Origin: Mytilus californianus
Lineage: Eukaryota
Assembly: GCF_021869535.1 (NCBI RefSeq)
Contig: NW_026262734.1
Location: 6,014,001 to 6,078,000 of the forward strand
Reading direction: 5' to 3'
Length of the DNA stretch: 64,000 nucleotides
Numbering within the stretch: position 1 is the first letter of the stretch; the number at the start of each line of letters is the position of its first letter. The position numbers and the translations under genes are program-made. A model generated the notes under the pieces. It was not told the origin of the DNA. It searched no databases and saw nothing but the letters and a program-made list of their open reading frames with translations. This document shows positions 1 through 64,000 of this stretch, piece by piece.

Positions 1-615
1 AAGATATTAGAACTTTCTTAAATGGCAGGGGGACGGGTGACCCCTGGGCACTAACCCTGTATTTCATTTGATGTGCTTTATCATGACAAACCAGAATATA
101 TATGGTTTAGGGGTGGGGATCTCGACCATTTACAAGATATTAGAACTTTCTCAAATGGCAGGGGGTCGGGATGACCCCTGGGGACTAACCCTGTATATCA
201 TTCAAACCATCATAGCATGACAAACCAGAATATATATGGTTTAGGGGTGGGGATCTTGACCACTTACAAGATATTAGAACTTTCTTAAATGGCAGGGGGT
301 GGGGGGACCCCTGGGGACTAACCCTGTATTTCATTTGATGTGCTTTATCATGACAAACCAGAATATATATGGTTTAGGGGTGGGGATCTCGACCATTTAC
401 AAGATATTAGAACTTTCTCAAATGGCAGGGGGTCGGGATGACCTCTGGGGACTAACCTTGTATATCATTCAAACCATCTTAGCATGACAAACCAGAATAT
501 ATATGGTTTAGGGGTGGGGATCTCAACCATTTAAAAGATATTAGAACTTCCTTAAATGGCAGGGGGTGGGGGTGACCCCTGGGGACTAACCCTGTATTTC
601 ATTTAATGTGCTTTA
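1..615. repeat. Tandem repeat, 133/134-bp monomers alternating as an A/B dimer (~267 bp); truncated by window start
   Basis: Motif aagatattagaac recurs at 1, 134, 268, 401 and 535. Alternate units carry ctgtatttcatttgatgtgc or ctgtatatcattcaaaccatc. Confidence 0.9.
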
Positions 616-879
616 TCATTTAGAACATTTTCAATTAAAAAGATTGTGTCTATCACAAACGGTTTTCAATTTATAATCATTTGAAAATTTAAAAAAATAA
701 AATCCCATAGGGTTCTATTGTAAAACCCTCCTTTCTTTTTGCCCCTCAAAGTACCCCTTTATAAACCCCAATGCACAAACAAAACCCTGATTGCACCACT
801 AGACATGTTAGTCTAGCATATTGTGAAACCTTAAGTTAATCGGACAAGCGGTTTTGGAGAACGGGTGCGGACAATTTCA

Positions 880-1047
880 NNNNNNNNNNNNNNNNNNNNN
901 NNNNNNNNNNNNNNNNNNNNNNNNNNNNNNNNNNNNNNNNNNNNNNNNNNNNNNNNNNNNNNNNNNNNNNNNNNNNNNNNNNNNNNNNNNNNNNNNNNNN
1001 NNNNNNNNNNNNNNNNNNNNNNNNNNNNNNNNNNNNNNNNNNNNNNN
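880..1047. other. Assembly gap (168 N)
   Basis: Run of N. Confidence 1.
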
Positions 1048-1114
1048 AAACAATAAGTCTTCCCAAACTTCGTTTGGGAGACTTAATAAAAAGGTAGTGC
1101 AGCATGAACCTGAG

Positions 1115-2970
1115 ACCATAGATGTCAAACAGCAGCAAGAATCAATACAACCACAGATGTTATACTGCAGCAAGAATCAATACGACCACAGATGTCAAAC
1201 AACAGCAAGAATCAATACGACCACAGGTGTCAAACAACAGCAAGAATCAATACGACCACAGATGTCAAACAACAGCAAGAATCAATACGACCACAGGTGT
1301 CAAACAACAGCAAGAATCAATACGACCACAGATGTCATACAGCAGCAAGAATCAATACGACCACAGATGTCATACAGCAGCAAGAATCAATACGACCACA
1401 GATGTCATACAGCAGCATGAATCAATACGACCACAGATGTCAAACAACAGCATGAATCAATACGACCACAGATGCCAAACAACAGCATGAATCAATACGA
1501 CCACAGATGACATACAACAGCATTTATCAAAACGACCACATATGTCATACAGCAGCATGAATCAATACGACCACAGATGTCGTACAGCAGCATGAATTAA
1601 TACGACCACAGATGCCATAGTGCATGAATCAATATGACCACAAATGTCATAAAGCAACATTAATCAATACGAACAAAATATCATACAGCATCATGAATAA
1701 TGAATCAATACGACCACGGATGTCATACAGCAGCATGAATCAATACATCCACGGATGTCATACAGCAGCATGAATCAATACATCCACAGATGTAATACAG
1801 CAGCATGAATAAATACGACCACAAATGTCATACAGCGACATGAATCATGAATCAATACGACCACGGATGTCATACAGCAGCATGAATCAATCCGACCACA
1901 GATGTCATATAGCAGCATGAACATAAATCAAAAGACCACATATGTCATACAGCAACATAAATCAATACGACCACATATGTCATACAGCAGCATGAATTAA
2001 TACGACCACAGATGCCATAGTGCATGAATCAATATGACCACAAATGCCATAAAGCAACGTTAATCAATACGAACAAAAATGTCATACAGCATCATAAATA
2101 ATGAATCAATACGACCACGGATGTCATACAGCGGCATGAATCAGTACATCCACAGATGTAATACAGCAGCATGAATAAAAACGACCACAAATTTCATACA
2201 GCAACATGAATCATGAATCAATACGACCACGGATGTCATACAGCAGCATGAATCAATCCGACCACAGATGTCATATAGCAGCATGAACATAAATCAATAG
2301 ACCACATATGTCATACAGCAACATGAATCAATACGACCACAGATGACATACAGCAACATGAATCAATACGACCACAAATGGCATACAGCAGCATGAATCA
2401 ATACGACCACAAATGTCATACAGCAGCATGAATCAATACGACCACATATGACATATAGCAACATGAATCAATACAACCACAAATGACATACAGCAGCACG
2501 AATCAATATGACCACGGATGTCATACATCAGCATGAATCAATACGACCACAGATGTCATAGAGCAGCATGAATCAATACGACCACAGATCTTATACAGCA
2601 GCATGAATCAATACGACCACAGATTTCATACAGCAGCATGAATCAATACGACCACAAATGTCATACAGCAGCATGAATCAATACGACCACGGATGTCATA
2701 CAGCGGCATGAATCAATACGCTCATATTTGTCATACAGCACCTAGAATCACAGCAGCATGAATCAATAAGACCACAAATGTCATACAGCAGCATGAATCA
2801 ATCCGACTGCAGATGTCATACGGCAGCATGTATCATGAAGCAATACGATCACATATGTCAGACAGCAGCATGAATCAATACGACCACAGATTTCATACAG
2901 CAGCATGAATCAATACGATCGCAGATGTCATACAGCAGCATGAATCAATACGATTACAGATGTCATACAG
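1115..2970. repeat. 35-bp minisatellite (acagcagcatgaatcaatacgaccacagatgtcat)n, ~50 copies
   Basis: Direct reading. The unit is not a multiple of 3 and the overlapping ORFs are repetitive artefacts. Confidence 0.95.
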
Positions 2971-3830
2971 GTATTTATCACTAGTAAATACGTACACAGT
3001 AATATGTTGGATATAGATATGTCTATTTGTAAAACGGCAGTGTTAAATAATATTAATGAAGAGATATGTGGAACTAGGAGCTGTAACAACACCACTAACA
3101 ACAACAATACTTTTGAGGGTTACATAGTAAGCTATATAACTAGTCTTCCTTGAGGTCCTCATCTTAGAAAAAGCATACACAAAAAGTCGTTGGAAAAACA
3201 CAATGCAAACATCAATATAAATGACATACATTAGTATAAAAGTCAAGTATAATGATCAATGTTCAATACAACTGCATAAAATGTTATGAAAAAATAAACA
3301 TGAAGTAATAATTAATATTTAATATTTTTCAATTCAATGGTTGATTTATAGTATAAAAATGAAGGTTTTTTTTATCAAATATGAAAATATGATTTATGAT
3401 TTGTAGTCCATTATGTTTGGTAGTATTTTGGAAATGTTGTAAAAGCAATGAGGAATGAGAACATTATTAGCAGGTTTAAGATGATTAAATAAGATAAAAT
3501 ATAAAAGATTCTATGAACCAATATGAAAAGCTATTTAGCCCTTTTTACCCATCTCAAATCTGACTGCAAATGGAGTAAATAGAAATGTCATAAGGAATCC
3601 ACAGAAAGAAAAACATGGAACGAGAAATAAAAAAGTTTGTTTTTGGGGGTTTGGCTGTCTTTGGCACCACTTTTGTGACTCATAGTTCACAAACCATTAT
3701 CAAGAAGCTCATGAGAGCTGGAATAACTCAACTTTTTGTGTAAATCTTGCACCAATGGTTATTTTTTTTTATTTTATGATTTTTAAAGATAATAACAAAA
3801 AATTGCCATATTTTCTTAAAATCTATAATT

Positions 3831-4356
3831 CAGTGACAACAAATCTGTTCTAAGGGGTGTAACTCCTGGAAAAAAAATTGAATCGTAATTTCCTGTCGAT
3901 ATGCACATCTATGTAGTATGTCCTTATTATCTGAAAAGGTTTCATGAAATTCTGTTGTGTGGTTTGAGAGGAGTTGCGATGACAAAAGGTTGCAGTAGTA
4001 TATTGGGCAAATAAGTTCAAAGGGGCGTAACTCCTGGAAAAAAAATTGAATCGTAATTTCCTGTCGATATGCACATCTAAGTAGTATGTCCTTATTATCT
4101 GAAAAGGTTTCATGAAATTCTGTTGTGTGGTTTGAGAGGAGTTGCGATGACAAAAGGTTGCAGTAGTATATTGGGCAAATAAGTTCAAAGGGGCATAACT
4201 CCTGGAAAAAAAATTCAATCATAATTTCCTGTCGATATGCACATCTACGTAGTATGTCCTTATTATCTGAAAAGGTTTCATGAAATTCTGTTGTGTGGTT
4301 TGAGAGGAGTTGCGATGACAAGAAACAGGACTGACGGACTGACGGACGGACGGACA

Positions 4357-4406
<50 letters not shown>

Positions 4407-4408
4407 AA
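3831..4408 (+). mobile_element. Non-autonomous Helentron-associated (HINE / pearl-like) element with 168-bp internal tandem repeats
   Basis: Three 168-bp units (gggg at 3854, 4022, 4190), then a (GACG/GACT)n microsatellite and a terminal palindrome tataccctccgcaactcgttgcgtggggtata. Confidence 0.7.
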
Positions 4409-4677
4409 TACTGTAGATTCATTTATATTCGTGGATAGCAATTTTCGTATATTGAAAAAAACTTGCATTTATGTGGGTACTTGATTGTGTTTTTCCCGAA
4501 GTCTGAATACAGGCCTATAGAAAATTAGTTAATCTTTGAACATTTAAATTTGTGGTTCACCTGTACCTACAAAATCCACGAAAATTGGTATCCAAAGAAT
4601 AATAATGAATTCTCAATACATTGTAAAAGGAAATATTACAAACAAATATTACAAATTAAAATTATGTATGGTAGAAA

Positions 4678-4878
4678 CTACATCCTACAGTATTTCTTTT
4701 CCATTTCTCTCTTTGTAAAGTTTTCCATGTCAATGAGCAAAGAAATAAGAGTCCTTCTTCCATCTCTAGCTAGAATGTTAAAATGATTGCTATATAAAAC
4801 TTCTGCAGTTAACTTTGGTTTACCCAGGCTAATTTGCTGGAAATATTCCTTTGTGCCTCTATAATACACAAGTGTAAC
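4678..4878 (-). CDS. Nuclease-like gene terminal exon 5 (VTLVYYRG...KKYCRM*)
   Basis: ttttattttgttttag| then 66 codons and TAG. Confidence 0.85.
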   Translation of the reverse strand, partial: VTLVYYRGTKEYFQQISLGKPKLTAEVLYSNHFNILARDGRRTLISLLIDMENFTKREMEKKYCRM

Positions 4879-7800
4879 CTAAAACAAAATAAAATTAAAT
4901 TAAATAAATGAATAAAAAATAACCTTTTGGTGTAAAACCTCTCAATCTCAACAATATATCCCCTGAATGGTTAACAAATACACACTAGAGGCTCCCAGGA
5001 GCATAAATTGCTAAAATTGTCAGGTTTATCCAATATCAAGGTTTATCAAACAGTATTTTGTGAAAATTTCGTTCTGATCTTTCTGACTGATAATTTCCTT
5101 TCTCAGCGCAGTAGTGAGAATAGATATTTTAGCTACAAACTAAGGAGGCACATGCTGTTGTCAATGTAAACATCAATGACGTCATAGGCAAAATAGCGAT
5201 AAACAAATTATCATTGGTCAACTTCAGTCAATTGCTTTTCATGTTTTTGATGTGATGACTAATGCGATAAAAATCAATCTTGTGTAGATGATCAACTATA
5301 ATTTATAATTATCCAATATTTTTCCAAATTATTAAAATTGAGGCGAAAGATACCAAAGGGACATTCAAACTCAGAAGTCGAAAATAAACTGACAACTCCA
5401 TGGCAAAAAAAGGAAAAAGACCAAAAGACAAACAACAGTACACAAAACACAACATAGAAAACTAAAGACTGAGCAAAACGAACCCCACCACAAACTGGGG
5501 TGATCTCAGGTGCTCCGGAAGGGTAAGCAGATCCTGCTCCATATGTGGTACCCGTCGTGTTGGTTATGTAAGTACTAACCCACAATGATGTGTTGTGATA
5601 AAGATAATCAAAGTGCTTGTAAGCACTGAAGGGTAAAGATTGCTTTAATTTATCAGTGGGAAGTCAAATTAAACCTTGCATTGGATGTACTACAATTATG
5701 GACAAAGGTAGATAACTCCAATCTTAAAGATTACTTTAACAATGACATCATTGATATTTTTAGAACAGATATTAGATTCCTGCACCTTACACAAGTTATG
5801 TAATTTTCTTGACAAGTTTAACATCATTTTGTAACTTCAATATCTGAGCATATATTTCATTGATAAATTTCTGGAAATGTTCATGGATAGGATGTTTAGA
5901 ATGTTATGATCAATGCATTATATTTTGTGTATCTCAAAAAGTAGTGATAAACCTTGGAAGATTTAGATATCAAGTCAGTACCATAGGGTTTTGATTGCAT
6001 TTTATGCAATCTTTACCCCCAAAAAACACTTCTGAACTCACTCATATGGTAATTCCTAGATCCATTATTTCTGTTGTGTTTTGGGGAAGTCCTAGAGACC
6101 AGCGTCGTCAGTAGTCTACTCAAAAGATGTTTATTTTTCGAGAGCGATTTATTTTCGCAAGTAGAAAAATAAAGCAAATGTAAATCGTGGATCTTTCCTT
6201 ATAAAACTACATCAAGTAAATTTGAAAATCACAAAATAAAATCGCCCCAAAGTAGGATAGAAAGGGCTAATTGCAAAATAAAGTATCCACAAAAATAAGT
6301 TGGTTTAGTGAAGTAAATGTTTTTAAAAATTACAGCACTTGATGTACACTCGATGTAAAAAATGTTTGGTCGTGACTTACCTTTGTTTCTTGAACAAGTA
6401 ATCCATATATTCCTCTAAATCCAAATAATGACTGACCAGACTGGACAACTACTAACATCTCTCCAATGTGTTGAGCTTTAACATGGTCATCTACATGACT
6501 AGCACATTGATGAGGTACTATTGTTCTATTCCTCAAATTGTTAGCCCTTCTTTCTTCATCCTCCTTTCCATATATTCTTTTTGCCTGTAAATGCAAAACA
6601 ATCTCAGACAACCCTTCACTTTATTTCATTTACTTTTTACTGATATGCTTAAAAAGCTAAACATGAGCTCTAATTGGACATACAGACAATTCTTGAGACA
6701 AAATAAGTCATCTTATCATACTCCCTGCAAAACAATTTTTTTTAGGGGGTGGGGGTATATAGGAATCACCTTGTCCTTTTGTCTGTCAGTCTGTCCATCC
6801 ATGAACCTGGGCATGAAGGAATACTATTACTGTCTAAAAATTGGAAGTAAAGATAATTCAAATTATACTCTCAAAGCAGGAGGAATCATTCAATATAGTA
6901 GACCTACTACACATGAGAAACAGACACAATCTCTTAAACTTAATGTTGGTCAATAAACAATTAAAATGATGTCATGATCAGATAAACTGTCATACAAGAC
7001 ATCTTGTGCAAATAAATCAGCATGAAACTTACTAAATTTGGATTTAAGTTATACATGTTATAAATAATTTAAAAATACAAGAGTGCACAAGGTGAAATGC
7101 CTTGCCTGTTTTACTTGTCAATAAATTCATGTGCAAGATATGTAATATAATAGAAAAACAAAGGATATGGGTATCCATCCATTACACAAAATACAAATAT
7201 GAAGGTTTTACTACAAGTATGACATAAACTAACATTTTCAATGTTCTATGAAAATAAGGTCACAGTCAGATGAACCATGTCAGACAGACATGTACACCTT
7301 ACAATCATTCCATACACCAAATATAGCTGACCTTTTGCAGCTTTGCTTATGGTATCTGATACACTGACAAAATTACAAAAACTTGTCATTGACAAATGAA
7401 CCATGAAAATGAGGTCAAGGTCATATGAACCCTGTCTGACAGACATGTACACCTTACAATCCTTCAATACATCAAATATAATTGACCTATTGCTTATAAT
7501 ATTTGAGAAATAGACCAAACCATAAAAACTAAACATTGTCCAATAAACCATGAAATTAAAGTCAAAGTCAGATGAAACCTGTCAGTATGACATGTACACC
7601 TTACAATCATTCAATACAATAAATATAATTGACTTATTGCTTATAGTATCTGGGATACGGACTTGACCATGCAACTTTAACCTTGATCACTGATCCATGA
7701 AATGAGGTCGAGGTCAGGTGAACACTACTGATGGACATGTAGACATTGCAAGGAACCCATATACCAAATATAGTTATACTATTACTCATAATAAGTTTTT

Positions 7801-10800
7801 CACTTTTCAAATAAAAAGCTTCGCCAAGCAGCCTGATACGACCGCAGAGGTCGAACCCTGAACAGTTGGGGCAAGTTTGGACACAATATGAGTTTCTGAC
7901 ACAAAATAAATGTGGTCAAAGATCTTAAAAATTTGAAATGGGACATTTAATTTACCTAGTATGGTCTGAGATCCAAAATCTAACAACGTGGTTAGATTCA
8001 GCATATAAAAAAACACCAAAAATTTAATTTTAGTTGAAATCAAACAAAGTTGAATTTTGGACCCTTCAATCCTCAATATGGACTAATTTGAAAACAGGGC
8101 CCATAATAAAAAATCTAAATGCACAATAACACAATAAGATTCAGCATATCATAGAGCCGCAATAATTCAGTATTTGATGAAATCAAACAAAGTTTAATTT
8201 TGGCCCCTTTGGACTTCAATGTAGACCAATTTAAAATGGGGCCAAATCTACAAAATAGTAATACATATTAGAACCCCCAAAAATTAAAGACTTTAAATTA
8301 ATCCCATTGAAATTGGTAAAAGATTTGTATTCATTTTCAATTGATTTGATTGATTTTGATTTTTGGTGTTTTAACGCCACTTTTCAGCACCGCTTTTGGG
8401 CTATTTCGTGGCGGCCAGTTTTTATTGGTGCAATGGTGGAGGAAGCCGGAGTGCCCAGAGAAAACCAACGACCTTCGATAGGAAAACTGACAATCCTAGT
8501 CAATTAAGATCGGATTCGAGTGCACCCGCACGAGCAGGGTTTAAACTCACAACCTCAGTTTGACTGGCTAGTGATTACAGTAGTAACTACTTAGACCACT
8601 CGGCCACCAAGGTCCCCATTTTCAATTGAAGATTTCTTGCTATTGCGCAATACTGTGCTGTTGAACAATACTTAGTTAATCTGTTATATATAATAATTTA
8701 CACACACTGTTTGGTGTGTATCTCCTACCATATCATTATTTGTTGCTTTTATATATAAATCAGAAATAAACAATGTAAAAGTGGAAAATTTTTGGGGGAA
8801 AAAAACAAAAAATTATGAAAAAAAAATCCAAAAAAAATTCTGGAAACTAGAGACACTTATTTCTTATCGTTTAGGACAATAACCCCCGAAAGTCAATCCC
8901 AGCCTTCCCTTTGTGGTATGGAACCTTGTAGTACAATTTCAGAGAGATCCATACACTTACACCCAAGTTATTGTCCGGAAACTACAAAAATGCTTGTTTT
9001 TGGCCCCTTTTTTTGCCCTGAATTCCTGAAGGTTTGGGGCAATTACCCCCAAACTCAATCCCAGCCTTCCCTTTGTGATATGGAACCTTGTGGTACAATT
9101 TCAGAGAGATCCATACACTTACACAAGTTATTGTCCAGAAACTACAAAAATGCTTCTTTTTGGCCCCAAATTCCTAAACTGTTGGTACCATAACCCCCAA
9201 AATCAATCCCAACCTTCCTTTAGTGGTATTGAACCTTCTGGTGAAATTTCATAGGGATCCATTCACTTAAACTAAAGTTATTGTCTGGAAACCTAATGTG
9301 TCTTTGGACGACGACGACATGATAGCATTATACTAACACAAATTTTTTGCGGTCGTATAAAAAATATAATTTTTTTTTCAAGCAGTCACTGAACCATGAA
9401 AGGACAAGGACAATGGACATATGACAGAAGGAAACTCTGACCCCAGATTGTTATACCTATGTCTAGCATTCTGCAACTCACCCTTTTGTTGCCGGAAAGA
9501 CAATAAATGACTTAATAAAAATCAATGAACTGAATCAAACTTAAACTTGATCTAGAACTATACACCTGTATACCATAAAAGAACAGCCTTCTAATGTCCC
9601 CCACAAAACCATTTATTTGCATGAAAGCCATTACAAGGCGATTTTCAATGTAATTTACATTCAAAGGGGCATAACTCCAGCATAGATGGTTAATCAGTGC
9701 TGATTTTCAAACTTGTCCAAAAGACTGGTGTCAGATATAAACCTTTTGGTAAGTATTGCAGCGAGGACAATTAACTGTTCATACAGTGATATATCTCGCC
9801 TAACGGCAGAAATTCTAAAAAAGACAATCTGATGGACAGCAACATTGCTAGTTAATTCAAAGTCACTGGATGGTGACCTAGGGGGCAGGGCCTTGAAATA
9901 GTCGTCAAACTGATATGTACTGATAGCAATGCAATTTTTACAAAATATCATAGATCTATCACAAGTAGTGTCTATCAAACTGATTTAAGCAAAAAACGTT
10001 ACATAGAAAATTGCTAATTAATTCAGTCACTGGACCATGACCTAGGGGGCAGGGCCTGGAAATAGTTGTCAAACTGATATGAACTGATGGTTATGCAACT
10101 TGATAGAAATATTATAGATCTATCACAAATAGTTCCTATCTTACTGACATATAAGCAGAAAATTTAACAATTGTTGAATTGGACAATGACGATGCCGCCA
10201 GATAAGCAACACCTATGTCTCGCAGGCGAGACAAAAAAGTCGATAAACCAGAACAAAACTTAAACTCTATCTGTAACTCATCAATATACACTTGTTTATC
10301 ATAAATCAATTCAATATGTCAAGTTGTTAAGAAGAAAGTCCTGAAACTGAAGTGTTACAGAATAACAGAAAGACAGAAAGACTGAATGACGGACAAGGGT
10401 AAAATTATATGCCCCAGATAACTTGTGGAGGCATAAAAAGCAATAGTCCATGTAACCAATCTTCTATTGCTTATCATTTTTGCAATTTAAAGTCTATGTC
10501 TACCTTTATCATGTTTATACAAGCTACAAATGCATAAAATGGTAAAATAAAAGAAAGAAGATATTTAAGGGCGACAACTTCTATTGTTAGCCCTCCGACA
10601 ACTTTAGTCATAACTTTTATGTAAACCTACTGCTGAACATTTTTGATGTAGGTTTTTAAAGTTTGAGTCTATCCATTAGGCCAACTAAAATTAATCAGTA
10701 GATTTTCATCCAGATTTTTTTTTTTTAAATGGGGCGGGTGGGAGGATTTTATTTTTTTTTATTTCCTCCTTTACCCTTTTGTGACGTGTTGTTCATATAC

Positions 10801-13800
10801 AAGGGTAATAATAAGCTTATATCATGTATATATAAGGAATTCTACATTATTTTTTGAATTCTTGAATTAATCTTTTTGATTGGCAACCACTGTTTTACAT
10901 GTAATTGCCGCTTTAGAAACCTATTTTTAGTAAATAGCAAAAACGTGGAGAAATTTCTCTTTTAGACTACCTAGATCAAATTTATTTTGCTTTCTAAGCT
11001 ATGATTTGTAACTCTCATAAAACGAAGCATATGCATAGGTATGCAACACAAATATGATGAGATGAAATGGAATTATTGGCGGTTACCGGTAACGGAAATG
11101 AACAAAATCCGGAAATGTTTAAAAATCAAAAAAATCGAGGCGGGCGGGGATGAAAATCTATTGATAAATTTTAATTGGCCTTATAGTTAGAAAATAGCTA
11201 ATACAATAGGTTTCCAAAAAACAACCAAAAACAATTAGTTTCCAAAAAACAACCAATGAAGGGCAATAACTCCTATAACAAGTCATCTGACAATTTTGGA
11301 CATGAAACTTTTAGGAAATTATCAATTGTTGATCAACTTTGCTAATCAAAGTTTTTTGTCTATCTATTATAATATAGCTTTGAGATAATATAATATACAA
11401 ATTGTAAATGTAATATTGGTCAAATTTCATGTTTCAGTTATATATGTTACTTTTTATTTACCAATGTCACATTTATCCCAAGGTATTCCTTATTGCAATT
11501 TTTACATTCTATCTTACCTCAACGACAGCAACAACTTTAGTGACAAAGTGTGATCCATCTGTATCCTTATAAATGCCAAAACCTTTTACTAATGCATCAG
11601 GAGTAGATGTCTTCTGATTAGACTTTAATGAGGAAGATGTGTCTGATCCATCACTGAAGTTATAAATACAGATTAGACTTTAATGAGGAAGATGTGTCTG
11701 GTCCATCACTGAAGTTATAAATACAGATTAGACTTTAATGAGGAAGATGTGTCTGGTCCATCACTGAAGTTATAAATACAGATTAGACTTTAATGAGGAA
11801 GATGTGTCTGTTCCATCACTGAAGTTACAAATACAGATTAGACTTTAATGAGGAAGATGTGTCTGGTCCATCACTAAAGTTATATAAACAGATTAGACTT
11901 TAATGAGGAAGATGTGTCTGGTCCATCACTGAAGTTATAAATACAGATTAGACTTTAATGAGGAAGATGTGTCTGATCCATCACTGAAGTTATAAATACA
12001 GATTAGACTTTAATGGGGAAGATGTGTCTTGTCCATCACTGAAGTTATAAATACAGATTAGACTTTAATGGGGAAGATGTGTCTTGTCCATCACTGAAGT
12101 TACATAAACAGATTAGACTTTAATGAGGAAGATGTGTCTGGTCCATCATTGAAGTTATAAATACAGATTAGACTTTAATGGGGAAGATGTGTCTTGTCCA
12201 TCACTGAAGTTACATAAACAGATTAGACTTTAATGAGGAAGATGTGTCTGGTCCATCACTGAAGTTATATAAACAGATAAGACTTTAATGAGGAAGATGT
12301 GTCTGATCCATCACTGAAGTAATAAATACAGATTAGACTTTAATGAGGAAGATGTGTCTGATTCATCATTGAAGTTATATAAACAGATTAGACTTTAATG
12401 AGGAAGATGTGTCTGATCCATCACTGAAGTAATAAATACAGATTAGACTTTAATGAGGAAGATGTGTCTAATTCATCATTGAAGTTATATAAACAGATTA
12501 GACTTTAATGAGGAAGATGTGTATGGTCCATCACTGAAGTTATATAAACAGATTAGACTTTAATGAAAAAGATGTGTCTGGTCCATCACTGAAGTTATAT
12601 AAACAGATTAGACTTTAATGAGAAAGATGTGTCTGATCCATCACTGAAGTTACAAATACAGATTAGACTTTAATGAGGAAGATGTGTCTGATCCATCACT
12701 GAAGTTATATAAACAGATTAGACTTTAATGAGGAAGATATGTCTGGTCCATCACTGAAGTTATAAATACAGATTAGACTTTAATGAGGAAGATGTGTCTG
12801 GTCCATCACTGAAGTTATAAATACAGATTAGACTTTAATGAGGTGGATGTGTCTGATCCATCACTGAAGTTATAAATACAGATTAGACTTTAATGAGGAA
12901 GATGTGTCTGATCCATCACTGAAGTTATATAAACAGATTAGACTTTAATGAGGAAGATATGTCTGGTCCATCACTGAAGTTATAAATACAGATTAGACTT
13001 TAATGAGGAAGATGTGTCTGGTCCATCACTGAAGTTATAAATACAGATTAGACTTTAATGAGGAAGATGTGTCTGATCCATCACTGAAGTTACATAAACA
13101 GATTAGACTTTAATGAGGAAGATGTGTCTGATCCATCACTGAAGTTACATAAACAGATTAGACTTTAATGAGGAAGATGTGTCTGGTCCATCACTGAAGT
13201 TATATAAACAGATTAGACTTTAATGAGGAAGATGCGTCTGATCCATCACTGAAGTTATATAAACAGATTAGACTTTAATGAGAAAGATGTGTCTGGTCCA
13301 TCACTGAAGTTATATAAACAGATTAGACTTTAATGAGGAAGATGTGTCTGATCCATCACTGAAGTTATAAATACAGATTAGACTTTAATGAGGAAGATGT
13401 GTCTGATCCATCACTAAAGTTATATAAACAGATTAGACTTTAATGAGGAAGATGTGTCTGGTCCATCACTGAAGTTATAAATACAGATTAGACTTTAATG
13501 AGGAAGATGTGTCTGGTCCATCACTGAAGTTATATAAACAGATTAGACTTTAATGAGGAAGATGTGTCTGATCCATCACTGAAGTTATAAATACAGGTTA
13601 GACTTTAATGAGGAAGATGTGTCTGATCCATCACTGAAGTTATTAATACAGATTAGACTTTAATGAGGAAGATGTGTCTGGTCCATCACTGAAGTTATAA
13701 ATACAGATTAGACTTTAATGAGGAAGATGTGTCTGGTCCATCACTAAATACAGATCAGACCTTAATGAGGAAGATGTGTCTGGTCCATCACTGAAGTTAC

Positions 13801-16800
13801 ATAAACAGATTAGACTTTAATGAGGAAGATGTGTCTGATCCATCACTGAAGTTATATCAACAGATTAAACTTTAATGAGGAAGATGTGTCCGATCCATCA
13901 CTGAAGTTACATAAACAGATTAGACTTTAATGAGGAAGATGTGTCTGATCCATCACTGAAGTTATATAAACAGATTAGACTTTAATGAGGAAGATGTGTC
14001 TGGTCCATCACTGAAGTTACATAAACAGATTAGACTTTAATGAGGAAGATGTGTCTGGTCCATCACTGAAGTTATATAAACAAACTTTATAAATTTATTT
14101 TGCTTGCACAATTTCAAAAAGCTATACAAAACTAGAAAATTTATAAGGGTTCCGCGAAACCCAGTGTCTCGCCTACTTTTGCTGTTAATCGAAGGCTCAA
14201 CAAAAATGAGGAAAAAAAATAATAACAATATTCCTTTCAATACTATCTTTTGATTGTAAGAAACCTCTGTCCAAGTTTGGTAAAAATCCAGGATAGTTTA
14301 TGAATCTAATAAATGTTTTAAATCTTTAACTGCAGACTGTATGTAATGTTAACTGGAAGAAAAACTAAGTCCATTTATAAGTAAAATGCGGATAAATAGG
14401 TACAAAATTTTCACAAAATTTCCTTCTAGGTACTAGCTTTTGATCATAAACAAGCTTCTGACCAAGTTTGGTACAAATCCAGGATAGTTTAAGAAAGTTA
14501 TTAAAATTTTAAAAACTTTAACCACAGAGTGAATGTGATGTTTCCTGGCAGAAAACCTAAGTCCATTTATAAGTTAAATACCGAAAAAATGGAATTTTGT
14601 TTTTTAAAAGTTTACTTCTGGATACTATCTTATGATCATAAACAAGCTTCTGTCCAAGTTTGGTAGAAATCCAGGATAGTTTAAGAAAGTTATTAATATT
14701 TTAAAAACTTTAACCACAGAGTGAAAGTAATGTTTCCTGGCAGAAAAACTAAGTCCATTTATAAGTAAAATACGGAAAAACAGGATATTTTTTTTACAAA
14801 ATTAACTTCTGGATACTATCTTATGATCATAAACAAGCTTCTGTCCAAGTTTGGTAGAAATCCAGGATAGTTTAAGAAAGTAATTAAAATTTCAAAAACT
14901 TTAACCACAGAGTGAATATTTGTGGACACCGCTGCTGACGACGGAATGTAGGATCGCTATGTCTCACTTTTTCGACAAAAGTCGAAGGCTCGACAAAAAT
15001 GTGACTTCAAGAAACTTTAAGATACCCCACTGTAGCAACATGTTTCTATTTTTGTAAACATTTATTTTTGCTGTTTTAGAAGAATAAATGGAATGCCTAT
15101 TAAAAACATTAAATTACACTATTACAGCATTGCACTTTAAAAGAACACTGCAATGGTGAAATATCAATGATGAACTACCATAGGTTTTTGAAAAATAGAC
15201 CAAAACACAAAATTTAACCAAAGTCACTCAGGCAAGGTCATTGTGTTGTGATTGAAAATAATCTGAACTGTGTTGCACAATACAACACTATGGTAATGGA
15301 TATGATTGACACACTACCAGATGCTTCTGAGAAATGGCTGCAAGTTTATTTTCAGATGGTCACCATTTTCTTGTCTTCATAAATTGTATTATTATATATT
15401 CTGTTATGGAGTTTGGTTTTGAAGTTTCAAAGTTATTCATCATTTTGATGATGCACCATGTTGGCATCAACCTGATGTGATTTGATATTAACGTATTTCA
15501 AGCCTTCACAAAAACCTGTGAGGTAGGTTTTTTTATGTTGAATCTATGTGTGCTATGCTTATTGTAATGTCTGCTTTAGAAAGTGCTTAATGTGTTGTTT
15601 GCATGTACACAAATGCATATGTTATTTTCAAATATGCTTGTTTAAATTTGGTATTTAACTGTTAAGTGCTTATTACATGACTGTTGTAATGTATACTAAT
15701 GCATCGAAGTATGCTTTAAACAAGGAATTATTTGAATCTGGAATAATTTTGAATTCTCGACAATTGATAACAAATGTATGATGAAAACTAACCCAACTAA
15801 ATAAGGTTAATTCTACTTTCACTGATATTTCAGTATGAACTAACTAACCCCCCTACATTCGGTTAGTATTCATCATACATTTCTTATCAATTTTCCAGAA
15901 TTCAAAATTATTTCAGTTCACATACATTGTTTTTAAGATTAGATTTTTGGTATTTAGTTATATTTATTAAACAATAGAACTGAGACCACTATCTCCAAAC
16001 TTAATTAAATTATAAATTATTCTTTTATCATTGAAATGCTCGGAAAAGTAAACAGTTTCCTTGTTTATAATTGTTATTATATAATATTTTAAAGCTATTA
16101 TATTGTTATTTAATTAGATTACATCCATTAGAATGAAAAGCCTAAATCCTGTAAGTTGGTATCTTTTATCTATTTTATTTACAAAATATTGTTTCTGGTA
16201 ACTTCTTGTGGGCTTTAAACCATTCTTTATGGTAATATGTAGATACATTTTGTATATTGTATATAGATATAGGAAGATGTGGTATGAATGCCAATGAGAC
16301 AACTCTCCATCCAAGTAACAATTTATAAAAGTAAACCATTATAGGTCAAGGTACGGCCTTCAACAGGGAGCATTGGCTCACACCGAACAGCAAGCTATAA
16401 AGGGCCCCAAAAATTACTAATGTAAAACCATTCAAACGGGAAAACCAACGGTCTAATCTATACGTTTTAATGGTACCAAACCTTCTCCCTTTTATGTACA
16501 CATAAGTGTGACTTCCATAGTAAAATAATTTATTTCTGATAACTAGTTTCATTTTGTACAACAATCTTTATATGTGACTTATTATACTTACAAAATCCTT
16601 AATCCACAAATTAGAGCAAACGACATAAATAGTTGGTGGTACTTCCTTTCACTTTTCTTTTCATCATCCAATAAATTCAGTAGGTTATCAGAAAAAAATT
16701 GTAACTTTGGATATAGTCTGAAAATATAAAGGATTACTTATTCTATAGATAGCCAAAGACAGTAAACGAAGAATCAAGTTCTGGATCTTCTTCACAGAAA

Positions 16801-19785
16801 TTAAACTGTACAGTTATAAATAAACTAGCAATTAAATCATTGGAATGCCTTTGTCTGATGCTGTTTAAGGTGTAATACCACCAAATAATAGTATGTCACA
16901 TCCGGTTGCATACGAAAAAGGGTTAAAAAAAATATTCCCTTGAATTTGACAGTTCAATGTATGAAATTAATCTTACATTTCATTGCAGTAAAAAAATTCT
17001 GAGTCATAAACATATATCTTGGGTGTTTCAAAGCACCATTCTTTTTTTTATTTGGTGTTTCTATAAAATATTTTGGAAACTTGAGGTTACATGGATACTA
17101 AAGCTTATAAACAGGAAAGAAAGGGGTGGAAATTTGATTGGTTAATTTCCAGTGATGGTTATTATCTTATATGCGATGAAATGTTTTGTGAAATTTTGTC
17201 TGTAGTACTGGACAGGATAAAACTTTACTCATGCTAAGTATTTCTTTATTTGAAACAAAGATAAATTCTGCACAATTTTTTGAAAAGTGCAAATTTAACA
17301 AAGACTAATAGGGGAAAAGCAATGGTGGTATTACACATTTACACCTCAAGTTCATGTTTAGCATAAAGTTTTAAACTGGTGTTTCATGAAAAGACCTAGA
17401 GTGCATATTCACTGATATGTTTAATACCTTTCTTTTCTTAAATTTTGACAATATTAACACATGATTATGCCAAATTGGTATACTGTAAATTCAGAAAATA
17501 TTGCGAAGTTTTTATTAATGCGAATTATGGGACTGGGTGAGTATCGCTTTAATAAGAACTTGCATTCTGATTCCGATACATATATCTGTATACCAATTTT
17601 CCCAAAACGTCAATAATTTATCTCGCATTTTTGTCCATTCCTAAAAAATCGCAAAAATAAATGCACACAATAATTTCTGAATTTACAGTAGTATTTTTAG
17701 AAGTTGCCATTATCGTCAGACTGTTTTGTTTCCAAGACCTGAAAAGAATTAAAATACATTACAAACATGTTGTTTAGGTCCTGTTTACACCAGTCCAATA
17801 AATTGATCTTTTTTAGATCAAACTACATAAGATCCATCTTTCTTATACATGTTATAGTAATTGTAATCTCCAACCAAGGTCTACATTGTTTGTACCTCCA
17901 GATTCAGAATACAACTAAATAGACCACTTTTTTGGAAAGATCTTCTGTGATCAAATTTTCTTTCAAAAATTTAACTTGAAATCATCTAAGAAAATGAGGT
18001 AAGAATGAAACTTTTCTATCTACAGTGTAAATGCACCGGATTTAAAAAGATTGATCAATGATCTTTCTGTTGCAAAAGAAATTGTGAAATGGTCTTTTTA
18101 ACATGTTTGAAATAGATTCATCTGAGATCAGTTCAATTCTAAACAAGTCTAGGGGGAGGGTTGGGCGCCCGCTAACATGTTTAACCACTTTCTGTATGTG
18201 CCTGTACCAAGTCAGGAGCCTGTAATTCAGTGGTTGTCGTTTGTTGCTGTATATCATATTTATTTTTCGTTCATTATTTTGTACATAAATCAGGCCGTTA
18301 GTTTTCTCGTTTGAATAGTTTTACATTTGTCAATTCAGGGCCTTTAATAGCTGACTATGCGGTATGGGTTTTGCTCATTGTTGAAGGCCATATGATGACC
18401 TATAGTTGTTAATTTCTGTGTCATTTTGGTTTCTTGTGGAGAGTTGTCTCATTGGCAATCATACAACATCTTCTTATTTTTATATAAAAGGGGTCTTACA
18501 TGTATACTTTTACACATTGTGACTTGGATGGAGAGTTGTCTCATTGGCACTCATACCACATCTTCTTATTTCTATATAAAACACATGATACAATGTACAT
18601 GTAATATTCTCAAGCTACATCATACCCATTGAAATTTCAAATAATCACCAAAATAAATCTGAAAGGGTCATGTAGACCTATTGTTTGGAAAAAGTTAAAA
18701 AAAAATATTAAAGGGAGACAACATGGACAACTCGAGTGAAAAATGAACAGTGAGTGACCTCTCAGTGTGATATTCCTGCTTTAAGAGTACAAGTAAAATT
18801 ATTCCCCTTTTGAAATATTTGGACAGCAACCATATTCCTTCATGCACATCTGCAGATAGTAAACTACAATTTTGTAAAGTTTCATCAAAACCTGATAAGC
18901 CAATTAGGAGTTGCACTTGAAAGGCACATGGACAGACTGACAGACAGACTGATTCCTATATCATAGGAGGGGATATAAGAAATGAGCACAAAGATCAGCT
19001 GACAACTTGTATAGTAAAGAATATAAATCTAATAATCATCTGATTCATTGAATAATTCTTAATAGTTCTTACAATGAGCATGTGTTTCTGTACAAAGTTT
19101 TCCTGTCTAGTTGATTTCCATCTTGGTCTTTGAAATGTTCATAGCAACATCCTTTATCTTCTTTCACAAAATATTGATACAACATTGAACTTTCAACGGG
19201 CTTGCTTAATTCGTTGAAATTAACTTTGGCTGTGGCCAATTTATTTATATCTGTAACAACTGTATAGTTGTCTCCATTAAAAAAGTACTTATCAAAAGCA
19301 AAATTGATACATTCTTCAAGTATACGGCTTTTCAAATCTTGGTTTCTTAAAGCTGTGTATACATCACCAAAACCAAGATGAAGCAGAACACTCAGGTCAG
19401 TTGAACCAGTCATAGCGATATTGTAAATACTTTCAACACTAGTGCTTTGCTCAGAAGAATCAACGTTCAAACTGCTTGTATTTGGAGGCAAATTAAGACT
19501 AGACTCTCTTCCCATATTGTCAGTGGATAAATCCGTGGTTTTACTGCATGAATCTGTATAAGATCCCATATCTTTGCTGTTACTGTTAGGCGATGAATGG
19601 GGTTCTGATGGTGGCTCAGGCACTGAGAGGGACGCCGTTCGCTTAGTTTTTGGCTCTATAACATCTTTTCCTTTTAGAATTTGCGCGTTCGGTGCATTGC
19701 TGCTTTCCTCTGATGCTTCTTCATATCCAGAATACTTCCGTTTTATCGTACAAACTCTAGAGGTTGCTCTAACTCGTTCGTCCAT
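4678..19785 (-). CDS. Five-exon gene, 459-aa uncharacterised protein with a candidate C-terminal PD-(D/E)xK restriction-endonuclease-like domain
   Basis: Exons 19785-19073, 16717-16592, 11653-11518, 6584-6381 and 4878-4678 are all GT-AG with matching phases (2,2,0,0). They total 1380 nt with one terminal stop. Spliced motifs: SERKY...TPDALV...VVAVVE|AKR...AQHIGEM...IYGLLVQETK|VTLV. Confidence 0.85.
5340..5575 (+). mobile_element. Dispersed short repeat (aaagataccaaagggacattcaaactc family)
   Basis: Related copies at ~24110-24275 (-) and ~27655-27850 (+). This family is the source of the spurious ...VRxAQSLVFYVV... ORFs. Confidence 0.75.
6381..6584 (-). CDS. Nuclease-like gene exon 4 (AKRIYG...AQHIGEML...VQETK)
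   Basis: catttacag| ... aag|gtaagt; 204 nt, phase 0/0. Confidence 0.85.
7207..7800. mobile_element. Degenerate tandem-repeat-containing element (~150-bp units, acatgtacaccttacaatc core)
   Basis: Core motif recurs at about 7290, 7444, 7591 and 7736. Confidence 0.6.
8341..8617 (-). mobile_element. tRNA-derived SINE, near full length
   Basis: The minus strand starts ggggaccttggtggccgagtgg (A box), has gagtttaaaccc (B-box-like), a conserved body ggccgccacgaaatagcc and an (aatc)n tail. A second copy is at 41854-42066. Confidence 0.8.
8850..9362 (+). mobile_element. HINE-like element with ~3 internal tandem units and a (GAC)n tail
   Basis: aatcccagccttccctttgtggtatggaacctt repeated about 3 times; ends gacgacgacgac...cggtcgtataaaaa. 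Confidence 0.6.
9640..10236 (+). mobile_element. HINE-like element with two internal units and a terminal hairpin
   Basis: gacctagggggcagggc at ~9876 and ~10040; terminal tgtctcgc-ag-gcgagaca. Confidence 0.55.
11518..11653 (-). CDS. Nuclease-like gene exon 3 (DGSDT...TPDALVKGF...VVAVVE)
   Basis: acttcag| ... gag|gtaaga; 136 nt, only one frame open, phase 2/0. Confidence 0.85.
11618..14082 (-). repeat. 55-bp minisatellite (~45 copies) made of the acceptor plus first ~37 nt of nuclease-gene exon 3
   Basis: Minus-strand unit ctgtatttataacttcag|TGATGGACCAGACACATCTTCCTCATTAAAGTCTAAT. The last unit runs directly into the unique remainder of exon 3. Confidence 0.95.
14130..15000 (+). mobile_element. 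HINE-like element with ~4 internal ~190-bp repeats
   Basis: aaacaagcttctgtccaagtttggtagaaatccaggatag repeated. The motif tcgaaggctcRacaaaaat occurs near both ends, with a terminal hairpin. Confidence 0.65.
16592..16717 (-). CDS. Nuclease-like gene exon 2 (LYPKLQFF...SERKYHQLF...GLRI)
   Basis: tttatattttcag| ... tt|gtaagt; 126 nt, open reading frame, phase 2/2. Confidence 0.8.
17481..17690. mobile_element. MITE, 210 bp, with 17-bp terminal inverted repeats
   Basis: tactgtaaattcagaaa ... tttctgaatttacagta. Confidence 0.8.
19073..19785 (-). CDS. Nuclease-like gene exon 1 (MDERVRAT...RNTCS); Ser-rich N-terminus with a KRK basic patch
   Basis: 238-aa ORF whose stop codon overlaps a strong donor tt|gtaaga; phase 2. 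Confidence 0.8.
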
Positions 19786-19851
19786 GGCTGAAGGGTCTAT
19801 AAGTAAGGGGAGAGGAACCAGTATTCTGTTCTGTACAGGTAAGATCCTCCG

Positions 19852-19858
19852 TTATATA
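19852..19858 (-). promoter_or_regulatory. Possible TATA box of the nuclease-like gene
   Basis: TATATAA 67 nt upstream of the ATG at 19785; position only. Confidence 0.3.
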
Positions 19859-20239
19859 TCGGAGCACTCCCACTCAAATATATTTACTAGGATATTTACA
19901 TAGTGTGAGGGGGTGCTTAAATTCAAAAGTTTTATATATGTGTGATTCAACAAATGAAAACTGTATAGGTGTGTGCTATTTACATCATTTACAGTTATGG
20001 TCAGATCATACGCTTTAATAGTTACAATTTTTAGGAACGAAAAACCAAGGACGTATAACTAACACTCTAATATACGTCCTTGCGAAAAACAAACAAACAA
20101 ACTAACGGCACTGTACGTAATATCAAAATGAGCAAGTAAAAACAACTGATTTATATTAACAAAGTAACTGACATATAAATAAGAAGATGTGGTATGAGTG
20201 CCAATGAGACAACTATCCATTAAAACTCAAACAGCCAAA

Positions 20240-21200
20240 TTAGGTCTTTTTACAGGCATGCATGGTCCTATTAGACCTACAGAAGACGTTTGACACAGTA
20301 GATCACAAGATATTATGTGACAAATTAGAAGTAATTGGGGTTAGATCTATACCTTGGTTTGAGTCATATTTGACAAACAGAAAACAGGTTGTAAGTGCAT
20401 GTAAATGGGGTGATTTCAGAAGTATGTTATATTACATGTGGTGTCCCTCAAGGTAGCATACTGGGTCCACTATTGTTTTTGATCTATGTCAATGATGTTC
20501 AAACTAGCATCGACTCAGATTGTAAAGTTTTGATATATGCAATTTTATTTTCCCATATAGACCCTGGGGTCATCTCGCATAAATTATCCAGAATGCTGGA
20601 ATCATGCCATGATTGGTTAACTGACAATAAATTGTCCCTACATTTGGGAAAGACGGAGAGTATAATTTTTGGTCCTGGTCGAAAACTTCGGTGTTTAATA
20701 CCGGGTGATATTGCTATCTCGTGTAATGGTATTAATATTGAATCCAAAACTTTTGTAAAATATTTGGGAATAATAATTGATCAGTTTCTAACTGGTGATT
20801 TTATTGTCAACTCTAGTGAAAAAAAGTCAATCAAAGGCTTAAATTATTATATAGAAACAAAGAGTGTCTAAATTTTCAATCTAGGAAAACATTGTGCTCT
20901 TCTCTGATTCAATGTCATTTTGACTATGCATGTGCATGCTGGTATGAAGGTATATCAAAACAAATGAAGAATAAACTTCAAGTGGCACAAAATAAGATTG
21001 TGAGATTTATTCTGCAATTACATCCCAGAAAGATTGTGACATATATTGAATTTAAGAAATTGGGCTTTTTAAATATTAGTAATAGAGTCAAACAACTAAG
21101 ACTCAATCATGTTTTCAACATTTTTAACAATATATGCCCAAATTATTTACTACATACTAGTTTTGTTAAAAATGAAACATCTTTCAATACAAGATCTAGT
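20240..21200 (+). mobile_element. 5'-truncated, decayed non-LTR retrotransposon RT fragment (L2/CR1-group, Crack/Daphne-like)
   Basis: LLDLQKTFDTVDH, WFESYLTNRKQ, GVPQGSILGPLLFLIYVND, KYLGIIID and QNKIVRFIL lie across three frames. YADD is reduced to IYA-ILF, so the catalytic Asp pair is missing. Confidence 0.92.
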
Positions 21201-22657
21201 GATAAGGTACGATCGAGACACGTGTTTCGAAATAACTTTCATCGAGTACGCGCGAGACTGAAAGTTTGGAAAAATAGAAACTTTTGAGAGCAAATCAACA
21301 AACAGAACAGCCAACTTTGTGTTCGTGGATGCTACAACCTTAGTGTGAGCTCAATAGCATATTTTAACTTGGTATTTACAGACAATATATGTCAATTAAG
21401 TTAAATGAAGAAAACTTTGCTAACCTTAAAATATTTATATTTAGAATAATTAACATTTTGTTCTTCTTCAATACTTCAACGAACATAAATCATTGATAAA
21501 GATGTCTATATTATTATTATCTTATCAGCTCTCCGCGACAGCTATTGTTTTTTTATTGCAAAATGAATGTCCAATTTTGCTTCCATTACATATAAATAAA
21601 CTCATCATAGATACCAGAATAAGAATTGTGTACGCCAGACACAATCTACAGTAAAAAAAAAGGTATTCTGTAAGACCATGGAAGTAAAGTGAAAGGAGTC
21701 AATATAAATTCTTCCATGGTAAGACAAAGAACAATCTTTACAATAAAACCGAATGATAGACAATTACAATAAGCTTCTCTCGAATTACAACAAAAATATG
21801 ACAATATGATAACGTAATGAATAACAGCTTTGGATAAATGTTACCTGATACAGAACATTAGAATTTTTCAATTTCGTCACAAAAAGTTAAACACAATAGT
21901 GACTATTTTCACCGGAACTAACATTTGGCAGGTGTCTAAGACTGTAAAAAAAATGTATAGTTATTTACATCATAGAATGATCTTATTCGAAAATAAGTAA
22001 GTCAATTCATAGAATCCAACAGTAATGATTCGAAAGACCATATATATATTTTCTTAAACATCTGTAATTTGTACTCTTTCCAAATCACTATAGCTGGTTT
22101 TATTTAACGAACATTTACATTCTTTCAACAAAGAGCCTCATATCGAAAATCAAAGATTTTTCTTTCTGTATCATTCATCAAACGTAAAACGGGGATCAAC
22201 GTTCATAAGAAATGGCCCTTTTCTTTAATGAAAGTTTAACCAACAGGATTGATGATCTAGAGGGTTACAATGAATACCTTGCTTTGAAGTAATGTATGAC
22301 TCTTTATTTTGAGGTAACTTTTATTTTTTCCATTTCCTTCTTCACTTTGAATTTAATTTATAAGTTGTTTTTTTTTTATGTTTAAACTTCAACAAAAAAT
22401 TGAAAGTAAACACTTTAGTTGCGGACATATAAAAACGTATTAAATATTTTCATCCACTGAAAACAGGCTCTTCTACGATTACGTTATTACATGTCGGTTT
22501 TATCCAAGAAGTTACCTTATACATTAATTAAGTTAAAACAAAAAAATATGAATTTCCTTGTTTTAATATAAACGAATTTATCATATAAAGCGTACACATC
22601 CTCTTTCTAACATAAAACAACACGTATAACAATCACGTGTAAGTTGTGCAAGTTAAA

Positions 22658-22663
22658 TATAAA
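22658..22663 (+). promoter_or_regulatory. TATA box of the Kunitz gene
   Basis: TATAAA 44 nt upstream of the ATG at 22702. Confidence 0.55.
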
Positions 22664-22701
22664 GCAGACTTCAAGCATTACTGACATTTACTATTCTAAT
22701 C

Positions 22702-24889
22702 ATGGAGAGCCATATCAAATTACTCTTTTTCTTCTTCATACTATTTGTTCTTGTTCCGAATGGTGTCGACGGAAATGGTATGTATAATTTTTTAATATTG
22801 TTGAATTTTTGTCAAGTAAGTATAAAAATTATAGTATTTTATAGTACATCGTCTTATATAACACATTTCTAACATATTAGTTAGTGCCGTCATACGTTTG
22901 TGCGTCAGATATTTTTCATAACAAACTGTATCTTTTAAAGGGGCATTAACAGCTGCTGTCAAATTCATCTTCAACGATTTGACTCAAATTCTCATATTTG
23001 ATTTATAACATACTAAAACGTATATCCAAATTACAAAAAGTCTAAAATAAACAATTAACAATGCATGGACTCGATAATATGTATCGACATTTCGTGTGTA
23101 TTTTTGTCTAGACGTCATCTAATTAACCATCGAGATGACCTCCGAAGACGGCCGACGGTCATATAACCCGATATAAATATAAATATAAACATATAACATT
23201 CACGTGCAATTGGATTTTTCTAGGTTTGTTTGATTTCATATTTTAGGTTAAAAAGTATGTTTTTCGTTGTTTTTACCTGTGTAAGAATGATTTTTTTTGG
23301 GGATCGAATCAGTCAACCAAATGATTCATCCTTATTTCACTTTCAGTTTTGAAATTATTTTCCTTTTAAAAGCTGTATACATGCGCAACCCATCTCCAGC
23401 TAAGGGCTTAAATTAATGGTCACACGAATACGAATGCAATGAGTTCGAATTATTCACTTGCAAGTGATTAATTCACCAGCGATGTTTCTTATCTTATTTT
23501 GACAAAATTGAACCAAATTGGCTGCTAAAAGCGAATTAGTATTTCACTATATCACTGTCATTAATGATTGAACAAACAAAAGTCATATTTTATTTTTTTT
23601 TTATCTCGTAGCTAATGCCCCTTTAAGGCAATTACAGCAATGTATGAAAAGACGGAAAACATGTTTGTTACTGTTGGAATTTTTTTAACTTATAGGATAA
23701 TTGTGATTTAAACTACATTGTATATTTTACGTTTTTTTTATAGAATAAAATGATAAATATAAAATAAGGAGATGTGGTATGATTGCCAATGTGACAATTG
23801 TTCACCAGAGATCAATTGACAGGTCTAATTTATGTTTAAAAAACGAAGCATGATAGACAGCAACAAACAACAGTACATCGTAATAAAGTCATCTCCGCTC
23901 GCCTTTATTTTGTTACTATTACGGATAATTACGCCCACTTTCACCAAACTCTGGAATCGCCAATAACAACAAAATCCACGAATTAGAATTTAATGTCAAA
24001 ATCAAATGATGCATTTTTAAATTAAAATTTAAAATCTTTTATTTAGAGTTGACATTCAAAATGCACGGTTTCTGAAATACATGTTTTCACACCTGAAGTT
24101 TAATCAACATGAGATCACATCCAGTTTTTGGTGGGGTTCGTGTCGCTCAGTCTTTAGTTTTCTATGTTGTGTTTTGTGTACTGTTGGTCTTTTTCTTTTT
24201 CTTTTTTAGCCATGGCCTTGTCAGTTTATTTTTGACTTATGAGTATGAATGTCCCTTTGGTATCTTTCGCCTCCCTTTTTTAATCAAGAAACACGTTATT
24301 TAGCAGAATTGGATATATTCATCCTAGGTAGTGATCTTTCAAACTAGTAGCATACACTACATTAACAGTGACATAGAGATTTTTTATGTCAAAACCAATA
24401 TAATATTGTTGAAGTTTGTAAGCTAAAACCTGATTTCACAAGTTTGTTTCCGCTTAGCGCCACAATCGAATTTGAAACTTTATTTAATATTGCTTGGCAT
24501 TTATTTGGGAGACATTAAAAATAAAAATGCCTGACCCCCACCCCCCCTTCCCCCAAAAAAAAATATTCTTGATTTAAATCATACATGTATGTAAATGCCT
24601 TTTTTTGTATTTGTATTGATGTATCAATGTATCAATACAGATTTGTTTTGGTCAAATGTTTAAAAAAAAAATAATATACTGCTTCAAACTAGTGTTTTAA
24701 TAAATTAACCAAACAATATATTTTATAGTTTGTAAGCTAGAGCCGGTAACCGGACTATGTTTAGCAAGCTTTCAAAGATACTATTACAATTCGAAAACGG
24801 CACAATGTGAACAATTTATATACGGTGGATGTGGTGGAAATGGTAACAATTTCAAAAGTATTGCTGAATGCCAGGCTGCTTGTCCGTAA
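22702..24889 (+). CDS. Secreted single-domain Kunitz/BPTI-type protease inhibitor, 78 aa, two coding exons (22702-22777, 24729-24889)
   Basis: Exon 1 MESHIKLLFFFFILFVLVPNGVDGN is a signal peptide ending g|gtatgt. Exon 2 follows ttttatag| and reads (V)CKLEPVTGLCLASFQRYYYNSKTAQCEQFIYGGCGGNGNNFKSIAECQAACP*, with the 6-Cys Kunitz spacing, FxYGGCxGNxNNF, and matching phase 1. Confidence 0.95.
22939..23622. mobile_element. Non-autonomous DNA transposon with TTAA target-site duplication (Kolobok/piggyBac-type) in Kunitz intron 1
   Basis: ttaa|aggggcatta ... taatgcccct|ttaa; TSD at 22935-22938 and 23623-23626. Confidence 0.75.
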
Positions 24890-26142
24890 CATATGTGTAA
24901 GTATGTTGTATATTACGGTTATGAATGAGACATTTGGTGGTACATGTACATGTGTCAGGAAATAGAAGTTCCATCATAATATAAGTTCCAAATGGAAGAA
25001 ATATTACATTTTTTTTTATTCCTGACGGAATGAGATTATAGAAAATGTTTGTTTAATTAAAGGTGTACTGAATATAACAATAAATCACTGTACAAATATA
25101 AGTATAAAATTCAGCAGCACTGAATTGAACAAAATTTCAACACTACCGTTTTATCAAGTAACCGTTTATTACTAATTTACAAGAACATAGGAAAGTACCA
25201 TAAAAGTGTGAGTAAATTCATGGAATTGTAGTATATGGAATGGTTCTATTTCAATTTAAAACTGAGGCTAAAGAAGTGCATATCTGAAAACCTTTGAAAG
25301 TTAAGCCAACCACAAATCACACATTAGGAATTACATAAGATTAATTTGATTGGTTGTTACACCACAAATCACACATTAGGAATTACATAAGATTAATTTG
25401 ATTGGTTGTTACACCACAAATCACTTTAGACGGAAACATGAGGATCTGGATTGGGGGGAGAGGGGGAGGGTCCTTAATTTCTGTATTCTTTAAATTTTCA
25501 GGGCATTTTTCTTTATCTGTAAAAATACTGTAAAAATGCTTATTCTGTACATTTTTCATTTCTGTAATCAATATTAATTTTCCACAGTTATTCGTTATAC
25601 TTTAGTTCGTTATTCTCTATTCTTTACATATTTTGCTCATTTTTCTCTAACACTAAGGTTGTGAGTACGAACGTCGCACGACCTTATTTGACTAGGATTG
25701 CCAAATTTCATACCGAATTGAGACCTCACTGGTTTTCTACATCAATAAAAGCTGGCCACCATGATATTTATAAGAGTGATGAAAGTTGCGTAAACACCAA
25801 CAATCACCAATCAATCACAAACCATCTTCCTCATTCATTATTTCAAGTCACTATGTAATCTTATATTGCTGATAAAAGCTGTTTGTATTTACAAAGGAAA
25901 TACTGTCATACTGTATACTGTCATACAAGTGAGAGGTTTAGCTAGCTATGAAACCAGGTTTAATCCACCATTTTCTATATAAGGAAATGCCTGTACTAAG
26001 TCAGGAATATGACAGTTGTTTTCCATTCGTTTGATGTGTTTTAGCTTTTGATTTTGCCATTTGATAAAGGACTGTCCGTTTTGAATTTTGCTTGGAGTTC
26101 GGTATTTTGTTATTTTACTTTTTCCTTTGAATCCATACAGAG

Positions 26143-26670
26143 AATGTATGAACACACTTATGTCAAAGGACATAATTTTTGCACACACTAATATCAAAGG
26201 CCACAATGTATGAACACACTAATGTCAAAAGACGCAATGTATGCACACACTAATGTTAAAAGACACAATGTATGCACACACTAATGTCAAAAGACACAAT
26301 GTATGCACACACTAATGTCAAAGGACACAATGTATGCACACACTAATGTTAAAAGACACAATATATTAACACACTAATGTCAAAAGACACAATGTATGCA
26401 CACACTAATGTCAAAAGACGCAATGTATGCACACACTAATGTTAAAAGACACAATGTATGCACACACTAATGTCATAAGACAATGTATGCACACACTAAT
26501 GTCAAAAGACGCAATGTATGCACACACTAATGTCAAAGGACACAATGTATGCACACACTAATGTCAAAAGACACAATGTATGCAGACACTTATGTCAAAA
26601 GACACAATGTATGCACACACTAATATCAAAGACACAATGTATGCACACACTAATGTCAAAAGACACAATA
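26143..26670. repeat. 31-bp minisatellite (aatgtatgcacacactaatgtcaaaagacac)n, ~17 copies
   Basis: Direct reading. Confidence 0.95.
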
Positions 26671-27909
26671 CATTTATGAAACAAGAGTAAAAAGACATGA
26701 AGGGGATACGTTTATGACACATAAATCAAAAAGACCAAAAATACATAGAGACATATAGAGCGCAAAGTACAGTGTTCACTAATGGACACGTTTATTGAAA
26801 GCCGACCCCGACCTTGACCTTTTGACATCATACAAAATTAAGGAGCAAGTTTTATATTGGATATAACCAGATTACCTTACGCGATCAACCTGGAATGGCA
26901 TCTGTTCCAAAATAAAATAAAATTTCAAATATATATTACATATCCACACATAACAAGAAGAAAGGAATGCGGTTATATTTTGAATTAAAATGTGCGTTTA
27001 CATTTATCTCTTTTGTTTTTTTCAGATTCCATAAAGAGGTTACAATTACAAATGCAAACAAAATAAAAGATATTTGATAATTCATAATAGAAAGAATTGT
27101 TTTTATTTCGACCAAAACTGATGATACATTTCCTTTTTTTTAAACTTTTTAATAATTGTTTTTCTTTACATATCCAATCAAAAAACCTTTTAATGGTAGG
27201 AAAACAGTTTTGTCTAATCGCGAAAACTGTTATTTAGGCGATAATCGACTCTTCTGCAATATCTGATATCACTTCTGGATTTGATGGAAGTTCTATTACA
27301 CAAATTTCACAGTCACTATCATGATTACTCATCAGTTGTCAGGTTAGTGTTGCATAAAACTTCTTCCTGTGCTTAAAAGTTTATTCATCAATTAATGACG
27401 ACCCATATTTGACTGATTCTCGGTAGTACGATATCCTACGGCTACCACGGATTATACATATACATGTATATTATCCAATAGCCAGTCTCTCTGTTACAAT
27501 TAAGTGCACATGCAACGATCTTTGCACGTGAAAAAAACCCTTGTAATAACTCTTTCACCGGTTTAAAGGTCGCTTATTTCAAGATAAAATCTCTATCTAT
27601 GGTATATAAAAAAAAGAGTAGCCGGAGTAACCGACGGAATAACCAAACTCATGAATATAAACTGAAAAGGCCATGGCAAGAAATGAAATACTACAAAAAG
27701 ACAAACAATAGTCTAAGAAACACAACATAAAACAGAAGACTGAGCAATACGGACCCAACCAAAAAAATCGGGGTGATCGAACGTGCTCCAGAAGGAAAAG
27801 CGGATACTGCTCCACATGTGGATCCCGTCGTAATTTGTACCCTTCCTGTATGTAACATAATATTTGCCTCTTGACGTGAAACAACAACGATTAATCAATC
27901 AATTCATAG

Positions 27910-30053
27910 AGTACTCAGTGCAGCTGATATCTGTTACCGTTATTCTTACCCTTCCGGAGCACGTATTCAGTGCAGCTGATATCTGTTAAGATATCTCTAC
28001 TCTTCCGGAGCACGTCCTTAGTGCAGCTGATATCTGTTACGGCTATCCTTCTCCGTCCAGAGCACGTACTTAATGTAGCTGATAACTGTTACAGATATCC
28101 GTACCCTTTTAGAGCACGTACTTAGTGCAGCTGATATCTGTAACGAATATTCCTCTCCTTCCGGAGCACGTACTGAGTGCAGCTGATATCTGTTACGGAT
28201 ATCCTTCTCCTGCCAGAGCACGTACTTAGTGCAGCTGATATCGGGTATGGATATCCATACCCTTCAGGAGCACGTACTTAGTGCAACTGATATCTTTTGC
28301 GGATATCCTTCTCCTTCCGGAGCACGTACTTAGTGTAGCTGATATCTGTTTTGAATATCATTACCCTTCCTGAGCATGTACTTAGTGTAGCTGATATCTG
28401 TTACGGATACCTGTACCCTTCTAGAGCACGTACTTAGTGCAGCTGATATCTGAAACGAATATTCCCCTCCTTCCGGAGCACGTACTGAGTGCAGCTGATA
28501 TCTGTTACGGATATCCTTCTCCTTCCGGAGCACATACGTAGTGCAGCTGATATCGGGTATGGAAATCAATACCCTTCCGGAGCACGTACTTGTTGCAGCT
28601 GATATCTGTTACAGATATCCTCCTTTCGGAGAACGTACTTAGTGCAGCTGATATCTGTTATGATTATCATTACCCTTCTGAAGCACATATTCAGTGCAGC
28701 TAGTATCTGTTACGGATATCCGTAACCTTCCGGAGCACATATTTAGTGCAGCTTATATCTGTTCTGGATATCTAACTTTTCGGAGCACGAACTGAGTGCA
28801 GCTGATATCTGTTACGGATATCCCTACCCGTCCGGAGCACGTACTCAGTGAAGCTGATATCTGTTACGGATATCATTATCCATTCGGAGCACGTACTTAG
28901 TGCAGCTGATATCTGTTACGGCTATCCTTCTCCGTCCAGAGCACGTACTTAATGTAGCTGATAACTGTTACAGATATCCGTACCCTTTTAGAGCACGTAC
29001 TTAGTGCAGCTGATATCTGTAACGAATATTCCTCTCCTTCCGGAGCACGTACTGAGTGCAGCTGATATCTGTTACGGATATCCTTCTCCTGCCAGAGCAC
29101 GTACTTAGTGCAGCTGATATCGGGTATGGATATCCATACCCTTCAGGAGCACGTACTTAGTGCAACTGATATCTTTTGCGGATATCCTTCTCCTTCCGGA
29201 GCACGTACTTAGTGTAGCTGATATCTGTTTTGAATATCATTACCCTTCCTGAGCATGTACTTAGTGTAGCTGATATCTGTTACGGATACCCGTACCCTTC
29301 TAGAGCACGTACTTAGTGCAGCTGATATCTGAAACGAATATTCCCCTCCTTCCGGAGCACGTACTGAGTGCAGCTGATATCTGTTACGGATATCCTTCTC
29401 CTTCCGGAGCACATACGTAGTGCAGCTGATATCGGGTATGGAAATCAATACCCTTCCGGAGCACGTACTTGTTGCAGCTGATATCTGTTACAGATATCCT
29501 CCTTTCGGAGAACGTACTTAGTGCAGCTGATATCTGTTATGATTATCATTACCCTTCTGAAGCACATATTCAGTGCAGCTAGTATCTGTTACGGATATCC
29601 GTAACCTTCCGGAGCACATATTTAGTGCAGCTTATATCTGTTATGGATATCTAACTTTTCGGAGCACGAACTGAGTGCAGCTGATATCTGTTACGGATAT
29701 CCCTACCCGTCCGGAGCACGTACTCAGTGAAGCTGATATCTGTTACGGATATCATTATCCATTCGGAGCACGTACTTAGTGCAGCTGATATCTGTTACGG
29801 CTATCCTTCTCCGTCCGGAGCACGTACTTAGTGCAGCTGATATCTGTTACGGATATCCCTACCCTTCCGGAGCTACTTAGTGCAGATGATATCTGTTATG
29901 GATATCCATACCCTTCCTGAGCACGTACTTAGTGCAGCTGATATCTGTTACGGATATCCCTACCCTTCCGGAGCTACTTAGTGCAGATGATATCTGTTAT
30001 GGATATCCATACCCTTCCTGAGCACGTACGTAGTGCAGCTGATATCTGTTACG
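27910..30053. repeat. 52-bp satellite (~41 copies) with an 879-bp higher-order duplication
   Basis: Unit ccttccggagcacgtacttagtgcagctgatatctgttacggatatccctac. Near-identical ORF pairs are offset by 879 bp (28018/28897 and 28330/29209). Confidence 0.95.
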
Positions 30054-30056
30054 TTA

Positions 30057-33000
30057 TTCATATGTTAAATTCAACCTACACTTAGTAAGTGGTTTATTGT
30101 TGTCCCAGACTACCAGGTTCCCTATATGTGTAGCTGTCAAAACTCGAATGCTGTTTCTCTGGAAAATAGACTGGCTATATCTTCCAACCTGTTTGTTGAA
30201 ATCCTGGTCAGTCAGAGGTGGGGCATAGTATTCCATGTGTCCATCATTCTATAAGAAAACATTCACTGTACGTATGAAAACAAGATGCGGGGTATGTGCC
30301 AATGAGACAACACAACCAAACTAATTTTAATCAATTAATTGAGAACTGAAATTAATTATTGATTATCCAGTTTCTGTCAGTTAATAATGTAGTTCAGAAC
30401 TCTTTATATATGTCAGGATTTTGGAGAGCATATTTTACCAAGCAGTGAAATATCAACTTGCCAAATTTGTTTTAAAATTATGAATATAATGACATTGATG
30501 TTTTGGCCAATAAAAAACACAAATTACATCCTACATTGACCAACTGTTAATATTCTGTTCTGTTTTTTTTATGTTTTATTCCTGGTTTGATTTGTTTATA
30601 AGATAGTTGTAAATAATAACCTGGCATGTGTCCTGTTGGCATGCATTGTAGTCTAGTAAAACTTCAATTTTCTTTATAGATAGGATGTAATTCTCACTTA
30701 CCCAATGATAAAATATGACTTGTGATTCACTGTTCGTCACCAGATAGTGTATATCATCAGGATTAATTAAAAATAAAATTCTGTAATCCAAACTTAGGAT
30801 TCAACTCGGCTGTACACATAGGGGATTCCCCATCTACAGTCCAATTCCATATTGACAAAACCTGAAACAAGAAGGCTCAATTAATGTAGGCATATCTAAA
30901 ATCTCAAAAAAAGAATGTTCAATATATCTCTTCTTTGTTTGTCAAATTATAATAGAAGGACAGAGGTCAATATCAACGCCAGCTATAATGTAGTGAGCTG
31001 ATATGGCAATGTGTGTTTATTTGAGTGAAGAAAAATATATTGAAAACTCTATTTATAATGTTTTGAAAATTAAATGTCAGATGAGATGGGTGTCAACATA
31101 TTGATTTTTTTCACTTTTTTTTGCAATTTATTTTATAACACAGTCAGGGATAAAACTTATACCAATAATTACTATTTCAGCAGACTGTCTGATAATTCAA
31201 ATGCTTTTTGAGATACTTTAGTTTACATGAGGATACTTAGGTATTAAAGAATTATTGCACCACTGCACTATATTATTTACACAGACAAGTTTAAGCATGA
31301 TCTGCAATAAAAGTATAATGCTTTCAAGTTTAAGAGAGATATTACGATAACAAGTCTTAGTCAAATTACTGACAACTTAAAGTTTGTTATAATCATATTT
31401 TTTTTAGGCTTAGCATCTATCAGATAATACAAGGGACAGTCACAATTTCTGGTAATGTCTTTCATGTTACGTTTAAGTTAAAAACAATATTCAATAAATA
31501 ACTAATGCATGATGAAACATATAATACTGAGTCCAACCTTATTCAATTTGTCGTAACAAGATTTTTTTTTAAAAATACCCTCTACAGAAAAACAAATGAA
31601 ATTTTTTATGACAAAGGGAAATAACTCTAAAGGTTCTATTTTCTTTACTGACATAACTGTAATAGTTTGATTCGTTGATGATTGCTTAACATCATGTAAT
31701 AGTTTGATAGAAATATTTCAATGGTAAAGCAAGATATTTTCGCATTTAGAATGTTTTAAATACATCAATATTGGAAAATGGCCAAATTGGTTAATCAAGT
31801 CTTAAGATATTGTAACAACAAATTTACATGATGCAAAGCATAGCCAAAATTGCTGTTATTTACCCGGTGTAAGTGTCCCAGATAGTGACCATACTGTTCA
31901 CTTCCTTGTCTCCTGTAGCTAACCATCTTTTATCTTCACTAACACATGTAGAGGTCAAGGGGTTTGACTGACAAAAAGAATTGAAAAACCATATTATATC
32001 TAGTATACATATTCTATATTACAATGTACACTAACTTAACTTTAGTATCCTGTTATTCCTGTTTGATCTAAATATTAACATACATATATATTTGTATCAT
32101 AATAAAGGATAATGGTACTACATGTAGCTAATGTATGTCACCAAACATCACTTGTTAGGGTCAATTATAAGGAATCTACAATTTTCAATAAAAAAAACTA
32201 CCTATAATTAATTTATAAATGTCAGCAATTCATTTTTGTGTTGTTTTGAGAATTGGAAAATAAAAATCAAGAAAATAAAAAGATGCCCCTAAAGAACCTA
32301 ATGTATTTTAGATATATTAGAATCATATACATGTATATGTGAATCCATAAAAGGTAAAAATGGTATTGTGTTAGGTATTAGTTTAATTATTCATTTTTTT
32401 ATAAATTCTTTTTTTCATGGTTACTATAATTATAATGAGATTCTAGAAATATTTTCATGGTAGTATTATGTTCAGATGTTTTGCTGTTCAAAAAAGGAAA
32501 TCTAGTACCAGTAATGTGATTCCTTTAGAAATAACACTTACATGTCCTTGTAATATATGCTGTCTATTATTCTCAAAATCAAACAGTACACCAACATGTG
32601 CACAGGCATACATTATCAGTTTACGATTATCATCTGTCAAATTCAACACTTGGATATTTCTGTTTAATCCAAACGACCATACAATATTCTCAAAAGAAGA
32701 ATTATAAATACTAATGCAACCATATAATCTTCAAACTTATTTTACCTTGTATATACACTTCTAGGAATATCATTGGTTAAAAGTGAACATGTGGGAACCG
32801 AGTATATTTAATAATAGGTCAATGGGTGTGTTTTATTTTAAATACACTGTCAGTGGCCGTGGTTTATTTTAAATACACGTTTAGTAGTAGAGTTATGTTC
32901 CTTCAAAAAATATTTAAAAATGGCGTTGTTCCAAAATTATCATACATAATACATAACATTTTCATGCTTTTAGACAATAACATGTCTTAAAGATGCTGAC

Positions 33001-33542
33001 TTTCACACTGTAAATAATTGAATGTTCTGTTTAATGTCGTGTTTAAATTGTGATTTCCCAGCGTTGAGACGTGTCCATCGCAAGAATTAAGTCAATTTTG
33101 CTCCAACATCATTACATGTCTTCAAAATTAGGAGAAATGTAAGTATGTTGTGTTTTAAGCTTGGCATACCTAAAACATAGTTTTTTTTCTGTCACAAATT
33201 CAGTTAATGATGAGTCCAGTTGACAGTCATCACACTGTAGCCAATAAACTTACATGTTAAATTTGTTTAATATTTAGGACATCCTTATAAGAATTACATG
33301 TATGCTTAGGATACCTTAATTCTTATTCTAGCATGGTTTAGTGTGATTTATATTGTTCTGATAACACCTTATTACTATTTGTGATATTTTTAATTGACTT
33401 GAACTATTGACATTACACAACAATCACTTTCTTTTGAGAGGTCAACATTTAACAGGAACGACTGTGATGTCAAATAATGATAATTTTTTAAATTATGTGG
33501 ATGCGATAGCATACTAAAGCAGTTGTGGCCTGTCTGGTGATG
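30057..33542 (-). pseudogene. CFAP251: Inverted partial duplicate of CFAP251 (source 43497-48770): end of exon 1, exons 2, 3, 5 and 6
   Basis: Reverse-complement match. Exon copies are at 32688-32542, 31967-31864, 30861-30702 (+1 frameshift, then TAA) and 30248-30080. Exon 4 is deleted, the exon 1 tail has a 28-bp deletion, and there is no ATG or promoter. Confidence 0.92.
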
Positions 33543-33583
33543 TTGATAATCTTTAAATTTATCTTACCTTGTATACACTTCTA

Positions 33584-36500
33584 TATGGAATGGTTGATAC
33601 CTCCATATGTCAATATGGAATGGTTGATAACTCCATATGTCAATATGGAATGGTTGATACCTCAATATGTCAGTATGGAATGGTTGATACCTCCATATGT
33701 CAGTATGGAATGGTTGATACCTCCATATGTCAGTATGGAATGGTTGATACCTCCATATGTCAGTATGGAATGGTTGATACCTCCATATGTCAGTATGGAA
33801 TGGTTGATACCTCCATATGTCAATATGGAATGGCTGATATGTCAATATGGAATGGTTTATACCTCCATATGTCAGTATGGAATGGTTGATACCTCCATAT
33901 GACAATATGAAATGGTTGATATGTCAATATGGAATGGTTGATACCTCCATATGTCAGTATGGAATGATTGATACTTCCAAATGTCAGCATGGAATGGTTG
34001 ATACCTCCATATGTCAGTATGGAATGGTTGATACCTCCATATATCAGTATAGAATGGTTGATACCTCCATATGTCAGTATAGAATGGTTGATACCTCCAT
34101 ATGTTATTATGGAATGGTTGATACCTCCATATGTCAGTATAGAATGGTTGATACCTCCATATGTCAATATGGAATGGTTGATATGTCAATATGGAATGGT
34201 TGATATGTCAATATGGAATGGTTGATACCTTCTCATGTCAGTATGGAATGGTTGATACCTCCATATGTCAGTATTGAATGGTTGATACCTCTATATGTCA
34301 ATATGAAATGGTTGATACCTCCATATGTCAGTATGGAATGGTTGATTCCTCCATATGTCAGTATAGAATGGTTGATGCCTCCATATGTCAATATGAAATG
34401 GTTGATACCTCCATATGTCAGTATGGAATGGTTGATACCTCCAAATGTCAGTATCGAATGGTTGATACATCCATATGTCAGTATGGAATGGTTGATACCT
34501 CCATATGTCAGTATAAAATGGTTGATACCTGCATATGTCAGTATGGAATGGTTGATACCTCCATATGTCAATATGGAATGGTTGATACCTCCATATGTCA
34601 ATATGGAATGGTTAATACCTCCAAATGTCAGCATGGAATGGGTGATACCTCCATATGTCAATATGGAATGGTTGATACCTCCAAATGTCAGCATGGAATG
34701 GTTGATACCTCTATATGTCAATATGGAATGGTTGATACCTCCATATGTCAGTATTGAATGGTTGATACCTCCATATGTCAGTATGAAATGGTTGATACCT
34801 CCATATGTCAGTATGGAATGGTTAATACCTCCAGATGTCAATATGGAATGGTTGATACCTCCATATGTCAATATGGAATGGTTGATACATCCATTAGTCA
34901 GAATGGAATGGTTGATACCTTCACATGTCAGTATGGAACGGTTGATACCTCCTCATGTCAGTATGGTATGGTTGATACCTCCATATGTCAGTATGGAATG
35001 GTTGATACCTCCATATGTTAATATGGAATGGTTGATACCTCCATATGTCAATATGGAACGATTGATACCTCCATATGTCAGTATGGAATGGTTGATACCT
35101 CCATATGTCAATATGGAATGGTTGATACCTCCATATGTCAATATGTAATGATTGATACCTCCATATGTCAATATGGAAAGGTTGATACCTCCATTTGTCA
35201 GTATGGAATGGGTTGATATCTCCATATGTCAATATGGAATGGTTCATACCTCCATATGTCAATATGGAATGGTTGATACCTCCATATGTCAGTATGGAAT
35301 GGTTGATACCTCCATATGTCAATATGAAATGGTTGATACCTCCATATGTTAGTATGGAATGGTTGATACCTCAAAATGTCAGTATCGAATGGTTGATACC
35401 TCCATATGTCAGTATGGAATGGTTGATACCTCCATATGTCAGTAAAGAATGGTTGCTACCTCCATATGTCAGTATGGAATGGTTGATACCTCCATATGTC
35501 AATATGGAATGGTTGATATGTCAATATGGAATGGTTGATACCTCCATATGTCAGTATGGAATGGTTGATACCTCCAAATGTCAGTATGGAATGGTTGATA
35601 CCTCCATATGTCAATATGGAATGGTTGATATGTCAATATGGAATGGTTGATACCTCCATATGTCAGTATGGAATGGTTGATACCTCCATATGTCAGTATG
35701 GAATGGTTGATACCTCCAAATGTCAGCATGGAATGGTTGATACCTCCATATGTCAATATGGAATGGTTGATATGTCAATATTGAATGGTTGATACCTCCA
35801 TATGTCAGTATGGAATGGTTGATACCTCCATATGTCAGTATAGAATGGTTGATACCTATTTATGTCAGTATAAAATGGTTGATACCTCCATATGTCAGTA
35901 TGGAATGGTTGATACCTCCATATGTCAGTATGGAATGGTTGATACCTCCAAATGTCAGCATGGAATGGTTGATACCTCCATATGTCAATATGGAATGGTT
36001 GATATATCAATATGGAATGGTTGATACCTCCATATGTCAGTATAGAATGGTTGATACCTCCATATGTCAGTATAAAATGGTTGATACCTCCATATGTCAG
36101 TATGGAATGGTTGATACCTCCATATGTCAGTATGGAATGGTTGATACCTCCAAACGTCAGCATGGAATGGTTGATACCTCCATATGTCAATATGGAATGG
36201 TTGATATATCAATATGGAATGGTTGATACCTCCATATGTCAATATGGAATTGTTGATACCTCCTAATGTCAGCATGGAATGGTTGATACCTCCATATGTC
36301 AATATGGAATGGTTGATATGTCAATATGGAATGGTTGATACCTCCATATGTCAGTATTGAATGGTTGATACCTCCATATGTCAGTATGGAATGGTTCATA
36401 CCTCCATATGTCAGTATGGAATGGTTGATACCTCCATATGTCAATATGGAATGGTTGATACCTCCATTTGTCAATATGAAATGGTTGATACATCCATATG

Positions 36501-37220
36501 TCATTATGGAATGGTTGATACCTCCATTTGTCAATATGGAATGGTTGATACCTCCATATGTCAGAATGGAATGGTTGATACCTTCACATGTCAGTATGGA
36601 ATGGTTGATACCTCCATTTGTCAATATGAAATGGTTGATACCTCCATATGTCAGTATGGAATGGATGATACCTCCATTTGTCAATATGGAATGGTTGATA
36701 CCTCCATATGTCAATATGGAATGGTTGATGCCTCCAAATGTCAGCATGGAATGGTTGATACCTCCATATGTCAATATGGAATGGTTGATATGTCAATATG
36801 GAATGGTTGATACCTCCATATGTCAGTATTGAATGGTTGATACCTCCATATGTCAGTATAGAATGGTTCATACCTCCATATGTCAGTATGGAATGGTTGA
36901 TACCTCCATATGTCAATATGGATTGGTTGATACCTCCATTTGTCAATATGAAATGGTTGATACCTCCATATGTCAGTATGGAATGGTTGATACTTCCATA
37001 TGTCAGTATGGAATGGTTGATACCTCCATATGTCAGTATGGAATGGTTGATACTTCCATATGTCAGTATGGAATGGTTGATACCTCCATATGTCAGTATG
37101 GAATGGTTAAACTTCCATATGTCAGTATGGAATTGTTGATACCTCCATATGTCAGTATGGAATGGTTGATACCTCCATTTGGCAGTATGGAATGATTGAT
37201 ACCTCCATATGTTAGTATGA
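33584..37220. repeat. 30-bp minisatellite (atggaatggttgatacctccatatgtcagt)n, ~120 copies, with interspersed 22-bp deletion variants
   Basis: Direct reading; explains all the MEWLIPPYVS, YGMVDTSICQ, TYGGINHSIL and DIWRYQPFHT ORFs. Confidence 0.97.
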
Positions 37221-37520
37221 AAAACCACACTCATTTAAAATGTTTTCAACAGTTATAAAAAACCCAATTCTTGTCATCTTTAGATTTCTCTCTTTTTGGT
37301 AAAGAGTTTATAGTCTATATTCTCGTTGTATTTTATAAAGCTAGTTTCACCCTTTAAATAACCTGTGATATATCAGTCAATTATTTTTTTTATTTCACGG
37401 GTTTCATTGCGTTTAGTTAGGTTTTTTTTCTATTAGAGGAATTAGGCCTCACTGAGTCTCCGTTTAAATCAATCTAATTAAAAATATAGATTTCTGATTT
37501 CTTTGTTTCGTTACTCTCAT

Positions 37521-37672
37521 TAAGGAATGACTGTAATATTTTGTTTTATTCGAAATAACGTAAAAAATGTGGTGCACACTTTTAAATAACCCGCTACGCG
37601 GGTTATGCAGTGTGCACCACATTTTTGATGTAATTTCTTCATAGACAGAAAAAATATTACAGTCATTCCTTA
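37521..37672. mobile_element. ~150-bp foldback MITE with TA ends
   Basis: taaggaatgactgtaatattt ... aaatattacagtcattcctta, with internal palindrome gtggtgcacac...aacccgctacgcgggtt...gtgtgcaccac. Confidence 0.75.
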
Positions 37673-38405
37673 TAATGTAATTCTAAATTCCATTTTTAAG
37701 GAGTAAATCATGAAAAAAACGTCGATGACGTCACGGTCAAATGACAAAATTTTGTCTATGCGTTGATAGAGAAAAAACTTTCAACTAATCAGAAGACGTG
37801 TTACATCCAAAATTAAATTATTTTATAATACGAGCAAGCGAGTTGTGATAGATCTGAATTTTAATCAGATTGCAACATTAACAACAACAACAACAACAAC
37901 ACCATACGAACAAAACAAATAAAAAATAATATGTATATAGACATAAGATTGTCATCTTCCAAATGTATTAAAGAAAGAAATAGAATCTATAGAAGACTTG
38001 TTTCCGTAAAAATCAGAAACCAACAATTCAATTTATGTTATGACATTATACTCAACCGGAAACATACCGAGCCCAATAATAGACCCTCACATACACTTAC
38101 TACTGCGGATCATTCTGATTGTTTGTTTGTGCATCTGCATCCAATGTTTGATACATTCATGAGGGTCTTCAATTCTGTATTCTTTAATTTTTAAGCCATT
38201 TTTCTCAAAGGTTTATAACTTTTGACCAATATTCTCTATTCGTTATAGTTTAACACCTCATTATTCTCTAATTTTTACTTTGTTTTGCATATTTTCCTCT
38301 ATTCTCTGTCATATTTTACCCGTTATTGTCTATTCTGAAAACCCCATCCAGACCCTCATTTATGCATCATCAGGACGAGATCAAATGAGACAATAAATTT
38401 TAAAC

Positions 38406-38414
38406 ATAATAATA

Positions 38415-38485
<71 letters not shown>
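38406..38485. repeat. (AAT)n microsatellite
   Basis: Direct reading. Confidence 0.98.
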
Positions 38486-38486
<1 letters not shown>

Positions 38487-39469
38487 TGTTTTTTTATTTA
38501 AAGCGGGTAAACACAGTTAGTTACAACAAACTAATCTTCCCTGAGGCCCTCAACGAATCAACTATGGTGCAAGGAACTTTAAACAGACAACCACTGGATA
38601 ATGTGGGAGTTAAGGGCAGACATGACGCCAATGCAAACGCCCCCCCCCCCCCCTCATTTTACGATTGTCACATTAGAAGAATGTAATTGAAAAAAGGCGT
38701 TTTAAGTGCATGATAACTAGTCAAGATTTGTTCTGAGACGGTGTGACAATTGTAACTTACCAAAATTCATAAAGTATCTGACATGATAATAGAAAAAAGT
38801 TCTTCTTCTGTAAACAGCTGAACGCTAACTTATAATTGGTTTACATTAAATCCGCTTTGTATTAGTATATGACAAAATCTGACAGTTTTTTCTATCTTTC
38901 TATAAACTTGCTTTGGTTCCTGACAAGTTAACAAAAAAAGAAAATTAGTTGGATTTTATGCGTGAAAAGGTAGTGAGAAAATCTTAATGAAGTAAGAATT
39001 TACAAGGTCTAATGCATCACACATGTTCTTATTGCCCCCGATGATGATGTGACTATACTTTCGAATACAAGTCTGAACATTTGTTATATCGTCATTTAGT
39101 TAAAACCGAAATTTTCGAATCATACATGGTAATTGATGATGGCATACAGAACATGTTTCTAAAAGCAGTCCAGTCTACTAGTATTTGTAAATTAATCTTT
39201 AATATGTGAAATTAGTTTACCTACAAACTGAGCCATGACCATCAATATGGCATTATATACCTGTCACAAGTAAGAAACAAAGTCTTTTATTTCCTAGGTC
39301 TTATCGTATGCTCTAGAAGTGGAAAATCTGCGTGTTGATTGCAGTTTTTTGATTGATTCTATTTAATTTACTCTCAGCATTTTTTTAGATTTCAAGATTG
39401 ACATATCGTCTCAACAGTGTATATTGATGACATATCATACATACCTCATCTCCTTTTTTTATATTATCA

Positions 39470-40125
39470 TTGTATCCTGCAGTTAGAGCTTATCATCCCT
39501 GCCTATAGCCAATGCGTATCATTGTGTTCTGCAGTTAAAGCTAGTCATTCCATCCTGTAGCCAAAACTTATTGTATCCTGTAGTTAAAGCTATTTATGCC
39601 TACGGCCAAAACATATCATTGTATCCTGTAGTTAAAGGTAGTCATTCCTGCTTATAACCAAAGTTTATCCTTCTATCCTGTAGTCAAAGCTAGTCATTCT
39701 CGCCTGTAGCCAAAGCTTATCATTGTATCTTCTAGCTAAAGCTTGGAATTCTCTCTTGTAGCCAAAGTTTATCATGCTATCTTGTAGTCAAAGCTAGTCA
39801 TTCCTACTTATAGTCAAAGTTTATCATTATATCCTGTAGTCAAAGCTAGTCATTCCCGAATGTAGTCAAAGCTATTCATTCCAGTCAGTTATCAAAGCTA
39901 GTCATTCGTTCAGGTAGTCCAAGCTAGTCATGCGATCCTGTTTTCAAAGCTAGTCACTCCATCAGGTAGTCAAAGCTAGTCATGCCATCCTGTTTTCAAA
40001 GCTAGTCACTCCATCAGGTAGTCAAAGCTAGTCATGCCATCCTGTTTTCAAAGCTAGTCACTCCATCAGGTAGTCAAAGCTAGTCATGCCATCCTGTTTT
40101 CAAAGCTAGTCACTCCATCAGGTAG
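39470..40125. repeat. Tandem array of ~26-bp subunits (caaagctagtca core) in ~52-bp dimers
   Basis: Degenerate on the left, with 3-4 near-perfect 52-mers at ~39930-40125. Confidence 0.85.
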
Positions 40126-41853
40126 TTAAATAAATCATCATATCCATTAGTCAAAGCAAGGCATTTGTATTTCATGTCTCTATACTAGAGTCGTAATGAA
40201 GTCGAATCTAATCGTTTATAATAAATTGTACATATCTTTATAGATTGATATTTCAGTCGCATAGGAACTACAGTGTCAGTGATGTATTTGATTCAAAGTA
40301 TCTTATTGTTCGAATTAAACAAAGGGATTAGACAAAAGGCAAAGCCTTTATTAATCCTTTTCCATACAAGATAGATTGAAATAATATACCAGTTTTTATT
40401 AACCAGTTTAGTGCACTATGTACGAAAGTGCCTATTTGTTAAAATTGAAATTTCCCAAGAATCAAGACTTATCTTATTTTACCCAGTTGTTAAGTTAGTA
40501 ATTACATAATACATTCCATGATGTCTATCAATTTATTTAATAAATTTTGAGTTTTAAAATCCCGAATGATACAAATACAAATATTAACTAAAGAAGCCAA
40601 TGCCAAACATCACATGATATGTACACTTTTGGAACTCAAGGCAAACTATACCGGACACCGGGATATTTCAATCAGTTAGCCTAAATTGAGAATAGGCACT
40701 CTGGATTATACAAACTTCGGATTTTTGTGAACTTTTTTCATCTTGGATTTTGTGAACTTTAGACAATAGGCCAGATGATTTGCATAAAATTTATATTTGT
40801 ATATAGTGCCTGTTTATCTTTTAATTTTGAGTAAATATAATTATATATAAAAAATACAAATAATATTTTGTAAGTCGCATCTTTTGTGTCATTTTTTTTT
40901 TAATCGTGACATTATCACAAATATAAAAATCTTCTGAGGAAGTAAAATTCCACCCACAGCTAGGATTACTATACATCTACCGGTCCCAGCCTCCATGAAT
41001 GTAATAAAAAGTTATATTTCACACCCAGTTTCTTTATGTAATGTTGTTTATAATAAGTGTTACTGTATGGATCGGTCTTTAAATCTTTCCTTTTGGTTTA
41101 ATAGACGTATTACTTTAAGTTTCATTATACTATTGTTTCTGTTCAATAACTGCGTCTGATAGTTTTGGGGATGAAGATCAATTCATTTCTTCATAGTTTG
41201 AAGAAAGACATAAATGTTACGTTTGCTTAAGCTGTGTTGAAATCATGTACAGATTTGTTATGGTCATTGCACAATATCAGGTCAACTTTATACTGTTTAT
41301 GACGTTGATGTATGAAATCTTCTTGAAGTACAGCCACCGATATTAGAGTTTATCGTACTTCTCTTCGCTTATATTATAATGTTACTCAGTCGCTACGTAA
41401 TTCTCATATCACGTGAGGAGAACTTATCATCGACGTCACAATATGACAGCAGAACATATCTTAGCTTTCGTTCGGACAACCAAGCGAAAAACTGTCTAAG
41501 GGCAAGAGAAAAATCCAGAAATGCTTATCTGCGTATCATATATATCCTAAAATATTAGTCGCTCCATACAATGCGAAGTTTCATTTGTCCTTCGCTGCAT
41601 TCACTCTCCAAAATGGTATTTTACGATATCAAAGTGCAGGAAAACCGATAATGTATACGTAGGACGCTTGGTTTATTATAAAGATACAATGAGACCGAAT
41701 CTGAATTTAAATCATTTTGAATGCATTAACCACAAATAATTATAGGTTAATACGAAGATTTTGATCGCGAAAAAAAAAAACGAAATCGTGCGAACTGCCA
41801 CTCCACGAACTACACATGTTGAACTGAAATCTATCCGTAATTTCCAAAGTAAA

Positions 41854-42066
41854 GATTGATTGATTGATTGTTGGTGTTATAACGCCACTTTTAATCGCCA
41901 CATTTGGGCTATTTCGTGGCGGCCAGTTTTTATTTTATTGGTGGGGGAAGCCGGAGTACCCGGAGAAAACCACCGGCCTTCGATAGGAAAACTGACAACC
42001 CTAGTCAATTAAGATTGGAGTCGAGTGCACCCGCACGAGCGGGGTTCGAACTCACAAACTCAGTAT
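41854..42066 (-). mobile_element. 5'-truncated copy of the tRNA-derived SINE
   Basis: Matches 8341-8560 and keeps the B box gagttcgaaccc. Confidence 0.8.
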
Positions 42067-42779
42067 TGTTCCCCCCCCCCCAAAAAAAAGGTAAAGAATA
42101 CTTAGACTAATGTAATAATGTTACTGAAATTTTAGAAAGGTAAATAAATTTAATTTAATACATACAGTTCAATTCTCAATGCTAAAAAAATGTTAAAATT
42201 ACATGCAATATTCCCAGTTTTAACGATTAATTCTAACCGAAGAAAATATATGATAACAAAACTATGTTATTTACTAGATAGTTTGGTAGAAATTGTATTT
42301 ATATGAGCTGGTCAGGGAACCGATCGATTTATTTCATACAGCAGTAGTGAAACTTGCTTGAAATATAAACAACTATTTCAATTTTATGAATTAAAAGTGT
42401 AGCAATTTTTAGCGAGAGGTGTATGACAGATTTAATAGATAAAAACTTATAAATAATTGAAATTTATTATTTCATAAACTGTACCCTATTTGTCACGATT
42501 TATAAAGCCGGGAATTGTATATAGAAGAGACATCCTAACTATGTTAATGTAGTGTTGTTTGAAGGCGATTTATCCCATTTGTGCTAACTGTGCTACCCAT
42601 TTGAAATAAAGTATTTATCTTCACTCACTTACATAATATGTTGTTTATCAAAAAAGAAGAAAACAATACAATACAAACAGCCGGAAAACAAAAATCTAGC
42701 CATTTTCCGGATTTAATTCTTTTCCGGAAACCGTATGACATGATATAATTTTAGATTCTTACTACGCTTGCGCACTCAA

Positions 42780-42801
42780 GTAAACATTGATGTTGCTAAG
42801 G
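42780..42801 (+). promoter_or_regulatory. Forkhead (FoxJ1-type) GTAAACA plus RFX half X-box GTTGCTAAGG upstream of CFAP251
   Basis: Motifs at 42780-42786 and 42792-42801, about 90-105 nt upstream of the ATG. RFX and FoxJ1 are the established regulators of motile-cilia genes. Confidence 0.5.
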
Positions 42802-42886
42802 CCGAAACAGTTAGAATTGGTTAATCTTTATTGGTCTTTACTACCTTTATTTACAGTTTTATTGAACTAATCAGCATAGCTTCGAT

Positions 42887-43552
42887 ATGGCTGATGCTGA
42901 CAAAGAAATTCCGACACAGGAAGAAATTGTAAGTGACCAAAAGGAATCTGTGCAAACACCACAGACAGATGCACAAAACGTTAATGAAAATGCTGCAAAC
43001 GGTGGTGACAAGCCTCAAGATGATGAAGAACAAAAAGATCAATCACTAGAGAAAGTAGGTACGTCAGAAGAACAGAAAGAAGATGATCAGGAAACATCTG
43101 AGACAAAAGAGGAGAAAACCAGTGAATCTGTACCCCAAAATGATGAGCAAAAGCAAGGAGATGATGCTCAACCAGAACAGACAACTGTACAGGAGCAAGA
43201 CACAGAGGAACCTAAACAACAAGAAACAAAGCCAGAGGAATCACAACCACAAGAAACAACAGAGGAACAAGAACCACAGGAAACAACTACAGAATCTCAT
43301 CCACAAGAAGAAACAACTGACACTGCTGCACCAACTGAATCACAAACATTAGGAAATCAAACTCAAAGCACAAGACCTTCGTCTGCAAGTAAAAAAGTTC
43401 CTTCACCACCTCCCCCAACAGAAACTGGCAAAACTGCCAGTATTGCAGATACAAAGACTATTGACACAGTTGTTATACCAGAAGCACCAAAAATTCCATC
43501 ACCAGACAGGCCACAGTCAGAACTAGAAGAAAAAATTGCCACAACTGCTTTG
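42887..43552 (+). CDS. CFAP251: CFAP251 exon 1 (acidic E/Q/T-rich low-complexity N-terminus)
   Basis: ATG...TTAL|gtatgc; phase 0. Confidence 0.9.
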
Positions 43553-46500
43553 GTATGCTATTGCATCCTCATAATTTTAAAAATTATCATTATTTGACAT
43601 CACAGTCATTCCTGTTAAATTTTGACGTACGTCTCAAAAGAAAGTAATTGTTGTATAATGTCAATAGTTCAAGTCAATTAAAGTGTCACAAATAGTAATA
43701 AGGTGTTATCAGAACAATATAAATCACACTAAACCATGCTAAAATAAGAATTAAGGTATCCTAAGCATACATGTAATTCTGATAAGGATGTCCTAAATAT
43801 TAAACAAATTTAACATGTAAGATTATGGGCTACAATGTGATAACTGTCAACTGGACTCGTCTTTAACTGAATTTGTGACAGAAAAAAAGTAGCTTTTAGG
43901 TATGCCAAGCTTAAAGTACAACATACTTACATTTCTCTTAATTTTGAAGACATGTAATGATGTTAGAGTAAAATTGACTTAATTCTTGCGATGGACACGT
44001 TCAAAAGTATTACTGTGATACACATCATTATATCTTATTAGATCACTATCACACTGTGAAATGAATTTATCTTCCCAATTGTCTTCACACTGGGAAATCA
44101 CAATTTTAACACGACATTAAACAGAACATTCAATTATTTACAGTGTGAAAGTCAGCATCTTTAAGACATGTTATTGTCTAAAAGCATGAAAAAAATATGA
44201 TTATGTATTATGTTTACAATGTATGCTAATATGGAAACAACACCATTTTAAAAAATTTTTGAAGGAAGATAACTCTACCACTAAACGTGTATTTAAAATA
44301 AACCACGGCCACTGACAGTGTATTTAAAATAAAACACACCCATTGACCTAATATTAAATATACTCGGTTCCCACATGTTCACTTTTAACCAATGATATTC
44401 CTAGAAGTGTATACAAGGTAAGATAAATTTGAAGATTATATGGTTGCATTAGTACTTATAATTCTTTTTTTCAGAATATTGTATGGTCGTTTGGATTAAA
44501 CAGAAATATCCAAGTGTTGAATTTGACAGATGATAATCGTAAACTGATAATGTATGCCTGTGCTCATGTTGGTGTACTGTTTGATTTTGAGAATAATAGA
44601 CAGCATATATTACAAGGACATGTAAGTGTTATTTCTAAAGGAATCACATTACTGGCACTAGATTTCCTTTTTTGAACAGCAAAACATCTGAACATAATAC
44701 TACTATGAAAATATTTCTGTAATCTCATTATAATTATATTAACCATGAAAAAAAAAGAATTTATAAAAAAAATGAATAATTATATATATATATTAAAAAC
44801 CAATTGTTCAGAGAACAATTGAAGGTCTTTCCACAAAAAAACATATATTTTAATATGAAAATAGTAAAATTCGTTTTAAAATGTCATTTCCAGCTTCAAA
44901 TGATAGCTTATTGTACGCTGATTCCAAAAATATATGGTTTCTATACAATATTTTTTAAATAAGGGAGATAATTTGTTACTTCCGGTTTGAAAAATGTTAC
45001 TTCCGGTATCATTCAAACGTTTAATTAACACTGATACCAAAAATATCTGGTTCTATAAACTTTTACATTAATTAAATACAGAAAAAAGCTACTTCCGGTT
45101 TACACAAGGTCACTTCTGGTTGGCTTTTCTAAGGTTAAATGGCTTGAAACCTAATGCAAAAAGTCCCATGGATTTATCATGTATACATATGAGGTAAAAG
45201 CAAAGGTCAAAATCTAGAACGTCAATTTAACCTATGACCTTGAGCTCAATTTCAAGGTCATCAACCAAGGACCTAAAATCAAAAGACCCTAGGACTTAAT
45301 TATATTTGGTTCATGAGTTATATCACCATATGCATATTTTTAAATAAAAGAGGGGAGAAAACTCTAATTTAATATAAGCGTACCCTTTAAACCGATATAT
45401 ATGTATGTGTTACGACATGTCGCAACTATCAATTAAGTAAAAATATGTTGTCGATATCTTATATCGTGTTTGAAAAGAGGTGAAAATAAGCCAAAATCCC
45501 AAATTTAAAAATGACTTTGACCTTGACCCTATTTTCTTTTTTTTGGACCAAGGACCTCAAATCAAAAGACCCTAGGTCCCTATATATCACTTATGGTTTA
45601 CAAATTACAATTACATTTTACTTATTTTAAATACAGAAGGGGAAATAACTCTCATATGGAGTTTCTGGACCGCTTCGGTCAAAATTATTCTTAAGATCCT
45701 GAGGATATAACGAACAAATTGGAGACATAAATTTGTCATAATCTTTTACGGTTGCGAAGGAGATGCGTACACAAGAAAAACAGTGTTTGGGGAGATGACT
45801 CTTACAAAAAAAAAGTATTCGGCTAAACAGGGTCAGTTTCAAAATCGTAATAACTGTTCGATATCATACACAAAAATTCTAAGTGACATCTTGCGAAGCA
45901 AAAAAGCACCGTCAGAAAAAAGTGGCGGAAGAAGAAAAAAATAATAATAATCAGAAGAAGAAAACCAATAGGTCTTTCCACAGAAAAGTGGAAAAACTTA
46001 TAAACTTATACCTAACACAATACCATTTTTACCTTTTATGGATTCACATACATGTATATGATTCTAATATATCTATAATACATTAGGTTCTTTAGGGGCA
46101 TCTTTTTATTTTCCAATTCTCAAAGCAACACATAAATGAATTGCTGACATCAATAAATTAATTTTAGGTAGGTTTTTTTTATTGAAAATTGTAGATTCCT
46201 TATAATTGACCCAAACAAGTGATGTTTGGTGACATACATTAGCTACATGTAGTACCATCATCCTGTATTATGATACACATATATATGTATGTAAATATTT
46301 AAACCAAACAGGAATAGCAGGATACTAAAATTTAGTTAGTGTACATTGTACTATAGAGTATGTATACTAGATATAATATGCTTTTCAATTCCTTTTTTCA
46401 GTCAAACCCCTTGACCTGTACATGTGTAAGTGAAGATAAAAGATGGTTAGCTACAGGAGACAAGGGAGTGGACAGTATGGTCATTATCTGGGACACTTAT

Positions 46501-49500
46501 ACCGGGTAAATAACAGCAATTTTGCCTATGCTTTTTACATCATGTAAATTTGTTGTTACAATATCTAAAGACTTGTTTAACCAATTTGGCCATTTTCCAA
46601 TATTGATGTATTAAAAAACATTCTAAATGCAAAAATATCTTGCTTTACCATTGAAATATTTCTATCAAACTATTACATTACGTTAAGCAATCAGCAACGA
46701 ATCAAACTAGTACAGTTATGTCAGTGAAGAAAATAGAACCTTTAGAGTTATTTCCCTTTGTCATAAAAAATTTCATTTGTTTTTTTGTAGAGGGTATTTT
46801 AAAAAAAAAAATCTTGTTACGACAAATTGAATAAGATTGGACTCAGTATTACATGTTTCATCATGAATTATTTATTTATTGAATATTGTTTTTAACTTAA
46901 ACGTTACATGAAAGACATTACCAGAAATTGTGACTGTCCCTTGTATTATCTGATAGATGCTAAGCCTAAAAAGAATATGATTATAACAAACTTTAAGTTG
47001 TCAGTAATATGACTAAGACTTGTTATCGTAATATCTCTCTTAAACTTGAAATCATTATACGTTTATTGCAGAATTCCAGTACAAACAATATTTAACAATG
47101 ATCAAGAAGGTGGAGTTGTTGCTATGGCAATGACCCCTGATGCTCGGTACCTAGCAACATTGAGTTCAGGCCCTACTCAGGTAAAATTATTGATTTTTTT
47201 CACTTAAATTTAAATTCTTTTGTCTGCCTGTATTTTAATCTGTAATCAACACTGCCCTGAAAACTACTGCATGGAGTTCATCATGCTTAAACTTGTCTGT
47301 GTTAATAATTTAGTGCAGTTAAAAGTGCAATAATTCTTTAATACCCTACCTATGATAGAAGGAGGCTTGATGTGTTTCCACCGGTCTTGTCTGTTAGTCC
47401 ATCTTTTCCGTATCAGACTTTAATTTTTGTTTACGGTAATTTTCCATGAAGTTGCATTCACATCAACTTGAAACTTAGTGCACATGTTCATTATGATACA
47501 AACTTGTAAGGTTTTTTCAGTCATTGCAGATTGAAATGTGATGGGGTGAGCAGGGCATGATGTCATATCTTGTTTTTCAATTTACATTATAAGTATCCTC
47601 ATGTAAACTAAAGTATCTCAAAAAGCATTTGAATTATCAGACAGTCTGCTGAAATAGTAATTATTGGTATAAGTTTTATCCCTGACTGTGTAATAAAATA
47701 AATTGCAAAAAAAGTGAAAAAAAATCAATATGTTGACACCCGTCTTATCTGACATTTAATTTTCAAAACATTATAAATAGAGTTTTCAATATTTTTTTCT
47801 TCACTCAAATAAACACACATTGCCATATCAGCTCACTACATTATAGCTGGTTTTGGTATTGACCTCTGTCCTTCTATTATAATTTGACAAACAAAGAAGA
47901 GATATATTGAACATTCTTTTTTTGAGAATTTAGATATGCCTACATTAATTGAGCCTTCTTGTTTCAGGTTTTGTCAATATGGAATTGGACTGTAGATGGG
48001 GAATCCCCTATGTGTACAGCCGAGTTGAACCCTAAGTTTGGATTACAGAATTTTATTTTATTTAATCCTGATGATATACACTATCTGGTGACGAACAGTG
48101 AATCACAAGTCATATTTTATCATTGGGTAAGTGAGAATTACATCCTATCTATAAAGAAAATTGAAGTTTTACTAGAATACAATGCATGCCAACAGGACAC
48201 ATGCCAGGTTATTATTGACAACTATCTTATAAACAAATCAAACCAGGAATAAAACATAAAAAAACAGAACAGAATATTAACAGTGGGTCAATGTTAGATG
48301 TCATTTGTGTTTTTTATTGGCCAAAACATCAATGTCATTATATTCATAATTTGAAAAACAATTTTGGCAAGTTGATATTTCACTGCTTGGTAAAATATGC
48401 TCTCCAAAATTCTGATAAATATATAAAGAGTTCTGAACTACATTAACTGACAGAAACTGGATAATCAATAATTAATTTCAGTTCTCAATCAATTAATTAA
48501 AATTAGTTTGGTTGTGTTGTCTCATTGGCACATACCCCGCATCTTGTTTTCATACGTACAGTGAATGTTTTATTATAGAATGATGGACACATGGAATACT
48601 ATGCTCCACCTCTGACTGACCAGGATTTCAACAAACAGGTTGGAAGATACAGCCAGTCTATTTTCCAGAGAAACAGCTCTCGAGTTTTGACAGCTACACA
48701 TATTGGGAACCTTGTAGTCTGGGACAACAATAAACCTCTCACTAAGTGTAGGTTGAATTTAACATATGAAAATATTGAATGTGATGGAGTTAAGTATCTG
48801 CAATGACCACAGTATAACATTGGAAATACAAATTTGTGTGAACCTAAAGTTATTTGCAAAGGAAATTATATATGCATATGCTATGTATATTTGACACTGT
48901 TCTGGACAAACTATATAAATAATAAAAGTTTGTGTTCCTGTTTCGCAATACTTTACAATTGGCATTACATGTAGCTATGTTTAAACTGGAAACATTTAAT
49001 AGTTTTGAAAACAGTTTTTTATTGTATCATTGTCAAAATATTTTTACCAATTAGGTATAAATGATCATCTCGAAGTAAAAAGCAATATTATAAGTCTTTA
49101 ATAACGTTTGTAGTTTCAGAAAAAATATAGGCTGACACTTTATCCTTAAAAGCTTTTAACAGAAATGTAGGAGATTTATTTCTCATGGGTCAAAATTTAT
49201 TTGTTGGATTTGCTTGTACTGAAGTTGCAAATGGCCTTTTTCTGGAATATGTGCTTTTGTCACTTTTTGTATTTTAGCTTGAAACTTCACTGTAGTGTGT
49301 TATACAAAGAATAATCATTTGGCTATTGATAATGAAATCTCACATTGAAGAATATTAAGTGTTAAATTGGAAAATTATTGTGCATGTATTTGGGGCCCAA
49401 ATGCTGACCGTGTCTAACCGTCTTGCCTTGCCCTTTGTATAATTAAGATTTGTTCTGCTTTATATTTTGTGTGTGGTTCAATGTACAGAATATAATTTGT

Positions 49501-52500
49501 TTATATAAAATATAAAAAATAAGGAGATGTGGTATGATTGCCAATGAGACAACTATCCACCAAAGTTCAAATGAAATGGGTGTAAGCAATTATAGGCAAC
49601 AATGAGAAAACCCATACCTTATATAGTTGTCTATAAAAGGCCCTGACATGAAAAATGGGAAACAATTCAATTGAGAAAACTAACAGCCTATAAATTTATA
49701 ACAAAACAATTTAAGAAAAACAAATATTACAGACATGAACCAACTACAATCACTGATCTACAGGCTCCTGATGCCCTTTATAAAGCTTTCATTGTGATTT
49801 ATTTTACAGTGGTGATCTCAGAACCATCTGCAGACAAGAAAGCATTAAAGATAATTAAGTTACAGGACAGGGGAATCAATGTATTGACAACCACTGATAA
49901 GTAAGTATTAAAGATAATGTCAGTCTGTCCATTGGAATTCTAGTCACATTTTTCTCAAGAATTGCAAATCAGAGCTTCCTGAAATTTTATACTAGCTTAA
50001 GCTTACTTTACCGTGTGATGTATTTTCACAGCCGGCCTGATACAACAATTAATGACCCGGCTTTTCTTTGTCCACTAATATAGTTCCTTTTTATTATAGT
50101 GTCTTTTTTCTTTATTTTTGTTCTTTGCCTTCCTGATTCATTTCTTAGTTTTTATAGAGTGGAAATGAAAGAAGAGAGTTGAAATAAATTTTTGGATGCA
50201 TTATTTTAACTATTCAGTAGTGGGAATGAATGATTAGGCCAGTTGCAAAAGGTAACATTTATAGTTTTCGGAACACCTCTTGACTTAAATGTCCATACCA
50301 GTATGGATGTGTTTTGGCTAAATTAATGACCTGCATAGAAGGGATTTTCCTAAAAGTTGGATATAATGTTGTGAGACTTGTACTGTACATTAACATATCA
50401 AAAATTTTGCAAATTTGCAGGTTAATTTTTTTTTATGTAAAAAAACGTTATAAAGAAATGATAAGGAAATTAATTGTGGTCTATGGCCAGAGCTCATTGT
50501 CTAGTTATTTAACTTATTATACATGTAATGATGTATATATATATGCGTACAAATAATGGTCATATATGAACTTTTTGTCACATTTCTTCAGGAACCACAA
50601 TGCAGAGCCTCATGATATTAGGTTTCAAGCTTCATGTAAGCATGTAATACCCTGTGATGTGTTTTGACATCCATTGCTCATAAATTTCCTGTTTACCAAA
50701 TTCTTAATAACAGGGTATTGTAGTAAGCAATAGGTCACAGTTCATCTTGTTTTTTTTATGCCTCCGCTGTAGGCAACAAGGGCATTAAGTGTTACCCTTG
50801 ACCTTCCATCCCATTTTCTGCACTCTAAACGTTAGTTTGCCTCATGCAAATTTTATGTAACTCATAAACAATACTAAGAACCACAACACGCAGACAGAGT
50901 TTGGATTTGGGTTGTGAGTCATTTACCGTTCTAGAGTTGTGCTCCTTTTTTAACTTGGAAAATTGCAAAGCATCTTTCGTTTATTTTTGTTTTTTTATGC
51001 CCCCACCGTAAGCGATGGGGGCATTAAGTATTACCCTTGACCTTCCGTGTTTCCGTCCGTCACATGTTTGTTTGTTTGAAGCTTGGGCGAGGTAATTCAT
51101 GTCCTAGGACACATTCTTCTTTTATTTTTTCCATTAATTGTGTTTGATACAAGTATCTTACATTTGATTTACCAGAGGTAAAGTCAGATTATACCATAAA
51201 TAGTTTTATAAGAATAATACTGTTGGTCCTGACGTTTTATGTAAATTGTTGTCTAACTATATTTTACAGGTTTATAGTGCTGGGAGATATGACTGGACAT
51301 GTCAAATTGTTATCTGACTCTATTTTACAGGTTTATATTGCTGGGAGATATGACTGGACATGTCAAATTGTTATCTGACTCTATTTTACAGGTTTATATT
51401 GCTGGGAGATATGACTGGACATGTCAAATTGTTATCTGACTCTATTTTACAGGTTTATATTGCTGGGAGATATGACTGGACATGTCAAATTGTTATCTGA
51501 CTCTATTTTACAGGTTTATATTGCTGGGAGATATGACTGGACATGTCAAATTGTTATCTGACTCTATTTTACAGGTTTATAGTGCTGGGTGATTGTTATG
51601 TGACTATATTTTACAGGTTTATAGTGCTGGGTGATTGTTATGTGACTATATTTTACAGGTTTATAGTGCTGGGTGATCTGGCTGGACATGTCAAATTATT
51701 ATCTGACTATATTTTACAGGTTTATAGTGCTGGGTGATCTGGCTGGACATGTCAAATTGTTATCTGACTATATTTTACAGGTTTATAGTTCTGGGTGATT
51801 GTTATCTGACTCTATTTTACAGGTTTATAGTGCTGGGTGATTGTTATGTGACTATATTTTACAGGTTTATAGTGCTGGGTGATCTGGCTGGACATGTCAA
51901 ATTATTATCTGACTATATTTTACAGGTTTATAGTGCTGGGTGATTGTTATGTGACTGACTATATTTTACAGGTTAATAGTGCTGGGTGATTGTTATCTGA
52001 CTATATTTTACAGGTTTATAGTGCTGGGTGATTGTTATCTGACTATATTTTACAGGTTTATAGTGCTGGGTGATTGTTATTTGACTATATTTTACAGGTT
52101 TATAGTGCTGGGTGATTGTTATCTGACTATATTTTACAGGTTTATAGTGCTGGGTGATTGTTATCTGACTATATTTTACAGGTTTATAGTGCTGGGTGTT
52201 TGTTATCTGACTATATTTTACAGGTTTATAGTGCTGGGTGATTGTTATGTGACTATATTTTACAGGTTTATAGTGCTGGGTGATATGGCTGGACATGTCA
52301 AATTCTTTGATCAAAGTCTCAAGCTGGTTCATTGGTAAGTAGATTTTGTCCATTACAAGTCTGTAAGATAAAAGATAGAATTTTTCTATTATTGAATTAA
52401 AATTGAGAATGGAAATGGGGAATATGCTATTGAGACAACAACCCGACCAAAGAGCAGACAACAGCAGAAGGCTGATGCACAAACTGTAAACCCATCTTTG

Positions 52501-55500
52501 GAACTAATTCCATCGAAAATTGTACTATGTAAACAGCGTCATCTATGCAGTGTAGTGATTAACTGTGATTTCTCAATACTCTCTACAACAGTGATAACAT
52601 GTTACTCAGCAACATGGTGTTTCAAGTTGTACCGGACATTGAAAATTATACATAGTGTCTCCATTTGTAGAAGACATTTTCAATTAGCTTACAGCACAAC
52701 ACAATGTCTCACCTACAAGTAATAAACATTACAATATAGTGTCTCCATTTGTAGGGGACACCTACAAGTACATTACAACATAGTGGCTCCTTTGGTAGGG
52801 GACACCTACAAGTACATTACAACATAGTGGCTCCTTTGGTAGGGGACACCTACAAGTACATTACAACATAGTGGCTCCATTGGTAGGGGACACCTACAAG
52901 TACATTACAACATAGTGGCTCCTTTGGTAGGGGACACCTACAAGTATATTACAACATAGTGGCTCCTTTGGTTGGGGACACCTACAAGTACATTACAACA
53001 TAGTGGCTCCATTGTAGGGGACACCTACAAGTACATTACAACATAGTGGCTCCATTGTAGGGGACACCTACAAGTACATTACAACATAGTGGCTCCATTG
53101 TAGGGGACACCTACAAGTACATTACAACATAGTGGCTCCTTTGGTAGGGGATACCTACAAGTACATTACAACATAGTGGCTCCATTGGTAGGGGACACCT
53201 ACAAGTACATTACAACATAATGGCTCCTTTGGTAGGGGACACCTACAAGTACATTACAACATAGTGGCTCCTTTGGTAGGGGACACCTACAAGTACATTA
53301 CAACATAGTGGCTCCTTTGGTAGGGGACACATACAAGTAAATTTCAACATAGTGGCTCCATTGGTAGGGGATACCAAGTACATTACAACATAGTGGCTCC
53401 TTTGGTAGGGGACACATACAAGTACATTTCAACATAATGACTCCATTGGTAGGGGACACCTACAAGTACATTTCAACATAGTGGCTCCATTGGTAGGGGA
53501 AACCTACAAGTACATTACAACATAGTGGCTCCTTTGGTAGGGGAAACCTACAAGTACATTACAACATAGTGGCTCCTTTGGTAAGGGACACATACAAGTA
53601 CATTTCAACATAGTGGCTCCATTGGTAGGGAAAACCAAGTACATTACAACATAGTGGCTCCTTTGGTAGGGGACACCTACAAGTATATTACAACATAGTG
53701 GCTCCTTTGGTAGGGGAAACCTACAAGTACATTACAACATAGTGGCTCCTTTGGTAGGGGACACATACAAGTACATTTCAACATAGTGGCTCCATTGGTA
53801 GGGAAAACCTACAAGTACATTACAACATAGTGGCTCCTTTGGTAGGGAAAACCTACAAGTACATGACAACATAGTGGCTTCTTTGATAGGGGACACCTAC
53901 AAATATATTACAACATAATGACTCCATTGGTAGGGGAAACCTACAAGTACATTACAATATAGTGGCTCCTTTGGTAGGGGACACCTACAAGTATATTACA
54001 ACATAATGACTACATTGGTAGGGGAAACCTACAAGTACATTTCAACATAGTGGCTCCATTGGTAGGGAAAACCTACAAGTACATTACAACATAGTGGCTC
54101 CTTTGGTAGGGGACACCTACAAGTACATTACAACATAGTGGCTCCTTTGGTAGGGGACACCTACAAGTACATTACAACATAATGACTCCATTGGTAGGGG
54201 ACACCTACAAGTACATTACAACATAGTGGCTCCTTTGGTAGGGGACACCTACAAGTACATTACAACATAATGACTCCATTGGTAGGGGACACCTACAAGT
54301 ACATTTCAACATAGTGGCTCCTTTGGTAGGGGACACCTACAAGTACATTACAACATAGTGGCTCCTTTGGTAGGGGAAACCTACAAGTACATTACAACAT
54401 AGTGGCTCCTTTGGTAGGGGAAACCTACAAGTACATTACAACACAGTGGCTCCTTTGGTAATGGACACTTATACAATATAACCAGATATGATGCTATAAA
54501 AAGTCTTATAGCTTAAACAGATCACTGCTATAAATTGACCACTATTTAACAAACAAACACAAATTCATTTTAAACTTTCACTTATAATTCCTCTTTCTCT
54601 TGTACACAAAACAAGTAGGTTGAATCAAATCTAATCAATAAAAATGGGAAGATAGTATTAAAATGTTTTTGAAGGATAGCTGAGACTTGAAGTATCAATA
54701 GTTTCTCATGTCCATGATAAAATGTCATCTTCCATTACATTGTAGGTATCAGGATTTCCACCTCGGACCAGCCACTGCCATCTCATTTGCCCATTATCCA
54801 GATTTCCAATCAGTGTAAGTACCGGTCATTTGCATATATTAACCTAGTTATTTCTAGTTTATTTATAAATCTAGCATGTCATAGCTTCGTTGTTAAATAT
54901 TCTCCATATAGATGTTAAAAGTCACATGATGCTAGAATAAAAAATATCTATATATTAATCTTGTTTGAGCAAGTCAGCATTTCTGGTAAAATGAGGGAAG
55001 GAAACTTATAATTCTGTACATGAATAAGAGGAACTGTATAGTATAAATCAATGATAAAGCAATCCACCAACAACATAAAAAAAGACCATCTAATTCAGTC
55101 ACTGTAACAAGTTATTGTACATTATACTTGTTAATTTTCAGAGCCAAAGAAGGAACTAACTACCCACCAGATGCTACAATAGAAGCTAGGAAGTTTGTCA
55201 TTAGAGATTTTGTTGTAGGAAGTAGTATTGCTGTCTTTGGTAATGTCACTGCAGATGGAACTAAAGTTGATGTGAGTATTGTCCATTTGTTTGTGTTTAG
55301 TGTTTAAATATAAGGGAAACTTTGTGTCTGATATATTTTACAGTTATTTTAAGCTATTACCCTTGTCTTAGAGTTTTCATGACAATGGGATTCATTTATA
55401 AAAATATTATGTTCAAACGTAATGGAGGCATGAAAAAAGATCAGTCAGCTAGTAGCCATTACATTTCTAGTGAACAAATGATAGACACTGGCCATATAGC

Positions 55501-58500
55501 AGTAAATAGAACATTTTGAGGAAAAGGGTTAGAGACTCGGTCATATCAAACAAGGTTTTTAACTAAAGGAAGGACTGCTTTGAAAAGGTTTATTTTTTAG
55601 GTTTCTTTAAAGGACAATTATTTTACAATAATTAAAAAACTAACCGTTTGCTTACAGGGAATATTATAAATTTTTAACTATAGGAAGACACAAACATGCA
55701 TTTAAGATAAAAAAAAAAGTTAAGATAAAATCTATTCTTATCTTGACTATAATCAAGTTAACAAATTGGTCTTCTTTTTTTCAATGAAATGACAATATGC
55801 AAATTAACAAAAATGTTTATATTGTAGTTAATTCACAGAGAACATGATGCTGCCATTCATGCTTTATCTGCTCATCCTACAAAGTAAGTTTGTGAGAGTT
55901 ATCTCCCTTTAGTATCAGAATGTTTACATTGTATTTAATTCACAGAGAACATGATGCTGCCATTCATGCTTTATCTACTCATCCTACAAAGTAAGTTTAT
56001 AAGAGTTAACACCACAGACTTGCAAGTTTCATTTAATTTTGGCATGGCATCATTATTTGGTTTTATGATAAGGCTGACTTTTCACATCATGTAGTAGGTT
56101 ATATACAGTGAATCTTAAGGTGTCCTTGTCAATTTGACTATCTGATTAGTTAACATTTTCAATGCCAGAATCGAAAATATATTGTATAAAGTGTTCAACT
56201 GGCCATATACAAATATGGCATCATTAGTCTTTTAATTCCTTAAATGATTCAAAATACTAAAGAATATAATATAGCTGAGAGCATTTTAAGTTTTCTAGTT
56301 GATGTTTGAGAAACTGATTTCAAACATTTCTTTTTTTTCAGACCATATTTGATAATTGGTAGTTATGCAGGATTAATAAAGATATGGGACTATGAAAAGA
56401 AGTAAGTCAATAAGTAATGATCTATTTTATCATGGAGATTTAGTTTAAAACCAAATCGAATGTAAAGTCAAAAAGGTATATAATTAAACATTGGAGTAAT
56501 AGTCAATCGCTTCACCATTATCTGAAGACCTTATTTAGGATTCTGTGATACTTTACCTGTTGATGTCATTCAGCAATCAGTTTACTTTGTGGCAGACTTT
56601 TTCTCTTGTAATGTTAAAGTTTTATTGGAACATCTGTGATACACTTCTAGTGGCATACACATAGAGATAATGTGTATTAAAAACAAGTGTTAGATATATG
56701 TCCAAGATTAAGTTTACCTGTTTTGAGTGCATTGCATTGCTTTCCAGTGCATTTAAAACATTGGTCTGTACTTCTCCTTTTTGTGGTATGAACTATACAA
56801 CAAAACTTTAATCTATATATTTATTATCAGACAAGTGGTAGTAACCCGACAGTTTGAGAGAGGATGTTTAATCAGATGTTGTGCATTTGACCCTAAAGGA
56901 CAATATATAGGTAAGTTTTATATACCATTGGGTTTTATCAGAAATATTTTGACAGCTTTAGATGTTTAAGAACATGATCAGTCAGGGGTTTATCAGGGTT
57001 TGTTTGTTATTTCCCATAGTAATCAGGTTTGTTTGTTTGTTATTTCCCATAGTAATCAGGTTTGTTTGTTTGTTATTTCCCATAGTAATCAGGTTTGTTT
57101 GTTTGTTATTTCCCATAGTAATCAGGTTTGTTTGTTTGTTATTTCCCATAGTAATCAGGTTTGTTTGTTTGTTATTTCCCATAGTAATCAGGTTTGTTTG
57201 TTTGTTATTTCCCATAGTAATCAGGTTTAACCCATTTGTAGTCACAGCAACAAATAGTAACAAAAACATACAATTCTGTTTTTAAGTAATATTCTGATAC
57301 AATTAATATTTTTGACAGATTTTGCTTTTGAGAATGGTCAGCAGAGATTATAGATTTTGATAAATTTACTATTTGTTTACAGCTATTGGTTTTGTGAATG
57401 GTCAGCTGAGAGTATAGATTTTGATAAATTTAATATTTGTTTACAGCTATTGGTTTTGTGAATGGTCAGCTGAGAGTATAGATTTTGATAAATTTACTAT
57501 TTGTTTACAGCTATTGGTTTTGTGAATGGTCAGCTGAGAGTAGTAGATTCTATCACTTTAGAAGATGAATTATCAGAACCGTTCCGTTATGCCAGATATG
57601 CCATCACTCATTTAGCTTTCTCCCATGATTCTCAATACTTAGCTACAGCCGTAAGTATTTTACTTGGGTTATTTATTCATCTCAACAGGAACCTGTTGCA
57701 TGAAGTTCAAATGTATGATTTTTTTAGAAATTAAAGTCTTCACAATTAATTGCTTCAAAATATTTGTTAATGTGTGTTCTGTGAAGTGATGATCACATCC
57801 ATTTTGTTTGACTGTAATTACTTGTCATTATCATTGTCATGCTATACTGTTTACTACAACTTTCAGAGCCAAGCTACCAAAGTAAGTCACATGCTTGTTG
57901 TAAAAACACACCAATTTATTATAGAAACAACCAAATATTTTATTCCATTTAGCTTCTTTTTTTCTATTTTTTTTTTATATACCGGTAATTGAATAGTTAC
58001 AATTTCAGTATGCACCCTTTACTCTTTATGTCAATAAGTTTAAGTTCATATCATAGTGGTGTATTGAGTTATATGTATATATATATTTCCCTACACCAAA
58101 TTTAGTTTATTGGTATATATGTATAATTACCCTTTTATTCTTTTCCAAATCCTAATAAGTGTTTTAATTTGCTATTCAATGATCATTTTTTTTTTGTATT
58201 ATTCATACACATTTTATAACATAAATGCAATATTGGAGAAAAAGTTAATATATTCTCTCAACTCACTGAACTGTTGTTTGGTTACATTCGCCAGCTTGGA
58301 TGTTATACCACTCAAAGTATTTACTTAATTTCTTATCTATAAAGTATTGTTCCTGCATGAGTTATCTCCCATATCATAGGGCATGTACACTCACTAGTTT
58401 ACAAAGGATTATTGCATGTTATATTTCATGTAGTAAAAAGATTATTTCTAATGTATTTACATGTATATATAGGAGAGAGCTTTATAGTCTAGACACATTT

Positions 58501-61500
58501 TTATACTGGTATTCAGTGGTATATCACAAAGAACCATGATTATATATATAGTTGCTTATTCTTATATAGAGAGATGATAAATACACCAGAAATAACGTTC
58601 TGATGAAAATCGTTTGTTTGAATAAAGAAAGAATATAAAGTGGGGTCAATATTTAGATAGGTGTAAATTCAGGAATTTTTTTAAGATTGAAGTAACATTA
58701 AATAACAGTGCAGCTCATATTTTATCCTTAAAGAATTAAAAAAAACTGTGGCATATAAATCATTGAACAATAACTCAACATTCAAGTTACTCAAAAATGA
58801 GCCCCACATGAAAAGCTCAACCAAAACCTCAACAAATTAATCCAAACTAATTTTGGTAACTCAACCTTTTTGTATTATCTTGATCAATAGATTACATGTA
58901 TATCAATTTGAATCCTTTGATTAACTCAATGTTCTGAAAGTTAACAATGAAATTTGAAAGAAAACTTTGCAATGTGAAAGTTAACCTTAAAATCTGAAAT
59001 CTGAGAGTAAACCTTGAAATCTAAAAATAAACTTTGAAATCTGAAAGTATATAGACATTAAAATCTGAAAAAATAACCTTGAAATTTTAAAGTAAACATT
59101 GAACAAGTTGCTTTCATCTTAGGAAAATTTGGTTTAATTGTTATTTTTACATTAACAAAAACTAAAGTTGTATAATATTTTATGATGTGTCAATTGTATT
59201 AATTTTACATGTTTTTGTTGAAGGTTCGAGAAGTTACAATTGATGTTTTATGTTTAAATACATGTGTAATTAAAAAAAATGTGTCTGAGGTGACATTTAA
59301 GCATGGAGAGTACACAACACCCTACATAACACTATATGTAATGTTATTTTAGGATGGGGAATACACAGTATCAGTATATAAAAGACAGAGAGGTGTAGAG
59401 GTGGATCCTTATATATACCTTGGAAGATATAGAGCTCACTATAAAGAGATAAAAGATCTGATGTTTGGTATACATTTAGATAATAATCAACCAAGATTGT
59501 TGTCATTGGGGATGGATAGAGTTTTAGTAAGTATTAATAAGAATAGATATTTTACATGTTTATAGATATTTATTGAATAATATAACACAATTTATATGTA
59601 ATATTTGATTTTAAAATAGATTACACCAACATCCAACAAATAGCTTGATAATGACGTATATAAAAAGATATGAGAAGATGCACAAACAAATGTGGGCAAA
59701 CTATTTACAAACCAGCTTCTTTTAATAAGATAATCAGATTAGCAAGATAGTGTGACTTGGTGCAAGATAGTGTGACTTGGTACTGAACATTTAAATTTCA
59801 AATATTGTAGATTTATTTATTGGTCATGGAATACCTGTGTTTTTTTAAGGATTTTATTGAACAGAGAAACATTAATAACCTTATAGCTGTTTTATTTTGG
59901 CATAATGCTTTAAATATTTGGTCTTTTATAAGAAGCTTTATTAAAATTTGCTAAACTTCCAAGATGTCTCAGAGAATCATGTTATCGTAAATTCACTTCA
60001 TACTTATAAATGCTGTATTCCTTTCAGGTTGAGTATGACCTTGAGAACAGTAGTAAAGATGACCTTAGAATAACCAGTTCTGACAGGATAGAACAAAGTG
60101 CTGTACCTCAATGTATGACCTGGTATCCACCAATCACTAAAGAGCATTTTGTCCTAACAGCTAATGATCAGGTAAAACTTCTATTTATCTCACTGTATGG
60201 TTATTCAACCATTCAAAATGGAGATATCTTTCTCATAGTCAGTGAATGAGTTAAACTTAAAATCATTGCTGTATAAATCTGTATGCTTGTATCGTACAAT
60301 AACAAAGGAAAGCATTTTGTCCTCAAAGCCTTGAATATAAAAATAAGAATAGGTGGTATTATTGCCAATAAGACAACTATCCACCAGAGTTCAAATGAAA
60401 TGGATGTTATCAATTATAGGCCACTGTACATCCTTCAACAATAAGAAAAACCCATACTGTATAGTTGGCTATAAAAGTCCCTGACATGAAAAATGTGAAA
60501 GAATTCAACTGAGAAAACGAACAGCATAATTTATAACAAAACAATTTACGAAAAAACAAATATGACAGACACAAACCAACGACAACCACTGAACTACAGG
60601 CTCCTGACTTGTGAAAGGCACATAATGAATGTTGCAGGGTAACATGTTTGTGAGTGTTCAACCCTCCCCCTAAGCTGGGACAGTGGTGTAACCCCACAAC
60701 ATAACAACAAACTGTGAAAATCAGATGCAATTGGCTTAACTCAAAAGATTGGTACGAGGAAAAAACAACTAACATAAAAACAATAGACTTGTTCACTGCT
60801 ATACACTACTGTAATATCTTGGTATCCAATCACAATAAATTTGTCTTTTCATCCAATTATCAAGTTAGACTTATTCACTGCCTTAGATATCATTGTGTCA
60901 GTTCTTCAAGTTTAGATAGTCATGACATATCTTTATTCATTTATTTGGGGTTTTTTTACAGTATAAATTCAAGTTATATAATGCCACCACCAAAATGTGT
61001 AGGAAGACTCTACTTGGACCAACATATGGTACACCAGTAAAAAGGTAATGTTTTATTAACATGATTACTGAAAGTTCAGACTTGGTAAGTCGCAAACATA
61101 ATATCCAATACATATATCTGTATGCAGATTTTCCTGAAACCACTATGATCTTTCTTGCATTTTTGTCCATTTTTCAAAAATCGCAATAATTTCTGAATTG
61201 AAAGCATTATACGCAAAGATTAATAATTTAACATTATCACTATAGATTTTGAAAGGAGATTTACAGCAAAAATTTAAGTATGATCATTTATTCAGATTTT
61301 TGTGTATATTTTGATTTCTAACATTCCTTTTTATAGAATGGAAGTAGTACCGACAGCTGATCCTGTTAAAGATAAACGTTACTTGGCCTATGTCACAACA
61401 GATAAAGTAGGCCTGAGTATGCTGCCACTCGATGGCAACCCACACAATGCCATGGCCTTGATCACACATCCAGGGGGAGTAGAAAATATGGTGTGTAGCT

Positions 61501-64000
61501 ACGATGGAAAATACTTGTTCACTGCAGGGGGAGCTGATGCTACAGTACACATGTGGGAAATCAACGTCAGGTATGTTACTCATGCACACATCACACATCC
61601 ATGGGTTAGGATCGTTTGGGTCAGTTTTGATACTTATCAATAGGTCACACACACACAGGTTAATATTGTGTGTGATTAAGATAGAATGTCTTTGATAGCT
61701 TTCTTCTTCAAATATGATTAAAATATTAACTTAAATGGGATTTAAAATTTGTAAAAGTATATAAAAAGAAATTGAAATGAAGGAAAATCAGATTTGTACC
61801 TATAGAAAATAATGTCTGTTACAACAGCATTTAAACATAGCACATCCTTTGGGAAACAGACTTTAATACTAGTATACACATCTTGATATAAACCAGAATT
61901 CACCATAAAATTTTATTTTCATAATTTATTCTGTTCACTATGCTTGAAAAAAGTAAAAACAAAAATATTGAAGTATTTAATGCTTGAATGTTTGTTAGAT
62001 TTTTCTTGGCAACTTAATTTATCATTTAAAGAAATACAACCTTTTATAAATTGTAAGAATTAAATAGAGAATTGAAATCTCATTGGAATTTGGAACCAGA
62101 ATAGTGCCCTTTTTTTTTTTTTTTGAAGTAAATATTTTTTATTACATATCTGCTGTTTTAACAATTTACTCGGATAACAGCGTTAGCCCGAGTATCCATG
62201 TTATTAGTTACTGAATCTCCAGGGAAAAAGCTTGTTAAAAAAGTAATCAATTATTATCAGTAATAACATCTACATTCTTTTAAATACAGTGTATACATAT
62301 AAAGAATAAAATCCCATGGTATAAATCACGTGTTTACGGAATATCAATTTGCTTTCCGAATTTGTACTCATTTTCCCTTATTTATTTTAATCATTGACAC
62401 AGTTATTTTGTACTTGACCTTTTGTGTCGGATTTGTTAACCTGTTTACTAATTCATTGTTCGAAAACTAGAGCAAAAATGCACATGTTTGTAGTTAACAT
62501 TAGATTATAAACTAGTTTGCTAAGTATTATATACTATTCATTAGTGCCTTACTTACTTCAATCCTCAAGTCTAAATGATATTAATAAATGGAAATGTGGG
62601 GGTGATAACTAGACAGCAATCCATCAACATGTGCATAATGTTAAACTCTAAATGTTCTTGTGTATAAAAGAGACTATAAAAAATCTTCAATCGTATTTAA
62701 AACACATTCTATTAAATCTTTAAAAACCATTCTGTTGTTTATACTTTATGGTGAATTAGAAGCACACTGTGGACTTGAGGGGAGATTTAAAACAATTCTA
62801 TGTTTTATATTTCACAGTGTTTTGGAAGCACAGTCCAGACTTGGAGGAGAAGATTTAATACCATTCTATGGTTTACTGGAAGGTGGTAGAGATGGAGAAC
62901 TGTTCAGAGAATTAGAAGATTACTTTTATTATGCACAAATCAGAAGGTAACTTCACTCTTAAATTTAATAAAGGAAAACCCACTATCAAAAAATGTTTCA
63001 CTATAAATATATGTTCTAACATGAAAGTGAAAACCAAATAACAGAAAAGAAATTTCAAAAATGATAACCTTTTTTGATCCTTTTAAAATAATATCTAGGC
63101 TCTGTTTTTCAAATGTATTTTATACATTTTCATTTAAGTGTCTAATATCCATATGTCATTAAAGAATGAACCCTTTACTTTGCAGTCAAGGTGTGAATGC
63201 AATGGATAAAAGAGAAGTATCAGTAAAGATTCCACTATCAGAAGTACCATTTGTAATGAGGGCAATGGGTTTCTACCCATCTGAACAAGAGGTAAGATTC
63301 CACTATCAGAAGTACTGTTTGTTATGAGGGCAATTCGTTTCTACCCATCTGAACAAGTGGTAATGTTATCATATAATACTAGTTGTACATAAAGCACTTT
63401 TAACACAATTTATTTAAAACTATAGGTAAAAAGATTAATGAATTCTACAGTAATTTTAATTAAAATAGAAGTTTTTGTGTAACTTTAAGTGCTGTCATTC
63501 TCTCTCATGAAAGTCATAATTAATTGACTGTAAAGTAGTCAAAAACTTGAATATTTGATTAGTTATCTCCTTTTTGACAGTTTGAAAAAATAATATTTTT
63601 TAGAAGTTACTTGTAAACTAAACTGACACCATCACATTTCTGTTTGTTTATTGTCATGGTTAAATGTTCCTTGTTTTTTAATCCAATTTTAACAGCGTTT
63701 TCTGTTAAAATTAAAAAAAAGGTTATTTGGCTGGCAGACAGGGACATTCAGCTATAGTTTAAACATGAAACCAGAAATTAAAAGTCAAGATAACACTATA
63801 CAATTTTATTGGCTATTAAGTGACAAGTTACCAAATTTATTAAGACACTTTATAAAATTCATAAAAGTATCTAATAGTTTTCCTGAATCCTGTGGACAAA
63901 AATGCTAGAATCTTATTCCTTATATATTTTATATACCTTTATAACACATGGTTTTCTTTGTGAACAGATTGAGGATATGTTAAATGAAGTGAAGTTCAGT
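42887..64000 (+). CDS. CFAP251: Cilia- and flagella-associated protein 251 (WDR66), WD40 repeats; 3' end beyond the window
   Basis: 21 GT-AG exons splice in frame with no stop. Recognisable family motifs include [77 protein letters not shown] and [23 protein letters not shown]. Confidence 0.95.
44475..44621 (+). CDS. CFAP251: CFAP251 exon 2
   Basis: [10 protein letters not shown]...HILQGH|gtaagt. Confidence 0.95.
44791..46001 (-). mobile_element. ~1.2-kb Helentron-associated (HINE/DINE-1-like) element in CFAP251 intron 2
   Basis: Sub-terminal repeat aggtctttccac at 44823-44834 and 45970-45981; inverted partner gtggaaaaactt at 45988-45999; perfect stem-loop caattgttc-aga-gaacaattg at 44801-44821. 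Absent from the inverted duplicate. Confidence 0.8.
46402..46505 (+). CDS. CFAP251: CFAP251 exon 3
   Basis: [22 protein letters not shown]...WDTYTG. Confidence 0.95.
47072..47180 (+). CDS. CFAP251: CFAP251 exon 4
   Basis: IPVQTIF...[16 protein letters not shown]. Confidence 0.95.
47968..48126 (+). CDS. CFAP251: CFAP251 exon 5
   Basis: VLSIWNW...VIFYHW. Confidence 0.95.
48579..48747 (+). CDS. CFAP251: CFAP251 exon 6
   Basis: [10 protein letters not shown]...[12 protein letters not shown]; t|gtaggt. Confidence 0.93.
49810..49900 (+). CDS. CFAP251: CFAP251 exon 7
   Basis: [13 protein letters not shown]...VLTTTD; aa|gtaagt. Confidence 0.93.
51247..52265 (+). repeat. Mixed 61-/42-bp array of the CFAP251 exon 8 acceptor plus exon start (21 acceptors)
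   Basis: ttttacag|gtttata counted 21 times between 51269 and 52265. Confidence 0.95.
52266..52334 (+). CDS. CFAP251: CFAP251 exon 8
   Basis: [22 protein letters not shown]; tg|gtaagt. Confidence 0.92.
52711..54460. repeat. 44-bp minisatellite (acctacaagtacattacaacatagtggctcctttggtaggggac)n, ~40 copies, in CFAP251 intron 8
   Basis: Direct reading. Confidence 0.95.
54746..54814 (+). CDS. CFAP251: CFAP251 exon 9
   Basis: [22 protein letters not shown]. Confidence 0.92.
55142..55271 (+). CDS. CFAP251: CFAP251 exon 10
   Basis: [12 protein letters not shown]...DGTKVD|gtgagt. Confidence 0.92.
55828..55883 (+). CDS. CFAP251: CFAP251 exon 11
   Basis: attgtag|[18 protein letters not shown] aa|gtaagt. 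Confidence 0.9.
56342..56401 (+). CDS. CFAP251: CFAP251 exon 12
   Basis: [19 protein letters not shown]. Confidence 0.93.
56831..56910 (+). CDS. CFAP251: CFAP251 exon 13
   Basis: [11 protein letters not shown]...AFDPKGQYI. Confidence 0.93.
56995..57227. repeat. 33-bp minisatellite (gtttgtttgtttgttatttcccatagtaatcag)n, ~7 copies
   Basis: Direct reading; lies in CFAP251 intron 13. Confidence 0.95.
57511..57650 (+). CDS. CFAP251: CFAP251 exon 14
   Basis: [12 protein letters not shown]...[12 protein letters not shown]|gtaagt. Confidence 0.93.
59353..59526 (+). CDS. CFAP251: CFAP251 exon 15
   Basis: DGEYTVSVY...[10 protein letters not shown]...[12 protein letters not shown]. Confidence 0.95.
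60028..60171 (+). CDS. CFAP251: CFAP251 exon 16
   Basis: [13 protein letters not shown]...FVLTANDQ. Confidence 0.95.
60345..60790 (+). mobile_element. Long copy of an abundant dispersed repeat (gRtgtggtatgattgccaatgagacaact family)
   Basis: Related copies at ~16272, ~18180-18570 (-), ~20180, ~23765, ~48520 (-) and ~49520. Confidence 0.75.
60962..61044 (+). CDS. CFAP251: CFAP251 exon 17
   Basis: [27 protein letters not shown]. Confidence 0.95.
61337..61570 (+). CDS. CFAP251: CFAP251 exon 18
   Basis: MEVVPT...LPLDGNPH...YLFTAGG...MWEINV. Confidence 0.95.
62818..62946 (+). CDS. CFAP251: CFAP251 exon 19
   Basis: [13 protein letters not shown]...[11 protein letters not shown]. Confidence 0.95.
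63186..63291 (+). CDS. CFAP251: CFAP251 exon 20
   Basis: [10 protein letters not shown]...[12 protein letters not shown]|gtaaga. Confidence 0.95.
63968..64000 (+). CDS. CFAP251: CFAP251 exon 21 (partial, runs off the window)
   Basis: tgaacag|[11 protein letters not shown]. Confidence 0.9.
   Translation, partial: MEDMLNEVKFS

Follow-up and report, generated by a model that had tools for sequence, protein, structure and literature searches.

LOC127711039, a spliced Mytilus gene with a candidate restriction endonuclease-type domain

Introduction

Does a mussel genome carry a host gene whose product has the fold of restriction endonucleases (REases)? The question is raised by a locus of Mytilus californianus, for which an earlier note had proposed a hidden five-exon gene encoding a candidate PD-(D/E)xK protein, perhaps a domesticated nuclease or effector. 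The window referred to here is the whole stretch of DNA analysed, 64,000 nucleotides of contig NW_026262734.1 (positions 6,014,001 to 6,078,000), and all coordinates are positions within it.

Results

The gene and its transcript

Five minus-strand exons in the window sequence splice GT-AG in frame to give 459 amino acids (713 + 126 + 136 + 204 + 201 nt = 1380 nt, or 459 codons and the stop). The four donors all read GTAAG, the four acceptors are all AG after a pyrimidine tract, and the peptides quoted in the earlier note were all found on the minus strand where it had placed them. Because the spliced product is identical, letter for letter, to the RefSeq entry [quoted passage not shown] (P0007), the gene is annotated rather than hidden; the exon structure in the earlier note was right and its description of the gene as hidden was wrong.

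The coding part of exon 1 (19785-19073) specifies residues 1 to 237 plus 2 nt: up to residue 118 the N-terminus is Ser-rich and variable, and residues 119-237 make up a conserved N-domain. In the transcript contig described below, the 5' UTR reaches at least 19804. Just upstream of the gene, at 20262-20871, is a fragment of a LINE reverse transcriptase. Exon 2 (16717-16592) begins and ends in phase 2, its donor phase recurs in paralogous exons, and it encodes helices that precede the core, including E262 in an SERKY segment. Exon 3 (11653-11518) carries P298-D299 at 11601-11596 and a hydrophobic strand ending in E325 at 11520-11518. Since the E325 codon closes exon 3 and K327 lies at 6581-6579 in exon 4 (6584-6381), the E-x-K motif is split by an intron. 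Exon 4 also encodes a charged variable loop, the helix with invariant Q363-H364 and a strand with invariant K393 at its end. The coding part of exon 5, stop included (4878-4678), specifies the last strands, with invariant Y422-S423, N427 and G433-R434, as well as a long helix at the C-terminus, and is followed by a 3' UTR that extends to at least 4581. Intron 2 contains a 55-bp satellite in 45 copies (11616..14082, no strand assigned), each unit of which combines the end of intron 2, acceptor AG included, with 38 nt from the start of exon 3; the 5' 38 nt of exon 3 and its acceptor fall within this satellite.

LOC127711039 is a real, transcribed, spliced protein-coding gene. A 1500-nt transcript contig without introns (L029), from run SRR13891796 of a sister Mytilus, encodes a protein with 93% amino acid identity and is colinear on the locus, with junctions at 19073|16717, 16592|11653, about 11518|6584 and 6381|4878, which are the exon limits. 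Stranded RNA reads of M. californianus (X21) cover the exon-4 bins at a depth of ~4.5 in a single orientation and the neighbouring intron bins at 0. In two further contig sets (X1 and X2) the match to the locus ends at 6583/6584 and 11517/11518 and the contigs continue beyond; in these data the support for the joint between exons 3 and 4 consists of the break positions, since intron repeats swamped the table of read joints and this one was not listed there. In one 955-nt X1 contig the match to exon 3 starts at 11609 and not at 11653, which may reflect repeat handling or another 5' limit. For a 2.1-kb stretch, 14-19% of its words fell in RNA-like runs (12 studies), roughly the exonic share.

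Protein layout and selection

The product would be an intracellular protein in three parts, and inspection revealed no signal peptide. The first part would be the variable Ser-rich tail, aa 1-118, which evolves fast, is rich in indels and has a dN/dS of 1.0, in line with the disordered Ser-rich N-terminus of the earlier note. The second would be the conserved N-domain, aa 119-237 (dN/dS 0.19), for which no structural neighbor above TM 0.35 was found (aa 116-240). The third would be a C-terminal domain of ~200 residues, aa 258-459. Across the structured parts dN/dS is 0.19-0.23, and these parts are under purifying selection. When exon 1 was compared with 1.84 billion representative proteins, two long repetitive proteins, one of them bearing bacterial MucBP repeats, matched aa 181-227 repeatedly and were treated as compositional noise; the other matches were two Mytilus proteins only.

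The fold of the C-terminal domain

The earlier note assigned the C-terminal half to the PD-(D/E)xK superfamily, an assignment for which predicted structures speak and profile searches do not. Pfam, NCBIfam, PADLOC and PDB sequences gave nothing meaningful for the family proteins at E-values up to 10, nor did a profile built from 12 family proteins when run against PDB sequences, NCBIfam and PADLOC. The PF20516 (PDDEXK_12) HMM did not match the 12 family proteins (E<=10) or P0001 (E<=1), and a six-frame search of the genome with it was also without a match, as were the control genomes. PF04313 (HSDR_N) matched neither the 12 family proteins nor the genome, whereas eight control genomes did match. 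The PF20147 Crinkler Ubl header was not matched in Pfam searches of any full-length family member, and individual exons had no Pfam match, which is unsurprising at their length. One family member matched DUF2961 below the cut-off, which we took as chance.

The ESM Atlas model of the protein (pTM 0.64) has as structural neighbors HSDR_N (TM 0.57/0.60), PDDEXK_12 (0.63), MmeI_N (0.51), a Crinkler-linked cluster with PF20147 in 17% of its members (0.58) and Pkinase_fungal clusters (0.58 and 0.55). The Crinkler-associated families that the earlier note had named are represented among these neighbors, and the REase type is the only fold class that recurs there, in several unrelated families. AlphaFold, the proposed check, was too weak to confirm the fold: with 8 alignment rows the model was unusable (pLDDT 38.8), with 24 rows it reached 50.8, and both runs were weakest in the putative catalytic hairpin. 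A Foldseek search of the latter, low-confidence model against the PDB returned nothing at E<=0.001, and VIA aligned only its N-terminal helical hairpin; its first Pfam-named Atlas neighbor was nevertheless a HSDR_N-bearing cluster (0.35/0.51). Language-model features placed HSDR_N as the first named family for both LOC127711039 and its paralog P0014 (score 0.80, to be read as a lead only). With no profile link, and with low-confidence AlphaFold models that find no PDB match, the support for the fold therefore comes wholly from predicted models at TM values of ~0.5-0.6.

It is conceivable, if rather improbable, that the gene is real but that its C-terminal domain adopts some other alpha/beta fold, in which case both the PD...ExK pattern and the neighbors would be coincidental. 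The missing profile match, the poor AlphaFold models and their lack of a PDB counterpart would fit such a reading, TM values of ~0.5 between predicted models are weak, and the succession of a PD, a hydrophobic run and [DE]xK would, on a rough estimate, occur by chance in ~1% of proteins. Against coincidence, however, unrelated REase-type families recur among the neighbors to the exclusion of any other fold class, HSDR_N-type clusters are reached from two different predictors, and the PD and the strand preceding ExK are invariant. From the predicted models, the C-terminal domain probably folds around the alpha-beta-beta-beta-alpha-beta core that characterises the PD-(D/E)xK superfamily.

Conservation of the putative active site

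All of the putative catalytic residues are intact in LOC127711039 itself (E262, D299, E325 and K327), as the earlier note had it, although conservation in homologs is divided between the two motifs. Across 12 family proteins neither the P-D-A motif nor the K-V-x-A-V strand varies; D299 is likewise invariant in the 12 annotated proteins and is replaced by G in one further copy (C132a). The ExK motif is not kept to the same degree. Its glutamate is K in P0005, P0016/17, the C154b copy and a M. edulis relative and H in the P0009-13 lineage, some members have R or E in place of its lysine, and E and/or K is substituted in about half of the family lineages. D, E and K are together intact in LOC127711039, two of three relatives in other Mytilus species, P0014, P0015 and the C99/C136/C2 lineages. 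The lack of conservation of the metal-binding glutamate counts against the REase reading, as does a charged loop of 30 residues that separates strand 3 from the following helix.

These substitutions allow for a domain that has the REase fold and binds nucleic acid or partners, catalysis having been lost or become dispensable, in LOC127711039 as elsewhere in the family. The free variation of the canonical E and K, down to the E-to-K change in M. edulis, favors such a pseudo-nuclease, as does the strict invariance that is found instead at D281, H364, K393, Y422, S423, N427 and R434. Yet the full E-D-E-K set is retained in LOC127711039, in two relatives from other Mytilus species and in three paralog lineages, and nuclease families commonly mix active and inactive members. 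We regard this pseudo-nuclease reading as rather unlikely.

The mussel gene family

The M. californianus genome contains at least 21 dispersed loci of this family with conserved intron positions, and the limits of exon 4 are common to at least 21 of them. Intron positions and phases are kept among paralogs at only 30-40% identity, and near-identical copies stem from segmental duplication, introns included. The Mytilus paralogs and orthologs P0001, P0005, P0006 and P0009-P0017 (30-95% identity), all unnamed or "uncharacterized", have the domain order and intron positions of LOC127711039; they differ in that its Ser-rich exon 1 tail has no paralog, and in that several of them lack the canonical E or K. 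Alignments that mixed full proteins with exon fragments (MAFFT) were misaligned and were dropped, and those used were inspected by eye. The family was found in Mytilus only (Atlas label: Mollusca), and a literature search on it found nothing.

Mobile elements are a frequent source of eukaryotic REase domains and the LINE fragment is close by, but it is highly improbable, as the earlier note had argued, that the ORF is carried by a transposon or was recently captured from one, given the low copy number (~21 loci), the introns conserved across distant paralogs and duplicated with the near-identical copies, a dN/dS of ~0.2 in the structured parts, and a unit without transposase, reverse transcriptase or terminal repeats.

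Discussion

On balance we favor the view that LOC127711039 is a real gene with an REase-type fold. On this view a divalent metal would be held by D299, in strand 2, together with E325-x-K327, in strand 3; the site would cleave or bind nucleic acid, assisted by the invariant Q363-H364 helix. That the protein is a catalytically active nuclease is a further step from the fold and can be put forward tentatively. In our reading these genes form a new mollusc family within the PD-(D/E)xK superfamily and may encode an active nuclease. A role in defence is speculation, and so is the nuclear location suggested in the earlier note. Bolder still, and improbable as it stands, is a scenario in which Crinkler-type REase toxin-like domains were recruited as host genes and now form an expanded, intracellular family in mussels, and perhaps in molluscs generally; catalytically intact members such as LOC127711039 would be nucleases of genome defence or immunity, and the E/K-substituted paralogs would be regulators or decoys.

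If fold and activity hold, this would be an unnamed, lineage-expanded animal PD-(D/E)xK family that current profile libraries do not recognise, structurally adjoining the nuclease domains of Crinkler-type effectors and of type I restriction enzymes. The defence-gene repertoires of mussels are large and variable, and a family that mixes intact and substituted catalytic sites is therefore a reasonable candidate for functional study. At present LOC127711039 is annotated but uncharacterised, and its fold assignment is plausible, not proven.

Two known systems invite comparison. HSDR_N (PF04313) is the nuclease domain found in the R subunits of type I restriction enzymes and in small stand-alone cyanobacterial relatives. 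It is the best Pfam-named neighbor by language-model features and by the weak AlphaFold model and one of the best when the Atlas model is used, and it shares with the mussel domain a D...ExK followed by a glutamine-bearing helix. The helix motif of HsdR is QxxxY, whereas that of the mussel protein is Q-H-x-G-E; the mussel protein also differs in the 30-residue charged loop after strand 3, in the absence of an HMM match, and in being eukaryotic and without a helicase partner.

The second comprises the REase domains of Crinkler/CR-type effectors, the fungal REase-kinase proteins, and PDDEXK_12 (PF20516). The occurrence of REase domains in the effectors and the kinase proteins is given here as it appears in a summary of the original study (PMC5289972, summarising Zhang et al. 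2016, NAR 44:3513). Like LOC127711039, these domains are eukaryotic and have a PD...ExK followed by a conserved polar helix, and clusters carrying PF20516, PF20147 and PF17667 are predicted to share its fold (TM 0.55-0.63). Unlike them, the mussel protein matches neither the PF20516 nor the PF20147 HMM, lacks a Crinkler Ubl header as well as any NTPase or kinase partner domain, and is encoded by an intron-rich gene of a family found only in Mytilus.

Gene model and transcription

Every peptide quoted in the earlier note is found on the minus strand of the window, and reading of the exon flanks places the five exons of LOC127711039 at 19785-19073, 16717-16592, 11653-11518, 6584-6381 and 4878-4678. 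All four donors are GTAAG, each of the four AG acceptors follows a pyrimidine tract, and the introns have phases 2, 2, 0 and 0; the exons total 1380 nt, corresponding to 459 codons and a stop. In a follow-up search the spliced product was identical to P0007, the 459-aa [quoted passage not shown]. The five-exon GT-AG model that the earlier note had drawn from sequence alone is therefore exact, but the gene is already annotated, and the description of it as hidden is wrong. That note's observation is confirmed overall, and its interpretation is partly supported.

The relative P0006 is encoded by an intron-less 1500-nt Logan contig of run SRR13891796 (L029), which comes from a sister Mytilus with 93% amino acid identity. 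Against the window it aligns in five blocks with limits exactly those of the predicted exons, the exon-3 acceptor at 11653 included, and it extends 5' as far as 19804 and 3' as far as 4581. Placement of M. californianus reads covered one stretch, 6300-11700. There, X21, a set of raw stranded RNA-seq reads produced in the same study as the assembly, has a mean depth of about 4.5 across the two bins holding exon 4, 0 in the next two intron bins and 1-3 in the exon-3 bins, and all of its first mates lie on the plus strand, the orientation that a standard stranded library gives for a minus-strand mRNA. Contigs of two RNA-like runs, X1 and X2, match as far as 6583/6584 and 11517/11518 and then carry 23-30 unplaced letters, as would spliced molecules. 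Some unspliced contigs also occur for this stretch. The exon 3-4 joint is not among the joints listed from placed reads in 6300-11700, a listing filled by intron repeats: the high-copy repeats of intron 3 (7000-9600) are so abundant in RNA-like contig sets, with summed depths of 10^4 to 10^5, that the listings of joints and loose ends are swamped. Eighteen RNA-like runs, drawn from 12 studies, each contain 14-19% of the words in a 2.1-kb stretch, approximately its exonic share. One 955-nt X1 contig fits exon 3 from 11609 to 11536 only and leaves out the part up to the acceptor at 11653, which may be due to the way the aligner handles repeats, to a difference in the sample's sequence or to another exon limit.

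Intron 2 contains 45 copies of a 55-bp satellite (11616-14082), each unit of which carries the intron 3' end, its acceptor AG included, together with the opening 38 nt of exon 3. Exact matches to the 18-nt acceptor string number 15. Because the sister-species mRNA has the same 38 nt, their presence in the exon is ancestral, and the array arose by amplification of the intron-exon border. Most decoy acceptors would shift the frame, since a period of 55 nt is not divisible by three. Just upstream of exon 1, open frames at 20262-20871 (+) resemble, by eye only, a non-LTR reverse transcriptase. Downstream, adjoining the 3' end of the gene, a 212-aa ORF at 3830-4468 (-) encodes an internally repeated peptide and includes a 168-bp tandem repeat (1.9 copies, 97% match) at 4000-4321.

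An intron-bearing gene family in Mytilus

Six-frame searches of the 1.65-Gb assembly, in which the window is bases 6,014,001-6,078,000 of contig C154, revealed nine further loci with exon 4 as query, six of them with an exon-5 partner within a few kb, and no paralog of exon 1. An exon-4 profile found 21 loci on many contigs, 12 of them strong and nearly all matched over the whole length of the exon. The paralogs retain the positions of the exon-2 donor phase, the exon-3 donor and the exon-4 and exon-5 acceptors. Copies on C99 (5.50 Mb), C136 (0.245 Mb) and C2 (13.46 Mb) (L015-L020) share 86-96% DNA identity over exons and introns; they are recent segmental duplicates, introns included, and one is on a small 0.97-Mb contig. 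The family consists of old, intron-bearing host genes and is not a transposon, in line with the earlier note.

Exon 1 as a database query returned full-length relatives. The family alignments returned Mytilus proteins only, all unnamed, which says little about other molluscs because the search depends on shared 5-residue words. One relative, the M. edulis protein P0005 (UniProt A0A8S3RV50), is named "EXOC1" at source; its sequence gives no support for an exocyst subunit, and the name seems to be an error of automatic labelling.

Relative to L029, and with small counts, dN/dS is 1.0 for residues 1-118, 0.19 for residues 119-237 and 0.23 for residues 238-459, so the Ser-rich tail evolves freely and the rest of the protein is constrained. 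The relatives in M. trossulus and in M. edulis are also missing about 50 residues of the tail. The KRK basic patch that had been taken as a functional hint sits in this freely evolving tail.

A putative nuclease domain with a variable catalytic motif

The alignment of 12 family proteins is good over residues 238-459. Invariant within it are D281, P298-D299-A300, the residues K319, V320, A322 and V323 of the following strand, H364 (Q363 nearly so), K393, T395, Y422-S423, N427 and G433-R434. The intron separating exons 3 and 4, in phase 0, interrupts the coding sequence between E325 and A326, and the ExK motif is therefore intron-split throughout the family. Two AlphaFold runs, in the parts on which they agree, give an order of helix, helix, short strand, hairpin region, long loop, helix (358-373), two long strands (384-401), helix, strand and long helix, a predicted order compatible with a restriction endonuclease (REase) core that would place PD on its second strand and ExK on its third.

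The domain matched nothing among Pfam profiles, PDB sequences, PADLOC or NCBIfam, and the PDDEXK_12 (PF20516) and HSDR_N (PF04313) models found nothing in the M. californianus genome. The ESM Atlas contains the exact protein (pTM 0.64). The closest structural neighbors of residues 235-459 are two mollusc clusters (TM 0.81 and 0.75) and a Mucoromycota cluster (0.66), and others are clusters of PDDEXK_12 (0.63), HSDR_N (0.57/0.60), Pkinase_fungal and Pkinase (0.58 and 0.55) and MmeI_N (0.51), and one with the Crinkler header in 17% of members (0.58). These are several distinct families of one superfamily, and other fold classes are absent. Language-model features gave HSDR_N as the first named family for both the protein and its paralog P0014, with a score of 0.80, which by the tool's own rating is no more than a lead. 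Our AlphaFold models were poor (pLDDT 38.8 with 8 rows and 50.8 with 24), worst at the putative catalytic hairpin; Foldseek of the low-confidence model against the PDB found nothing, and VIA aligned only its N-terminal helical hairpin. In the Atlas the 24-row model once more placed the mollusc clusters at the top, followed by the Mucoromycota cluster and then an HSDR_N-bearing cluster (0.35/0.51), a weak but concordant agreement from a different predictor. No informative structural neighbor was found for the N-domain (116-240). We consider it somewhat probable, from these predicted structures, that the C-terminal domain has an REase-type fold.

The putative catalytic residues described as intact, E262 in the helix, D299, E325 and K327, are all present in LOC127711039, and the canonical positions are intact in M. 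coruscus-like and M. trossulus relatives. Relatives P0014 and P0015 and the C99/C136/C2 group retain D, E and K, with the helix E changed to Q in the C99 copy. E325 is replaced by K in P0005 and in the C154b copy, P0016/P0017 have K and R, the P0009-13 lineage (and C1) has N in place of the helix E, H in place of E325 and E in place of K327, and the C132a copy has D299 to G and K327 to R. Thus the conservation in homologs on which the nuclease proposal depended holds for PD but only by half for ExK. Such mixed motif states would fit a family in which some members are active and others inactive, and would also fit one whose conserved function is not catalysis.

The most likely reading is that of an intracellular protein, no hydrophobic N-terminal signal being visible, whose C-terminal domain would bind nucleic acid in a PD-(D/E)xK active site. 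In LOC127711039 itself, D299, E325 and K327 could hold Mg2+ and carry out cleavage, and the invariant Q363-H364 helix and K393 may help to contact the substrate; the residues are seen in the sequences, and the binding and cleavage chemistry is what we infer from them. Nuclear localization, an origin by domestication of a mobile element and a defence role, also suggested in the earlier note, are not backed by any result of the analysis.

Comparison with known systems

LOC127711039 represents a family that is real and expressed but has no name; its catalytic motif is variable and, from predicted structures only, a nuclease fold is plausible. The nearest known systems are the REase domains of Crinkler/CR-type effectors and fungal REase-kinase proteins, PDDEXK_12 and HSDR_N. 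At the HMM level the family belongs to none of these, and unlike the Crinkler/CR-type and fungal REase-kinase proteins, LOC127711039 has no Crinkler header, NTPase or kinase. If the predicted fold is correct, it would be a new family-level variant inside a known superfamily.

What the first reader, a model, noticed from the sequence alone, without database searches (positions are those of the whole stretch)
11518..63359. Recurrent exon-boundary microduplication: six independent splice-site tandem repeats in two genes, all leaving a protein-restoring copy
Seen: nuclease exon 3 acceptor (~45 copies), and in CFAP251 the exon 8 acceptor (21), exon 11 whole (2), exon 14 acceptor (4), exon 19 acceptor (2-3, diverged) and exon 20 donor (2). 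The copies range from near-identical to heavily decayed, so the process is recurrent. Several junctions sit on exon/intron microhomologies (aaatt, tagatt, gtaa). In each case one copy (the exon-proximal one for the acceptor and donor arrays) yields the normal protein. Inference: this is either a strong mutational bias at splice junctions or simply a very high background tandem-duplication rate filtered by splicing. Either way, length-variable decoy arrays could act as heritable tuners of splicing or as raw material for new exons and introns.
Basis: partly seen in the sequence, partly recalled or inferred. Interest (0 to 1): 0.8.

Follow-up and report, generated by a model that had tools for sequence, protein, structure and literature searches.

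The report
Splice-junction "mirage" minisatellites in mussel genes
Two neighbouring mussel genes carry six tandem repeats built from their own exon-intron junctions, a repeat type already known as "mirages" in amphioxus, and the RNA that could be checked uses only the one copy that gives the normal protein.

Summary
All six arrays are real and lie at true exon boundaries. I built a 21-exon, 984-aa open CFAP251 model and a 5-exon, 459-aa model of the minus-strand gene.

RNA reads and a transcript contig confirm exons 9-16. They show exon 11 spliced from the first copy and exon 14 from the last acceptor, with no RNA over the decoys. For exon 8, exon 19, exon 20 and the other gene's exon 3, the working copy is inferred from reading frame and homology only.

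This is a known kind of repeat: "mirage" minisatellites (amphioxus Adh3, globins, PGBD5) and the human F7 intron-7 VNTR. I found no mollusc report in the literature searched. The scan has already noted the same thing many times on other DNA of this genome (POLE, UPB1, ANKS3, RIMOC1, WDR7, PSMA4, MRPS15 and others).

Tandem repeats cover 28% of the window. Five of 15 genic repeat loci span a junction against 1.5 expected (nominal P = 0.012). That figure is post hoc, disappears under whole-array shuffling, and is not repeated at orthologous loci of three other Mytilus species (1 seen, 0.73 expected).

Best reading: frequent tandem duplication, often at microhomologies, filtered by splicing. The "splicing tuner" idea has no support. 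The "nuclease" label is unverified.

The parts
11616..14082 (-). 55-bp x 45 minisatellite. Each unit holds 17 nt of intron tail with the 3' splice site and the first 38 nt of exon 3 of the uncharacterised 459-aa gene. There are 44 decoy acceptors and 1 authentic one.
   Evidence: TRF; sequence; decoy count and premature stops. The array is absent from the M. trossulus, M. edulis and M. coruscus orthologous loci.
11518..11653 (-). Exon 3 (136 nt) of the minus-strand gene. It uses the array's last acceptor.
   Evidence: tblastn of Mytilus homologues P0001-P0004, whose proteins contain one copy of the exon head (DGPD/DGSD...). The five-exon model is open.
51239..52284 (+). CFAP251 exon 8 acceptor array with 61-bp units (25 intron + 36 exon) and 42-bp units (25 + 17), and higher-order blocks of 145 and 206 bp. 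There are 20 decoy acceptors and the authentic one at 52266.
   Evidence: The 7 proximal decoys are in frame and stop-free (+14 aa each); 13 give premature stops.
52266..52334 (+). CFAP251 exon 8.
   Evidence: The 3' end of exon 8 is joined to exon 9 in RNA reads and a transcript contig (loose end at 54745). Open gene model.
55812..56008 (+). 107-bp duplication of the whole of exon 11 with 16 nt of upstream and 35 nt of downstream intron. Copy 1 (exon 55828-55883) is used. Copy 2 (55935-55990) is a pseudo-exon whose acceptor has changed from tag to tat.
   Evidence: Joints 55271>55828 and 55883>56342 in RNA run X9 and transcript contig X1; sequence.
57291..57549 (+). 64-bp x 4 array at the exon 14 acceptor (29 nt intron tail + 35 nt exon head). 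There are three decoys (57319, 57383, 57447) and the authentic acceptor at 57511.
   Evidence: The joint from 56908/10 to 57509/11 is the only one seen (4 reads and a contig). RNA depth is 0 over 57280-57479 against 8.6 in the exon bin. All decoys give a stop.
62720..62875 (+). Decayed tandem repeat of about 67 bp (2 copies and a partial third) across the exon 19 acceptor at 62817|62818. Part of the intron tail resembles the conserved exon sequence downstream.
   Evidence: p<0.0005 against shuffles. Exon 19 is colinear with solved CFAP251 chains.
63226..63363 (+). 68-bp x 2 duplication of the exon 20 tail and GT, bounded by GTAA microhomology. The first donor (GAG|GTAAGA, 63291|63292) keeps the frame. 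The second (GTG|GTAATG, 63359|63360) adds 68 nt and shifts the frame.
   Evidence: The exon 20 peptide is colinear with solved CFAP251 chains. Donor choice was not seen in RNA.
52726..54468 (+). Purely intronic 44-bp x 40 minisatellite in intron 8. It is an example of the background arrays and holds no junction.
56998..57228 (+). Purely intronic 33-bp x 7 array in intron 13, 100% identical. It is missing from a DNA contig of another read set (X7).
   Evidence: joint 57029>57270 in X7.

Best explanation
These are 'mirage' minisatellites: local tandem duplications whose unit happens to span an exon-intron junction of the host gene.

The genome duplicates short segments (20-200 bp) at a very high rate, often between microhomologies of 3-6 nt, and then expands them by slippage or unequal exchange. 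Duplications wholly inside exons are removed by selection. Those in introns are neutral. Those across a junction survive when one copy stays contiguous with the rest of the exon and keeps a working splice signal. The spliceosome then uses only that copy: the last acceptor, which alone is followed by the full exon and its donor, or the first donor, as in human F7 intron 7. The other copies are silent intron sequence that decays.

Shown here:
- the arrays and their anatomy;
- the single frame-preserving copy in each array;
- RNA use of the correct copy for exons 11 and 14;
- the lineage-specific origin of the 55-bp array.

Inferred:
- copy choice at exons 8, 19 and 20 and at the other gene's exon 3;
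- the duplication mechanism.
For: - Background rate: tandem repeats cover 28.3% of the window, in 26 loci.
- Local origin: every array's unit is the local junction sequence.
- Microhomologies: AAATT at exon 8, TAGATT at exon 14, GTAA at exon 20, and GATACA in M. coruscus.
- RNA: run X9 and transcript contig X1 join only the first exon 11 copy and only the last exon 14 acceptor, with zero depth over the decoys.
- One working copy each: gene models are open only with the junction-contiguous copy and are colinear with solved CFAP251 chains and Mytilus homologues.
- Lineage-specific origin: the 55-bp array is absent from three congeners, while M. coruscus has its own 100%-identical triplication of the same exon's donor.
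- Unit anatomy fits a splicing filter: acceptor units keep 17-32 nt of intron tail, and the used donor keeps GTAAG.
- No excess in an unselected sample: 1 seen against 0.73 expected at the orthologous loci.
- Precedent: amphioxus mirages do not disturb splicing (PMC3087553; PMC3902484). In F7 IVS7 the upstream donor is chosen (PMC1557585).
Against: - Under a unit-level birth model, 5 of 15 genic repeat loci span a junction against 1.51 expected (P=0.012). A uniform background alone is therefore a modest misfit, though the window was chosen because of these arrays.
- RNA depth was low (4-9 reads per junction), so decoy use below about 10%, or use hidden by nonsense-mediated decay, cannot be excluded.
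- No RNA evidence exists for four of the six arrays.
- The 55-bp array shows no microhomology.
Confidence: 0.7

Rival explanations
1. Exon-intron junctions are true mutational hot spots for tandem duplication in this genome, for example through fork stalling at polypyrimidine tracts, chromatin at exon edges, or recurrent splice-consensus microhomology. On this reading mirages arise far more often than random placement predicts.
For: - There is a nominal 3.3-fold excess in the window (5 seen, 1.51 expected, P=0.012).
- The same 136-nt exon was hit independently in two species: at the acceptor in M. californianus and at the donor in M. coruscus.
- Both donor arrays have their breakpoint inside the donor consensus.
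- Other notes of this scan report dense junction arrays in many genes of the same genome. These are leads only and were not checked here.
Against: - The window was picked because of the arrays, so the P value is post hoc.
- Whole-array shuffling gives no excess.
- Orthologous loci chosen without regard to repeats show 1 seen against 0.73 expected.
- Breakpoint positions are also explained by a splicing filter.
Confidence: 0.2
2. The arrays are functional. On this reading, length-variable decoy splice sites tune splicing efficiency or produce regulated isoforms, such as 14-aa in-frame insertions from the exon 8 decoys.
For: Seven exon 8 decoys are in frame and stop-free. One intronic array differs in length between read sets.
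Against: - No decoy junction and no RNA depth over decoys was seen at exons 11 and 14.
- All 44 decoys of the 55-bp array, all exon 14 decoys and 13 exon 8 decoys give premature stops.
- The 55-bp array is absent from three congeners whose protein is the same.
- Amphioxus and F7 precedents are silent.
Confidence: 0.05
3. Some arrays or their copy numbers are assembly artefacts.
For: The reads tool could not lay reads inside the two largest arrays, so their copy numbers rest on the assembly alone.
Against: - Copies differ by scattered substitutions and have higher-order structure.
- Independent DNA contigs give about 4.8-fold depth over the exon 14 unit, and a second organism's contig spans the junction between the two exon 11 copies.
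Confidence: 0.03

Closest known systems
Amphioxus 'mirage' minisatellites: Adh3 (Canestro et al. 2002, as cited), globins BflGb6 and BflGb9 (PMC3087553), PGBD5 and TnC (PMC3902484)
   Same: They are tandem repeats whose unit spans an intron-exon boundary, at either the 5' or the 3' boundary. Many copies keep AG or GT, mRNA splicing stays normal, and units are 10-160 bp. They have been proposed as a source of new introns.
   Different: The phylum differs (a bivalve mollusc). Copy numbers are much larger here (45 and 21, against 2-6 in the globins), and six arrays lie in two adjacent genes. Somatic or allelic instability was not shown here.
Human F7 intron 7 37-bp VNTR (PMC1557585)
   Same: The first repeat element spans the exon-intron boundary, so the authentic donor is followed by identical pseudo-donors that stay silent and the most upstream donor is used. 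This matches the exon 20 duplication and the M. coruscus exon 3 donor triplication.
   Different: Donor choice was not measured here. The exon 20 second copy has already diverged (GAG to GTG at -2).
Tandem exon duplication leading to mutually exclusive exons (own knowledge: Kondrashov and Koonin 2001; Letunic et al. 2002)
   Same: Exon 11 is duplicated whole with its flanks. The copies differ by one residue (Ala/Thr), and including both would shift the frame.
   Different: The second copy has lost its acceptor AG, and RNA shows only copy 1. It is therefore a dead pseudo-exon, not an alternative exon.
Intron or splice-site creation by internal tandem duplication (Rogers model; Zhuo et al. 2007 and Gao and Lynch 2009, as cited in PMC3087553)
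   Same: At exon 20 the intronic part of the used donor (+3 to +8, AAGATT) derives from duplicated coding sequence.
   Different: No new intron was created. The intron only grew by 68 nt and its position is unchanged.

Membership tests
Mirage minisatellite | Head-to-tail tandem repeat with a minisatellite-size unit | tested here: met
   TRF gives units of 55, 61/42, 107, 64 and 68 bp. The diverged repeat of about 67 bp at exon 19 was found by alignment.
Mirage minisatellite | The unit spans an exon-intron boundary of the host gene | tested here: met
   Exon boundaries come from RNA joints for exons 9-16. The rest come from open gene models colinear with homologues.
Mirage minisatellite | Repeat copies carry splice signals (AG or GT) | tested here: met
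   There are 44, 20 and 3 decoy acceptors and 1 extra donor. The exceptions are the second exon 11 copy (tat) and the upstream exon 19 copy, which has no AG.
Mirage minisatellite | Regular splicing is kept and only one copy is used | tested here: met
   Met for exons 11 and 14 by RNA reads and a transcript contig. For exons 8, 19 and 20 and the other gene's exon 3 it is only inferred from frame and homology.
Mirage minisatellite | Length instability or polymorphism | tested here: inconclusive
   The 55-bp array is absent in three congeners, and an intronic 33-bp array is missing from another read set. Within-species variation of the junction arrays could not be measured.
F7-type donor VNTR | The most upstream of identical donors is selected | not tested
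Only the first donor keeps the frame.
Mutually exclusive tandem exons | Both exon copies are spliced, one per transcript | tested here: not met
   Only copy 1 is joined (5 reads and a contig). Copy 2 has no acceptor AG.
Recursive-splicing ratchet sites | An AG|GT site that regenerates a usable 5' splice site after the first splice | tested here: inconclusive
   Exon 8 decoys are AG|GTTTAT, which matches the GTRAGT donor consensus only at +1, +2 and +6 when read off the sequence. There is no RNA data for this array.

The most novel reading that the evidence does not exclude
Mussel genomes may have a junction-targeted tandem-duplication process. Exon-intron boundaries would then be genuine hot spots, several-fold above a unit-level random model genome-wide. 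This would constantly seed decoy splice sites and supply material for intron growth, splice-site shifts and new exons.
Probability: 0.2. Interest if true: 0.7.

Novelty: new member of a known kind. Interest (0 to 1): 0.38.

Why it matters
The result shows that the splicing machinery of a mollusc ignores as many as 44 near-identical decoy acceptors, so the arrays are a natural test bed for splice-site choice.

It extends "mirages" from amphioxus and a few human genes to bivalves, where they seem common. It also warns annotators that junction repeats can mislead gene models.

If the modest excess at junctions held genome-wide, it would point to an unrecognised mutational bias that bears on intron and exon turnover.

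Tried and rejected
- Canestro 2002 (PMC117041) is not held, so it is cited only through PMC3087553.
- Literature searches for mussel or Mytilus junction minisatellites found nothing relevant.
- Pfam gives no family for the minus-strand gene or its Mytilus homologues. The 'nuclease' label is unverified, and the M. edulis record name 'EXOC1' looks like a misannotation.
- CFAP251 is not within the 10-kb flanks of the orthologous loci. Its orthologues could not be fetched, because no stop-free reference is long enough for the word search. I left the big protein search unused.
Arrays are inserted sequence that touches a junction only at one end, so the test has little power.
- The recursive-splicing reading of AG|GT at exon 8 was judged unlikely from the poor regenerated donor.

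Full report
**Setting.** The window is AT-rich (about 33% GC) and very rich in tandem repeats. TRF finds 26 separate loci covering 18,123 of 64,000 bases, or 28.3%. Earlier notes of this scan name the genome as the California mussel. In agreement, the closest proteins to the minus-strand gene come from Mytilus edulis, M. trossulus and M. coruscus. An assembly gap (N run) at 880-1047 was left untouched.

**Gene models.**
- RNA reads of run X9 and a 2,949-nt transcript contig of run X1 were laid on 54480-60479. They gave GT..AG joints that define eight consecutive exons.
- I found the remaining exons from open frames, splice signals and homology.
- The result is a 21-exon, 984-aa open reading frame running off the window end.
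- Pieces of it match solved CFAP251 chains at E about 1e-22, 4e-15 and 5e-08, and the matches run on from one exon to the next without gaps.
- The minus-strand gene has five exons (19785-19073, 16717-16592, 11653-11518, 6584-6381, 4878-4678) and encodes 459 aa.
- Pfam finds no family for it or its homologues, so 'nuclease' is unverified.

**The six arrays.**

1. Minus-strand gene, exon 3.
   - The array is 55 bp x 45 at 11616-14082. Each unit is 17 nt of intron tail ending in cag plus the first 38 nt of exon 3.
   - The authentic acceptor is the last copy. All 44 decoys would give a stop about 295 codons into the protein.
   - Homologous proteins contain the exon head once.

2. CFAP251 exon 8.
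   - There are 21 acceptors between 51270 and 52266. Units are 61 bp (25 intron + 36 exon) or 42 bp (25 + 17), arranged in higher-order blocks of 145 and 206 bp. That means several rounds of duplication.
   - The seven proximal 42-nt decoys are in frame and stop-free. The other 13 give premature stops.

3. Exon 11.
   - A 107-bp unit holding the whole 56-nt exon is present twice.
   - RNA joins only the first copy. The second has tag->tat at the acceptor, and including both would shift the frame.

4. Exon 14.
   - Four 64-bp units are present.
   - RNA joins exon 13 only to the last acceptor. RNA depth over 57280-57479 is zero, against 8.6 in the exon bin. All three decoys give a stop.

5. Exon 19.
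   - A decayed repeat of about 67 bp crosses the acceptor. TRF misses it, but the alignments beat all 2,000 shuffles.
   - The upstream copy has no AG at the homologous position.
   - Part of the intron tail resembles conserved exon sequence downstream, so this one is older and more complex than a simple decoy array.

6. Exon 20.
   - A 68-bp unit of exon tail plus GT is present twice, bounded by GTAA.
   - The first donor (GAG|GTAAGA) keeps the frame into exon 21. The second adds 68 nt.

**What RNA does and does not show.** Copy choice was therefore observed only for exons 11 and 14, at 4-9 reads per junction. For the other four arrays it is inferred from frame and homology. Low-level decoy use, or use removed by nonsense-mediated decay, is not excluded.

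**Comparison across species.**
- I fetched the orthologous loci of the minus-strand gene from M. trossulus, M. edulis and M. coruscus.
- None has the 55-bp acceptor array, so it arose in the M. californianus lineage.
- M. coruscus has its own 52-bp x 3.1 repeat, 100% identical, made of the last 48 nt of the same exon plus gtaa and bounded by a GATACA microhomology. This is an independent junction repeat at the exon's other edge.
- In M. edulis an 86-bp x 16 array ends 6 nt before the exon 2 acceptor without including it.
- Contigs of a second, coded organism (X3) span the junction between the two exon 11 copies and the last exon 14 unit.

**Is junction overlap more than chance?** The answer depends on the null model.
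With the arrays placed at random at their present length, 3.6 of 10 CFAP251 arrays are expected to touch a junction and 4 do.
- Whole-array shuffling is a poor null, because arrays are inserted sequence anchored at one end.
- Under a birth model (arrays collapsed to one unit, a unit-length segment dropped at random, wholly exonic starts excluded), 1.51 of 15 genic loci are expected to span a junction and 5 do, P=0.012.
- This window was flagged because of the arrays, so that value is post hoc.
- The three orthologous loci were chosen without regard to repeats. They give 1 observed against 0.73 expected, which has little power.
- A roughly three-fold bias is therefore neither shown nor excluded.

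**Signs of a splicing filter.**
- Acceptor units always include 17-32 nt of intron tail, which leaves the last copy with its polypyrimidine tract.
- In both donor arrays the breakpoint lies inside the donor consensus, and the junction rebuilds GTAAG.

**What it is.**
[quoted passage not shown] They were later found in amphioxus globins, PGBD5 and TnC.
- In those cases splicing is undisturbed, and they were proposed as a source of new introns (PMC3087553; PMC3902484).
- The human F7 intron 7 VNTR is the donor-side analogue. Its identical pseudo-donors stay silent because the most upstream site is selected (PMC1557585).
- I found no mollusc report.
- Notes of this scan list the same thing in many other genes of this genome: POLE, UPB1, ANKS3, RIMOC1, WDR7, PSMA4, MRPS15, an SLC49A4 cluster and a cyclase. 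I used those notes as leads only.

**Verdict.**
- The best explanation is frequent local tandem duplication, often microhomology-mediated, filtered by splicing, with one junction-contiguous copy in use (confidence 0.7).
- A junction-targeted bias remains possible (0.2).
- A tuning function is unlikely (0.05).
- This is a new member of a known kind. It stands out for copy number and for six arrays in two neighbouring genes, and it is of moderate interest.

Noticed in passing
window 30057-33529: An inverted, partly deleted copy of CFAP251 is present (gene region 43538-48770, 93-97% identical, exon 4 region missing). It is flanked by a 52-bp x 41 satellite (27911-30053) and a 30-bp x 124 satellite (33584-37219).
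   Followed up: partly
L003 15739-15900 (M. coruscus): A 52-bp x 3.1 repeat, 100% identical, is made of the last 48 nt of the orthologous exon 3 plus gtaa. It gives three identical donors, bounded by GATACA microhomology.
   Followed up: yes
L002 12209-13615 (M. edulis): An 86-bp x 16 intronic array ends 6 nt before the exon 2 acceptor. A 50-bp x 3 array ends about 48 nt before the exon 4 acceptor. Neither includes the junction.
   Followed up: partly
window 57029-57270: A DNA contig of run X7 joins 57029 to 57270 with CAA between. It therefore lacks six of the seven 33-bp units and 41 bp beyond them. This is a likely length allele of an intronic array.
   Followed up: no
window 60280-60479: Contig depth here is extremely high in all DNA-like runs (about 183,000 in X7, against about 43 nearby), with many loose ends. 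A very high-copy dispersed repeat sits in CFAP251 intron 16.
   Followed up: no
window 20262-21287: Reverse-transcriptase fragments (Pfam RVT_1, E 4e-11) of a LINE-like element lie between the two genes.
   Followed up: no
window 4678-19785 (minus strand): The five-exon 459-aa gene has homologues only in Mytilus among the hits returned and no Pfam family. The M. edulis record is named EXOC1, which looks like a misannotation. The nuclease fold proposed by a first-stage note was not tested.
   Followed up: partly
window 880-1047: A run of 168 N (assembly gap or masked stretch) was left as it is.
   Followed up: no

What the first reader, a model, noticed from the sequence alone, without database searches (positions are those of the whole stretch)
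51247..52334. CFAP251 exon 8 is preceded by 20 decoy acceptors, seven of them in frame and all of AG|GT type
Seen: there are 21 ttttacag|gttt sites. The 61-bp units shift the frame. The last seven 42-bp units (acceptors at 51971-52223) are stop-free and in frame, so using them would insert 14-98 aa of [14 protein letters not shown] repeats into a WD40 blade. Each unit carries a CTGAC/CTAAC branch-like motif. Because the exon starts with GT, every decoy is an AG|GT site. Established: AG|GT is the recursive-splicing (ratchet point) configuration and the substrate for intron gain by tandem duplication. Inference: mis-spliced products could be repaired by re-splicing, although GTTTAT is a weak donor.
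Basis: partly seen in the sequence, partly recalled or inferred. Interest (0 to 1): 0.7.

Follow-up and report, generated by a model that had tools for sequence, protein, structure and literature searches.

The report
Silent splice-acceptor minisatellite in mussel CFAP251
The end of an intron and the start of the next exon of a mussel cilia gene have been copied 20 extra times in tandem, giving 21 near-identical splice acceptors, yet the RNA available joins only to the last one, so this is a known, apparently harmless kind of repeat ("mirage") and not a splicing ratchet.

Summary
There are 21 TTTTACAG|GTT acceptors at 51270-52266, spaced 61, 42 or 46 nt apart. The last seven decoys are in frame and stop-free; the first 13 run into stops. 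The gene is CFAP251, with exon 7 at 49810-49900 and exon 8 at 52266-52334. The 61-nt unit is the last 22 nt of intron 7 plus the first 39 nt of exon 8. The 42-nt unit is a 19-nt deletion derivative. The array occurs only at this locus in the genome.

In four RNA data sets from three studies, the only exon 7 junction is 49900->52266, and depth over the array is zero. Depth is low, with only 2 raw reads on that junction. Three decoys are identical to the real site over -24..+19, so the choice must depend on the exon body, the donor or position.

Recursive repair is unlikely. The regenerated donor TAA|GTTTAT matches U1 at 4 of 9 positions, against 7 of 9 for the real donors, and the intron is only 2.4 kb.

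This is a "mirage" junction minisatellite, known from amphioxus, and the mirror of the human F7 intron 7 repeat. The scan has already noted about 20 such arrays elsewhere in this genome. Four of the six arrays in this gene overlap exon junctions (P about 0.002).

The parts
49810..49900 (+). CFAP251 exon 7 (91 nt), donor AA|GTAAGT; it ends with two bases of a codon
   Evidence: RNA joints 48747->49810 and 49900->52266; sequence; single copy in the genome
49901..52265 (+). Intron 7 (2365 nt); the array makes up 43% of it
   Evidence: GT..AG joint in four runs; lengths
51239..51247 (+). ATGTAAATT, a 9-of-10 match to exon 8 bases +30..+39 (ATGTCAAATT). This is a short direct repeat at the two ends of the duplicated segment, and the left edge of the array
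   Evidence: Local alignment of the upstream flank to the unit; nothing unit-like lies further upstream (score 13, shuffle mean 17)
51248..51269 (+). Leftmost copy of the 22-nt intron tail (CTAAC variant), ending in the first decoy acceptor
51270..51574 (+). Five 61-nt units; units 2-5 are identical. Each is 39 exon-derived nt (2-3 mismatches to exon 8) plus 22 intron-tail nt. They are out of frame with early stops
   Evidence: TRF period 61, 97% matches
51575..51971 (+). Mixed block of 42-, 61- and 46-nt units with a 206-nt higher-order period (42-42-61-61, then 42-42-61-46). All these decoys meet stops
51972..52265 (+). Seven 42-nt units, the in-frame stop-free decoys. Each is 19 exon-derived nt plus a 23-nt tail (the 22-nt intron tail and the last exon-derived base), a 19-nt deletion derivative of the 61-nt unit
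52266..52334 (+). CFAP251 exon 8 (69 nt; [24 protein letters not shown]), the only acceptor seen in RNA; donor TTG|GTAAGT
   Evidence: joint, contig pieces; translation; alignment to CFAP251 513-533; the same exon boundary in a distant relative's contig L009; single copy
54746..54814 (+). CFAP251 exon 9 (69 nt), the next exon in the transcript contigs
   Evidence: The loose end of the X5 contig after 52337 maps to 54749-54778; sequence

Best explanation
This is a young, locus-specific minisatellite of the 'mirage' type, meaning a tandem repeat that spans an exon-intron junction.

Origin. A 61-nt segment made of the last 22 nt of intron 7 and the first 39 nt of exon 8 was duplicated in tandem. 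The event probably occurred by slippage or unequal exchange between two short direct repeats at its ends: ATGTAAATT in the intron and ATGTCAAATT in the exon. One copy then lost 19 nt, giving the 42-nt unit. Both unit types were amplified in blocks.

Effect on the gene. A tandem duplication always leaves one intact junction at its outer edge, so the gene still works. The spliceosome joins exon 7 to the last acceptor, the only one continuous with the rest of exon 8 and its strong donor 69 nt downstream. The roughly 1 kb of copies upstream is simply removed as intron.

Shown: the anatomy, the uniqueness of the unit in the genome, the frames, and use of only the last acceptor in the RNA sampled.

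Inferred: the microhomology origin, and that the exon-proximal choice rests on exon definition (exon body plus downstream donor) rather than on the acceptor signal itself.
For: Anatomy of the units, and their 1-3 mismatches to exon 8.

The array starts exactly at a 9-of-10 copy of the exon's +30..+39, with no older units upstream.

The unit occurs only at this locus in the 1.65-Gb assembly, and exons 7 and 8 are single copy.

RNA: the joint 49900->52266 appears in X21 (raw reads), X1, X2 and X5. No other GT..AG joint leaves exon 7. Depth over 51179-52165 is zero.

The acceptor signal cannot explain the choice. Decoys 7, 8 and 12 are identical to the real site over -24..+19. Decoys 8 and 12 differ from it by one base over -24..+39. 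The real site has the poorer GTGAC branch motif.

Units 2-5 are identical, and so are other sets of units, while the edge copies are more diverged. This is the concerted-evolution pattern described for mirages: and PMC3087553.

The class is described, with normal splicing retained, in amphioxus (PMC3087553). The mirror case at a donor is human F7 intron 7, where only the exon-proximal site is used (PMC1557585).

A second array in the same gene (57291-57549) has the same build: intron tail plus the first 32 nt of the exon, four copies, with the real exon after the last copy.
Against: RNA depth is low. Only about 6% of X21 was read, giving 2 raw reads on the exon 7-8 junction, and contigs drop rare variants. 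Minor or tissue-specific use of decoys is therefore not excluded, and out-of-frame products would be hidden by nonsense-mediated decay.

Copy number and polymorphism were not checked against DNA reads. No close relative's locus could be fetched, so the age and the single-copy ancestral state are inferred.

The left-edge microhomology could equally be a truncated unit.

Why the last of seven acceptors lying within 300 nt of the donor wins is not explained by exon length alone.
Confidence: 0.8

Rival explanations
1. The seven in-frame decoys are used at a low level or in particular tissues such as testis, gill or larvae. This would give CFAP251 isoforms carrying 14-98 extra residues in a WD40 blade, either as splicing noise or as regulated variants.
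For: These seven sites are stop-free and in frame. They are almost identical to the real acceptor, and most have the better CTGAC motif. They lie within 42-294 nt of the exon 8 donor. RNA depth was too low to see rare products.
Against: No read or contig covers any part of the array in four runs from three studies, although in-frame products would escape nonsense-mediated decay. No protein among 5.8 billion carries the repeat peptide, within the length range of 65-208 aa. The inserted peptide is translated intron tail and would repeat a strand inside a blade, which is probably damaging (inference).
Confidence: 0.1
2. Recursive splicing: exon 7 is first joined to a decoy AG|GT site, then the regenerated donor is used again, so the array is removed stepwise and mistakes are repaired.
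For: All 21 sites have the AG|GT juxtaposition. A canonical final mRNA is what recursion would also leave.
Against: The regenerated donor TAA|GTTTAT matches U1 at 4 of 9 positions and lacks +3A, +4A and +5G. The exon 7 and exon 8 donors (GTAAGT) match at 7 of 9. In flies a ratchet-point donor weaker than the downstream donor leads to inclusion, not removal, and ratchet points sit in very long introns (PMC8605326). This intron is 2365 nt. The GT follows from the Lys/Phe codons at the exon start, and a relative has AG|TT at the same boundary. No intermediate reads were seen.
Confidence: 0.03
3. The array is a regulatory element. On this reading, 20 extra branch-site and pyrimidine-tract modules recruit or soak up U2AF and U2 snRNP, and so tune the speed or efficiency of intron 7 removal.
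For: There are many intact 3' splice-site modules immediately upstream of a real acceptor that itself has the weaker GTGAC branch motif.
Against: There is no evidence of any effect. Such arrays are common in this gene and, by the scan's earlier notes, across this genome, which fits a mutational by-product better. Identical neighbouring units point to recent neutral turnover.
Confidence: 0.05
4. Assembly artefact: the copy number or the order of units is wrong.
For: I did not lay DNA reads on the array. Tandem arrays are prone to mis-assembly, and the amphioxus paper reports one such mis-assembled mirage.
Against: The array has an ordered internal structure, with unit variants and 206-nt higher-order blocks, rather than a uniform run. 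Many similar arrays occur in the same window. Whatever the exact count, the RNA junction shows the intron and the last acceptor are real.
Confidence: 0.04

Closest known systems
'Mirage' minisatellites of amphioxus (Adh3, globins BflGb6 and BflGb9; Canestro et al. 2002 as cited in Ebner et al. 2010, PMC3087553)
   Same: Both are tandem repeats whose unit is the host gene's own intron end plus exon start. Many units keep AG/GT signals. Regular splicing is unaffected. Units evolve in concert, with more diverged edge copies. BflGb6 is also an array at a 3' junction.
   Different: This one is in a mollusc, not a cephalochordate. It has more copies (20 extra, against 3-6 in BflGb6) and shorter units (42-61 nt, against 150-160). 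It has two unit lengths, one of which keeps the reading frame. Length polymorphism, a feature of the amphioxus cases, was not tested here.
Human F7 intron 7 37-bp VNTR (Borensztajn et al. 2006, PMC1557585)
   Same: In both, a minisatellite has a unit spanning an exon-intron boundary, giving several identical splice sites of which only the exon-proximal one is used. The pseudo-sites are functional in principle but silent.
   Different: F7 multiplies the 5' splice site, and the first copy is used. Here the 3' splice site is multiplied and the last copy is used. The F7 choice was dissected with 50 constructs; here there is only RNA-seq evidence.
Recursive splice sites (ratchet points) of Drosophila and vertebrates (PMC8605326)
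   Same: Both have a juxtaposed acceptor and donor dinucleotide, AG|GT.
   Different: Here the regenerated donor is poor, the intron is short, the site is not conserved (a relative has AG|TT), and no intermediates are seen. This site neither belongs to that class nor works like it.
Intron gain by tandem duplication of an AGGT-containing segment (Rogers 1989, as cited in PMC3087553)
   Same: A tandem duplication of a segment containing AG|GT has turned exon-derived sequence into intron.
   Different: The duplicated AG|GT is an existing 3' splice site, so no new intron arose. Intron 7 grew by about 1 kb. The units' own GT (GTTTAT) is not used as a donor.

Membership tests
Mirage (exon-intron junction) minisatellite | Head-to-tail tandem repeats | tested here: met
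   TRF periods 61 and 42, with 95-97% matches; 20 units in register
Mirage (exon-intron junction) minisatellite | The unit is made of the host gene's own intron end and adjoining exon sequence | tested here: met
   The 61-nt unit is the first 39 nt of exon 8 (1-3 mismatches) plus the last 22 nt of intron 7. The unit is found nowhere else in the genome
Mirage (exon-intron junction) minisatellite | The authentic junction sits at the array edge and normal splicing is retained | tested here: met
   The only joint is 49900->52266, in four runs; depth is low
Mirage (exon-intron junction) minisatellite | Concerted evolution inside the array, with edge copies more diverged | tested here: met
   Units 2-5 are identical, as are 6, 7, 11 and 20, and 9, 15, 17 and 18. 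The leftmost intron tail differs from the internal tails at 2 of 22 positions
Mirage (exon-intron junction) minisatellite | Length instability between haplotypes or individuals | not tested
Recursive splice site (ratchet point) | Juxtaposed AG|GT | tested here: met
   All 21 sites
Recursive splice site (ratchet point) | The regenerated donor is strong enough to beat the downstream donor | tested here: not met
   TAA|GTTTAT matches at 4 of 9 positions; TTG|GTAAGT matches at 7 of 9. The rule comes from PMC8605326
Recursive splice site (ratchet point) | Lies in a very long intron | tested here: not met
   Intron 7 is 2365 nt
Recursive splice site (ratchet point) | Splicing intermediates or a saw-tooth pattern in RNA | tested here: inconclusive
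   No read lies in the array, but the data are low-depth RNA-seq, not nascent RNA
Intron gain by tandem duplication (Rogers model) | A new intron runs from the GT of one copy to the AG of the next and restores the reading frame | tested here: not met
   The donor used is that of exon 7 (49901). The units' GTTTAT is not used, and the existing intron was lengthened

The most novel reading that the evidence does not exclude
Splice junctions may be preferred seeds of tandem duplication in this mussel genome. The cause could be a mutational bias, for example replication slippage at transcription- or splicing-associated pause sites or at junction-flanking microhomologies.

If so, mirage arrays would be a systematic force that lengthens introns, intronises exon sequence and supplies in-frame acceptor ladders such as this one as raw material for new exon boundaries.

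In this window, 4 of the 6 arrays in CFAP251 and 5 of all 18 arrays overlap exon junctions. About 0.7 and 1.15 would be expected.
Probability: 0.25. Interest if true: 0.65.

Novelty: new member of a known kind. Interest (0 to 1): 0.3.

Why it matters
On its own this is an ordinary, probably neutral repeat.

Its value is as a natural experiment on 3' splice-site choice. It offers 21 acceptors, three of them identical to the real one over 43 nt and two differing by a single base over 63 nt, with seven in frame and so not hidden by decay. Only the exon-proximal one is seen in RNA. This is the mirror of the human F7 donor array, and it argues that position next to the exon body and its donor decides the choice, not the acceptor signal or transcription order.

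It also shows exon sequence being turned into intron: intron 7 grew by about 1 kb, or 43% of its present length.

Together with the other junction arrays in this gene, it adds to the case that such repeats are unusually frequent in this mussel. I found no paper describing them in molluscs in the library I searched.

Tried and rejected
Close relatives. I looked for the locus in close relatives to date the array.
- An exact-pattern scan of metagenome contigs with part of exon 8 found nothing.
- Two word-index protein searches, one with the array ORF and one with the last units plus exon 8, found only distant animals: P0001 on L009, and P0002-P0006, several of which have exons 8 and 9 fused.
- These confirm the exon boundary but say nothing about the age of the array.

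The inverted CFAP251 pseudo-fragment at 30057-33583 covers only 43538-48770, not exons 7 and 8, so it cannot serve as a snapshot of the ancestral junction.

RNA structure hiding the decoys: there are no inverted repeats in 50500-53600.

Older decayed units upstream of 51239: none.

A genome-wide satellite or transposon origin is rejected, because the unit occurs only here.

A paralogue as the source of the RNA junction is rejected, because exons 7 and 8 are single copy.

Literature. Searches for papers on duplicated acceptors and on Mytilus junction minisatellites gave nothing relevant. The original mirage paper (PMC117041) is not held, so it is cited through PMC3087553.

Searches not run. I did not run the large representative-protein search, because the protein's identity was not in doubt. 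Exon 7's last bases were joined to the array only inside scripts, to compute frames and donor matches.

Full report
**What is in the sequence**

Between 51239 and 52284 lies a tandem array, with TRF periods of 61 and 42 nt and higher-order periods of 206 and 145 nt. A motif count finds 21 TTTTACAG|GTT sites in the window, all of them here. Their first exon-side bases lie at 51270 through 52266, spaced 61 x5, 42 x2, 61 x2, 42 x2, 61, 46, 42 x7. Twenty read GTTT after the AG and one (51972) reads GTTAAT.

The 61-nt unit is the first 39 nt of the exon that starts at 52266, with 1-3 mismatches, followed by the last 22 nt of the intron. The 42-nt unit keeps the first 19 exon-derived nt and a 23-nt tail (the 22-nt intron tail plus the last exon-derived base). 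It is the 61-nt unit minus 19 nt.

**The gene**

The gene runs on the + strand from about 42887.
- Exon translations hit CFAP251 chains in solved axoneme structures, in collinear order. The 47959 exon matches residues 370-423 of 8j07_d2, the 57513 exon matches 667-711, and the 61302 exon matches 842-907, with E from 1e-14 to 4e-13.
- The 22-aa exon 8 aligns to 513-533 ([21 protein letters not shown]). The match is weak because the query is so short.
- Exon 7 is 49810-49900 with donor AA|GTAAGT. Exon 8 is 52266-52334 with donor TTG|GTAAGT. Exon 9 is 54746-54814.
- The first G of exon 8 completes a Lys codon.
I did not test that.

Exons were searched singly, by reference.

- Joining exon 7 to decoys 1-13 meets a stop within 21-54 codons.
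- Joining exon 7 to decoys 14-20 adds 42-294 nt in frame without stops.
- The branch-motif claim holds only in part. CTGAC precedes 15 acceptors and CTAAC one. GTGAC alone precedes four, among them the real acceptor, and TTGAC precedes one.

**Origin**
- The unit occurs nowhere else in the 1.65-Gb assembly, and exons 7 and 8 are single copy. This is a local duplication of the gene's own junction, not a transposon or a dispersed satellite.
- The array begins at ATGTAAATT (51239-51247), a 9-of-10 match to exon bases +30..+39 (ATGTCAAATT). Nothing unit-like lies further upstream.
- So the duplicated segment is flanked by a short direct repeat. That is the signature expected of slippage or unequal exchange, although a truncated first unit would look the same.
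- Units 2-5 are identical. So are units 6, 7, 11 and 20, and units 9, 15, 17 and 18, over their shared 42 positions. The leftmost intron tail differs from the internal tails at 2 of 22 positions. This means recent block amplification or homogenisation inside the array, with older edges.
- The exon-derived sequence is now intronic. The array makes up 43% of the 2365-nt intron 7.

**RNA evidence**

One search for runs and one laying of reads were allowed. I laid a raw-read RNA run (X21, about 6% of it read) and the contigs of three runs (X1, X2, X5; two further studies) on 48500-52700.
- All four runs show the GT..AG joint 49900->52266: 2 reads in X21 and one multi-exon contig of 2.1-3.5 kb in each of the others.
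- All four also show the joint 48747->49810.
- No other GT..AG joint leaves exon 7.
- Depth is zero in every bin from 51179 to 52165 in all four runs.
- The reads lie as expected for a stranded library of a + strand gene.

The limits are real. About 8 reads cover exon 7 in X21, joints seen in fewer than 3 reads are listed only if a contig also shows them, and contigs drop rare variants. The dominant product is therefore certain, but rare products are not excluded. In-frame products would not be removed by nonsense-mediated decay, so their absence from three assembled transcriptomes carries some weight.

**Why the last acceptor**

The acceptor signal cannot be the reason.
- Decoys 7, 8 and 12 are identical to the real site from -24 to +19.
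- Nine more decoys differ only at one base within -20..+3.
- Decoys 8 and 12 differ by one base over -24..+39.
- The real site carries the weaker GTGAC motif.
- Transcription order would favour upstream sites.

What sets the last copy apart is that it alone continues into the exon body beyond +39 and has the GTAAGT donor 69 nt downstream. I infer exon definition, that is, an exon-proximal rule.

The human F7 intron 7 VNTR is the mirror case. There, identical 5' pseudo-sites follow the authentic donor, are functional in principle, and stay silent. Only the most upstream, exon-proximal site is used (PMC1557585).

**Recursive splicing**

The AG|GT juxtaposition is present, but the other requirements are not met.
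- After joining exon 7 to a decoy, the regenerated donor is TAA|GTTTAT. It matches the U1-complementary consensus at 4 of 9 positions and lacks +3A, +4A and +5G. The exon 7 and exon 8 donors match at 7 of 9.
- In Drosophila, ratchet points sit in long introns and need a cryptic exon. They are removed only if the ratchet-point donor beats the downstream donor; weakened ratchet-point donors lead to inclusion (PMC8605326).
- Here the competitor would be the strong exon 8 donor. A decoy that was used would therefore be retained in the mRNA, and that is not seen.
- The GT is simply the third base of a Lys codon plus the first T of the Phe codon (TTT). A distant relative's contig (L009) has the same exon boundary with AG|TT and a single acceptor.

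**Known class**

[quoted passage not shown] They were also found in amphioxus globin genes, where BflGb6 repeats the intron end plus the exon 2 start 3-6 times. Splicing there stays normal, many units keep AG/GT signals, units evolve in concert, and array length varies between haplotypes. The authors link them to Rogers' duplication model of intron gain (PMC3087553).

This array meets every defining feature I could test. Length polymorphism was not tested. It is therefore a new member of a known kind. My library searches found no description of such arrays in Mytilus or other molluscs.

Earlier notes of this scan, which are unchecked AI notes, list about 20 such arrays in other parts of this same genome. 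Several of them say that RNA joins only to the exon-proximal copy.

**Frequency**

TRF at score 200 or more finds 18 arrays, covering 27% of the window. Five overlap exon junctions:
- this one;
- 57291-57549: 64 nt x4, intron tail plus the first 32 nt of a CFAP251 exon, with the real exon after the last copy;
- 55812-56008: 107 nt x1.8, a whole small exon with both flanks;
- 63226-63363: 68 nt x2, at a donor;
- 11616-14082: 55 nt x45, an acceptor of the neighbouring gene on the minus strand.

If units fell uniformly, about 0.7 of the 6 arrays in the CFAP251 part and 1.15 of the 18 in the window would span a junction. The probability of four or more is about 0.002, and of five or more about 0.004, using 40 and 50 junctions as approximate counts.

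This is suggestive, but it comes from one window that was already flagged as odd. It needs a genome-wide census.

**Verdict**

The idea of decoys repaired by re-splicing is not supported. The array is a silent junction minisatellite. Its main interest is as a natural test of 3' splice-site choice, and as one more instance of a repeat type that seems unusually common in this mussel.

Noticed in passing
window 57291-57549: A second acceptor array in the same gene. The 64-nt unit is copied four times, the first copy diverged. It consists of the intron tail plus the first 32 nt of the CFAP251 exon that aligns to human residues 667-711. The real exon follows the last copy, and the decoys run into a TAG at the unit junction. 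A TAGATT-type microhomology lies at the junction.
   Followed up: partly
window 55812-56008: A 107-nt tandem duplication (1.8 copies) of a whole small exon ([19 protein letters not shown]) with both flanks and its GTAAGT donor. The first copy has ttgtag before it and the second has ttgtat. Which copy is spliced in was not determined.
   Followed up: no
window 63226-63363: A 68-nt tandem duplication of an exon end plus its donor (GAG|GTAAGA, then GTG|GTAATG).
   Followed up: no
window 11616-14082 (minus strand): 45 copies of a 55-nt unit carrying ...ataacttcag|TGATGG..., an acceptor of the neighbouring gene. After the last copy the sequence continues into an open exon that ends at GAG|gtaaga near 11518. 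It has the same build as the CFAP251 array (already noted as s1-279536).
   Followed up: partly
window 49515-49600 and 52395-52472: Two short stretches flanking exons 7 and 8 reach word depths of about 1e5 in RNA contigs and hundreds of raw reads, with many variants and contigs that join one stretch to the other. They look like two fragments of one very abundant, transcribed dispersed repeat (shared core ...TGAGACAAC...CCACCAAAG). The family was not identified.
   Followed up: no
window 52726-54468 and 56998-57228: Purely intronic minisatellites in the same gene: 44 nt x40 in intron 8, and 33 nt x7 with 100% identical units. In all, 27% of the 64-kb window is tandem repeat.
   Followed up: no
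window 30057-33583 (minus) versus 43538-48770: An inverted duplicate of the 5' part of CFAP251 (end of exon 1 to exon 6), 93-96.5% identical in five blocks, lying between two large satellites (27911-30053 and 33584-37219). It does not reach exons 7 and 8.
   Followed up: partly
L009:500-690 versus window 55142-55272 and 55828-55883: A distant relative's genomic contig (Logan ERR13986103) has the sequences of mussel exons 10 and 11 contiguous (…ADGTKVKVIHREHD…). The mussel has a roughly 555-nt intron there (55273-55827). Several other animals' ORFs (P0003-P0006) have exons 8 and 9 fused. Intron positions in this part of CFAP251 therefore differ between lineages.
   Followed up: no
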